In this document: positions 1-64,000 of the stretch, piece by piece | How positions within the stretch are numbered: the first letter of the stretch is position 1 | How the letters are laid out: every line of letters starts with the position of its first letter | Assembly (NCBI RefSeq): GCF_000143415.4 | Contig: NW_003314381.1 | Coordinates: 124,001-188,000 of the forward strand | From: Selaginella moellendorffii | Lineage: Eukaryota > Plantae > Lycopodiophyta | Length of the DNA: 64,000 bases | Direction of reading: 5' to 3' | Translations under genes and position numbers: made by a program | The notes under the pieces: generated by a model | The model's database searches: none | Told to the model about the DNA's origin: nothing | Seen by the model: the letters and a program-made list of their open reading frames with translations, nothing else

Positions 1-372
1 AGAGCAAGAACAAAGAACTCCTCCAAGAACTCCAAGTCAGACAAAGCAACGATTTTTTTTCCTGGGAATTTTCCACCGAGAGAGCGATTTGATGTTTCGG
101 GCAGTATTAAATCGTTCTTCTCGTGCCACACCCATCGCAGCTTTTGCGAAAAGTCTAATCTTTTTGGCACGAGGAATCTCTCCAGTGTAAGATCTTGCTA
201 GTGTACCACCACCACCATTAAAAATCTTTGTTGACGATGACGTAGGGGTGGGATTGACTGGGTTGTCCACGTGTAGCGCCAGGATTGACGCCAGTGGAAT
301 GTTCTATTGAAGATCATATATTTTCACGATTGTATGGAGTGGAGTTTCTAGGTTTTTAGGCGATCGATTGGA

Positions 373-3300
373 ATGGTGGACGATGGCGCCAGGGCCAGCG
401 GCTCCAGGCGCGGTGTCTTCGATTCGGATGATTACGACACTGACAATGGGAGCGATGGATCCTTGGGAAGCAGCGATTGCAAAGGCAGCGATGCCAGCTT
501 CGATGTCTTCTCCAAGATTATCATCGGCGTCTGTGTCATGGAGAAGAAGGTGCGTTTCTTTGGAGCTTGTAGCAGCTACTGGATTCTAGGCAAAGAATGC
601 TCGAGCTCTTTCGAGAGATTTTGGTGATTCTGTTCTAATCCCGTGTTTGGATGAAGGCATTGTCTCCTCCGATGACGGAAATCTTGAATCGTCTACGCTC
701 TTTTGGAGAGTTTGAGGTAAAACTGAGCTGCGATTTTACGAATGCCGAGTTTTTTTATTCGTCTCTGTGCGGCGTAGATCATCAACTTCGGAGATAAAGT
801 CATTCTCGAGGAGCCCGTGGAAGAGTTAAGTCGCAAAGTTTGACATTGCTTGTTCTTAACGTTTTTTTCTTTTCTCCAGATGGCCCGTGTGTGATTGCCT
901 CATCGCATTTTATTCGTCTGGTTTTCCCTTGCAAAAGGCAGAAGCATACGCGCGATTGAGAAAGTGAGTATCGTTTTCTTTTTTCTTTTCTTTTTTCTCT
1001 ACTTTTTTCAGATTGTCAAAAGGTGCTTATCATTTCAGGCCTTTTCTTGTTAATGAATTGGAACCCCAGCATCTTTTGCATGACAGGCGCAAAGTTTATT
1101 CGGTACGTTTCCTTCTTTTTTACTCTCTTTATTGGTGAAGGGACTACAACTTTTTTCGTTCTCGTTGTGTGTAGCGGCTGGAAGAATATGGGATAACCAT
1201 TCCAAACTATGCTTTGGTGAATAGAGAGTTTCCAAACCAGGAACTGGAATATTTCTCGGAGGAAGAGGATTACATCGAAGTGAATGGCAAAAGAATTTTT
1301 AAGCCATTTGTTGAAAAGCCTGTGAATGGTGCGTATAGAACTTCATATATACAGGTTTCACTAAAGTGGCTATGCAAGCAGGAGATAATCACAGCGTCAT
1401 GATCTACTATCCTAGCGCTGCTGGCGGTGGAATGAAAGAGCTTTTCCGCAAGGTGATGAAGCATTAAGCAAAATGTAACCTCTTACCCGATGTATTAATG
1501 CCGCAGATTGGAAATCGTTCAAGTGAGTTTCATCCCGAGATAAGACGAGTTCGAAGAGAAGGCTCTTATATCTATGAGGAGTTTATGCCAACTGGGGGAA
1601 CAGATGTCAAGGTAGACAACTCAACTTCTTGTTCTTAGCAGTCGCCTCTTCTGAACTGCAGGTATACACTGTTGGACCAGAATATGCTCATGCTGAGGCA
1701 CGAAAATCACCTGTTGTTGACGGGGTTGTTTTGAGAAGTCCTGATGGAAAAGAGGTACAAGAAGTTCGTTTGTTTCCTAATTCTTAAAATAGCTTGGCAC
1801 AGATACGATACCCAGTACTACTGACGCCAGCCGAGAAGCAGATGGCCCGAGAAGTCTGTGTGTCTTTTGGCCAAGCAGTAAGTACATTTGGTAACTTCCA
1901 AGTGGAAGAGTTCTCATTTTAACGGTTTTGGCAGGTGTGTGGTTTTGACCTCTTGCGATCTCAAGGGAGGTCTTATGTTTGCGATGTCAATGGATGGAGT
2001 TTTGTAAAAAACTCGTACAAGTAGGCAATGTTGTCCATGTTAAACTTGCTGCAACTTGCTTTCCTAGGTACTACGATGACGCTGCATGTGTTTTAAGAAC
2101 CATGTTTTTGGAGGCTAAGGCACCACACCTTTCAAAGATTCCGCCCTGCCTCTCCTGGAGCGAACCCAGGCCACTTGAATTACCACGACAGGGAAGTAGC
2201 GTGATGTCCGGTACTTTTGGACAATCCGAGGAGTTGCGCTGTGTCATAGCCGTCTTACGCCAGTAAGTGTTCCTTTTCTGCCTCCATTGTGCTCACTTGT
2301 CAGCTGTCAGTGGTGATCGGACCCCCAAGCAGAAAGTAAAAATGAAAGTCACGCAAGATAGGTTACTGAACTTAATGCTAAAATATAACGGCGGAAGACC
2401 AAGAGCGGAGGTAAGCTAGCTCAAAAACTTTAATATGATTTGCTAATGCTTTCTATGCAGGCAAAGCTGAAAAGCGCTGTTCAATTGCAAGATCTTCTGG
2501 ATGCTACAAGAATGCTTGTACCAAGAGCAAGGTTTGAGTTAGATCTTTTCCCTTAGCGCCTGAGGATTCTTATACTTGCATATGATGTTTCAAGATCTGG
2601 AAAGGAAAGCGACAGTGAGGCTGAGGACCTTGAACATGCAGAAAAATTGCGACACGTCAAGGCAGTTTTGGAAGAGGTACATACTAATTGTTGGTACTGA
2701 CTTGTTCTAATAACTTGTTCTAATAGGGTGGCCATTTTTCTGGGATTTACCGGAAAGTGCAACTTAAGCCTCAAAAGTGGCAGGAAGCCACAGATGGTGA
2801 AGAGGAAAGACCAACTGAGGCGCTTATGGTTCTGAAGTACGGTGGTGTTCTTACACACGCCGGAAGGAAACAGGTTCGATGTGTAATGAATTTTACATAT
2901 TCTCACTTTGCTGCTTCCAGGCCGAAGAGCTTGGACGTTCTTTTCGGAACACTATGTATCCAGGTAGAGTTTAACTATAGCCTTAACCGAATTTTCATTG
3001 TTCAGTTTTTGCAGGGGAGGGAACTGGATTGCTTCGTCTGCATAGCACTTATCGTCACGATTTAAAGATCTATAGCTCGGATGAAGGGCGGGTGCAGGTG
3101 ATGGTTTTTCTCCTTTTCGTTCTTATGCAGATGTAACATGGTAATGGGTACCAGATGTCATCTGCAGCCTTTGCAAAAGGTCTTCTTGATTTAGAGGGCC
3201 CCCTGACGCCTATCCTGGTACTATAACTTTGCAGTGACATTATATGGCCTCACCATCTTTTGGCAGGTTTCGCTTGTAAGCAAAGATTCACCAATGCTTG

Positions 3301-5246
3301 ATGGACTAGATACAGCCAGTATCGAAATGGAGGAGGCGAAGGTAAAATGATAGTGGTTGATGTATGCTTTAACAGTTTGCTTGCAGGCCAAGCTGTACGA
3401 AATCATGATGGCTGGCCAATCATGCTGCGAATGCACAAATGAGCCTTGGATGGTAGATGGCGCTGGACTACCTCCCAACGCTCTGGAGTTGATGAAGGAA
3501 ATGGTATTGCTTTCCTGTGTTTAGAACAATCTCAGCATTGACCCGAGTTTTATAGGTACATCTGACAAAGAAAATTACCGCACAAGTCAAGCTCCTCTGC
3601 AAGGCGGAAGAGGAGCGGCTGGCCGATGGTTTAAATGAAGAAATACCTCCATACGATCAAGCCAGGGCTTTGGGGAAGACGAACATGGATGTGGACCGAA
3701 TTTCTGCCGGTTTGCCTTGCGGCAGTGAAGGCTTTCTTCTTATGTATGCACGTTGGAAGAAACTCGAGCGTGACATATATAATGAGCGTAAAGAGTAAGT
3801 GGAATATTAGTGTTATCAGACGTGAGGCGAATTTTCTGATTTGCAGGCGCTACGACATAAGCAAGGTTCCGGATGTGTACGATTCTTCCAAGTAAGGAAT
3901 GTTCCTTTGACTGCATTATATCTTTCTCACGATTTCTCGCAGGTACGATCTTCTACACAATGCTCATCTAAAACTGGATGGTCTCGAAGACCTTTACACG
4001 GTGGCAAAGGTGCAATGTCAAAACAGATTTAAGGAATGCTAAATTCGTGTTCGCATGTGTCCAATACAGGCCTTAGCAGATGGAGTCATACCGAATGAAT
4101 ATGGTATAAACCCAAAGCACAAACTGAAAATTGGATCGAAGGTACTGCTTATTGATACTTTATACGCGTTTTAATCACTCTCCTGCTTCCTTTGTACCTA
4201 GATTTGCCGTCGATTGCTGGGGAAGATTTTGATAGATCTGAGGAACACCAGAGAAGAGGCTATCAGTGTTGCAGAGTTGAAAAACGAAGAAGTTAAAATA
4301 AATCCAGATTCTGTTGGCCCACCCAAGGGGAAACATGAGGAGGACAATAAGTCTCAAAAATCTAGTGTGAAGAGTGATTCTCGGAGGTCCAGTTTGACGA
4401 GTGAGAAGTCTAATACAGACGATCACGACGACAAAGAAACGCAATATCGCCTCGATCCAAAGTAAGTTTTTTCTTTCGTTTTCTCTTTGGATCGCTGTAA
4501 ACCACTTTGATGTTTCTACACAGATACGCAAATGTTAAAACACCTGAAAGGCACGTCCGCACTCGGCTGTACTTCACTTCGGTACGCTCCTTTTGTGCTC
4601 GTCAATTTCTAACTTGGCTGTTGCCGCTTTGATATCTAGGAATCCCATATACACTCGCTGATAAACGTGCTACGTTACTGCCATCTCGACGATTCGTTGG
4701 AAGGAGAACCTCCACTTGTATCAACTGAGGCGCTGGAGGAGATTTTTGAGACGAAAGAGCTTGACTACTTGACTCACGTCGTCCTACGGCTTTACGAAAA
4801 CACGGAGGTAAACGAATTTCACCTTTGTTTTGCTGTGGACTTACACTTCTTTCATTTACTAAAACGCAGGTAGCGCTGGAAAGTCCTCGGCGATTTAGAA
4901 TCGAGATTATGTTTAGCTGTGGTGCCGCTTTGAGTCCTTTGGAGGTACATTTCTTGTGACAGAAGTTTAGAGCGGTGCTAATGCGAGATATATGATCCAG
5001 GCATCTCCACGGTTTCGGGATCACACACTCCCGGTGCTGTCGCCCTCAACACTCCAGGAGGAGGGAGCTTTCCTGTCCTTGAACAGGCTGGAGAAGATGA
5101 TCCGAGCGTTTGCCATGCCGGCGGAGGACTTCCCTCCGGCAACAACGCCGCAAGGATTCTCGGGGCTCTTCGTCAAAGGAGGTGGTGTTCTCGAGCGCCT
5201 TGCTAGCCTGTGGCCGTTTAATAAGAACGCCAACCTGAAAGCCTGA
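373..5246 (+). CDS. VIH: Inositol hexakisphosphate/diphosphoinositol-pentakisphosphate kinase (PPIP5K, VIP1/VIH family), multi-exon
   Basis: Exon peptides [82 protein letters not shown] (acid-phosphatase RHG motif split by an intron), [30 protein letters not shown] and C-terminal [10 protein letters not shown]. Many short GT-AG introns; stop at 5244-5246. Not every exon junction was checked. Confidence 0.93.
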
Positions 5247-5676
5247 GATATGATTGACAAGCTCTTCCACCGTTCCGATGACTTGACAACATCAAAGTAA
5301 AGTTTTGACAACGAGGAACAAACAGTAAGTCTGGTCGGTAAGAGGCTGATTTGCGAGTGACGGTCGAGGATGGTCTGGTTTTCTCTTTACCTTCCGACTA
5401 ATCTATAGTTTTTGTAGGCTTAGATATCATCTAAGTCCTTGAACTGGTGCCAAAACTTTCCCAACTGGCTAGTTCGCTCAAGAGGAGGTACTGTTAATTT
5501 GCTTGCTTGTTCTTGAGAGGCTTTTCTTGGTTTTCTTGTCTCTGTATTGTTGAGCTGTCGGGAAATTTATAGCTTGTTCTTGGCGTTTGCAGGGAAATTT
5601 ATGGCAGCAAGGTCTAACTTTCCACCCAAGTGCTTACACTTCAAGCGCTAGAAATTTTGTAAATGTAAAGTGCGGT

Positions 5677-7136
5677 TTAAGTTCTTTCGAATATAACCAC
5701 CTCTTGCTTAAGTTTATATTCCACCTTTTGCTTAAGTTCATATTCTAAGCTTAATATATAAACTACGACCACGAACTTAGCAAGGCAATCTGGCATGGGC
5801 GTGTGGGACGAGTGGAAGAGATCTCTCAAAGCAGACCTCAAGTCCGGTAATCCATCGTCAACGTCCATCCCGCACTCAAGTAAGACTCGACACACTCCAG
5901 CCTTCCGAGCGCTGCAAGCACTGCGGAGAACCGTATACCCCCCTGGTTCCACGTTGATATTGCTGGCCGCCATTCACAAGATCTCTTCATCCTCATTCGA
6001 GAAGGCCGCTCTGGCGAGCGGGCAAAAACCATCGTAAGTCGGCAGCGTTGGATCGGCCCCAGCGGCTATCAGCAGTTTGACACTCGCCAATTCTATTCGA
6101 TTCAGCGCAGCGATGAGGGGGAGCCAGCCCTCCGGCGAGGTCCGGCTGGGATCCATATGAGGGAGCTTGAGCAAGAGCTCCAGATGCTCGGGATCGCGAG
6201 CGTTGCACAAGTGCTTGCTGGTGAGAAGTCTCGACAGGCCGCGCCATGGGCTTGAAGAGCGTGACCAAGTCATCCATTTGATGGGCGCTGAACGGCCAGG
6301 TGGGTACGCCTGGAAAGAGAACCAACCATACGAGTGACAATGTAAAGGATGTGACAAGAAAGAATGTTACCTGACCAATGAAATATCTCATCTGGCGATG
6401 GAAAGTCTGGGTCTGCCCCGTTTTTTCCAAAAGATACTGGACAAATCCATCACCAGCAGCAGAAGCACCCAGTCGATGGTGCCGCTTCACTGCTGCAAGC
6501 AGCGGGGCCTCTCTGTTCTCACCTGGGACCAGCATGTTCAAGCTGTCTACAAGATCTATGGCTGCGTACGCAGTTTCCAAGTCCGACTCCGTAATGGCTT
6601 GCACGAGTCGCGCCATTCTCTTGCCGAGGGTCAGAGCCCCGATCTCCCATCCTCGACCGCACAGCTGCGACAAGATGAGCCTGAAACCCGGTAGGCGAGG
6701 AACGAACGCTCCCACGTCGATCGATATTGGTGACTCGAGCGCAAGTAGCTCCTCGCCTTGGTGGTCGTAGACAAGAGCGCAAGGACTTGGAAAAACCAGA
6801 GCAATGGTCACCGCTCCGGTAGACTTTGCGTGAAGCTGCACTAGCTCTTTGCCGCCGCTGCCCTCTCCTGGGGCAAACACGACAACGAAGCTCATGAGGT
6901 TGGCTTGTGGTTGCTCCTCTTCATCTGCGCTAGAATGGTGAGCGTCGTCTACAATAGTGAACACGGGAGCCAGCACACTATCTCCTCTACGAATGGGCTC
7001 ATCATCGTGTGAGCACTTATGACCACGAAAGATCATTCATCGCTTTCCGCCTCTTACGGTAGTTGTGCGTGGAGACCCAAAACTGACTGTCTGCCATGCC
7101 TCTCATTAGCACGATTGGATCACGGAGTGATTGCAT
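5677..7136 (-). pseudogene. Ankyrin-repeat protein pseudogene (unit 1)
   Basis: Ankyrin-like motifs (APLLAAV...YLLE-NGADPD; WLPLIAAL...VKLLIAAGADPT; VCRVLLECGMDVD) and a 61-bp GT-AG intron at 6310-6370. Relative to the copy at 53576-54419 there are 2-bp frameshifts at ~7020 and 6421-6426, plus an in-frame TGA at 5974-5976. Start position is approximate. Confidence 0.7.
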
Positions 7137-7329
7137 CCTGTCATCCTCGACCTGCACACAAGTTCATGAGAGATTCGCTAACATATGCAAACATCACCTC
7201 AGAGTTGCTCCCCGGCTTTCCCCTCGGCCGCTGTCGCTTCATCGTAATCCCAAACCTAAAATGAAGGATAGCAAGCATAGTTTTTAAAGGTTTATAGGTC
7301 CTTGACTTGCTTGTTCTTGAGATGTTTCA

Positions 7330-8300
7330 GCGTGCCATGAATCTTATAAACTTCAAAGGTGGCATTGCGCTTGTTTATGATGGAGCGTGCGTATTGGCAA
7401 CAAAACTCTCCTGGAAGGTATAGGTGATGTCGAGGGGTGGCAAAATGCGCTATTGTTTTTGCTTGTGAAGGAACACTTCCATGTGGCTCTTTGGCAAGGC
7501 TGCCAAAGGTTTTCTCAATTTAATGGAGGATTTATTGGAATTGTCTCCATGTTCCTCACCTGCAATTTCAGAAGTTTGCCAATTTCCATTGTTTTCATAT
7601 TGTGTATGAGCTTGGATCATATGGAAGAGATAAACATAAGTGTACAATTTAAGGGTTTATTTATCCAGTTTTACAACTATCTGTCTGTGTATTCTCTTGA
7701 TTCACTTGAGACAAATGTCCTTCTTAGATGATACATGACTACCTGTAGCCCAAAAATTCTCCACCAGGCCCTTTGTCAATTGCGGTACTCAATCACTCCT
7801 TTGCTTATGACCATCTAGTGCCTCTCTACAACTTATGATCCTTATCATCTTCCTCCTTGCTCATGCAGCTGGTAGGTTTCTTCTATGAATCCCAAGAACA
7901 TTTGCAAGAGTAGTGTTTGGAATGTTGTCACGACCAATGATCATGGAAGAATTGCTCTCTTTGCAACTAGATGATCACATGAACGTGCTCTCTTCATTAG
8001 TCGAAGTGATTGATGAATGTTGACGCACGTTTTCTTCTTAGAGTTGCTTGTCAAAACATTTCCTAGTAGACTAATTATTGGGCAAATCACTTTGTTGTGG
8101 CACGCTAGAAAGCTATGGATGATCAATGATTTTGTATATGAATCATCCTGTCAAATAAGTCCCCTATATCTTTGACCTTTCTTCTTACTTTTATCATACT
8201 CATATACTCATGATGAAGTATTCCCGGCTTGATATAGGTGATCTTTGGTTTTATCATGATCACTTGAAGTAGTGGCCATCCTGAAGACAAATTAAGCACT
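7330..8300 (-). mobile_element. Decayed DNA-transposase-like remnant (possibly Sola-type); homologous copies at 40159-40840 and 54600-55600
   Basis: Broken ORF ...LANVLGIHRRNL...LVENFWATGSHVSSKKDIC... resembles the N-terminus of Sola-like transposases. Many stops and frameshifts; family assigned by motif recall only. Confidence 0.35.
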
Positions 8301-8339
8301 TTGGTTAGATATGAAAGTAATTAGAAAAAATATGTATTG

Positions 8340-8830
8340 TTGTTGCACCTCTTGTTATTGCTGCTACTAAGCTCACTGGCCTAGAAGGAGTAGGGCTGTC
8401 AGGCATGATCCAGCTACTACTTGATAGGCACGATCTTATTGCTGCTAACTAATTGCTACTGCTCCCTTGGTTGTTGCTACTACTGCAAATTGCTGCCACT
8501 GCTGCTTGCTATCCACTGCTACTGCTTCTTGCTGCCCTTGCCATTGGTGCTACTAGTGTTGCTACTTGCTGTTCCTGCTGCTTTTTCTTGCTACTGCTGC
8601 CATTGTTGGTGTTGCTGCTTACTGTTGCTGTTGATGTTGATGCTATTTCTTGCTTGCCATCAATGCCGCTATTGCATATTGTTGCCCTACTACGCTTGTA
8701 TTGGCCATTGCTATTGGTGTTGCTACTGGTGCTGGTGCTGCTCCTTGCTACCACCACTATTGCTAGTGTTGATGCTTGCCCCACTGTCGCTGCTACTTGC
8801 TGCTTTCTACTGTTGCCTCGATCACACACT
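8340..8830. repeat. CTG/TTG-rich low-complexity tract, part of the tandem unit (also ~40900-41520 and ~55650-56290)
   Basis: Degenerate (tgc/tgt/tac)n triplets giving L/C-rich spurious ORFs. Confidence 0.8.
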
Positions 8831-10403
8831 AAGATGCTCCATTTCTAAACCATAGCCGAATCAATCCACAAATGTAAGCAAGGTGATGGTAAGTAGAAGG
8901 AAGAGGGGAGGAGAAGAGGAGGATTGGGAAGATGAGCACTGCATCTAAGCTGTCCCATGACAATGCTCTACACCTTCCATGTTCATAAGCGATAATCCAA
9001 GGAATTCCCAAGTTTGTGAAATTTAGAAAATTTCAAGTTTATGCAATCTAAGAAATATTCTCTTTTACCAAATCAATAAGCAATCAATGTATTTTTGGGC
9101 ACTGCCTGAGGTGGTGATGTGGCCTGCTATATGGTTCCTGTAGGTTAAGGTAAACAAGAACCATAGCATTTGGGGGAATATTAAATTTTTTATTTCATCA
9201 CTTCTTAAGTAGCCTTTAGTTTTTCATTAGTTTTTGTTGTTCTGCATTAAAATTTAGCATAGTTTTCCACATAAGACTTTTTTTAAATTTGAAAATTGCA
9301 ACACTAAACCTCTATATTGTAGAATTAATCTTCCACCACCCAGAAGCTTGGATTTGTACTTTGGAATTTCTTGTGGGATATACTCCTTAGTTTATTCAAC
9401 ATTTTTCAATCTACCTCAATAAGTTCCTTGTTCTTTATGTTATTAACATCTGCAATCTTTTATTTTTGTCTTTCATTAAGCATCTAGAGATCTTGCAAGG
9501 GTTAGGTCTCCTGGAGCATCACATAAGGATAACCTTACAGTTTTGAGGCCTAGGTCATGATCCGACATTAGAATGCCCTCTATATAAATGTGAAGCGTCA
9601 TTGGGTGGTATAAGTTTTCTACTCACTGTTGTGGACCATAGTGCATGACCCACTCAAGTGCCAGAAGCAACATAACACTTCATCTTTGTACATCTGGTTC
9701 TTGATGTCTTGAGAATGCTCTACTACTATGTTCTCATAAGTTGAGGTGGGGTAGTACATGCCCACACTGGCAACAGCTAAGAGAGAAGGTTTTTCAGCTA
9801 GCAAGCACACTTTTAATGCCTAATTGATGCACAAAAACCACAAATGACTCCTCATGGCCACAAAAAACAAAAGGTGGAGGCATAGCATTGTAAAGCCTTC
9901 TACTTAATCCAGTGGGCAACATTTGCCTCAGGACCTCAGGACCTCCCTATTGGGCAAATGTGGTGAAAGTGGCTGGCTCTAGAGGAACTGTGCATGATGT
10001 CTTCAGCTATGCATTGCCAACGCCCCTATACCACATCCCAAAGACATGATCTGAGACATTGGCTGCAGTCATACAACACAGGAAGTAGAGAAGAGGGATT
10101 GCTAGATTGCCTGGCACCTCCCCCCCACCCCCCATATAAGGCCCTGTTCCACCACTAAAAGTCAGCCCTCTAGCTCCTCTAACCTAATTATGTTTCAGTT
10201 GGAAAGTCAAGCAGTAGAAACGAGCCAGATGTTCACTCCCAGATGACAAGAGTGAGAGACATAATAGAGACGATAAGAGACAATGTACTGTAAGAACTCT
10301 AAACCATGCTACCGGTATATCCCCAAAACATTATTTTCAAGGATAACCAAGTGGAACTGGAGCAACAACTTCAACTTTGCGTCTTACAACTTCAAGGGCA
10401 CAG

Positions 10404-10571
10404 TGAAGAGAAGAAGAGCGGAAGCTACGATGGTGGATGACTCTCAGGATAATCGTATATATCATAGCTATATATACATGATGAAGAGACACGCCTCTAG
10501 CCTACACTTGGATCAGTGAAGTGGCACTCCTGCCACCTAGGATCATGTCATAGAGAGCGTATACCTCAACA
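10404..10571. mobile_element. 168-bp solo LTR, specific to unit 1
   Basis: TG...CA ends, flanked by the 5-bp target-site duplication CACAG (10399-10403, 10572-10576), internal TATATA. Empty site 'ggacacaggtgc' is present in unit 3 at ~50590. Confidence 0.75.
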
Positions 10572-11561
10572 CACAGGTGCAATGCACTCATAATTTGTTG
10601 GTACTGCTTTCTTCTACAGGCTGCTACTGCTTTGTTTCCCAGGCTTACAGATCATAGCCCGGTCAATTACTTGTCCGGCTTGGGCCTGCTTTGCTCGCTG
10701 AAAAGGACATCTTTGACGAGGTGTTTGAACTGGCCAAAGAGTACTTTAATTAGGGAGACCCAACATCACATACACTTGAGATTCTAAACCTGAAATTAAG
10801 AGTTTATTTTGTCTACAACCAAGTGACCAAAGAGTTTTGTCTGAAATTCTTCCTCTGAAATATATTTTTTGCAGCAGCACCTAGCAAGAGCTCCTCGCGC
10901 ATCACATGGGCTACGTGGGAGTAAACATGGAAGTTCTCGTGGATTGCCGCAACACCGTCTTTGCGAAAGGCCTTACATCACTGGAGGAGCTCTGGTGGTG
11001 GTGTTTTGGACGCCATGGGTTCTTAACTCAATGTACTCTGAAACGGAGATTGATATTGTCAAAGGGAACCTGCAGACAATGTAAACTCCCCAGCCCAAGC
11101 CGGACGGCATTCAGGGCTATGATCTGCAAGGAACAAAACACCAAAGCCATGTCTCAACGAAAATACCCACTGCAGTAAATTTTGACAGTTTGATAAATTC
11201 TAGGGCTCGCGAGCAACAGCGACAGCACTCGCAGGAAAACAAAGCTTTGAACCCTATGCGCATCTTTGAGGATGGCCAAAGAGCAACACACTTGCTTTTT
11301 TGGTTCTAAACCGGTGTTATCTTAAAAATTAAGAGATTTTGTCTGACTTTGCTTTTCAGAAGTAAAGAGTTTTGCCTGAAATTCTTCCTTTGAAATACTT
11401 TTTTGTCTTGTGATAATTTTATTAACTTTTTAATGAGTTAATAATAATTTTATTCAGTGAGTATTACCAATAGACCTTTCTCCTTGTATATTTCTTGGCG
11501 GGTGCTACCCAGGCATTATATAGCTTACACAGCCCTGGAGAAACATAGAAGAAGATCCATC

Positions 11562-12608
11562 ATGGGAGCCTCCTCTATCCTTAGCATTTTTGAGGGCGCC
11601 AAAAGCTTTTACATACCACCGCACAGCTCTTATCATGTTGATTTGAATCCTGCTTATGATGCAAAGTTGGATGCTGAAATTGACAAATGGTGTATGGATT
11701 TTTTGAACCTGCATGATCTCACTGATCACAAGACTCAGTTTGCCATTCAGAGCAAGCTTGGAAAACTTGCAGGCTTTGCATACCAAGCCATTTCTTCAGA
11801 GAGATTGAGTCCCATCGCAAAATTCTTTTGCTGGTTGTTTCTTGCAGATGATTTTATGGACGATCCTTCTGTCCCTGTCTCTGACCTGAAGAATGCCACA
11901 CTTGCATACAAGCTCATCTTCAAAAACGACTATGATCAAGCCATAACTCTGGTGGAAAGTAAAGGCCTTCTGCGGCAAATGGGGATGCTTAACGATGTCT
12001 ACACTGATCTAAAGGGTTTCATGAATCCTGGACATAAGACCCGGTTTTCGAAATCCATGATTGATGTGCTCGACATGTTTGAGGTGGAATCAAGTTGGCT
12101 TCACAAGACACTGGTTCCCAACTTTGAGATTTATATGTGGATGAGGGAGGTAACAGCTGGGGTTATCCCTTGCATGGTGGCAATGGACTTCCTTAATAAT
12201 TTTGGGCTGGAAGAGGAAGGAGTGCTAGACGATCCCCATATTCAAACGCTGGAAGTGATTGCAAATCGCCATTCGTTCCTAGCCAATGACATGGTCTCCT
12301 TCAAAAAGGAATGGGCTTGTGAACAGTACCTCAATTCTGTGGCACTGGTTGGTTACAGTAGCAACTGTGGCTTAAACGAGGCAATGGAGAAAGTTGCACA
12401 AATGGTTCAGGATTTGGAGAAAGAGTTTGCTGACATCAAACAAAAGGTTCTCTCAAACAAGGACTTGAACAAGGGAAATGTCATGGGGTATGTGCAAAGC
12501 TTGGAGTATTTCATGGCTGCAAATATAGAGTTTAGCTGGATCTCTGCGAGATATCATGGGGTGGGATGGGTTTCACCAGCTGAGAAATATGGTACCTTTG
12601 AGTTCTAG
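11562..12608 (+). CDS. MTPSL: Microbial terpene synthase-like protein, copy 1 (348 aa, intronless)
   Basis: Class I terpene cyclase motifs DDFMDD, R-sensor WMREVTAG, NSE triad NDMVSFKKE and terminal SARY. AATAAA follows the stop. Confidence 0.92.
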   Translation: MGASSILSIFEGAKSFYIPPHSSYHVDLNPAYDAKLDAEIDKWCMDFLNLHDLTDHKTQFAIQSKLGKLAGFAYQAISSERLSPIAKFFCWLFLADDFMDDPSVPVSDLKNATLAYKLIFKNDYDQAITLVESKGLLRQMGMLNDVYTDLKGFMNPGHKTRFSKSMIDVLDMFEVESSWLHKTLVPNFEIYMWMREVTAGVIPCMVAMDFLNNFGLEEEGVLDDPHIQTLEVIANRHSFLANDMVSFKKEWACEQYLNSVALVGYSSNCGLNEAMEKVAQMVQDLEKEFADIKQKVLSNKDLNKGNVMGYVQSLEYFMAANIEFSWISARYHGVGWVSPAEKYGTFEF

Positions 12609-12920
12609 TTTGCTTCTACTTGCATTAGAAGCTGGTGCTTAAAATAAAACTGATACTCATACAATTGGTGAGTATGAACAATAATATTTTGAATTTCTCA
12701 TACAACTGTTGAGTAATATATTTTCATTTCTTTCTCCACTTTTTTCTTTCCGTACTAGACATTTACTTTTTGATACAACAAAAGCTTAGCACCACAAGTC
12801 TAGCAAAAAAATAGAGAGAACTACGTTAGATATTTCCAGAGCTTACTTGGAGACTGGCAAGCATCTTCATTTCTTTCTCCACTTTTTCCTTTCAGTACTA
12901 GACATTTACACAACAAAAGC

Positions 12921-15900
12921 TTAGCACCACGAAGTCTAGCAAAAAAAGAGAGAGAACTGCGTTAGAAATTTCCACAGCTTACTTGGAGACTGGCAAGCAT
13001 CTTCAGAGCCGCGTCTATCTTTGCAGACTTCCTCGGCTTCTCCTGCGAAGTTTCCACAAGTGATTCTTCTCCAAAAGTCACCCTTACTTCAGTTGTGGTC
13101 GCCTCTGTCCGGAAGAAACTGACTTTCATGCCTTTTCTCGCGCAAAGCTCCATAAGAATGCGCACAGGATGGAAACGTAGCGTCGCTGGAGTGACCAAAG
13201 GCGATAACAAAGGCAGCACCACTCTCCACAACTTCTCCAAATCGAAGTTAGTGTCCACAAAGATGGCACCGGTTATGCTTTCAAGTAAGTCTCCAAGCAC
13301 CTGAGAAAAGAGAGGCCAGAATGTAGAGACGACAACCGGAATATGTTTACGTACCTTTGGGGACGACAAGTCGTCGAAGCATGAAGCGTCTGGTTTTTCC
13401 TTCACGTTTTGCACGAACTTTCGGATCTCGCAGTCAAGTTCCACCGAGCCATGCTGAAGATGCTGATGTAAGCCGTGCCTCACAACCAGCCGAGCAAACC
13501 ATTTGTTGTTCACGGCTGCAGACCGCAAGTCTGTGAGTGTTCCTGGAGGTAATCCTGGATGAGTCTCGAAGAGGTGGCGGGATACAAGGAAGTCCAGGAC
13601 GCCATCGCCAAGGAACTCTAGCCTCTGTATTTGTTTTCGATTAGAAAAAAAGCCCAGCTGATAAACCAAGGAACTTACCTGATAGCAGAGCAAGCAGTTC
13701 GGTTGAGATGCGTGAGTTATAGCTTCCACCAAGAGGCTCCTGTTTTGAAATTTATACTGCAGCTTATGCTCTAAAGACTCCAACGAGGCCTGGAGATGTT
13801 GAAACGATTCAGCCGGCAGGGAAGCTTGGCGAGCCGAGGCAAGCAAGCCTATGTCGAATTCTATGTCAATGCCGAGCTGTTTCATAAGCTCCATGGCGCT
13901 CGGAGGTCCAGACGTGGCCAAGTATGCACCGATAAGGGCCTCTACAACGTCGGCGAGAGCTTTCCTTCGAATCCCCCGATGGCCGTTGGCACACGATGAA
14001 AAATAATTTTCCTCGTTTTCATAGCTCCCCTGCTGGTGCCTACATTTTGATGAATCAGAGGTAAGCATGCCCGGGCCAGTCCAGTTGGAAGGATTGAATT
14101 CTTCGTCGCGTATGTATTCCTGCAAGGCAACGTTGAACATTTACACTACAGGAAGAAAGATCGCGCATACCGCAATGCCAGATGATTTTGCCAACTGATG
14201 TAGCGCTGCATTACAAGTAGCGCGAGACCTTCTCGCACTGAGCTGGCCTTCGTGTTTCTTATCGTAGACCAGGAACAGCTTTTGAGTCACGACGTATTTG
14301 AGAAACGAGTCCCCTAGAAGCTCCAAACTCTCATATGAGAACTCTTCGTGACATTTTTTGCTGGTAATTGCTTCGAGGATCTGGAAAACCATCTCACCAC
14401 TAAGATTCATTTTCAAGGATAAAGATGAATACCTTCGCTGCAGGAATCCATGGCCACAGTGGTGAGCGCAACTGTATGGCACAGACGGTCGAAGTAAACT
14501 GGTGAAGAAACGAAGGGACGAAGTATAACGATCGAATTAGTCCGGACTTAATCTCTAGGCACAGGCACAACTCAGGTGGTAGCTCTACAAAACTTTCTTC
14601 TTGTCTAGAACCTGCAACATAAACTCCGACACTATAAATTGTAATTTCTAAGCAAATATCGAGTTTTCACCATGATCTTCCTTGGGTCTTATGAGGAGAT
14701 TATGAAAAGCATGCGTTGGCTTGGCTTTCAGCAATGGCTGATCTGGAAGCCGTAACGTCCTTTGATACCTGCAAAAACGTGAGCTTGGTGAGAGAAGGTA
14801 GGCACAGGCTGCGATAGACGCTCACTTGTCTTTGTAATAATCTATGTACGTGAAGCCCCTCTTCGGTAGTAGTGATGCCGCAGTAAAATTCTCTAGAACC
14901 CCTGTGACACAGAAAAGCCTGCCATTGTGCACGGTAGCTACGACCATGTCCTGGAGCGCAGAAGAATGTACGTAGCCATTAGCAGTGCAGAGCATGTCCG
15001 CGTGCGTCTTCTCCCCCACACCATCCCCATCTATTGGAGAAGATGGTGAGAAATTACTACAAAGTGTCCTGTATACCCCCGCAGTCGCATGAACACTCGT
15101 CCAATCAATACTGTCGTTGTCATCATGCACAGGTAGCAGAAGAAACGCTTGAGATTTGTTCCAGAGGATTTCTTGAGGACTTCCCGAGCAGCGTGCCAAA
15201 CGGTTGAAAGCTCCGTTGAGCAGTAGCTCTTGATATGCCTTGGCTGCCTTTACCTGTATCAGAAGAAAGACGTGCCTTTATCAATCGTGTCTCCTATTCT
15301 TAATGAACAAAATCCTTCGTACCTGATTGGCATCCAGCTGAATTGGCCCGACGCGATGCACTCTAGCGTTGACAACTCTATTTCTTGAGAACAGGGTCAC
15401 TTCAGAATCGGTTACTTCTGCGTCAATGACGCAATTTACCAGAAATCCAAAGTTCGAGTATGTTCGTGATTCAGGTGGCTCAATCACGAAGCAGATTTTA
15501 TAAAATTGCAACTGCACCTCTGACTCGTTAAACACCCAGCTTCCCTCGAAAATGAGTGGCTTTGCAGTCGAGAAGATCTCCTTGCGTTTTCCTGCAATCC
15601 GCGCGTCATTAATGGCCAAGCAAACTTAATAGAATAGTCGAATACCTGATTCATTCTTCCGCATCGACTGGTCTTCTTCATCGAAATCGTCAACATCTGG
15701 GCAAAGCGTGTCAGGTCTAACTTCTCCCATGTCATAAAGTTTCCGGCAAGCTTGCAAACACGCTGCTTTTTTCGCGAGCTGTTCTGTACGTCTCAGAGGA
15801 CCTTCTACTGAACGCAGAGGAGCGTTGGGTGGAAATTCCACAGTGCAGACGAACGAATCTTTGAACGAAAACTTTGGTTTTGCATTGTAGTACCTGCGGC

Positions 15901-16980
15901 ACAGAAGATAAGCATAAGAGAGATAGACGAAAGAAATACCTGTCACCAAGACGAGCACAATACTCGTGAATGAAGCTCACGCTGTCCTGCGAACTTTTAC
16001 AAGCACCTGATTCCACACGGAAAAACTCCAGGTCACCTTCTGGAGGTGCCTCTCTCGTAATATCCATATAATTTCGGAAGATTACTTGATCTTCCACCAC
16101 TCTTTCGCTTGTACACAACTGGTTAAACAGGTTCAGCTGCTCTACATTCCCCCTGTACGTATCAGATCCATGTTTAGAATGCAATTACAAAGGACAAACT
16201 ATTTACGTTTCCAGAAGCCATACATAAGTTGATGATAATCGGTTTCGAGCACGTCCTCGGGATTGAACATGGCTTTGCAAAGTTTGGCATACGTCAAATC
16301 TGATTACACCGCAGCATGCCTGGACATCAAGACCTTCTTCTGCAACTGAGGTCGCTATTAGCAGATTAAGCTACAAGATATACAAGGAACGTCACACATA
16401 AAAAAGCGTAAGAACTACCAACCTTGCCACCTGCAAAAGAGTCTAGAACCTCCTGCTGCTGGGTTGGATTTCTTGCATCCGTATCACGCACACCAGTCAT
16501 CTAATCACAATGGAGATGAGAGAGAAACGAAAGCTGAGATATGAGCTTGGCTAAGGCCATGGCCACAATCACACGTTCCACAAAGACAATGCAACGCATG
16601 TTTGTAATGCCCCTGAAACATGATATAAGAAAAACTTCCAGGGAGGGCAAAACTAACCTCAATCTTTCAAGCACATCCAATAGTACCAGTACTTTCGGGC
16701 TTAATGTTCCTGAAGTCATTTCCTCTAAGGTCGGATAAGAGCGTGAAGATACTGATTGTGTGTTTGAATGGTTTAGACAAACAAAAACAAAAACAGAAAA
16801 GAAAAGAAAAGAGAGGTATTGAAGAAACATTTTGTAAGAAACACTCTTTCAAGCTTGTTTTCACCTCCTCCTCCTCCAATGAGACATCTGGCTTCCATTT
16901 TAAATGAAAATGGGGAGAGTACCCATGAGGCTTGCGTAAGGCCATGGTGTTCTGAAATGTTATCCCAAATGTAAGCCATA
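12921..16980 (-). pseudogene. DCL3: Dicer-like (DCL3-type) copy 1: helicase-C, DUF283, PAZ, RNase IIIa/b, dsRBD; 5'-truncated and with a nonsense codon
   Basis: RCIVFVERV, LLIATSVAEEGLDV, VQSRGRAR, SVSFIHEYC (DUF283), ESLELLGDSFLK/KALADVVE, RLEFLGD/VLGDLLES, HPVRILMELC. In-frame TAG at 16501-16503 (LHCD*MTG). The DEAD N-terminal exons are replaced by LTR sequence beyond ~16990. DCL3 subtype is inferred from the ESLE motif and single dsRBD. Confidence 0.85.
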
Positions 16981-16999
16981 AATTTTTCCTTTCCAATTT

Positions 17000-18631
17000 G
17001 CCAACTTACCTCGTCCACCCGACCAACACTGCCTTGGCTTGTGCTAAGTTCCTTTGCCAAGGTTCTCGCCTATTGTACCAGCTCCTACTTGGTCCTATTT
17101 GGTTTCAGCTACTCACTGCACGAGTAACGGAGAGTTAGCCTTCCATCCACGGATTCCCAAATCCCTCCCAATCCCCCTCCCCGGGTTAGACTGGACTTAA
17201 GGTTCGGCTACACTCCCCGCAGGCATAAACAACCAAGCACACCAAGCCTCCAGGTTCTTAACACCCCTTGGTACAACAAGACTTGATCATGGGACCCTCT
17301 AAATCCCAAGCCTTGGGTGCAACACTTGCTTCGGGACATCAGGGTGAAACACCGTGGCCTAACAGCTCGGTATGGGTACCTCTACCCCCCCACTTCCATC
17401 CCGAAGGGAAGGCCCAAGCCCCTAGGAAGGGCGAGGACTAATGAGCCACAAGGTACTCAAGTGGGGCACCACTCCACATGAGCCGGGAGCACCGCAGTTG
17501 GTTTCCCTTTCGGGAGTGGGAGCTGCTCTTGAGCACTTCCCTGGGTGGCCCCTCCGGCACCACCCAAGCCCATGCTCACTCCCACCCAAGGCCCCTCGGC
17601 CCCAGTCTCAACCTCAAGTCAGTTTGGAAGCACCACTGGGAGTTCCTTCAAGACTCGTTCCTGGACCTCACTATCCCTACTATACTTTTGGAACCCCCTG
17701 TAGCCCGCCCCCCCCCCCCCCCCAGGAGACGCACGCTTTGGGCTTTCACCCCTTGACCCGTATTAGTATTTGGACTTAGTCTAGAATTCGATCTCGGACT
17801 CGATCTCGGACCCGACTTTGGACTCGGTCTCGGACTCGATCTCGGACTCGATCTCGGACCCGATCTCGGACTCGACTTCGGACTCAACCTCGAACTTGGT
17901 CTCGGACCCGATTTGGATCTCGGACTCTATCTCGAACTCGGTCTCAGAGTCGGTCTTGGACTCGATCTTCGACTTGGTCCCATCCGATGAACTCTTTGTC
18001 ATTTCGGTCATGCTTTCGGGGATCCTTTAGCCTCGGGGAGTCAGTTCCTTACACCAAAGTCCCAAACGGTGAAAAGGAAGAGGAGCAATCCTCTAATGCA
18101 GTGACCAAGGATACGGTCACATGGTGAGGAAGTCCCAGAGGACCTTGGGACTTAGTGGTTGGGCCTGTGGGCCTCGATCCAGTGGCAGTGTTGGCGAACA
18201 CGGCTATGGGCAGAAAGGGACTTGGTGGGGACCGAAAAAGGGATATTGGGGAAGGTTATTCCTCATGTCTGTGGGCATCCTAAGGATGCTAAGGAGTGGA
18301 TCTGGGGTGATCACTCATGGATGGATGGCCCAGTCTTTGAGAGACGGGATTGTGATGTAGGTGGGGTCAGGCCACTGGTATGACTAAGGTGAATGGGCAT
18401 GGCCTTAGCGTAACAGGCTGATATGTCGGTGGTACCTTAGAGTGTCGGTCATGGGTTCGGACACGTGGAGCACTTGGACCAAGTGCAATGGTTGAGTGGC
18501 ATAGATGCCATTCTTGGGGCTAGCAAGTCCCTTCCAAAATAGGACTTATGGAGGTTGTGAGTGAGACTCTTCCAAGTGGTTAAAGGTGTGGTTACGTGAC
18601 TAAAGTAGAATGGAAAATTTAGTCGCTTATA
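17000..18631. mobile_element. Rearranged LTR fragments related to LTR family B, with a 12-bp (tcggactcgatc) tandem array at ~17780-17970
   Basis: ~18060-18631 is the reverse complement of 29180-29750. 17670-17970 shares the poly-C module and 12-mer repeats of 30110-30640. Confidence 0.7.
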
Positions 18632-18639
18632 GTGATATT

Positions 18640-18790
18640 TGCCAAAGGCCTATCCATATAAAACATTTCATAAATGGGGATTGGATTTTATAAGTCTTAT
18701 GGTGACAAACAATAAGAAGAACAAATACATTTTAGTCACTATTGATTATGTGACTAAATGGGCAAAAGTTATACCTATGAAACACGGAAA
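18640..18790 (+). mobile_element. Ty3/gypsy (non-chromovirus, Athila/Tat-like) integrase remnant
   Basis: Translates to FHKWGLDFI...KYILVTIDYVTKWAKVIP, an integrase core motif. Confidence 0.65.
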
Positions 18791-19423
18791 TGAAGAATGT
18801 TAGGCAAGTGAAAATAGAAGTCTTCATCTTTTTGTGGCATATTTATAAACATTACATAGCTCAAGAGAATCTCGTGCCTCTCCTTGTCTGTCGCGAATGT
18901 GACTTTGGGTATTGAAAGTTACCTGTCGGCCTGTCCTTACGGACACTCTTTCATTACTGCCACGATGGTAGAAGGTCAGTATTGCTAGTTCCCTTTATCA
19001 GCCCCTCTTGTTCAAGTGTTAGTAAACTGGGCTTAGCACCTGTACTTAGCCAGATGGACATAAGGTAGGAGTTTCTAGCTGAGCATACTCTGCCTGGCCT
19101 TTAGTTCTCTTTTGCTTTGTTTTGCACTGGCTTAACAAGAACCCTCATGTATTAAGATTAGTCCCTCAATATCGCCGGATGATAGCTTACCGTGTCTGCC
19201 AAACACCTTCGCTATCATGCCCTTTGTGTTAGTCTCATTTCGGTCCCAAATGTTATTTATGGAAAGTGTTTAGATTTACTCATTTGGCATATCTACGGAA
19301 TGTAGAGATTGGCCTAAACACAATAGTGTTCGTTTCGTGTCCAAATTTGCAATCTAGCGCCATTTCATATTTAGTAAGTTTCAAGCTTGTCCTAGAGACT
19401 AACTCCTGATACTAAAGGAAGCG

Positions 19424-19523
19424 NNNNNNNNNNNNNNNNNNNNNNNNNNNNNNNNNNNNNNNNNNNNNNNNNNNNNNNNNNNNNNNNNNNNNNNNNNNNN
19501 NNNNNNNNNNNNNNNNNNNNNNN
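19424..19523. other. Assembly gap (100 N)
   Basis: N run lies at the position of the poly-G tract seen in the sister LTR (~31547-31562). Confidence 0.99.
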
Positions 19524-22500
19524 GGTTCCAAATGTATAGTAGGGATAGTGGGTAGGTCAGGCATGGCTGACTAACCTGAGGCATAGTCTAGCTCTCGCTT
19601 GCGTGCTTGTCCTTGTTCTGCGTCTGGCTTGGGTCTAAGCCCAAGTTCCATTCCATGCTAGCTGGTGGAGTATCCATGTCCTTGCGTTAGGCCACCGGTA
19701 TGCCAAAATAGCACCAGACTCCGTTTAGCTCTGTTTTGCGTGCTGGTCCTAGCATTGGGGTGCTGGTTGTTCCAAGACTGTTCCAAGTCACTTTGGGCTT
19801 CTGTCCCTTCGCTCTTTGGGCTATATGCTTGGGAGTTGCTCCGTGATCCGGTTCCATCACTCCTTGGCTCCATGCTTGGGAGTTTGGCACCGTTCCTTCG
19901 TTCAGTGGCCCAAAGCCCTAAACCTTAGGTTCCACACCACTGTCCTTTGGACACATGGCATATGACATATGGCATGTGTCACGTGGCATAAAGAGGGTTT
20001 ACGTTCCGCTTCGTGGTGTTATCCTATGGTAAATCACCATAGGATAAAGGGTCAAAACCATGTGCGTTACATTTGGTATCAGAGGATGAGTCTCAGCAAG
20101 TACTATTCAATGAGATTGGGCAACTAGTCTCATTGTATACACAGAGATGAAAACGATGATCTGAGTGGGTATACGATTGGGTGCAAAGGCTTCGCAATTG
20201 TTCCTTAGGTATAGATTTGAGGTGTACCGTTTGCACGAGTTTGCGCTTGGGCTCGTGAGTGAGGCACATTAGCACGAGTTTGCGCTTGAGCTCGTGAGTG
20301 AGGTGCATTAGCAATTCAAGGTTGCACTTTGAGTTGGCAAGATTAATGTTAGCCTATCGTTGGCTCCATGAGTTGTTCCATGTACCATGGGTGAAAGCAA
20401 ACCTCCTTGGGTTTGCTATCAATGGCAAATAGGCTGGTCCATAGCTGTTTAGCACGGCACTAGTGGATCCTTTTTAGGCATGTTTACAAGTGGATCAATC
20501 AAGACTGTAAGGATTAGTCTATTGATTCAAGTAATCATTGCCATGCTCTCTCATAAACTTTTTCTTAGATTGGATTGAAGGCAATGCGAAAGCAAGCTTG
20601 AGGTTTAGTCAAAGATAAGACCGAAAAGAGAGTTGTCAGGGACGAAGGATCAAACACGTAAATCATTTTCTTTTCTTGGAGATATGATTTGCAACGAGAT
20701 GTTAACTCATTGCTCGTGTTCATATTATGCAATCAAGAGTCCCTACCTTGATGCATCTTGGAGATGATAGTCTTACACATAGTGAGTTGTGGGATGGATA
20801 GTGGCGAAGAGCTAAACCATTTTGTCTAAGCTTGCTATTGGAAGACTTGGGTTGCAATGCTCAATTCTTTTTTGGGGAACCTTGTTATTGCTCCTTGAAT
20901 AGCTTGGTGTTGGATTAGTTTTGAGTTTAGTCAGAGAGAGAGTGGCATGAGCTTGTCCGTGTTGTGAATAAAAGTTAGTGGTGTCAAGTGTTGTAAACCT
21001 CTATCGGTGGGGTGTGGCATTTATGTTGCATTTTGTCAAATCGAGTTGACACTTGATATTCATATAAACCTTTGAAGTAATGATATGGGTTACTCATAGT
21101 GTTGCTCAATTAATGATCAAGTCATTGTGATACTTATATCATATCCATGTGATAGTGAGTAATATGTTTACAAAGTTGCTTGGGTAAATGATGATCAACC
21201 CTAAAGTGGTTGATAGTGAAGCTAGTCTACTTGCACGAAGTAGCATTATAATAGCTTTGACTGGATTTTCGATAGTGGTCCATTATGCTAAGCTTAAGTT
21301 GGTACCTTGTTTCCTTGAGGGTTTGCCATAAAGTGTTGGAAAGGGTTGTAGCATTCATTTGCTATAGCTCGTTGGTTGATCCGTTAGCACTTGGAGTAGA
21401 TTGTTGGATGAAGAAGATGTGTAGTTGGGGCATTGACATCACTAACATTTATGTTAGTGGAAGTGGCATTGTTATTTCAAGTGATGAGGAATTTTCCTTG
21501 GACATTGATTTTCCATGTCATTTTTCTTGTTAGTGTTTTGGCTTCACATTGGATTTTGAAGGTGATTGAAGAAGAGTGTTAGTGCAATGTGGATATCTGA
21601 AGATGTGGTCTTCATGATCAAACTTTAGATGTTCATTTTGCGCTTTGCGGATGTCAGTGTTGGATATCAGTTAGATGGGCAAAGATGTTCGATGCTTAAG
21701 CATATTGTTGGATCATGAGAATTTGTGTGGAGGTGAAACTATGTGAATTTGTTAGTAGAAGGAAGTTGGTTGAGTCTTAAAAGTTTACATTCCTAGACTA
21801 AGAGTCATTCTTTCTCTGGGATGGAAAATTTTCCACAAATTTTCTTAGACTTCTCCGATGGTTGATCTGTTGATCACTTTGCTCAAAAACCATTTCATTT
21901 TCGTAAGCCAATACAAACTAGTGAAGGGGTTGGAGTTAACTTCAGTTGGCTTCCTTAGTAGATAGTTTGTATGATGCGGCCTGAAAGGGATGCTAACATT
22001 TGGGGCTAAGGCAATTAAGTTGGATAGAGTCTAGAGTTGGTGTAGAAAAATGGCTATTGCACTTTTCTAAAAAGCATAACCCTTATGCCTTTCTTCTACA
22101 GCGTTATACTTGGTGGTAAGTTGCACTTTGCATTTCGTTAAGACTCTATAAGAGTAGTGAACTCTCACTGATCTTGACTTTGTCTTGGTAGCCCTGCATC
22201 TTGGTTGAGGATGGTGATGTCTAACTTAGTTGTTTGAGTTTGAGATGTTAGTACCTGTACTATAGGTTTGTTTATGAGGAGGTTGTGTACCAATATGAGT
22301 CCATCTCATGATCTTCACTTTAGTTTCGATTGAGTGTTGATCGCATAGCTAGCTTCTTCAAGACATGCTCAGAGCTAGTGGCTAAATGCATTGGTGAACT
22401 TATTGCGATTGAGTTGGATTCGAGTGGTTATTTAGTTTATGCTAGTCTATGAACCTTTATCTCGTCCATGAAGTATTATGTTCATGTTGGATAAGTATAT

Positions 22501-23158
22501 AATTTGATGACAAGAGTTGGTGTTTGGGTCTTGTGAAGGCAAGTTGAGGAGTGATTGCTAGTTGCTTTGCGACTAGTGATTATTTGTAAACTTCGTCAAG
22601 GACTGTTGACACTTGCTTTGCTTGATGATGATTTAGTAGTGATGGGCTTACTTTACTAGATGGTGTTGCGGAGGATTGTATCGTTAGACTTACATGAGTT
22701 TTTCATGTTGGTATATCGACTCTACCTCTGTTGATATCATTTGGTTACATTTAGTCTGACTCTACCTCTGTTGATATCATTTGGTTACATTTAGTCCGTA
22801 GTGTTGGATTTTATTGAGTCTTAGACGTGGTGAATCACTCCTTGATGATGTGTTATCTGTAGGTGAGTGTTGCTGAAGGATTGGTCTCAGATACTAACTA
22901 AGGTATCTTCGACTTTTGTTAGCTTGGTTGCTAGAGAGTTTTGAGTGGTGATTCACTCTTGTTTTCTTTTAACTTTGTTCTGGTGCTGATGGCATTGAAA
23001 TGATGCCATTTTTGATGTTGAGAATCAAGTGAGATGAGATATCTCTTCGTATCTCAATGAAGATAGTGTTGATGATTTGGCTATGGCTTTGTGTTATTGG
23101 CATTCGTGCATTTTCTAGTTAACAATTATATTGACGTTCTAATGAGCTAAGTGGCAAG

Positions 23159-23509
23159 TGTAAGGTCCTGAGTTTGGACTTCCCGGGAGGTCACTCAGCC
23201 CAGTACTATTCAAACCCAAGGACGCTTAACCCCAAGTATCCCAATACCCTTGACCAATTGGAAAAGGGGGTGCACTCTTGTTCATGGGCCCTTTCCCTCT
23301 ATATTTGAACCCCATGGATCGTTTCTCGAGTCGTTCCCTTTGGTTGCTTACAATCCACCACGCTTCCCTGCAAGTTCACGCCCTCGTGAACGAAAGCTGA
23401 GAGCCGTAGCTCTCCCGAGAGCCCCGTTCTCTTGACACTCTACCCCTCGGGTCGAGCCCAGCGGGAGCAAACTGGACCAGCCAGATGTCGTTCTCTTTGG
23501 TTGCTTACA
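23159..23509 (-). mobile_element. Cassandra-type TRIM (5S-rRNA-containing LTR) with most of its 5' LTR deleted
   Basis: TGTAAG...CTTACA termini and TSD GCAAG (23154-23158, 23510-23514). Full LTR at 23159-23352; only ~23 bp of the other LTR at the right end; ~135-bp non-coding internal region. Confidence 0.85.
23176..23231 (-). promoter_or_regulatory. 5S rRNA-derived Pol III internal promoter region (A box, IE, C box) inside the Cassandra LTR
   Basis: Minus strand GGTTAAGCGTCCTTGGGTTTGAATAGTACTGGGCTGAGTGACCTCCCGGGAAGTCC aligns to plant 5S GTTAAGCGTGCTTGGGCGAGAGTAGTACTAGGATGGGTGACCTCCCGGGAAGTCC. Confidence 0.88.
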
Positions 23510-25304
23510 GCAAGTTTGAGTTAATTGTGTTCTAGATGAAATTGTTTAGTAGGAGTTGAGCTTTGAGCTTTTCCTTGAAAAGTGATTTAGTCATGAACTA
23601 TACTAACTTTACGAGAGGAAAAGTTAGTGATTGATATTGAAGTAATTGAATCCTTGTTGGATTTTAGTTGGGATATATCAATCATTAGTGATTCTCCTTG
23701 TGCTTGTTACGAAGTGAGTTACGTCTTGCTCTAGATGGATTTATGGAGGATCGTTTAGTGATCACTTGTTGGGCATAGCTCCATTATGTTTAGCTTTTGG
23801 ATTGATGCAAAAATGCTCTTTATTAGCTTTGGCATTATGAAGTTTGGCTTATGGATGTGTTGAGGAAAATATTGTGGGTTGCACCATGATTTCTTTTTTA
23901 GCATTGAGGTTAGCTTCTATGAGACTCGTGATCATTATTAGGCAAAACTTAGCTATAGGCTTCTTCGAGCTTTTGGTTTCTTGAGTTTTGTGCTCATTGT
24001 TCCATTTGTTAGAAGTTGTTAGGGGGGCATTTTGGCTCATTAGCTTCAATGTTGAAGTTGGCTCTCGCATTTAGCAATTATTAGTGATGATTAACTATCA
24101 TCCAGGATAGTTGATTATCCTAATCAAAAGGTTTTGCTTGATTGTTGCTGTTACAGAATGATTCACTGTTCTTCAGGATGGTGGATTCTTTTTTAGATGA
24201 TGATTCTACTTATTTCTTTTTGATGGGATGATTAATGATCTTTCATGATGGTTAGTTGTTCTATTTGGTGGCTTATGGTTTTTCACATTACCACATGTTC
24301 TTTATAGTTTGCTTTGGATTGGTCTTTGGGTTTGAGACATCAGTAGGATGTTGCTAATACTTGCTTAACCAAATCTAGTTCCTTCATATTGTTGATTGGG
24401 ATCTATTCAGATTGGCTGGTGCAATGGTTGGCATAAACACTATATTTGTTGGTCTTGCAACATTCATTCTGTTTTGTTGATCATTGCTTGAGTTAGTTAT
24501 GATAAATTGGGATGTTATTTTTTTTGGGTGATACATTCGCGAGCATTTTGTTTTCCAGTCAATGATACTTTGTGTTCTTTGAGTTATCTTTAGTAAGTTG
24601 TTTGGCATACTGTCTACCATCTTCGGTAGTTAAGTTTCATTATTGAGTTTCCTTGATGATATACTTGCTATTGAATTTTGTTGGATGGTGACTCCTATGT
24701 TTTCCAATGATAGTGATCTTGGTGGTTCCTATCCTATAATACTAGTTTATCGGATGATAACTTACTTGGAATACTTTTGTGTTCTCATCTAAGATATATT
24801 CACTGATAATTAAGACTCTAAGATATCATTGTCTATGACTTTGATATTGTCCATCTATTGATCTTTGAGTTTGGGCCAGTATAGGCAGACTGGCTTCGGC
24901 ACTTCGTGCGCATGTTGAAATCTCTAGTCATGGGATAGTTACTGTCGATTGGTCATATAACCTGCCTCTCTATTGCTGTTCCTTATTCCGTTGAAAGGGC
25001 GTGACCGTGTAAACAACTCTAACTGCCTGTTTACAGTAATCTATCTAAACCTTACCGACAGGTTTGGTTTCTTTGCTCAGGAGGGTTGGGGCCTCTAGCT
25101 TCTCTCTTTATGTCCTTGCGGGCAGGGGCGTATCACACTTTTGTAAGTATGGTGACTCCCAGAGTAGCAAGGGTGGCTGACTCCGTTGGTCATTTCCTTG
25201 TCGGCAACAGTCAGAAGGTGTCTGAGCTGGTAGCGCATCCGTGTTAGACAAAGAGGTTGCCCCCTAACTCATTTAAATTGGTGCATTTCTCACATAGTGT
25301 GAGT

Positions 25305-28300
25305 TATAAGTGACTAAATTTTCCATTCTACTTTAGTCACTTAACCACACCTCTGACCACTTAGAGGAGTCTCACTCACAACCTCCATAAGTCCTATTTT
25401 GGACTTGGGCTTGCTAGCCCCGAGAATGGCATCCCCGCCACTCAACCTTTGCACTTGGTCCAAGTGCTCCACGTGTCCGTTCCCATGACCGACACCTCAA
25501 GGTACCACTGACATATCAGCCCGTTATGCTAAGGCCATGCCCCTTGGTCACACCAGTGGTCTAACACCACCTGCATCACAGTCCCGTCTCTCAAGGACTG
25601 TGCCATGAAGTCCTTGGTGAAGTTAAGGAACAAAATTCTTAGTTCAAAGCCTTGATTTGAACTATTGATAATGGTGTGGCTTGGCCAAGGTGACCAAGTG
25701 GGAAGGACATCTAAGGGAAAAGGGGAGGGGGGAGGGGGGAGGGGGGAGGGGGGGGGGGGGGTTGCGGGGGGTTTCAAAAGTATAGTAGGGAGAGTGTGGG
25801 GGTTGGAGCCCAGTGGAGCTAGTTTGGCTAGGAAAGGCCAGTTTGGCCCAGGAAGGCCATACCCAGTGTTGGGTGATGAACTAACCACTGGGAAGTCCAA
25901 GACTAGAGTGAATATAGACTGACAAATGGGTAGCTTGGTAAAGTGTTTAAGAGCCGGCTCTAGTTCCCCCGGGAGATCGACTGGCTGATGCTCCCAGTCC
26001 AAGTGTGGGGGGCACTACCTACTTGGATACCAGAGGACCGTGGGACTTAGTGGTCGGGCTTATGGGCCTTGATCCAGTGGCAGTGTTGGCAAACACGGCC
26101 ATGGACGGAAAGGGACTTTGTGAGGACCAGAAAAGGGATATTGGGGAAGGCTATTCCCCATGTCTGTGGGCATCCTAAGGATGCTAAGGAGTGGATCTAG
26201 AATGATCACTCATGGACGGAACCGTACGATCATCTAGTGATCTAACCTTGGCACCTTAACAGGTTTGCCAATAGGTACTAGGTCTTCCAAACCTTTAACT
26301 TGTTGACTATGACCCCGGGGGCATCCCTCACACTTGGTGGTGCACCCAAGCCAACCCTTCCGGCCAAGGGTCCATAGCAATTGAGATTGGGTGTCCCCAT
26401 CTCATTCACCACGACTTTGGTGCTACCTGCACCAAAGTGTTTAAGTTAGATAGGCCAAGCTTTCACACTAGGCAATCTAACCATGTATCATGACTCCGGA
26501 GCATCCCCCGCTTGGCGGTGTGCCCAAGTCAGTCCCCTCACTGAGAGTCCATGACCATCGAAATATGAGTGTCCTCATATTCCAAACCATCACCACGCCC
26601 TAGTGATTTGGGACTTGAACCCAAGCACTAAAGGGTTGGGACTCAAACCCAACCTCCGCATATGCATCTACGGATGGCATCACCCAGGGTGCCTGGTGTG
26701 ACTCCCCATGCCGGTGCACCAACTTATACTTAAAGTGTGCTATAGATCATAGCTTAGGAACCTAGTTCCTCCACACTGCCAAGTCCTCTCACTTGACACG
26801 TCTGTGATCATGCATGGACTCCTCCACGCTTGGCCCCATGGCCCCCCTTTATGAAGTTATCACCTTCAACTAGGGTATTTGTTCCCCTGACTTGCCAATC
26901 TCACTTGGCAAGTCCTCTGACCACCGTAACATAGTTCCTGCATAAGCATGAAAGTCCTTGACCATCGACTTTCGTTCAAAGCCCTCTCTTTGAACACTCA
27001 GGAACTACTTCCCTAACCTTGATATCTTTGCCTCTTGGCAAGCTTCAAGACCACACTTCTGCTGCGCCACTCTAGTTTCACATGTTCCATGAACCATTTA
27101 CACTTTGGCCTTTCTAGGTACTAAGCTACCTAGAATCGTCTTTGGGAACCTTGAAGGGACTCTATCCCTTAGCTTGCCTAGGCCTCCCTTTTCGCAAGCT
27201 TTCTAGTTGCCATATAGTCTAACATGGACAATTCCATATTTTAGACTCTCCATGGCATCAAGGTTGCTTCCACCCTCGAGCCCCCACTTGATTCTCCACT
27301 CCCAGCTGGCATAACCAACCTTGGTCATGCCCTTCGATTCCTACGGTTCGGTTCTATCCCCTTACTACTTGCTTTTGGCTTTACACCTTTCCTTCGGTCA
27401 TTCTCCTCTAGACTAGGAGGATAGCTTCGCACTTTCTATCATGCCTTAGCAAGTATTCTTAGGGATGAACCTACCTGATAGCCTAGGGAGTGGTTCCTCA
27501 ATCCAGGTATACTCACCTTATAATCCCACACACCAGGATTAACGTTGCTGCTCATGGGCCTTCATTAGCCTTGCCAAAATTCCATTTTTGGCTTTGTCCA
27601 ATTTGGGTAGACAATCTTCTCTCATTTCCGCAACCTTGGACATTTGGATAGCACCTTCTATCCATCATTTGCTAGGGATTTAGTCCTTTGGGCCTTATCT
27701 ATTGCCCTCGCGACACTAAACACCACCTCCTGGTGTTCCAAAGTGTTTGGGTGTCTCAATGATGGTCTCCTTGATAATGAGCATTTTCTTTTATGACATT
27801 GACTCCCTATATCGCAACATAAGCAATTTATCCCCTGTAAGGGTATATCTAACTTCCTTATGCCATTAAGAAGTCTTGGGTAGCTACCTTCTACCCGTTT
27901 AACCAATTATCTTTGCACCTTTTGCTTAGTTGCCCCATAGTTGTCAAGTCCTACAACTCATTGCTTGGTGCTCCCACACCTCCATCATTATTTGGGTCAC
28001 CACACTCCAATTGCATACCTTCCAGCTTAGGCCATGCCATTCTCGCTTCCGTTGGGATTCCCTTGGCAAGGGGTTCTTATGAACCCACCATCATAACCTC
28101 AAGGTATCACACCTTGGCACATTTGGTGTCTTCACACCATCGGCCCCACGAGCCTACCCTTATGACACTACTTATTAGTGTCTGAGTCTTTGCCAAGACT
28201 AATATAGTTGTTCCTTATGCTAACTATCTGTTAGCACCGCACCATAGTGTTTGCACCTAACTTTGGGCCAAAGTTGCTTTCTTCTGGGAACATCTTTCCC

Positions 28301-30881
28301 ACAACTTTAGTATAGCACATTCTGCCATCAATGAGATACCTACTGTTCTCATACTTAGATCTTATGATCCTCCCCATACCTCATGGGGCACCATACACCT
28401 CAGTCCAAATGCTTAAACCAATCCCTTAGGACCATTCCCTGACTCCACTTGAGTCATCTAGCATTTTGGACTTTGTTAATCCAACAACCTGCGAGGTCTT
28501 AGTCTTAGAGGTGCCAACTCACTGGAATACAACTTCTTGTATTCATGTCCTACTCACAAGGATAATCTTCGCAAGTGTTACTCCGACACTTGATGATTTT
28601 CTTGGGGCTACCTTTTGCCCCTTAGGACCACTTGTCCATGTGATGAGAACACCGACTCATCCTCTGAGTACACCCCTAACTCCTTGGGTTGTTCCAGCAT
28701 TTATTAGAGGTAGCCTCGGCTACCATTTCAAGGACTTGAGTCCTCTTCCATACTTGACCTTCCATGGTCACTAATTCTAGTCTCAAATTCATGAGCACCA
28801 ACCTCGATTATATGAAGGTAATCTTGTGACTCCTTTATTGTTTTGGAGTCTCTATCTTCCCCGTGATCCCAACTATAGTTGTTTACCACAACTATATTAG
28901 CCAGTTTGCAAAGTCAAACGCTCATTTGGATCACATCCTCAACTCTATGAGGAAACCCTTATATTGTTCCCAAGATCCCAAAGTCGTTCCCTTACTGGCC
29001 CTTTCCATCCACCACATCGTGCACAAGTTCATGCATGAACTTGAGTGGAGAGCCATATCCTTTCGACATGCTACTCCTCGAGGATAGGTCCATATCTAGG
29101 ACCTTCTGATTCCAATACAAGCGGTGATATACTTGGCCACTAATAAGAGTCGGACTAAGGAACAGCTCCAATACCAAGTTGTAAGCGACTAAATTTTCCA
29201 TTCTACTTTAGTCACTTAACCACACCTCCGACCATTTGGAGGAATCTCACTCACAACCTCCATAAGTCCTATTTCGGACTTGGGCTTGCTAGCCCCGAGA
29301 ATGGCATCCCCGCCACTCAACCCTTGCACTTGGTCGAAGTGCTCCACGTGTCCGTTCCCATGACCGACACCTTAAGGTACCACCGACATATCAGCCCGTT
29401 ACACTAAGGCCCTTTACCTTGGTCACACCGGTGGTCTAACACCACCTGCATCACAGTCCCGTCTCTCAAGGACTGGGCCATCCGTTCATGAGTGATCATT
29501 CCAGATCCACTCCTTAGCATCCTTAGGATGCCCGTAGACATGGGGAATAACCTTCCCCAATATCCCTTTTCTGATCCTCACCAAGTCCTTTTCCGTCCAT
29601 GGCCGTGTTTGCCAACACTGCCACTAGATCAAAGCCCACAAGCCAGACCACTAAGTCCCACGGTCCTTTGGGACTTCCTCACCATGTGACTATGTCCTTA
29701 GTCACTATGCTAGAGGTCTGCTCCTCTTCCTTCCCACAGTCTGGGACTTTGGGGCAACATTTCAGAACACCGTGGCCTTACGCGAGCCACCTGGGTACTC
29801 TCCCTGCCTTTCGCCCTTGGGTGCTCTAGCCATGGACTTAGAGCGAGGTTCCATTGAGCCATGCCTGGTATCCAAGTAGGTAGTGCCCCCCACACTTGGA
29901 CTGGGAGCATCGGCCAGTCGATCTCCCGGGGGAACTAGAGCCGGCTCTTGAACACTTCACCAAGCTACCCTGCTTGTCGGTCCGTATTCACTCTAGTCTT
30001 GGACTTCCCAGTGGTCAATTCATCACTCAACACTGGGTATGGCCTTCCTGGGCCAAACTAGCCTTTCCTGGCCAAACTGACTCCACTGGGCTCCAACCCT
30101 CACACTCTCCCTACTATACTTTTGGAACCCCCCACAGCCCCCCCCCCCCGGTGGACAATTGCTTTGGGCTTTCACTCAACTGCCTGTATTAGTATTCGGA
30201 CTCGAACTCGGACTCGAACTCGGTCTCGGTCCCGGTTTCGGACTCAGTCTCAGTCTCGGTCTCAGTGTCAGTCTCGGTCTCGGTCTCGGTTCCATCTCAG
30301 ACTCCATCTCGAACTCCATCTCGGGTCCATCTTGGACTCCATCTCGGGTCCATCTCGGATTCCATCTCAGGTCCATCTCGGGTCCATCTTGGACTCCATC
30401 TCGGACTCCACTTCGGGTCCATCTCGAACTCCACTTTGGGTCCATCTCGGACTCCAACTCGGGTCCATCTTGGACTCCATCTCGGACTCCACTTCGGGTC
30501 CATCTCGGACTCCATCTCGGGTCCATCTCGGACTCCATCTCAAACTCCATCTCGGGTCCATCTTGGACTCCACTTTGGGTCCATCTCGGACTCCAACTCG
30601 GGTCCATCTCGGACTCCAACTTAGGTCCATCTCGGATCCATCTCGGACACTTCCATGTGTCATGTGTTGGTCCTTTTTGGGTCCCTTTTTGGAGCCTTGC
30701 TTATTGGTTGCCTCGTGCTCGCTCCTCGAGCACTTTGTTGGGAGTTCCACTCCCGCTCTCGACCTTCCAAGTCGGAGCTTTTAGTCCAAATGTGTTACGC
30801 TCATTTGGCTTTCACTTCGGCCACTATCATGTGGCACCCTTTCTGGCTCCATTTTGGGGCCTAGGGATTTTGTGTCTCACA
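25305..30881 (-). mobile_element. LTR retrotransposon family B (non-autonomous or decayed), nested in element A
   Basis: Intact 1.7-kb LTR at 29180-30881 with minus-strand PBS TGGTATTGGAGC at ~29165-29176. The second LTR starts at 25305 but is scrambled by inversions. Flanked by the direct repeat TGTGAGT. Confidence 0.75.
30190..30650. repeat. Tandem 6/12-mer array (ggactccatctc/gggtccatctc) within LTR B; also ~49320-49810
   Basis: Directly visible periodic repeats. Confidence 0.9.
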
Positions 30882-32672
30882 TGTGAGTACCGTGAACTTT
30901 TTCTGGAGTTGTTTCCTTGGCGGTATTCTAGACTGGAGTATGCATCGACGAGGACGTCGATCTTCCTTAAGGGGGGAGAGTGTCGCGAATGTGACTTTAG
31001 GCATCAAAAGTTACTTGTTGGCCAGTCCTTACAGACACTCTTTCCTTACTGCCACGATGGCAGGAGGTCGGTATTGCTGGTTCCCTTTATTAGCCCCTCT
31101 TGTTCAAGTGTTAGTAAACTGGGCTTAGCACCTGTACTTAGCCAGATGGACATAAGGTAGGAGTTTCTAGCTGAGCATACTCGGCCTGGCTCTTAGTTCT
31201 CTTTTGCTCTATCTTGCACTGGCTTGACAAGAACCCTTGCGTATTGAGATTAGTCCCTCAATATCGCTAGATGATAGCTTACCATGTCTACCAAACACCC
31301 TCGCTATCATGCCTTTTGTGTTAGTCTCATTTCGGTCCCAAATGTTATTTATGGAAAGTGTCTAGATTTGATCATTTGGCATATTTATGGAATGTAGAGA
31401 TTGGCCTGAACACAATGGTGTTCGTCCCGTAACCAAATTTGCAATCTAGCGCCATTACATATTTAGTAAGTTTTGAGCTTGTCCTAGAGACTAACTCCTG
31501 ATACTAAAGGAGGCTTGGGGTGAAACCCCAAAGCGTGTGTTCCTCAGGGGGGGGGGGGGGGGCTGTGGGGGTTTCCAAATGTATAGTAAGGATAGTGGGT
31601 AGGTTGGGCATGGCCGACCAACCTGAGGCATAGTCTAGCTCTCGCTTGCGTGCCTGTCCTTGTTCTGCGTCTGGCTTGGGTCTAAGCCCAAGTTCCATTC
31701 CATGCTAGCTGGTGGAGTACCTATGTCCTTGCATTAGGCCACCGATATACCAAAATAGCACTAGACTCTGTTTGGCTCCGTTTTGCGTGCTGGTCCTAGT
31801 ATTGGGATGCTGGTTGCTTCAGGACTGTTCCAAGTCGCTCCAGGCTCCTGTCCCTTCGCTCCTTGGGCTATATGCTTGGGAGTTGCTCCATGGTCTGGTT
31901 CCGTCACTCCTTGGCTCCATGCTTGGGAGTTTGGCACCGTTCCTCGGGTTCCACACCACTATCCTTTGGACACGTGGCATATGACACATGGCATGTGTCA
32001 CGTGGCATAAAGAGGGTTTAGGTTCCACTTCATATGGCAATAGGATAAAGGGTCAAAACCACGTGCGCTACATTGCCATTGAGCCACCACCTCCAGTATC
32101 TCCTCTAAGGGAGATAGCGAGGAATGTGGATGTGGAACAAACTTCCCAAAATCTTGATGATATAGATTCAAGCAAAGAAAATTCTCCCCTCAAAAAGAAA
32201 CCCCACTTAGATTTGAAAATCCAAGTTGCAAGACTTCTAGGGTTCGTTCAATAGAAATTCAATGGCCGAGTATACCAAGGAAAAGTTAGACATAGCAAGT
32301 ATGGTGATAAAGTGCCACACCCAGATCAAGAACAGAATCATGACTCATCTACATTTATAAAGACAACCCTAATGCCGATACAAATCTCTCCGAGAATTGG
32401 GGAAGTGATGAGTATACAAACAGACAACACTAGGCGAACAATGGATAGTGAAGTTGTGAAAGAAATTCCACAACTTAAGCCACAAAGTCCAACACATGAT
32501 GCACCTATAGATGTTGAAAAACCATTAGCTTTAGACACAGCCAATAAGGTGAGTTTAGGCTAAGATCCTGTTGAATTTCTTGGTTGTGATTTTGAAGAGG
32601 ATGAGGCTACAAAAGAGGGTTTAGATGAACTGGAGGAGTATAGTCTTCTTTGGTTCACCTACGCATCTGACA

Positions 32673-33614
32673 GTGACACACCCTCGGCTAATCAGTCTAA
32701 CAAGATGAGGCAGCCATAGCAATAGTAAAAGCCACAGCAGCACTACAAAGTTAAGACTAGTTGTGCCTTTGCTCACAAGATTGCAAATCAACTGAGCAAG
32801 CCAATAATCTGAAACTTTATGGAAGAGCTCACTCAACACATCAAGGGAGGAGGCAAGTAGTCAGTTGACGAGCCAATACAGCTAGTAGAAGATGAAGAAA
32901 TTATGAAGGTGACACACCCTCGGCTAATCAGTCTAACAAGATGAGGCAGCCACAGCAATAGTAGAAGCCACAACAACACTACAAAGTTAAGACTAGTCGT
33001 GCCTTTGCTCACAAGATTGCAAATCAACTGAGCAAGCCAATAGTCTGAAACTTTATGGAAGAGCTCGCTCAACACATCAAGGGAGGAGGCAAGCAGTTAG
33101 TTGACGAGCCAATACAGCTAGTAGAAGATGAAGAAATTATGAAGGTGACACACCCTCGGCTAATCAGTCTAACAAGATGAGGCAGCCATAGCAATAGTAG
33201 AAGCCACAGCAGCACTACAAAGTTAAGACTAGTCATGCCTTTGCTCACGAGATTGCAAATCAACTGAGCAAGCCAATAGTCTGAAGCATTATGGAAGAGC
33301 TCACTCAACACATCAAGGGAGGAGGCAAGCAGTCAGTTGACGAGCCAATACAGCTGGTAGAAGACGAAGAAATTATGAAGGTGACACACCCTCGGCTAAT
33401 CAGTCTAACAAGATGAGGTAGCCATAGCAATAGTAGAAGCCACAGCAGCACTACAAAGTTAAGACTAGTTGTGCCTTTGCTCACAAGATTGCAAATCAAC
33501 TGAGCAAGCCAATAGTCTGAAGCTTTATGGAAGAGCTCGCTCAACACATCAAGGGAGGAGGCAAGCAGCCAGTTGATAAGCCAATACAGCTGGTAGAAGA
33601 CGAAGAAATTATGA
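32673..33614. repeat. Four tandem copies of a 236-bp unit inside retroelement-derived sequence
   Basis: gtgacacaccctcggctaatcag recurs at 32673, 32909, 33145 and 33381. Confidence 0.92.
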
Positions 33615-36609
33615 ATACCATGCATAGGTTTTGAGTTACCTCAAAACAATCACCAAGAAAGTGGATGGAGTTATGGATGAGTAAAATCATCAGTGCCACA
33701 TAACCTAAGAACTCAAGAGCGCAATTTCGGCTTCCACATCCACCAATGCGAAGTGCATCAACTGCCAAAACTAACGCATCACAATGCTCAATCAAGAAAA
33801 TCAAATCATGCATTAGGAACTTGACGATTTACGCTAAAGCATCGAGCTTGTCACTATGAAGACCAAACTCAATAGCTTGGAGCATGATTTGGAGAATTTA
33901 ACTACCTGAGACGAGCAATAGCTTTGTCATGGGGGAGTGATGAAGAGGTAAATGTTTTAACTTTTGTATTTTCCCAGGGAGAGCAAAAAAAGAAACTTTA
34001 GGTGAAATAGAGTTATGCTTAACCTTAGGTATCTAAAGAAGAAAAACTTGACTTAGGCAATATTTATCATAAACAAGTGAGAAGCAATTAGGAATAATTA
34101 TAAAATCATGTAGTGTATAAATAGCACTTAGACGTACTGGAAAACAACCCCCACTCACTATTATATGCATTTACATTAAATTAACCATCTTTTCTCCCAC
34201 TTATGACTATTTATGCAAAATAGAGTTGAGAGAATGATATATATTTAAGAATTTGAGATTAAGTTCTTTTTTATTCTCTTCTCATTCTTCTTCTCTTTTT
34301 ATCTTCTCTATGTTCTTGTCTCTATTTGTTTGTCACTATTTTGCAGACAAGGGCAAAAATGCGAGTATAGGTAGAAAAAGTTAGCATAGAAAACATATAA
34401 CTTGATATAAATACTTATTAAAGCTTGAATAAAATAGAGAGGCCAAGAAATTACAATAACTTATTGATTCTATACACTCTCCTCCTTTACGCTCCTCCAC
34501 CTTGCTCTTCTAGCATTCTTTATCTTTGCTTGTCTTACTTCTCCCTTCTCTTCCCCCTATGTCTTGTCACTTGGGAAGGCTCTCTAGTTAACTAACATCT
34601 TTTCTTTTCAGCTAGATCATTTTTTTCTCTTCTCTTGATTCTCTAACAATAGAAGAGAATTATCTTAATAATAGTAATTACAACAAATTTTCCATGTAAG
34701 AAAAGCCTTTAGTGGCCTCTAAGCAAAGAAGTAGCCTGCCAATGTCTGGATACACAGGCTCAAGTTCTATAAAAAAGCTCAAGTCCTAGACCAAGCATAG
34801 TCCCTAGCAGATGTCTGAAGCAAGTAACTGTTGCAACATAAATAAGAACCTCTTGTCTCTCATCATCTAAGCTTTTGGTAATCTCCACGTGAAGAAATGG
34901 CCTGCAAGAGCTTGGATGAATAGGCTGGTGTAGCATTAGTGTGTAAAAGAGCAAGTCTTCTACCATCTTAGCAAATGTTGGCAACATATTTAAAGGCTAA
35001 AGTTGGCTAGAAAGTGGCAAACCTAAGAGAAAAAGAGGCTTGACATGTGTTCCGTACAGTCCTGAGGCCTAGGTCATGATCCCATATAAATGTGGAGCGT
35101 CATTGGAGATGCTGGGTTTTCTAGGAAATGTTTGAGTGAGGCAATTGTTGTGGACCTGACCCACTCAAGTGCCAGAGCAACATAACACTTCATCTTCATA
35201 CATCCACTGCTTCTTGATGTCCTGAGCATGCTCTACTACTATGTTCTCATAGGTAGTACACGCCCACACTGGCAACAGCTAAGAGAGAAGGTTTTTCAGC
35301 CAGCAAGCACACTTTTAATGCCTAATTGATGCACAAAAGCCACAAAATGACTCCTTAAGACCACAAAAAAAGAGGTGGAGGCATAGGATTGTAAAGCCTT
35401 CTACTCAATCCAGTGGGCAACATTTGCCCCACGACCTCCCTATTGGGCAAATGTGATGTAAGTGGCTGAACTATGCGTAATGTCCTGGACAGCCCCTTGC
35501 ATTGCTTGGCAGACCAGCTCTCGCCATTTCACACACAACCAAGGGGCGTTGAGCTATGCATTGCCAACATCCCTATACCACATCCCAAATGATCTAAGAC
35601 ATTGGCTGCAACCATACATCATAGTAAGTAGGAGAGGCATCGCTAGATTGCCATGAGGAGGGGGTAAGAGCCCTCCCCCCCCCCCCCCCTTCCCGCCCCT
35701 CAAACTGCTAATGGCCAAGTTTTGGGGGTTACACTAAAAAAGCCCCCCCCCCCCCCCCCTCCGAAGGAGGCTGCTGCTGCTGCTTTGTTTCCCAAGCTTA
35801 TGGATCAGAGCCCGGTCAATTGCTTGAATGCCGTCCGCCTTGGAAAAGGACATCTTTGACGAGGTGTTTGAACTGGCCAGCACACTTGAGATTTTTATTG
35901 GTTCTAAACCTGAAATTAGGAGTTTATTTTTGTCTACAACCAAATGACCAAAGAGTTTTGTCTGAAATTCTTCCCCTGAAATATTTTTTTTGCAGCAGCG
36001 CCTACACCAAGCAAGAGCTCCTCGCGCATCACATGGGCTACATGGGAGTAAACATGGAAGTTCTCATGGATTGCCGCAACACCCTCTTTGCGAAAGACCT
36101 TACATCACTGGAGGAGCTCTGGCGGTGGTGTTTTGGACGCTGTGTTTGGTGTACGCCACCCAGGAACATGCGGTGGACGAGACTTTGGTGCTTCTTTGAG
36201 GAGTTTACATCGTCCGATATCAATCTCCATTTCAGAGTACATTGGGTTGGTTCAAAGCTTTGTTTTTCTGCGAGTGCTGTCGCTGTTGCTCGCGAGCCCT
36301 AGAATTTATCAAACTGTCAACAGCCCTGAATGCCCTCCGGCTTGGGCTCGGCATCTTTGACGATGGCCAAAGAGTTCTTTAACTATAGGAACCCAACACA
36401 CTTGTTTTTTTGTTCTAAACCGGTGTTATCATAAAAATTAAGAGAGTTTGTCTGACTTTGCTTTTCAGAAGTAAAGAGTTTTGTCTCAAATTCTTCCTTT
36501 GAATCGTCTTAACCTGGGATCATGCGCAATCCATGACGCCAAAACCCTGATGATTTATAGAGGGTCAAGCAGAATTAGACATTGGAAGTAGAAAGGTTAG
36601 TTCTCTATC

Positions 36610-37653
36610 ATGGGAGCCTCCTCTATCCTTAGCATTTTTGAGGGTACCAAAAGCTTTTACATACCACCGGTCAGCTCTTATCATGTTGATTTGAATCCTG
36701 CTTATGATGCAAAGGTGGATGCTGAAATTGACAAATGGTGTATGGATTTTTTGAACTTGCACGATCTCACTGATCACAAGACTCAGTTTGCCATTCAGAG
36801 CAAGCTGGGAAAACTTGCAGGCTTGGCATACCAGGCCATTTCTTCAGAGAGACTCCGTCCCATGGCAAAATTCTTGTGCTGGTTGTTTCTTGCAGATGAT
36901 TTTATGGAAGATTCTTCTGTCCCTGTCTCTGACCTGAAGAATGCCACACTTGCATACAAGCTCATCTTCAAAAACAACTATGATCAAGCCATAACTCTGG
37001 TGGAAAGTAAAGACCTTCTGCGGCAAATGGGGATGCTTAACGATGTCTACACTGATCTAAAGGGTTTCATGAAGCCTGGACATAAGACCCGGTTTTCGAA
37101 TTCCATGATTGATGTGCTCGACATGTTTGAGGTGGAATCAACTTGGCTTCACAAGAAACTGGTTCCCAACTTTGAGATTTATATGTGGATGAGGGATGTA
37201 ACGGCTGGGGTTATCCCTTGCATGGTGGCAATAGACTTCCTTAATAATTTTGGGCTGGAAGATGAAGTGCTAGAGCATCCCAACATTCAAAGGCTGGAAG
37301 TGATTGCAAATCGCCACACGTACCTAGCCAATGACATGCTCTCCTTCAAAAAGGAATGGGCTTGCGACATGTACCTCAATTCTGTGGCACTGGTTGGTTA
37401 CAGTAGCAACTGTGGCTTAAATGAGGCAATGGAAAAAGTTGCAGAAATGGTTCAGGATTTGGAGAAAGAGTTTGCTGACACCAAACAAAAGGTTCTCTCA
37501 AACAAAGACTTGAACAAGGGAAATGTCATGGGGTATGTGCAAGGCTTGGAGTATTTCATGGCTGGAAATCTAGAGTTTGCCTGGCTCTCTGCGAGATATC
37601 ATGGGGTGGGATGGGTTTCACCAGCCGAGAAATATGGTACCTTTGAGTTCTAG
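36610..37653 (+). CDS. MTPSL: Microbial terpene synthase-like protein, copy 2 (347 aa)
   Basis: DDFMED, WMRDVTAG, NDMLSFKKE, SARY; uninterrupted ORF. Confidence 0.9.
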   Translation: MGASSILSIFEGTKSFYIPPVSSYHVDLNPAYDAKVDAEIDKWCMDFLNLHDLTDHKTQFAIQSKLGKLAGLAYQAISSERLRPMAKFLCWLFLADDFMEDSSVPVSDLKNATLAYKLIFKNNYDQAITLVESKDLLRQMGMLNDVYTDLKGFMKPGHKTRFSNSMIDVLDMFEVESTWLHKKLVPNFEIYMWMRDVTAGVIPCMVAIDFLNNFGLEDEVLEHPNIQRLEVIANRHTYLANDMLSFKKEWACDMYLNSVALVGYSSNCGLNEAMEKVAEMVQDLEKEFADTKQKVLSNKDLNKGNVMGYVQGLEYFMAGNLEFAWLSARYHGVGWVSPAEKYGTFEF

Positions 37654-37799
37654 TTCGCTTCTACTTGCATTAGAAGCTGGTGCTTAAAATAAAACTAATG
37701 GACAATAATACTTTGAATTTCTCATACAACTGTTGAGTAATATATTTCTCCACTTTTTTCTTTCAGTACTAGACATTTACTTTTTGATACAGCAAAAGC

Positions 37800-40156
37800 T
37801 TAGCACCACGAAGTCTAGGAAAAAAAAGAGAGAGAACTGCGTTAGGAATTTCCAGAGCTTACTTGGAGACTGGCAAGCATCTTCAGTGCCGCGTCTATCT
37901 TTGCAGATTTCCTCGGCTTCTCCTGCGAAGTTTCCACAAGTGATTCTTCTCCAAAAGTCACCCTTACTTCAGTCGTGGTCGCCTCTGTCCGGAAGAAACT
38001 GACTTTCATGCCTTGTCTCGCGCAAAGCTCCATAAGAATCCGCACAGGATGGAAACGCAGCGTCCCTGGAGTGACCAAAGGCGATAACAAAGGCAGCACC
38101 ACTCTCCACAACTTCTCCAAATCGAAGTTAGTGTCCACAAAGATGGCACCGGTTATGCTTTCAAGTAAGTCTCCAAGCACCTGAGAAAAGAGAGGCCAGA
38201 ATGTAGAGAAGACCACCGGAATATGTGTACGTACCTTTGGGGCCGACAAGTCTTCGAAGCATGACGCGTCTGGTTTTTCCTTCACGTTTTGCACGAACTT
38301 TCGGATCTCGCAGTCAAGTTCCACCGAGCCATGCTGAAGATGCTGATGTAAGCCGTGCCTCACAACCAGCCGAGCAAACCATTTGTTGTTCACGGCTGCA
38401 GACCGCAAGTCTGTGAGTGTTCCTGGAGGTAATCCTGGATGAGTCTCGAAGAGGTGGCGGGATACAAGGAAGTCCAGGACGCCATCGCCAAGGAACTCTA
38501 GCCGCTGTATTTGTTTTCGATTAGAAAAAAAGCCCAGCTGATAAACCAAGGAACTTACCTGATAGCAGAGCAAGCAGTTCGGTTGAGATGCGTGAGTTAT
38601 AGCTTCCACCAAGAGGCTCCTGTTTTGAAATTTATACTGCAGCTTATGCTCTAAAGACTCCAACGAGGCCTGGAGATGTTGAAACGATTCAGCCGGCAGG
38701 GAAGCTTGGCGAGCCGAGGCAAGCAAGCCTATGTCGAATTCTATGTCAATGCCGAGCTGTTTCATAAGCTCCATGGCGCTCGGAGGTCCAGACGTGGCCA
38801 AGTATGCACCGATAAGGGCCTCTACAACGTCGGCGAGAGCTTTCCTTCGAATCCCCCGATGGCCGTTGGCACACGATGAAAAATAATTTTCCTCGTTTTC
38901 ATAGCTCCCCTGCTGGTGCCTACATTTTGATGAATCAGAGGTAAGCATGCCCGGGCCAGTCCAGTTGGAAGGATTGAATTCTTCGTCGCGTATGTATTCC
39001 TGCAAGGCAACGTTGAACATTTACACTACAGGAAGAAAGATCGCGCATACCGCAATGCCAGATGATTTTGCCAACTGATGTAGCGCTGCATTACAAGTAG
39101 CGCGAGACCTTCTCGCACTGAGCTGGCCTTCGTGTTTCTTATCGTAGACCAGGAACAGCTTTTGAGTCACGACGTATTTGAGAAACGAGTCCCCTAGAAG
39201 CTCCAAACTCTCATATGAGAACTCTTCGTGACATTTTTTGCTGGTAATTGCTTCGAGGATCTGGAAAACCATCTCACCACTAAGATTCATTTTCAAGGAT
39301 AAAGATGAATACCTTCGCTGCAGGAATCCATGGCCACAGTGGTGAGCGCAACTGTATGGCACAGACGGTCGAAGTAAACTGGTGAAGAAACGAAGGGACG
39401 AAGTATAACGATCGAATTAGTCCGGACTTAATCTCTAGGCACAGGCACAACTCAGGTGGTAGCTCTACAAAACTTTCTTCTTGTCTAGAACCTGCAACAT
39501 AAACTCCGACACTATAAATTGTAATTTCTAAGCAAATATCGAGTTTTCACCATGATCTTCCTTGGGTCTTATGAGGAGATTATGAAAAGCATGCGTTGGC
39601 TTGGCTTTCAGCAATGGCTGATCTGGAAGCCGTAACGTCCTTTGATACCTGCAAAAACGTGAGCTTGGTGAGAGAAGGTAGGCACAGGCTGCGATAGACG
39701 CTCACTTGTCTTTGTAATAATCTATGTACGTGAAGCCCCTCTTCGGTAGTAGTGATGCCGCAGTAAAATTCTCTAGAACCCCTGTGACACAGAAAAGCCT
39801 GCCATTGTGCACGGTAGCTACGACCATGTCCTGGAGCGCAGAAGAATGTACGTAGCCATTAGCAGTGCAGAGCATGTCCGCGTGCGTCTTCTCCCCCACA
39901 CCATCCCCATCTATTGGAGAAGATGGTGAGAAATTACTACAAAGTGTCCTGTATACCCCCGCAGTCGCATGAACACTCGTCCAATCAATACTGTCGTTGT
40001 CATCATGCACAGGTAGCAGAAGAAACGCTTGAGATTTGTTCCAGAGGATTTCTTGAGGACTTCCCGAGCAGCGTGCCAAACGGTTGAAAGCTCCGTTGAG
40101 CAGTAGCTCTTGATATGCCTTGGCTGCCTTTACCTGTATCAGAAGAAAGACGTGCC
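37800..40156 (-). pseudogene. DCL3: Dicer-like copy 2, 5'-truncated: PAZ, RNase IIIa, RNase IIIb and dsRBD only
   Basis: Near-identical to 12921-15276. Breaks inside an intron at 40156 and joins the next unit. The retained exons show no stops. Confidence 0.82.
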
Positions 40157-43100
40157 GTGATAAACATTAAGTGTACAATTTAAGGGTTTATTTATCCAGT
40201 TTTACAACTATCTGTCTGTGTATTCTCTTGATTCACTTGAAACAAATGTCCTTCTTAGATGATACATGACTACCTGTAGCCCAAAAATTCTCCACCAGGC
40301 CCTTTGTCAATTGCGGTACTCAATCACTCCTTTGCTTATGACCATCTAGTGCCTATCTACAAGTTATGATCCTTATCATCTTCCTCCTTGCTCATGCAGC
40401 TGGTAGGTTTCTTCTATGAATCCCAAGAACATTTGCAAGAGTAGTGTTTGGAATGTTGTCACCACCAATGATCATGGAAAGAATTGCTCTCTTTGCAACT
40501 AGATGATCACATGAACGTGCTTTCTTCATTAGTTGAGGTGATTGATGAATGTTGACGCACATTTTCTTCTTAGAGTTGCTTGTCAAAAAATTTTCTAGTA
40601 GACTAATTATTGGGCAAATCACTTGGTTGTGGCACACTAGAAAGCTATTAATGATCAATGCTTTTGTATATGAATCATCCTTGCAAGTGATGTCAAACAA
40701 GTCCCCTATACCTTTGGCCTTTCTTCTTACTTTTATCATACTCATATACTCGTGATGAAGTATTCCCGGCTTGATATAGGTGATCTTTGGTTTTATCATG
40801 ATCACTTGAAATAGTGGCCATCCTGAAGACAAATTAAGAACTTTGGTTAGATATGAAAGTAACTAGAAAAAATACTATAAATATCTTACTAGATATGTGT
40901 TGTTGCTTGTTGGTGCTTCTAGTTGCTGTTGCACCTCTTGCTTATTGCTGCTACTAAGCTCACTGGCCTGGAAGGAGTTAGGCTGTCGGGCATGATCCAG
41001 CTACTACTTGATAGGCACGATCTTATTGCTGCTAACTAATTGCTACTAGTGTTAATGCTTGGCCAGTTGCTCCCTTGGTTGTTGCTACTACTGCAAATTG
41101 CTGCCACCGCTGCTTGCTATCCACTGCTACTGCTTCTTGCTGCCCTTGCCATTGGTGCTACTAGTGTTGCTACTTGTTGTTGCTGCTGCTTTTTCTTGCT
41201 ACTGCTGCCATTGTTGGTGTTGCTGCTTGCTGGCCACCGCTGTTGCTGTTGGTGCTATTTCTTGCTTGCCATCAATGCCACTATTGCATATTGTTGCCCC
41301 TACTGCTGTTGCTGTTGGTCCTGCTCTTTGTCACTAGTGCTGCTGTTGGTGCTACTAGTGCTGTTGCTTACTACCAATACTGCTTTGCTTGTCACAGCCG
41401 CTACTATTGGTGTTGCTACTGGTGCTGGTGCTGCTCCTTGCTACCATCGCTATTGCTAGTGTTGATGCTTGCCCCACTGTTGCTGCTACTTGCTTCTTTC
41501 TACTGTTGCCTCGATCACACACTAAGATGCTCCATTCTAAACCATATCCGAATCAATCCACAAATGTAAGCAAGGTGATGGTAAGTAGGAGGAGGGGAGA
41601 AGAGGAGGATTGGGAAGATTAGCACTGCAAGCTGCCCCATGACAATGCTCCACACCTTCCATGTTCATAAGCGATAATCCAAGGAATTCCCAAGTTAGAC
41701 TCTTTATGTTATTAACATTTGTAGTTTTTTATTTTTTCTTTCATTTCTCATCATACTTTAATTTATGTATGAGGGTCTTTAGTAGAGCATTAATCTTTGT
41801 TAATTGCCCATCTAATTGAGTATTGAATAACAAACCTCATTTTTATATTCATATTTGGAGGTTTCTTTACTAAAATCCTCCTCATGTGAAGATTCTTTAT
41901 CAATTGATTCTTATTTAATTGAAAGCTCCATCTTTATAAGCAATTTAATATTAGTCTTTTCTCATTTATGCTTTATTTTAGCCATCTTCTAATAATTTAC
42001 CTTTATCCTTCATTATAACTAATCAAATGGCTTTGATACCAAATTGTAAACTATAATTTCTTTTTTTCAATTTATCACCTGACCACCTTTGCATTAGCTA
42101 TAGCTAAGTTACATTATTAAGATCCACTTCTATTGTATTAGTTTTTATTTAGTTATGTCTGGTTTTAATAACTCACTACACAAGCAACTGAGTGTTAGTC
42201 ATCTCTTCATAGATTCCACTCTATCTAAAACATTTGATTCTCTTTTGAAGTATCTTTTGAACATTTCCTTAAAAGGCCTCCCTAGCAAGTCTAGCAAATG
42301 TTCGGAACATATTTAAAAGCTGAAGTTGGTGGTAAAGATGCTTTGAAGTCACTCTTAAAAAGAAACTCATGAAAGATCATGGTAGAAAGTTCTCTTAGTT
42401 GGCTACAAAGTGGCAAACCTAAGGAAAAAAGAGAGGCCTCAAAAATCATAATCTTTAACATGTGTTCCACAAAAGCATCTTGCAAGAGTTAAGTCTCCTA
42501 GAGCTCGCAAGAGGGCAGAGAAGTTCTTAACTTTCCATCAAGCCCATGCCCCCATCCATCACATAAGGTCGTAGGATAACCTTACAGTTTTGAGGCCTAG
42601 GTCATGATCGGACATTAGGATGCCCTCCATATAAATGTGGAGCCTCATTGGGTGGTATAAATTTTCTACTCACTATTATAGTGCATGACCCACTCAAGTG
42701 CCAGAGCAACATAACACTTCATCTTTGTGTAAGCGACTAATTTTTCCATTCTACTTTAGTCATTTAACTACACCTCCGACCATTCGGAGGAGTCTCATTC
42801 ACAACCTCTATAAGTCCTTTTCTTGGACTTAGGCTTGCTAGTCCCGAGAATGGCATCCCCACCACTCAACTTTTGCACTTGGTTCGAGTGCTCCACATGT
42901 CCGATCCCATTACCGACACCCCAAGGTACCATCGACATATCAGCCTATTACACTAAGGCCATGCCCCTTCACCTTGGTCACACCGGTGGTCTAACACCAC
43001 CGCATCACAGTCCCATCTCTCAAAGACTGAGCCATCCATCCATGAGTGATCATCCCCAATCCACTCCTTAGCATCCTTAGGATGCCCACAGATATGGGGA

Positions 43101-43808
43101 TTAGCCTTCCCCAATATCCCTTTTTTAGTCCCCACCAAGTCCTTTTTCGTCCATGGCCGTGTTCACCAACACTGCCACTGGATCAAGGCCCACATGCCCG
43201 ACCACTAAGTCCCTCGGTCCTTTGGGACTACCTCCTCACATGACCGTATCCTTGGTCTCTACACTAGAGGACGACTCTTCCTCCTTTTCACAGTCTGGGA
43301 CTTTGGGGTAACATTTCGGAACTGTCAGGAATCCCCCAATTCTTGCCACATTCCTGACTCTTGCCAGATTCCTGACCTGCAGACCACATTCCTGACTCTC
43401 GAGACACTTCCCTATTCCTGACTCTCGAGACACTTTCCTATTCCTGACTCTCGAGACACTTCCCGATTCCTGAGTCTCGAGCCACATTCCTGATGATGAT
43501 GTGGCGCCTCCTCGACCTCAGCTGTATTTAGGCCGTCCTCGATCCAAGAGTGGTGGAGCTTCATCAACCTATAGTATATATAGGTTAGCCTTGTTCCATT
43601 TCTCCACAATCTGAATCAACGCCAGTCTAAGGCCTTTTCTTTGTTTCCACTAGCTTTTCTCTTTGTCTTTTTGCATTTTCCAATCTTGATCTTGTCAGGG
43701 GTCTTGACAGTTTGATTCAGATTGTGTTTTTTCGTTTTTTGATTTAGCTCGTTTTGATTGTTTGATTACCTTTGCCTTTTTTTCCCCCTTTTTCCTTTCT
43801 TCTTGCCA

Positions 43809-44780
43809 ATGGAGCCTCCAAGCCATCCTGATTTCTTTGCTGAAGTCCTTGCAAAAATCCAGTCTGAGAATACCGAGCTGAAGGCGACCCTTCTTCGCAT
43901 GCAGCAGGAGCTTGCTTCACTTTCGGCTCAAGGATCCAGCAAAGTTCCTGAACCGAAGGTGAGCTTCCCGGCGAAATTTTCAGGCAAGCGTTCGGAGCTT
44001 CGCGGATTCCTGAACCAGATGGAGTTGATCTTCGCACTTCAACATCGGTGGTACCCTACTCCCGAGTCTCAAATCGGCGCGATTGGGACGTTGCTCGAAG
44101 GTGCAGCTTTGTCATGGTTTTCTCCTCTTCTGGAGAAGAGCATGAAAGGGGTCGTGGTTCCAGAGCTGATGGATCTTCAATTGTTCAAAGAGAAGCTCGA
44201 AGCATGTTTTGGCGAGACGGATCGGGTTCGGGCTGCTACCACAAAGATGAGACGTCTCTCTCAGGGGTCTCGTCTTGCCTCGATCTACGCTACAAAGTTC
44301 CAACTCCTTACTTTGGACACTCAGTGGGATGAGTGGGCCCTGATTGATCAATTTCGTTTCGGCCTCAACAACGGTGTCAAGGATTTGCTGCTCACCATGG
44401 AGGATCCCAAGGACCTGTCGGATGCCATCAACAAAGCTGTTCGATGTGACAATCGTCTCTTTGAACGTCGTCAGGAAAGTCGCCGCGCCGCTGTTTTTCC
44501 GTCCTAGACTCAGGAATCCCAGCTTGAGTCTTCGGGGCATACTCTTGAACCTACTGCTCCGGTTCCGATGGATATTTCTGGTACTCCCCGACTCATTAGA
44601 GGGAAGTTGAGTCCTGCTGAGAAGCAACGTCGAATATCTCATAATCTTTGCCTCTATTGTGCTGATCCTAATCACAAAGTAGCTGTATGTCCCAAGAAGC
44701 CTCCTCGACTGCTCGAGTTCACTCTGCCTCAAAGTCCACCTCTATTGCAGTCGGGAAACGACCCTGTCCAAACAGAGTAG
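43809..44780 (+). pseudogene. gag: gag (capsid plus CCHC knuckle) with an in-frame stop at 44505-44507
   Basis: PAKFSGKRSELRGFLNQ, LIDQFRFGL, PVPMDI, CLYCADPNHKVAVC. Confidence 0.88.
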
Positions 44781-47700
44781 GAGCTGTCTGTTTGGACTCC
44801 CCGAATAAAAATCACTTTTCTTCTTTGTCAAGCTCCCCTCACCACCTTTCATCAAAGCCACCACCAATTCCCGCAACTTCCGCGTCCCATGTCTCCTTTC
44901 TTTCACCGGACAATCAGGACTCAAGGCTCTGGCATTACTGGACTCGGGTGCAACTTCTTGCTTCATGGACACGGACTTTGCTGCCCGACATCACGTTCCT
45001 CTTTCTCCTACCATACGGGATTTGAGGGTTGAAGGCATCGGCGGGCATTTTGTGTCTCCATCTTCTGGACTTAGGGAAACGTTGCCCGTTCGAGTACACA
45101 TTGGGTCCACCGTCACCGATATCGCCTTCAACATCATCAACAGCAAGTCCTCCTCTGTGGTGCTCGGTCTTCCTTGGTTCCAACTACATCAGCCTCAGAT
45201 CTATTGGAAGGAATTACAGCTCATCTCTCCCACGGCTTCCCCTGCTGTTCATCGAGTCCGAATCAGGAAAAGTTCCCTAAACTCAAATTGGGGTTCTGTT
45301 CCTGACTCTATAAAGTTTTCACCCTCTTCTTTTTCCTCTCTTCCATCTTACACTGGACCGTATCCTCGTCTCATCATTCCATTTAGTCGTACGCCTCCTC
45401 CTATCTCCACAATCACTATGAAAGAACTCCTTCATGAAGAACCTCTTTTTCTTTTTGCTTTGCATGTTTCTCCTGTCAGTCTTCCTGAGAAGTATCATGA
45501 TTTTGGGGATGTGTTTAACAAGAAAAAAGCTAGTGTACTGCCTGTTCATCGGCCTTATGATTGTCCCATTGATTTACAGGAAGGAGCGTCACCTCCGTGG
45601 GGGCCTATCTATGGGTTATCCCCGTCCGAGCTTAAGGCCCTCAAAGAGTACGTGGATGAGAACCTTGCCTCGGGCTACATTCAGCATTCACAGTCCCCGG
45701 CTGGAGCGCCTGTCTTCTTTGTCAAGAAGAAGGATGGGAGCTTGCGGCTAGTCATCGACTACCGAGGTTTGAACAAGGTGACTGTTCGGAACCGTTATCC
45801 GCTGCCCTTGATCTCGGACCTGTTGGAACGCCTCGGCGGTGCCCGCTTCTTCACCAAGATCGACCTCCGTGGAGCATACAACCTGATCCAGATCCGGCCT
45901 GGTGATGAATGGAAGACTGCGTTCCGAACCCGCTATGGCCACTTTGAGTACACTGTCATGCCATTTGGCTTGACAAATGCTCCAACAGTTTTCCAACACA
46001 TGGCGAACGACGTCTTTCGGGAGTTTCTTGATCAGATGGTGATCGTCTATCTCGATGACATCCTCATCTACTCAAAAACTCAGGAGGAGCATGACGAACA
46101 TGTTCGCAAGGTGCTAGCGAAGCTGCGAGAACACGGCCTATACGCGAAGCTTGAGAAATGTTCCTTTGATCAGCAGTCTGTGGAGTTCCTTGGGTACATT
46201 GTCACTCCTGAGGGTATCACGATGGATCCTGCCAAAGTCAAGACTATTCTCGAATGGGAGCCTCCACAATCAATGTCGGACGTTCAGGTTTTCCTTGGCT
46301 TCGCCAACTTCTACCGCAAATTCATTGATCACTACTCTGACATTGTCCTTCCTCTCACACATCTCACTCGCAAGGATGTTCCCTTCTCTTGGTCTGCTGC
46401 TGCCCAGCAGGCCTTCGACACACTCAAGGCGGCCTTCAGTTCTGCTCCTGTCTTGATCCATGCTGATTCCTCACAAACTTTCTTCATCGAGGCTGACGCC
46501 TCTGACTTTGCCATTGGTGCTGTGCTGTCTCAACTCGGAGCGGATCACGAACTTCATCCGGTCGCTTTCCATTCTCGGAAATTCCAGCCTGCGGAGATCA
46601 ATTACGAAATCCACGACAAGGAGCTCCTTGCCATCGTGGATTCCTTTGGAGAGTGGCGCCGTTTCTTGGAGGGGGCGAGCCATCAAACAATAGTCTGGAC
46701 AGATCACAAAAATCTCGAGTACTTTGCCACTTCCCGAGTTTTAAGCCGTCGTCAAGCAAGGTGGGCACAATTCCTGAGTCGGTTTGACTTTGTTATCAAG
46801 TACAGACCTGGAAAGTTTCAAGGCCTTCCTGATGCTCTTTCAAGGCACTCCTATCTCAGTCTCATGCCTGGTAATCCTGCCTTCGATCAACAGGATCAAG
46901 TTATCCTCGGTCCTGATCGGCTTCAAGTTATGGCAATTTCCCTGGCCCCTCAGGACTCCTCCTTGATGGATGCAATCAGAAATGATCTTCAATCCGATGA
47001 TCTCGCTAGCGACATTTTCCCCCATCTTCAGGCTGGACACCCAGTGACTCCCGACTGCCGGCGATTTGACGAATTCGAGTTCTTAGATGGCTTATTGTAC
47101 CGTGGGGAGCAGCTTTACGTTCCTGAAGGTGATGCTCGAAGGTTGGTCCTGATGGCATGCCACGATAGCCCGACTACTAGTCACTTCGGCATTGCGAAAA
47201 CCTATGAGCTAGTTGCACGGGACTTTTGGTGGCCTCACATGGACGACTACATCAAAGCTTTTGTTACCTCCTGTGACACTTGTGCCCGGAATAAGGTACC
47301 TCGCCACCTTCCTTCAGGTTTGCTTCATTCCCTTCCGGTCCCTTCAGGTCCTTGGGAATCCATCTCCATGGATTTCTTGAGTGATCTTCCGAGTTCTGGA
47401 GGCTTCAACAGCATTTTAGTCGTGGTGGATCGCTTCACAAAGATGGCGCACTTCTTGCCATGTACCAAGGAGTTTTCAGGCGAGGACATGGCAAAACTGG
47501 TATTCAGGGAAATTTTCCGACTTCATGGGATTCCTACAGATGTGGTTTCGGATCGGGGGCCTCAGTTCATCTCTCATTTTTGGCAACAGTTTTTGCAGCT
47601 GCTTGGAGTGAAGGCCAACCTCTCTTCGGCATATCATCCTCAAACTGATGGGCAGTCCGAGTGAATGATTCAGACGTTTGAACAATTCTTGAGGTGCTTC

Positions 47701-48513
47701 ATCAACTATCATCAGGATAACTGGTTCGATATCCTTCCCCTTGCTGAGTTCTCCTATAACAACGCTGTTCACTCCTCTCTTCGAGTTTCCCCCTTCTTTG
47801 CGAACTCTGGCCGAAATCCCCGATTCAATCTCTCACTTCCTTCTCCATCTGAATCCTCTCGTTCAAATCCCCGCTCTGAGGCATTTATCTCCAACCTCCA
47901 GGAAACCCACAACTCCATCTCCTTCCACCTCCATCGTGCTCAGGAATCTCACAAAACATTTGCCAATGTCCATCGTCAGGATTGTCCCCCTTACAATATC
48001 GGGGATAACGTCTGGCTCCTCAAACGAAATATCTCCACCACCAGGCCCTGCCCAAAACTCAATTTTAAATGCCTTGGTCCTTTCCCTATCACTGCCATCA
48101 TTAATCCTGTCACTTATCGCCTTGCACTTCCCTCCTCATATCAAATTCACCCCGTTTTTCACTCCTCTCTCCTTGAGCCTTATATTCCCAGTCCTATTCC
48201 AAATCGGGTCATTCCTCCGCCTCCACCAGTGCAGCTCGAGGATGGGTCTGAGTACGAGGTTCAGGACATCCCTGATTCCAAGATTTCACGGTCTAAACTC
48301 TACTATCTGGTGGACTGGAAGGGTTACGAACCTGAGGAACGCACTTGGGAACCTGCAGACAACCTGCTTCATTCTCCTGACCTTGTTCAGGACTTCCACC
48401 ACCGCTATCCTTCTCGTCCCAGTCCTCATTCTTTTTCTCCATCTCCCATCCCTCGCCGCTCATCTCATCCTCCTCTTCGTTCTTGTTCACATCCTCGTTC
48501 CACTCGTTCTTGA
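44753..48513 (+). pseudogene. pol: pol (protease, RT, RNase H, integrase, chromodomain) with one frameshift and one stop (47662-47664)
   Basis: LLDSGAT, YLDD, ADASD, HHCC/DDE integrase, GPF module and chromodomain EYEV...YLVDWKGY...TWEP. Confidence 0.93.
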
Positions 48514-51500
48514 GGAGGGGGTGCTGTCAGGAATCCCCCAATTCTTGCCACATTCCTGACTCTCGCTAGATTCCTGACCTGCAAACCACATTCCTGACTC
48601 TCGAGACACTTCCCTATTCCTGACTCTCGAGACACTTTCCTATTCCTGACTCTCGAGACACTTCCCGATTCCTGAGTCTCAAGCCACATTCCTGATGATG
48701 ATGTGGCGCCTCCTCGACCTCAGCTGTATTTAGGCCGTCCTCGATCCAAGAGTGGTGGAGCTTCATCAACCTATAATATATATAGGTTAGCCTTGTTCCA
48801 TTTCTCCACAATCTGAATCAACGCCAGTCTAAGGCCTTTTCTTTGTTTCCACTAGCTTTTCTCTTTGTCTTTTTGCATTTTCCAATCTTGATCTTGTCAG
48901 GGGTCTTGACAGGAACACCGCGGCCTTACGCGAGCCTTGTGGGTACTCTCCCCGCCTTCTGCCTTTAGGTGCTCTAGCCATGGGCTTAGAGCAAGGTTCC
49001 ATTGAGCCACGCCAGGTATCCAAGTAGGTAGTGCCAACCACACTTGGACTGGGAGCATCAGCCAGTCGATCTCCCAGGGGAACTAGAGCTGGCTCTTGAA
49101 CACTTCACCAAGCTACCCCGCTTGTCGATCCATATTCACTTTAGTCTTGGACTTCCTAGTGGGCAGCTCATCACCCAACACTAGGTACAGCCTTCCTGGG
49201 CCAAACTAGCCTTTCCTGGCCAAACTGGCTCCATTGCAGTCCTCCCCATTACTATACTTTTGGAGTTCACCAAACCCCCCAGGGTCTGGGAGACGAACGC
49301 TTTGGGCTTTCACCCTCTTAGACTCGAACTCGGACTTGGACTCGGACTCAGACTTGGGCTCGGGCTCGGTCTCGGCCTCAGCCTTGGTCTCGGTCTCGGT
49401 CCTGATCTCAGTCTCGGTCCCGGTCTCAGTCTCGGTCTCAACCTCAGACTCCATCTCGGGTCCTTCTCGGACTCCATTTCGGATTCCATCTCGGGTCCAT
49501 CTCGGACTCCATCTCGGACTTCGTCTCGGTCCATCTCGGACTCCATCTCAGACTCCATCTTGGGTCCATCTCGGACTCCATCTCGGGTCCATCTCGGATC
49601 CCTCTTGAACTCCATCTCGGACTCCGTCTCGGTCCATCTCGGACTCCATCTCGAACTTCGTCTCGGTCCATCTCGGACTTTGTCTCGGACTCCATCTCGG
49701 ACTCCAACTCTGGTCCATCTCGGACTCCATCTCGGACTCCACCTCAGACTCCAACTTGGGTTCATCTCGGACTCCATCTTGGACTCCATCTCGGACTCCA
49801 ACTCGGGTCCTTTTTTGGAGCCTCGCTTATTGCTCACTTCGTGCTTGTTCCTCGAGCCCATTTTTGGGAGTTCCACTCCCGCTCTCAACCTTTCAAGTCG
49901 GAGCTTTTAGTCCAAACGTGTTACATTCATTTAGCTTTCGCTTCAGCCACTACCACGTAGCACCCTTTCGGCTCCACTTTGGGGCCTAAGGATTTTGTGT
50001 CTCACACTTTGTACATCTAGTTCTTGATGTCCTGAGAATGCTCTACTACTATGTTCTCATAAGTTGAGATGGGGTAGTACATGCCCACACTGGGAACAGC
50101 TAAGAGAGAAGGTTTTTCAGCTAGCATGCACACTTTTAATGCCTAATTGATGCACAAAAGCCACAAAATGACTCCTGATGACCACAAAAAAAGGTGGAGG
50201 CATAGCACTGTAAGGCCTTCTCAACATTTGCCTCACGACCTCCCTATTGGGCAAATGTGGTGAAAGTGGCTGGCTCTAGAGGAATTGTGCATGTCTTCAA
50301 CTATGCATTGCCAACACCCCATGATCTAAGACATTGGCTGCAGCCATGCATCACAGTAAGTAGAGGAGAGACATTGCCAGATTGCCTCTCCTAGATTGCC
50401 CGGTGCGCACCTCCCCATCCCCCTAATCCCGAAGGGAATAGCTCCTCTAACCTAATTGTGCTTCAGTTGGAAAGTCAAGTAGCAAAAACGAGCCAGATGT
50501 TCACTCCCAAATGACAAGAGTGAGAGACATAATAGAGACGATAAGAGACAATGTACTGTAACCAAGTGGAACTGGAGCAACAACTTCAAGGACACAGGTG
50601 CAATGCACTCATAATTTGTTGGTACTGCTTTCTTGGCTGGATCTCTACAGGCTGCTGCTGCTCTGTTTACCAAGCTTACAGATCATAGCCCGGTCAATTA
50701 CTTGTCCGGCTTGGGCCTGCTTTGCTCGCTGAAAAGGACATCTTTGACGAGGTGTTTGAACTGGCCAAAGAGTACTTTAATTAGGGAGACCCAACATCAC
50801 ATACACTTGAGATTCTAAACCTAAGAGTTTATTTTGTCTACAACCAAGTGACCAAAGAGTTTTGTCTGAAATTCTTCCTCTGAAATATATTTTTTGCAGC
50901 AGCGCCTACACCAAGCAAGAGCTCCTCGCGCATCACATGGGCAACGTGGGAGTAAACATGGAAGTTCTCATGGATTGCCGCAACACCCTCTTTGCGAAAG
51001 GCCTTACATCACTGGGCACAGCCTTGGAGGAGCTCTGGCGGTGGTGTTTTGGACGCCATGAGGTGGACGAAATTTTGGTTCTTAACTCAATGTACTCTGA
51101 AACGGAGATTGATATCGTCAAAGGGAACCTGCAGACAATGTAAACTCCGCATAGGGTTCAAAGCTTTGTTTTTCTGCGAGTGCTGTCGCTGTTGCTCGCG
51201 AGCCCTAGAATTTATCAAACTGTCAAAATTTGCTGCAGTGGGTATTTTCGTTGAGACATGGCTTTGGTGTTTTGTTCCTTGCAGATCATAGCCCTGAATG
51301 CCGTCCGGCTTGGGCTCGGCATCTTTGACGATGGCCAAAGAGTTCTTTAATTATGAAGACCCAACACACTTTTCTTGGTTCTGTTATCATAAAAATTAAG
51401 ACTTTGCTTTTCAAAAGTAAAGAGTTTTGCCTGAAATTCTTCCTTTGAAATATTTCTAACTTTTTAATGAGTTAATAATAATTTTATTCAGTGAATATTA

Positions 51501-51618
51501 CCAATAGATCCTTCTCCTTGTATATTTCTTGGCGGGTGCAGAAAGACTTGAATAGTCAGTCATACCCGGGCATTATATAGCTTACACAGCCCTGGAAAAA
51601 CATAGAAGAAGATCCATC

Positions 51619-52665
51619 ATGGGACCCTCCTCTATCCTTAGCATTTTTGAGGGCGCCAAAAGCTTTTACATACCACCGCACAGCTCTTATCATGTTGATT
51701 TGAATCCTGCAAAATTGGATGCTGAAATTGACAAATGGTGTATGGATTTTTTGAACCTGCACGATCTCACTGATCACAAGACTCAGTTTGCCATTCAGAG
51801 CAAGCTGGGAAAACTTGCAGGCTTGGCATACCAGGCCATTTCTTCAGAGAGACTGCGTCCCATGGCAAAATTCTTGTGCTGGTTGTTTCTTGCAGATGAT
51901 TTTATGGACAATCCCTCTGTCCCTGTCTCTGACCTGAAGAATGCCACACTTGCATACAAGCTCATCTTCAAAAACGACTATGATCAAGCCATAACGCTGG
52001 TGGAAAGTAAAGACCTTCTGCGGCAAATGGGGATGCTTAACGATGTCTACACTGATCTAAAGGGTTTCATGAATCCTGGACATAGGACCCGGTTTTCGAA
52101 ATCCATGATTGATGTGCTCGACATGTTTGAGGTGGAATCAAGTTGGCTTCACAAGAAACTGGTTCCCAACTTTGAGATTTATAACGTAACGGCTGGGGTT
52201 ATCCCTTGCATGGTGGCAATAGACTTCCTTAATAATTTTGGGCTGGAAGATGATGTGCTAGACCATCCCAACATTCAAAGGCTGGAAGTGATTGCAAATC
52301 GCCACACGTACCTAGCCAATGACATGGTCTCCTTCAAAAAGGAATGGGCTTGCGACATGTACCTCAATTCTGTGGCACTGGTTGGTTACAGTAGCAACTG
52401 TGGCTTACACGAGGCAATGGAGAAAGTTGCACAAATGGTTCAGGATTTGGAGAAAGAGTTTGCTGACATCAAACAAAAGGTTCTGTCAAACAAGGACTTG
52501 AACAAGGGAAATGTCATGGGGTATGTGCAAGGCTTGGAGTATTTTATGGCTGGAAATATAGGCTCTCTGCGAGATATCATGGGGTGGGATGGGTTTCACC
52601 AGCTGAGAAATATGGTACCTTGGAGTTCTAGTTTGCTTCTACTTGCATTAGAAGCTGGTGCTTAA
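51619..52665 (+). pseudogene. MTPSL: MTPSL copy 3, probably non-functional
   Basis: A 9-bp deletion near the N-terminus, a 12-bp deletion removing the WMR pyrophosphate-sensor Arg (~52183), and a 10-bp deletion at 52560 that frameshifts away the RY pair. Confidence 0.85.
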
Positions 52666-52809
52666 AATAAAACTGATACTCATACAATTGGTGAGTATGA
52701 ACAATAATATTTTGAATTTCTCATACAACTGTTGAGTAATATATTTTCATTTCTTTCTCTACTTTTTTCTTTCCGTACTAGACATTTACTTTTTGATACA
52801 ACAAAAGCT

Positions 52810-53575
52810 TAGCACCACAAGTCTAGGAAAAAAAATAGAGAGAACTGCGTTAGATATTTCCAGAGCTTACTTGGAGACTGGCAAGCATCTTCAGTGCCGC
52901 GTCTATCTTTGCAGACTTCCTCGGCTTCTCCTGCGAAGTTTCCACAAGTGATTCTTCTCCAAAAGTCACCCTTACTTCAGTCGTGGTCGCCTCTGTCCGG
53001 AAGAAACTGACTTTCATGCCTTTTCTCGCGCAAAGCTCCATAAGAATGCGCACAGGATGGAAACGCAGCGTCGCTGGAGTGACCAAAGGCGATAACAAAG
53101 GCAGCACCACTCTCCACAACTTCTCCAAATCGAAGTTAGTGTCTACAAAGATGGCACCCTTTCAAGTAAGTCTCCAAGCACCTGAGAAAAGAGAGAGAAG
53201 ACCACCGGAAGATGTCTACGTACCTTTGGGGCCGACAAGTCTTCGAAGCATGAAGCGTCTGGTTTTTCCTTCACGTTTTACACGAACTTTCGGATCTCGC
53301 AGTCAAGTTCCACCGGGCCATGCTGAAGATGCTGATGTAAGCCGTGCCTCACAACCAGCCGAGCAAACCATTTGTTGTTCACGGCTGCAGACCGCAAGTC
53401 AGTGAGTGTTCCTGGAGGTAATCCTGGATGAGTCTCGAAGAGGTGGCGGGATACAAGGAAGTCCAGGACGCCATCGCCAAGGAACTCTAGCCTCTGTATT
53501 TGTTTTCGATTAGAAAAAAAGCCAAGCTGATAAACCAAGGAACTTACCTGATAGCAGAGCAAGCAGTTCGGTTGA
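52810..53575 (-). pseudogene. DCL3: Dicer-like copy 3 remnant (RNase IIIb plus dsRBD)
   Basis: RLEFLGD retained, but there is a TAA at 53278-53280 and a 7-bp deletion at ~53158. Confidence 0.85.
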
Positions 53576-54419
53576 AAGAGAACCAACCATACGAGTGACA
53601 ATGTAAAGGTTGTGACAAGAAAGAAATGTTACGTGACCAGTGAAAAATCTCATCCGGCGATGGAAAGTCTGGGTCTGCCCCGTTTTCCAAAAGATACTGG
53701 ACAAATCCATCACCAGCAGCAGAAGCACCCAGTCGATGGTGCCGCTTCACTGCTGCAAGCAGCGGGGCCTCTCTGTTCTCACCTGGGACCAGCATGTTCA
53801 AGCTGTCTACAAGATCTATGGCTGCGTACGCAGTTTCCAAGTCCGACTCCGTAATGGCTTGCACGAGTCGCGCCATTCTCTTGCCGAGGGTCAGAGCCCC
53901 GATCTCCCATCTTCGACCGCACAGCTGCGACAAGATGAGCCTGAAACCCGGTAGGCGAGGAACGAACGCTCCCACGTCGATCGATATTGGTGACTCGAGC
54001 GCAAGTAGCTCCTCGCCTTGGTGGTCGTAGACAAGAGCGCAAGGACTTGGAAAAACCAGAGCAATGGTCACCGCTCCGGTAGACTTTGCGTGAAGCTGCA
54101 CTAGCTCTTTGCCGCCGCTGCCCTCTCCTGGGGCAAACACGACAACGAAGCTCATGAGGTTGGCTTGTGGTTGCTCCTCTTCATCTGCGCTAGAATGGTG
54201 AGCGTCGTCTACAATAGTGAACACGGGAGCCAGCACACTATCTCCTCTACGAATGGGCTCATCATCGTGTGAGCACTTATGTGACCACGGAAGATCATTC
54301 ATCGCTTTCCGCCTCTTACGATAGTTGTCCGTGGAAACCCAAAACTGACTGTCTGCCATGCCTCTCATTAGCACGATTGGATCACGGAGTGATTGCATCC
54401 TGTCATCCTCGACGTGCAC
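53576..54419 (-). pseudogene. 5' part of the ankyrin-repeat gene (unit 4) fused to the DCL remnant
   Basis: Highly similar to 6313-7160, with an open frame through YLLENGADPD. The 3' exons are deleted. Confidence 0.75.
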
Positions 54420-57400
54420 ACAAGTTCATGAGAGATTCGCTAACATATACAAACATCACCTCAGAGTTGCTCCCCGGCTTTCCCCTCGGCCGCTGTCGCT
54501 TCATCGTAATCCCAAACCTAAAATGAAGGATAGCTTTTGTAGAGCTAAAAGGCCAAGCATAGTTTTTCTAGGTTTATAGGTCCTTGAACAGAATTTACTT
54601 GCTTGTTCTTGAGATGTTTCAGCGTGCCATGAATCTTATAAACTTCAAAGGTGGCATTGCGCTTGTTTATGATGGAGCGTGCGTATTGGCAACAAAACTC
54701 TCCTGGAAGGTATAGGTGATGTCGAGGGGTGGCAAAATGCGCTATTGTTTTTGCTTGCCAAAGAACACTTCCATGCGGCTCTTTGGCAAGGCTGTCAAAG
54801 GTTTTCTCAATTTAATGGAGGATTTATTGGAATTGTCTCCATGTTCCTCACCTGCAATTTCAGAAGTTTGCCAATTTCCATTGTTTTCATATCTTGGATC
54901 ATATGGAAGAGATAAACATTAAGTGTACAATTTAAGGGTTTATTTATCCAGTTTTACAACTATCTGTCTGTGTATTCTCTTGATTCACTTGAAACAAATG
55001 TCCTTCTTAGATGATACATGACTACCTGTAGCCCAAAAATTCTCCACCAGGCCCTTTGTCAATTGCGGTACTCAATCACTCCTTTGCTTATGACCATCTA
55101 GTGCCTATCTACAAGTTATGATCCTTATCATCTTCCTCCTTGCTCATGCAGCTGGTAGGTTTCTTCTATAAATCCCAAGAACATTTGCAAGAGTAGTGTT
55201 TGGAATGTTGTCACCACCAATGATCATGGAAAGAATTGCTCTCTTTGCAACTAGATGATCACATGAACGTGCTTTCTTCATTAGTTGAGGTGATTGATGA
55301 ATGTTGACGCACATTTTCTTCTTAGAGTTGCTTGTCAAAAAATTTTCTAGTAGACTAATTATTGGGCAAATCACTTTGTTGTGGCACACTAGAAAGCTAT
55401 TAATGATCAATGCTTTTGTATATGAATCATCCTTGCAAGTGATGTCAAACAAGTCCCCTATAGCTTTGGCCTTTCTTCTTACTTTTATCATACTCATATA
55501 CTCATGATGAAGTATTCCTGGCTTGATATAGGTGATCTTTGGTTTTATCATGATCACTTGAAGTAGTGGCCATCCTGAAGACAAATTAAGCACTTTGGTT
55601 AGATATGAAAGTAATTAGAAAAAAATACTATAAATATCTTACTAGATATGTGTTGTTGGTGCTACTACTTGTTGGTGCTTCTAGTTGCTGTTGCACCTCT
55701 TGCTTATTGCTGCTACTAAGCTCACTGGCCTAGAAAGAGTAGGGCTGTCAGGCATGATTCAGCTACTACTTGATAGGCACGATCTTATTGCTGCTAACTA
55801 ATTGCTACTAGTGTTAAAGCTTGGCCGGTTGCTCCCTTGGTTGTTACTACTACTGCAAATTGCTGCCACCGCTGCTTGCTATCCACTGCTCCTGCTTCTT
55901 GCTGCCCTTGCCATTGGTGCTACTAGTGTTTATACTTGTTGTTGTTGCTGCTTTTTCTTGCTACTGCTGTCATTGTTGGTGTTGCTGCTTGCTTGCGCCC
56001 ACTGTTGCTGTTGGTGCTATTTCTTGCTTGCCATCAATGCCACTATTGCATATTGTTGCCACTACTGTTGCTGCCCCTACTGCTGTTGCTGTTGGTCTTG
56101 CTCTTTGCCACTGCTGGTGCTACTAGTGCTGTTGCTTACTACCAATACTGCTTTGCTTGTCACGGCCACTGCTGTTGGTGTTGCTACTGGTGCTGGTGCT
56201 GCTCCTTGCTACCACCGCTATTGCTAGTGTTGATGCTTGCCCCACTGTTGCTGCTACTTGCTGCTTTCTACTGTTGCCTCAATCATACTCTAAGATGCTC
56301 CATTCTAAACCATAGCCGAATCAATCCACAAATGTAAGCAAGGTGATGGAGGAGGGGAGGAGAAGAGGAGGATTGGGAAGATGAGCACTGCATCGAAGCT
56401 GCCCCATGACAATGCTCCATACCTTCCATGTTCATAAGTTGTAATTCAAGGAATTCCCAAGTTTGTGAAATTTAAAAAATTTCAAGTTTGTGCAATCTAA
56501 GAAATATTCTCTTTACCAAATCAATAAGCAATCAATGCATGTTTCTGGGCACTTGAGGTAAACAAAAACCAAGTAAGCCTCAGTTCATGTTTGTTTCAAT
56601 TTACTTAGTTCATCTTTTAAATGTAGAGTGGGAAATATTAATCTTTGCTTTCATCACTTCCTAAATAGCCATTGGTCCTTCATTAACATTTGTTATTTTC
56701 CACTAAGACTTAACATAATTTTCCATATATGATTTTGAACACTCAACCTTTATATCGTAGAATTAATCTTCCACCACTTTATAGTTATTAACTCCTTTAA
56801 AGACTGGTGAAAGCTTGGATTTGTACTTTGGAATTTCTTGTGGGACAAACATTTACTCAACCTTTTCCTTCCACCTCAATAAATTCCTTGCTTTTTACAT
56901 TGTTAATATTTGCAATCTTTTATTTTTTCTCCATTTTTCTCATCATGTTTTAACTTGTGTATAAGGGTCTTTAGTAGGGCATTAACCTATATTATTTGCC
57001 CTTCCAAAGCATTTAATCAAGCAATGAGCACACCTCCAGATTCATATTTAGAATTTTTTCACTTTTAAATTCATATTTGGAAGTTTTTTCATTGGAATCC
57101 TCCTTATACAAAGATTCTTTATCCATTAGTTCTTGTTTGACCGAAAGCTCCATCTTTATAAGCAATTTAATATTTGTTTTTGCTCATTTATGCCTTGTCT
57201 TACCCATCTTTTAGTGATTTGTCTTTATCATTCATTGTAATTGGGAAAATAGTTTCGATACTAAATTGCAAGCCATAATTTTTCTTCTCCAATTTATCAA
57301 TTTACTTTGCCTTTTTAACCACTTTTGCCTTAGCCATAGTTAAGTTACATTCCACTTCTATTGTATTAGCTCTTATTTAATTCTACCTAATTTCAATAAG

Positions 57401-59501
57401 TCAATATACAGAGTATTAACCATCTTTTCATGGATTCCACTCCACCTGAGCCAAAAGCACCACATTTGATTTCCCTTCCAAGAATAGAAGTTTTTTTTGA
57501 ACACCTCCTTAAAAGGCTTCCCTAGCAAGTCTAGCAAATGTTGGCAACATATTTAAAGCTAAAGTAGGTGGTCGCACTTTAGGAGCACACTGGGCACCTT
57601 CACATAAAAAGAAACTCATGGTAGAAAGCTTAATTGGCTAGAAAGTGGCAAACAAAGGAAAAAAGAGGGGCCTCAAAAATCATAGCCTTTAACATGTGTT
57701 CCACAAAAACTACATAAACTATGGAGATTTAATGTGGGGGTAGTATAAAGACATTAGGTTTTCTACTCACTGTTGTGGACCATAGTGCATGACCCACTCA
57801 AGTGCCAGAAGCAACATAGCACTTCATTTTTATACATCCACTGCTTCTTGATGTCCTGAGAATGCTCTACTACTATGTTCTCATAAGTTGAGGTGGGGCA
57901 GTACATGCCCACACTGGCAACAGCTAAGAGAGAAGGTTTTTCAGCCAGCAAGCACACTTTTAATGCCTAATTGATGCACAAAAGCCACAAATGACTCCTC
58001 ATGGCCACAAAAAACAAAAGGTGGAGGCATAGCATTGTAAAGCCTTCTACTTAATCCAGTGGGCAACATTCGCCTCACGACCTCCCTATTGGGCAAATGT
58101 GGTGAAAGTGGCTAGCTCTAGAGGAACTGTGCATGATGTCTAGAGCTATGCATTGCCAACATCCCTATACCACATCCCAAAGACATGATCTAAGACATTG
58201 CAGCCATACATCACAATAAGTAGGAAAGGCATTGCTAGATTGCTCCCCACCCACACCCACCCCCCGGACTCAAGCTGCTGATGGGCTAGTCTCGGAGGTT
58301 AGGGTATATAAGGGCCTCTTCCACCACTAAAAGTCAGCCTGAATGCCCCCCCCCCCATAATAGCTCCTCTAACGTAATTGTGCTTCAGCTGGAAAGTGAA
58401 GTAGCAAAAAGGAGCCAGATGTTCACTCCTGGATGACAAGAGTGAGACATAATAGAGACAAAAAGAGACAATGTACTGTAAGAACTCTAAATGATGCTAC
58501 TGGTATATCCCCATAACATTATTTTCAAGGATAACCAAGTGGAACCAGGTTCTTCAACACGTAGAACTGGAGCAACAACTTCAACTTTGCATCTTAAAAC
58601 TTCAGCAATGCACTCATAATTTGTTGGTACTGCTTGCTTCTACAGGCTGCTGCTGCTTTGTTTCCCAGGCTTACAGATCATAGCCCGGCTTGGGCCTGCT
58701 TTGCTCGCTGAAAAGGACATCTTTGACGAGGTGTTTGAACTGGCCAAAGAGTACTTTAATTAGGGAGACCCAACATCACATACACTTGAGATTCTAAACC
58801 TGAAATTAAGAGTCTATTTTGTCTACAACCAAGTGACCAAAGAGTTTTGTCTGAAATTCTTCCTCGCGCATCACATGGGCTACGTGGGCGTAAACATGGA
58901 AGTCCTCGTGGATTGCCGCAACACCCTCTTTGCGAAAGGCTTACATCACTGGGTTGGAGGAGCTCTGGCGGTGGTGTTTTGGACGCCATGGGTTCTTAAC
59001 TCAATGTACTCTGAAACGGAGATTGATATCGTCAAAGGGAACCTGCAGACAATGTAAACTCCCGAGCCCAAGCCGGACGGCATTCAGGGCTATGATCTGC
59101 AAGGAACAAAACACCAAAGCCATGTCAAGCAAATTTTGACAGTTTGATAAATTCTAGGGCTCGCGAGCAACAGCAGCACTCGCGGAAAAACAAAGCTTTG
59201 AACCCTATGCGCATCTTTGAGGATGGCCAAAGGGCAACACACTTGCTTTTTTGGTTCTATCATAAAAATTAAGAGATTTTGTCTGACTTTGCTTTTCAGA
59301 AGTAAAGAGTTTTGCTTGAAATTCTTCCTTTGAAATACTTTTTTGTCTTGTGATAATTTTATTAACTTTTTAATGAGTTAATAATAATTTTATTCAGTGA
59401 ATATTACCAATAGATCTTTCTCCTTGTGTATTTCTTGGCAGGTGCTACCCAGGCATTATATAGCTTACACAGCCCTGGAGAAACATAGAAGAAGATCCAT
59501 C

Positions 59502-60548
59502 ATGGGAGCCTCCTCTATCCTTAGCATTTTTGAGGGCGCCAAAAGCTTTTACATACCACCGCACAGCTCTTATCATGTTGATTTGAATCCTGCTTATGAT
59601 GCAAAGTTGGATGCTGAAATTGACAAATGGTGTATGGATTTTTTGAACTCGCATGATCTCACTGATCACAAGGCTCAGTTTGCCATTCAGAGCAAGCTGG
59701 GAAAACTTGCAGGCTTGGCATACCAGGCCATTTCTTCAGAGAGACTGCGTCCCATGGCAAAATTCTTGTGCTGGTTGTATCTTGCAGATGATTTTATGGA
59801 CAATCCCTCTGTCCCTGTCTCGGACCTGAAGAATGCCACACTTGCATACAAGCTCATCTTCAAAAACGACTATGATCAAGCCATAACTCTGGTGGAAAGT
59901 AAAGGCCTTCTGCGGCAAATGGGGATGCTTAACGATGTCTACACTGATCTAAAGGGTTTCATGAATCCTGGACATAGGACCCGGTTTTCGAAATCCATGG
60001 TTGATGTTCTCGACATGTTTGAGGTGGAATCAAGTTGGCTTCACAAGACACTGGTTCCCAACTTTGAGATTTATATGTGGATGAGGGAGGTAACGGCTGG
60101 GGTTATCCCTTGCATGGTGGCAATAGACTTCCTTAATAATTTTGGGCTGGAAGAGGAAGGAGTGCTAGACGATCCCCATATTCAAACGCTGGAAGCGATT
60201 GCAAATCGCCATACGTTCCTAGCCAATGACATGCTGTCCTTCAAAAAGGAATGGGCTTGTAAACAGTACCTCAATTCTGTGGCACTGGTTGGTTACAGTA
60301 GCAACTGTGGCTTAAACGAGGCAATGGAGAAAGTTGCACAAATGGTTCAGGATTTGGAGAAAGAGTTTGCTGACATCAAACAGAAGGTTCTCTCAAACAA
60401 GGACTTGAACAAGGGAAATGTCATGGGGTATGTGCAAGGCTTGGAGTATTTCATGGCTGGAAATATAGAGTTTAGCTGGCTCTCTGCGAGATATCATGGG
60501 GTGGGATGGGTTTCACCAGCTGAGAAATATGGTACCTTGGAGTTCTAG
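59502..60548 (+). CDS. MTPSL: Microbial terpene synthase-like protein, copy 4 (348 aa)
   Basis: DDFMDN, WMREVTAG, NDMLSFKKE, SARY; uninterrupted ORF. Confidence 0.92.
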   Translation: MGASSILSIFEGAKSFYIPPHSSYHVDLNPAYDAKLDAEIDKWCMDFLNSHDLTDHKAQFAIQSKLGKLAGLAYQAISSERLRPMAKFLCWLYLADDFMDNPSVPVSDLKNATLAYKLIFKNDYDQAITLVESKGLLRQMGMLNDVYTDLKGFMNPGHRTRFSKSMVDVLDMFEVESSWLHKTLVPNFEIYMWMREVTAGVIPCMVAIDFLNNFGLEEEGVLDDPHIQTLEAIANRHTFLANDMLSFKKEWACKQYLNSVALVGYSSNCGLNEAMEKVAQMVQDLEKEFADIKQKVLSNKDLNKGNVMGYVQGLEYFMAGNIEFSWLSARYHGVGWVSPAEKYGTLEF

Positions 60549-60851
60549 TTTGCTTCTACTTGCATTAGAAGCTGGTGCTTAAAATAAAACTGATACTGGT
60601 GAGTATGAACAATAATATTTTGAATTTCTCATACAACTGTTGAGTAATATATTTTCATTTCTTTCTCCACTTTTTTCTTTCCGTACTAGACATTTACTTT
60701 TTGATACAACAAAAGCTTAGCACCACAAGTCTAGCAAAAAAATAGAGAGAACTACGTTAGATATTTCCAGAGCTTACTTGGAGACTGGCAAGCATCTTCA
60801 TTTCTTTCTCCACTTTTTCCTTTCAGTACTAGACATTTACACAACAAAAGC

Positions 60852-63800
60852 TTAGCACCACGAAGTCTAGCAAAAAAAGAGAGAGAACTGCGTTAGAAAT
60901 TTCCACAGCTTACTTGGAGACTGGCAAGCATCTTCAGAGCCGCGTCTATCTTTGCAGACTTCCTCGGCTTCTCCTGCGAAGTTTCCACAAGTGATTCTTC
61001 TCCAAAAGTCACCCTTACTTCAGTTGTGGTCGCCTCTGTCCGGAAGAAACTGACTTTCATGCCTTTTCTCGCGCAAAGCTCCATAAGAATGCGCACAGGA
61101 TGGAAACGTAGCGTCGCTGGAGTGACCAAAGGCGATAACAAAGGCAGCACCACTCTCCACAACTTCTCCAAATCGAAGTTAGTGTCCACAAAGATGGCAC
61201 CGGTTATGCTTTCAAGTAAGTCTCCAAGCACCTGAGAAAAGAGAGGCCAGAATGTAGAGAAGACCACCGGAATCTGTGTACGTACCTTTGGGGCCGACAA
61301 GTCTTCGAAGCATGAAGCGTCTGGTTTTTCCTTCACGTTTTGCACGAACTTTCGGATCTCGCAGTCAAGTTCCACGGAGCCATGCTGAAGATGCTGATGT
61401 AAGCCGTGCCTCAGAACCAGCCGAGCAAACCATTTGTTGTTCACGGCTGCAGACCGCAAGTCTGTGAGTGTTCCTGGAGGTAATCCTGGATGAGTCTCGA
61501 AGAGGTGGCGGGATACAAGGAAGTCCAGGACGCCATCGCCAAGGAACTCTAGCCGCTGTATTTGTTTTCGATTAGAAAAAAAGCCCAGCTGATAAACCAA
61601 GGAACTTACCTGATAGCAGAGCAAGCAGTTCGGTTGAGATGCGTGAGTTATAGCTTCCACCAAGAGGCTCCTGTTTTGAAATTTATACTGCAGCTTATGC
61701 TCTAAAGACTCCAACGATGCCTGGAGATGTTGAAACGATTCAGCCGGCAGGGAAGCTTGGCGAGCCGAGGCAAGCAAGCCTATGTCGAATTCTATGTCAA
61801 TGCCGAGCTGTTTCATAAGCTCCATGGCGCTCGGAGGTCCAGACGTGGCCAAGTATGCACCGATAAGGGCCTCTACAACGTCGGCGAGAGCTTTCCTTCG
61901 AATCCCCCGATGGCCGTTGGCACACGATGAAAAATAATTTTCCTCGTTTTCATAGCTCCCCTGCTGGTGCCTACATTTTGATGAATCAGAGGTAAGCATG
62001 CCCGGGCCAGTCCAGTTGGAAGGATTGAATTCTTCGTCGCGTATGTATTCCTGCAAGGCAACGTTGAACATTTACACTACAGGAAGAAAGATCGCGCATA
62101 CCGCAATGCCAGATGATTTTGCCAACTGATGTAGCGCTGCATTACAAGTAGCGCGAGACCTTCTCGCACTGAGCTGGCCTTCGTGTTTCTTATCGTAGAC
62201 CAGGAACAGCTTTTGAGTCACGACGTATTTGAGAAACGAGTCCCCTAGAAGCTCCAAACTCTCATATGAGAACTCTTCGTGACATTTTTTGCTGGTAATT
62301 GCTTCGAGGATCTGGAAAACCATCTCACCACTAAGATGCATTTTCAAGGATAAAGATGAATACCTTCGCTGCAGGAATCCATGGCCACAGTGGTGAGCGC
62401 AACTGTATGGCACAGACGGTCGAAGTAAACCGGTGAAGAAACGAAGGGACGAAGTATAGCGATCGAATTAGTCCGGACTTAATCTCTAGGCACAGGCACA
62501 ACTCAGGTGGTAGCTCTACAAAACTTTCTTCTTGTCTAGAACCTGCAACATAAACTCCGACACTTTAAATTGTAATTTCTAAGAAAATATCGAGTTTTCA
62601 CCATGATCACCTTCTTGTTCCTTGGGTCTTATGGGGAGATTATGAAAAGCATGCGTTGGCTTGGCTTTCAGCAATGGCTGCTCTGGAAGCCGTAACGTCC
62701 TTTGATACCTGCAAAAACGTGAGCTTGGTGAGAGAATGTAGGCACAGGCTGCGATAGACGCTCACTTGTCTTTGTAATAATCTATGTACGTGAAGCCCCT
62801 CTTCGGTAGTAGTGATGCCGCAGTAAAGTTCTCTAGAACCCCTGTGACACAGAAAAGCCTGCCATTGTGCACGGTAGCTACGACCATGTCCTGGAGCGCA
62901 GAAGAATGTACGTAGCCATTAGCAGTGCAGAGCACGTCCGCGTGCGTCTTCTCCCCCACACCATCCCCATCCATTGGAGAAGATGGTGAGAAATTACTAC
63001 AAAGTGTCCTGTATACCCCCGCAGTCGCATGAACACTCGTCCAATCAATACTGTCGTTGTCATCATGCACAGGTAGCAGAAGAAACGCTTGAGATTTGTT
63101 CCAGAGGATTTCTTGAGGACTTCCCGAGCAGCGTGCCAAACGGTTGAAAGCTCCGTTGAGCAGTAGCTCTTGATATGCCTTGGCTGCCTTTACCTGTATC
63201 AGAAGAAAGACGTGCCTTTATCAATCGTGTCTCCTATTCTTAATGAACAAAATCCTTCGTACCTGATTGGCATCCAGCTGAATTGGCCCGACGCGATGCA
63301 CTCTAGCGTTGACAACTCTATTTCTTGAGAACAGGGTCACTTCAGAATCGGTTACTTCTGCGTCAATGACGCAATTTACCAGAAATCCAAAGTTCGAGTA
63401 TGTTCGTGATTCAGGTGGCTCAATCACGAAGCAGATTTTATAAAATTGCAACTGCACCCCTGACTCGTTAAACACCCAGCTTCCCTCGAAAATGAGTGGC
63501 TTTGCAGTCGAGAAGATCTCCTTGCGTTTTCCTGCAATCCACGCGTCATTAATGGCCTTGCAAACTTAATAGAATAGTCGAATACCTGATTCATTCTTCC
63601 GCATCGACTGGTCTTCTTCATCGAAATCGTCAACATCTGGGCAAAGCGTGTCAGGTCTAACTTCTCCCATGTCATAAAGTTTCCGGCAAGCTTGCAAACA
63701 CGCTGCTTTTTTCGCGAGCTGTTCTGTACGTCTCAGAGGACCTTCTACTGAACGCAGAGGAGCGTTGGGTGGAAATTCCACAGTGCAGACGAACGAATCT

Positions 63801-64000
63801 TTGAACGAAAACTTTGGTTTTGCATTGTAGTACCTGCGGCACAGAAGATGAGCATAAGAGAGATAGACGAAAGAAATACCTGTCACCAAGACGAGCACAA
63901 TACTCGTGAATGAAGCTCACGCTGTCCTGCGAACTTTTACAAGCACCTGATTCCACACGGAAAAACTCCAGGTCACCTTCTGGAGGCGCCTCTCTCGTAA
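60852..64000 (-). CDS. DCL3: Dicer-like (DCL3-type) copy 4, 3' part (DUF283, PAZ, RNase IIIa/b, dsRBD); continues beyond the window
   Basis: All RNase III catalytic acidic residues present and no lesions seen. The 5' end lies outside the window. Confidence 0.85.

Follow-up and report, generated by a model that had tools for sequence, protein, structure and literature searches.

Array layout and terpene synthase genes

The window analysed here (the whole stretch of 64,000 nucleotides, with w denoting a position in it) is identical in sequence to Selaginella moellendorffii scaffold GL377685.1. Self-BLAST revealed four head-to-tail units (A, B, C and D) starting at about w9526, 34968, 50007 and 57755, with a unit-to-unit identity of 92–99% (blastn, gaps counted). 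Pfam searches found Terpene_syn_C_2 in the plus-strand ORFs starting at the ATGs 11562, 36610, 51619 and 59502, and RNase III, dsrm, PAZ and Dicer_dimer in minus-strand ORFs just downstream of these microbial-type terpene synthase-like (MTPSL) ORFs, confirming the original prediction of a four-copy tandem array of tail-to-tail MTPSL and Dicer-like (DCL) genes. The MTPSL stop lies 353 bp (A), 188 bp (B), 184 bp (C) and 344 bp (D) from the convergent DCL stop, close to the predicted spacing of about 150–310 bp; the distance is greater in A and D because of a 136-bp tandem duplication spanning the DCL stop and 3' end, which is confined to these two units (12723..13005 in A, 60654–60936 in D; Tandem Repeats Finder: 2.0 copies, 89% matches).

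The MTPSL family of S. moellendorffii was reportedly described by Li et al. (2012, PNAS). MTPSL A (SELMODRAFT_429799; w11562–12608, plus strand; PF19086, E 2e-35) is an intact 348-codon ORF with the DDxxD, NSE/DTE and RY motifs all present and a 99.7% match to P0002. MTPSL B (SELMODRAFT_429801; w36610–37653, plus strand; PF19086, E 7e-38) is also intact and corresponds to SmMTPSL1, being 100% identical to P0001/P0003, 'microbial Terpene synthase-like protein 1'. MTPSL D (w59502–60548, plus strand; PF19086, E 6e-35) is intact as well. MTPSL C (w51619–52665, plus strand) is damaged: it has lost 9 and 12 bp in frame, and the deletion of a further 10 bp close to its 3' end shifts the frame and costs the RY-containing C-terminus, so that three of the four synthases are intact. 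Values of dN/dS among the copies range from 0.4 to 0.7.

The complete DCL3b gene and its fragments

The sole complete DCL copy, DCL3b of unit D, comprises 22 exons and encodes 1389 aa; its 3' part (partial exon 13 and exons 14–22) occupies w60893–64000 on the minus strand and the remainder lies beyond the window (L001, 100% identical to w50686–64000). The 22-exon model, for which GC donors were also allowed in the search, recovers the RefSeq protein (P0158) without a mismatch; GT-AG borders occur in 20 introns, and intron 16 (L001 14927–14983) has AT at the modelled donor. Its Pfam domains are DEAD/ResIII, Helicase_C, Dicer_dimer, PAZ, two RNase III and one dsRBD, and comparison with the DCL3b allele of the other haplotype gave a dN/dS of 0.18. 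Only in unit D is the MTPSL/DCL gene pair complete.

Fragment A (w12962–16910, minus strand; tblastn with P0005 and exon projection) consists of the 3' 110 bp of exon 9 and exons 10–22; it lacks exons 1–8 (the DEAD/ResIII lobe), its homology ends sharply at w16910, and codon 408 (w16501–16503), read directly, has changed from TAT to the nonsense codon TAG. A 9-bp in-frame deletion in exon 17 is common to fragments A and B. Fragment B (exons 16–22; w37842–40156, minus strand; exon projection) is open over 654 projected codons with no stop or frameshift, retains PAZ, RNase IIIa, RNase IIIb and dsRBD (Pfam on P0159) with both RNase III signature motifs and the acidic residues, and is covered by the models XP_024521033.1 (RefSeq, 664 aa) and EFJ07436. 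Fragment C (about 720 bp; w52850–53575, minus strand; tblastn and projection) contains the last 28 bp of exon 20 plus exons 21 and 22, with a 7-bp deletion at about w53158 that shifts the frame within the RNase IIIb 'LLESITGA' motif. Every unit was predicted to retain the MTPSL and the DCL tail; the tail is indeed found in all four, but MTPSL C is frameshifted and the tail of C is broken by this deletion. The fragments are 98–100% identical to the complete DCL3b. Their derived changes comprise 12 non-synonymous or nonsense versus 5 synonymous substitutions compared with 4 versus 9 in the complete copy D, a marginal difference (Fisher p=0.063). The copies also show mosaic site patterns, as A equals B over w13707–15276, yet the most divergent MTPSL belongs to B.

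Unit borders, spacers and the single-copy haplotype

The left neighbour of the array is a complete ankyrin-repeat gene in unit 0 (w5677–7097, minus strand; Ank_2 match in ORF 5974–6357), to which P0043 residues 1–257 align at w6311–7097 and which is collinear with a 412-aa Ank_2 gene of the other haplotype. Its 5' part is found again at the C/D border as a fragment of 244 codons (w53628–54359, minus strand; tblastn with P0043, 99.2%). Both the missing DCL 5' regions and the partial ankyrin gene of the original prediction are thus real.

The S. moellendorffii assembly holds two haplotypes (PMC7801247). The other one (GL377604.1) carries the same flanking genes, with an INO80 flank of 98.75% identity, in the order PPIP5K (plus), ankyrin gene (minus), MTPSL (plus), DCL3b (minus), LEA_2, a 241-aa gene and INO80; the PPIP5K and ankyrin gene ends are about 26 bp apart. 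The proposed check of synteny there recovered the MTPSL–DCL pair as one gapless unit, but no array, and its MTPSL is broken.

The three unit borders are all different, with DCL cut in exon 9 (A), intron 15 (B) and exon 20 (C). In coordinates of the other haplotype, they connect 13983, through 18 kb of repeats, to about 6540; 12325 to 4157; and 10746 to 2706. Two of the three are clean non-homologous joins and the third lies within the 18 kb of repeats. At junction J2 (w40156–40159), a 2-bp filler separates DCL intron 15 from sequence that corresponds to w7629, upstream of the ankyrin gene; at J3 (w53574–53575), DCL exon 20 meets the ankyrin gene internally, at the equivalent of w6313, and the two share a 2-bp microhomology. 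Since DCL3b and the ankyrin gene lie on the same strand, these two borders yield chimeric gene models: at both clean joins DCL 3' exons sit behind an ankyrin-side 5' part, and both chimeras are annotated. The first exon of the RefSeq fragment-B chimera (w40964–40993, minus strand) is 30 nt long, carries the ATG and ends at a GTGAGC donor; it is conserved in unit 0 (about w8375–8404) and unit C (about w55726–55755). In the JGI model EFJ07437 (347 aa, 'DRBM domain-containing protein'), the ankyrin 5' fragment is fused with the portion of DCL exon 22 that encodes the dsRBD.

The A–B spacer (w16911–34967, about 18 kb) is non-coding and rich in repeat families, including two copies of a repeat 'X' (17712–20012 and 29180–32031) and a 236-bp satellite in four copies (32673–33615); no Pfam match was found in its ORFs and no homology to the other haplotype. 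An assembly gap (w19424–19523) in this spacer interrupts a non-coding repeat 2.5 kb beyond the point where DCL-A homology stops; it cuts no gene or reading frame. Both gap flanks (18889–19419 and 19526–19897) align in one order and orientation with a paralogous repeat (30981–31511 and 31573–31944), in which 61 bp occupy the position of the gap, and are therefore probably continuous. The scaffold join is needed only for the A-to-B link. The B–C spacer harbors a Ty3/gypsy LTR retrotransposon (w43323–48911, plus strand; gag, RT, RNase H, integrase and chromodomain by Pfam) with 389-bp LTRs of 98.7% identity, TG..CA ends and a 5-bp target-site duplication (GGAAC); a paralogous repeat at about w29765 represents the empty site.

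Origin of the array and alternative readings

The locus appears to be a young, haplotype-specific tandem segmental duplication around SmMTPSL1 with passenger DCL fragments, a reading to which we assign a probability of roughly 0.8. As only one Dicer copy is whole, the MTPSL–DCL linkage most likely came about by chance, from the close spacing of the genes, and is unlikely to mark a defence module. At least three separate rearrangements, each with its own border, would have taken the MTPSL count to four, probably by non-homologous joining or template switching; no simple series of sister-chromatid duplications gives the observed junction order. Left-hand breakpoints would have fallen in or upstream of the ankyrin gene and right-hand breakpoints all within DCL3b, because its stop is about 190 bp from the MTPSL stop, so that the DCL3b 3' part would have been copied as a passenger. 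Exclusion of the DCL tail needs a breakpoint in the 184–353 bp spacer, and tail retention is therefore not above chance. Insertion of the Ty3 retrotransposon and other repeats, the small inactivating deletions in MTPSL C and fragment C, the nonsense mutation in fragment A and gene conversion between copies may have followed.

The hitch-hiking of DCL put forward in the original prediction is supported by the three different cuts, the single whole copy, the nonsense codon in A, the frameshift in C and the substitution bias (p=0.06), and most of the fragments are probably non-functional. Selection for terpene synthase copy number, its proposed driver, is not demonstrated, given one broken MTPSL among the four, a dN/dS of 0.4–0.7 and the single dead MTPSL on the other haplotype. 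Trimming of larger units by deletions, the predicted mechanism, may also have produced the array; the two clean junctions fit direct non-homologous tandem duplication equally well.

Compatible with the duplication origin but in conflict with mere passengers is the unlikely case that at least one of the two chimeras has become a new functional gene, the candidates being a helicase-less 'mini-DCL3b' with PAZ, RNase IIIa/b and dsRBD (fragment B) and a protein with an ankyrin N-terminus and dsRBD (fragment C), both of which would use a captured ankyrin-side promoter. The open 654 codons of fragment B, its preserved RNase III motifs and acidic residues, the conserved upstream ATG exon with its canonical GTGAGC donor and the modelling of B and C as genes by RefSeq and JGI are in line with this. 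Nevertheless, fragment B is so recent that chance alone would leave its frame open, and along 1.57 kb nothing sets it apart from A. Its derived substitutions number 5 non-synonymous versus 4 synonymous, and a search of the public collection turned up no near-identical protein derived from a transcript. In fragment C the RNase IIIb motif is gone, and the gene model is only predicted.

Far less probable is a co-selected module for which the DCL tail would have been kept, in one version through antisense RNA from convergent overlapping 3' ends, with MTPSL transcription tuning DCL3b or the reverse. With 184–353 bp between the stops in every one of the four units, overlap of the 3' UTRs is conceivable, and antisense read-through could act in trans because the fragments match the complete DCL3b at 98–100% identity. 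However, geometry alone accounts for tail retention, the fragments are decaying (nonsense codon in A, 7-bp deletion in C) and the other haplotype keeps the pair with a dead MTPSL. Self-BLAST of the window found no inverted DCL copy able to form a hairpin, and there was no Rfam match. Tight neighbours such as the PPIP5K and ankyrin genes are ordinary in this compact genome, and DCL3 of Diphasiastrum has no MTPSL within 10 kb (a weak test). The 'coupled chemical-defence/RNA-silencing module' that the original prediction offered as an alternative is thus unsupported, both partners being intact in D only.

It is similarly improbable that the 2010 Sanger assembly created some of the units by mis-joining haplotigs or by collapsing or expanding repeats, despite the presence of both haplotypes (PMC7801247), the scaffold gap between A and B and the identity of their DCL parts over 1.57 kb, as units B, C and D with J2 and J3 are gapless, every unit carries its own border and its own private set of substitutions and indels, the second haplotype was assembled apart and gaplessly with its own private mutations, four different copies are impossible from two haplotypes, and the flanks (PPIP5K left, INO80 right) agree with the order in the other haplotype.

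Comparison with known systems

The junctions of tandem duplications can give birth to chimeric genes, a general mechanism of segmental duplication. Here likewise the two breakpoints fall in genes of the same strand, so that the 3' exons of one now follow the promoter and 5' part of the other, with a 2-bp filler or 2-bp microhomology at the join; the chimeras here are predicted models, one of which would be a helicase-less Dicer. Fragment B shares the layout of PAZ and two RNase III domains without helicase with minimal Dicers (Giardia Dicer; plant mDCL/DCL1b) but differs in being a very recent truncation of DCL3b by a duplication breakpoint, outside the old mDCL lineage.

The DCL3 clade comprises the plant Dicer-like makers of 24-nt siRNA (PDB 7vg2). 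DCL3b D falls among DCL3 sequences with SmDCL3a as its sister, but is short (1389 aa) and divergent, with a long branch and 43–46% identity to SmDCL3a; a search for a DCL3b orthologue with more than 50% identity in another species found none. Two DCL3 paralogues have been reported in S. moellendorffii (PMC4607528, Table 2).

Terpene synthase tandem duplications have been surveyed (PMC6681836). The present array shares with such arrays local head-to-tail duplication, birth-and-death (three intact copies and one broken) and moderately elevated dN/dS, with the named SmMTPSL1 as copy B. It differs in that every unit also carries a copy of the unrelated neighbour DCL3b, truncated except in D, and in that the array is confined to one haplotype, while the single MTPSL of the other is dead.

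Layout and assembly of the array

The window forms part of the 464-kb scaffold GL377685.1, as its positions 50686-64000 match the GL377685.1 locus (assembly GCA_000143415.2) at 100% identity. Self-BLAST of the window revealed four units (A to D) arranged head-to-tail, in which the first MTPSL ATGs are located on the plus strand at 11562 (A), 36610 (B), 51619 (C) and 59502 (D), and the minus strand just 3' of each MTPSL encodes RNase III, dsRBD, PAZ and Dicer-dimerisation domains (Pfam). The stop codons of the convergent MTPSL and DCL genes are separated by 353 bp in A, 188 bp in B, 184 bp in C and 344 bp in D; both A and D have a 136-bp tandem duplication that covers the 3' end of the DCL, hence their larger spacing. 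The four MTPSL/DCL pairs were thus correctly placed and described in the original prediction, and the locus, with its high-identity head-to-tail copies and novel end-to-start junctions, is a tandem segmental duplication.

Two haplotypes are present in the assembly (PMC7801247; PMC3095285), and the homologous locus on the second (scaffold GL377604.1, haplotype 2) is single-copy, with one unit and the same flanking genes. This 27-kb locus, free of N, comprises INO80, a 241-aa gene, LEA_2, DCL3b, a single MTPSL, an ankyrin gene and PPIP5K, and aligns collinearly with the left end of the window and with unit D; flank identity between the haplotypes is 98.75%. Comparison with this haplotype recovered the MTPSL-DCL3b adjacency proposed originally, only as one gapless unit and with a broken MTPSL. 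At the left end of the window, a PPIP5K-type (His_Phos_2) gene on the plus strand, assigned from the haplotype-2 annotation, is represented by its 3' part (1 to ~5650); only ~26 bp separate its end from that of the convergent ankyrin gene, which illustrates the tight gene packing of the region. No domains were found by Pfam in the ORFs of the spacer and left flank, and scanning of the window for Rfam families and tRNAs found none.

The window contains a single run of 100 N (19424-19523). Its flanks (18889-19419 and 19526-19897) match a paralogous repeat (30981-31511 and 31573-31944) in the same order and orientation, and the repeat has 61 bp at the position equivalent to the gap, which makes continuity of the flanks, and a short true gap, likely. 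The gap sits in non-coding repeat, 2.5 kb past the last DCL-A homology (16910), and cuts no gene. Units B to D and the clean borders B/C (J2) and C/D (J3) lie in sequence without gaps. A scaffold join is needed only for the A-to-B link, and gene order on either side of the array, with PPIP5K to the left and INO80 to the right in both haplotypes, agrees with this join.

Translated into positions on haplotype 2, the window runs through 1-13983, 18 kb of repeats and ~6540-12325 as far as J2, followed by 4157-6964, a repeat (X) with a nested Ty3 element, 6959-10746 up to J3, and 2706 onwards. The core common to the units is ~3.8 kb long, from 1.8 kb 5' of the MTPSL ATG to DCL exon 20. Read at base level, J2 (40156-40159) contains a 2-bp filler and J3 (53574-53575) a 2-bp microhomology, and both junctions are non-homologous joins. 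The three different unit borders require at least three events; when the junctions were tried as successive sister-chromatid duplications, no simple order gave the observed layout. Large units later trimmed by deletions, as originally proposed, and successive non-homologous exchanges both fit the data. Additionally, site patterns are mosaic: A equals B over 13707-15276, yet B has the most divergent MTPSL. Blocks are also shared by B with C at 12215-12325 and by A with haplotype 2 at 11759-11808. Such patterns point to gene conversion or recombination among copies.

Non-coding repeat X adjoins the unit borders in three copies (17712-20012; 29180-32031; 42728-43322 plus 48913-50006) and contains 12/23-bp arrays with the unit TCTCGGACTCCA; it may belong to a large, degenerate ~12-kb element, may have been carried along, or may have aided the rearrangements. 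Between B and C lies a Ty3/gypsy LTR retrotransposon (43323-48911) with LTRs 98.7% identical and TG..CA ends, coding for a gag ORF, an 899-aa RT/RNase H/integrase ORF and a chromodomain ORF. The element is apparently young and intact; it is bounded by the target-site duplication GGAAC, the empty site being kept in the paralogous repeat at ~29765, and it inserted between B and C after the duplication. A 236-bp satellite (32673-33615; 4.0 copies, 95% identity) is located just 5' of unit B.

Terpene synthase copies in the two haplotypes

All four MTPSL ORFs match the microbial class I domain PF19086 (Pfam, E 4e-33 to 7e-38), and none of them matches the plant TPS N-terminal domain PF01397. The metal-binding motifs DDFMD/DDFME (DDxxD) and NDMxSFKKE (NSE/DTE) are present in every copy. 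The C-terminal RY pair is kept in A, B and D and is absent from C, where a 10-bp frameshifting deletion ahead of RY accounts for its loss; C also carries two in-frame deletions. As judged from reading frame and motifs, MTPSL A, B and D are intact. The copy B ORF (36610-37653) shows 100% identity, across the 312 residues in common, with 'microbial Terpene synthase-like protein 1' (SmMTPSL1) of S. moellendorffii, and is likewise identical over the shared part to SELMODRAFT_429801 of this species. Eight other SmMTPSLs have been characterised (PMC7826640), and our search of the literature found no assay of SmMTPSL1. Pairwise comparison of the copies gave dS of 0.03-0.10 and dN/dS of 0.40-0.72, values that suggest relaxed or diversifying evolution rather than strong constraint.

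A conserved exon-like block is found on the plus strand 500-700 bp 5' of each MTPSL ATG (10878-11012, 35993-36190, 50897-51055 and 58953-58985), and MTPSL gene models of 412-472 aa take it as a coding exon. Transcripts may either include this block as a 5' exon or begin with the uninterrupted 347-aa ORF. The published SmMTPSL1 model places its first exon at 32441-32557, beside the 236-bp satellite, which looks like a prediction artefact.

The single MTPSL of haplotype 2 (~8770-9810 in window-oriented haplotype-2 coordinates) is a pseudogene, disrupted by the loss of 1 bp from the start codon and by a 5-bp deletion. With three intact SmMTPSL1-type genes on one haplotype and none on the other, the sequenced plant is heterozygous, a difference that matters for tying MTPSL genes to terpene profiles.

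The DCL3b gene and its fragments

A phmmer search with a 392-aa RNase III ORF retrieved S. moellendorffii models at 85-98% identity, all others being at 46% or below, and cluster look-ups returned the family name 'endoribonuclease Dicer homolog 3b'. Models of this family are EFJ07436 for copy B, EFJ07437 for copy C and EFJ07438 for copy D. Several top full-length matches are unnamed; among the best ones, every family-level name given is DCL3 or Dicer homolog 3. In a quick FastTree analysis of 39 sequences, in which DCL3b sits on a long branch and unnamed sequences served as DCL1 and DCL4 outgroups, DCL3b is sister to SmDCL3a (support 100) and the two group with DCL3 from Ginkgo, Pinus, Adiantum, Riccia and Amborella (support 99). 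A PDB search with DCL3b scored Arabidopsis DCL1 above AtDCL3. DCL3b appears to belong to the DCL3 clade, and its placement agrees with the two DCL3 paralogues counted in S. moellendorffii (PMC4607528). As for 24-nt siRNAs, the product class of DCL3, the small RNAs of this species are reported to lack a prominent 24-nt peak (PMC5569507).

The RefSeq protein of copy D (1389 aa) mapped onto the GL377685.1 locus, which reaches past the window end, in 22 exons with introns of 45-72 bp and an exact translation. The intron search accepted GC donors too; 20 of the 21 introns are GT-AG, and intron 16 (14927-14983 of that locus) shows AT at the donor on direct reading, its exact boundary being uncertain. 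Domains were located at 11-178 (DEAD/ResIII), 371-475 (Helicase_C), 546-618 (Dicer_dimer), 830-933 (PAZ) and 1322-1382 (dsrm), with two RNase III domains. Search queries were ORFs or database proteins, and the joined exons served only for the translation check and substitution counts. The DCL3b allele of haplotype 2 has one extra C in a C-run of exon 22 (aligned to ~16548 of the copy D locus), which shifts the frame and terminates the protein ahead of the dsRBD. An intact gene is assumed in the RefSeq model (P0155), whereas the JGI model (P0157) follows the frameshift. The extra C may be a real truncation or a sequencing or assembly error.

The full Dicer architecture is confined to copy D; fragments A, B and C, whose state was judged by projecting the copy D exons, fall short of it. 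Fragment A stops sharply at 16910 within exon 9 and lacks exons 1-8 and most of exon 9 (the DEAD/ResIII lobe), and it carries a nonsense change, TAT to TAG, at codon 408 (16501-16503). A sensitive tblastn with four DCL queries found the helicase N-lobe (residues 1-303) neither in copy A and the 18-kb spacer nor anywhere else in the window. Fragment B, which shares with A a 9-bp in-frame deletion in exon 17, starts in intron 15 (40156) and retains exons 16-22, whose frame stays open for 654 codons. Fragment C starts 28 bp before the end of exon 20 (53575) and has a 7-bp deletion that takes out part of the RNase IIIb 'LLESITGA' motif.

Two of these borders create chimeric gene models. At J2, exon 16 is preceded by a conserved ATG exon of 30 nt whose donor is GTGAGC (RefSeq XP_024521033.1, 664 aa). 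Since DCL3b and the ankyrin gene share the minus strand, J3 sets the first 244 ankyrin codons before DCL exons 21-22, giving the 347-aa model EFJ07437. The 30-nt mini-exon (MPDS.TPSRP) and its donor occur on the minus strand at 8375-8404, 40964-40993 and 55726-55755. It lies ~1.3 kb 5' of the ankyrin ORF, is the same exon captured by the fragment B chimera, and probably belongs to the ankyrin-side gene as a 5' exon missing from the annotation.

Passengers or partners

The original prediction left a choice between DCL fragments that hitch-hiked on selection for terpene synthase copy number and a coupled module of both genes. Sparing the DCL would need a breakpoint inside the 184-353 bp spacer, so that a DCL tail in every unit is expected and carries no functional signal. 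Polarised with the haplotype-2 DCL3b allele, the fragment lineages carry 12 non-synonymous or nonsense against 5 synonymous substitutions, compared with 4 against 9 for D (Fisher p = 0.063). DCL3b of unit D and the haplotype-2 allele differ with a dN/dS of 0.18. Self-BLAST of the window detected no inverted DCL copy, and no Rfam family matched. On these grounds hitch-hiking is favoured, and we give a probability of about 80% to the fragments being passengers.

An improbable alternative is that the breakpoints made Dicer-derived genes that are in use, or that antisense transcripts tune DCL3b. Fragment B may yield a helicase-less 'mini-DCL3b' with PAZ, RNase IIIa/b and dsRBD under a captured ATG exon and promoter, and fragment C may yield a protein with an ankyrin N-terminus and dsRBD; in the antisense variant, MTPSL read-through into DCL fragments 98-100% identical to the complete DCL3b may tune it in trans, which would tie terpene synthase dosage to silencing capacity in this haplotype only. 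The open frame of fragment B and its gene model keep such readings alive. Exact-protein look-ups (with the DCL query P0005, the ankyrin-side query P0043 and the fragment B protein P0159) and a homology search with the latter found the chimeras only in the NCBI genome assembly. The coupled module is not supported, as both partners are intact only in unit D, MTPSL C is frameshifted and the haplotype-2 MTPSL is dead. Outside Selaginella, no MTPSL lies within 10 kb of the Diphasiastrum DCL3, a gene that is not orthologous to DCL3b and has uninformative neighbours.

Selaginella Dicer-like gene counts can be raised by annotated fragments, of which the 664-aa 'endoribonuclease Dicer homolog 3b' is one example and the 'DRBM domain-containing protein' another, and the two natural chimeras provide a test of whether helicase-less Dicer pieces are tolerated or used. 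The genes themselves are already known from GenBank; a literature search by locus tags did not find the passenger DCL fragments, the two chimeras or the haplotype contrast. That terpene synthases expand in tandem is well established; this locus provides a clear case, resolved to the base, of lineage-specific enzyme family growth in a compact plant genome, in which one haplotype combines tandem duplication, gene conversion, decay and transposon insertion, whereas the homologous haplotype keeps a single dead copy.
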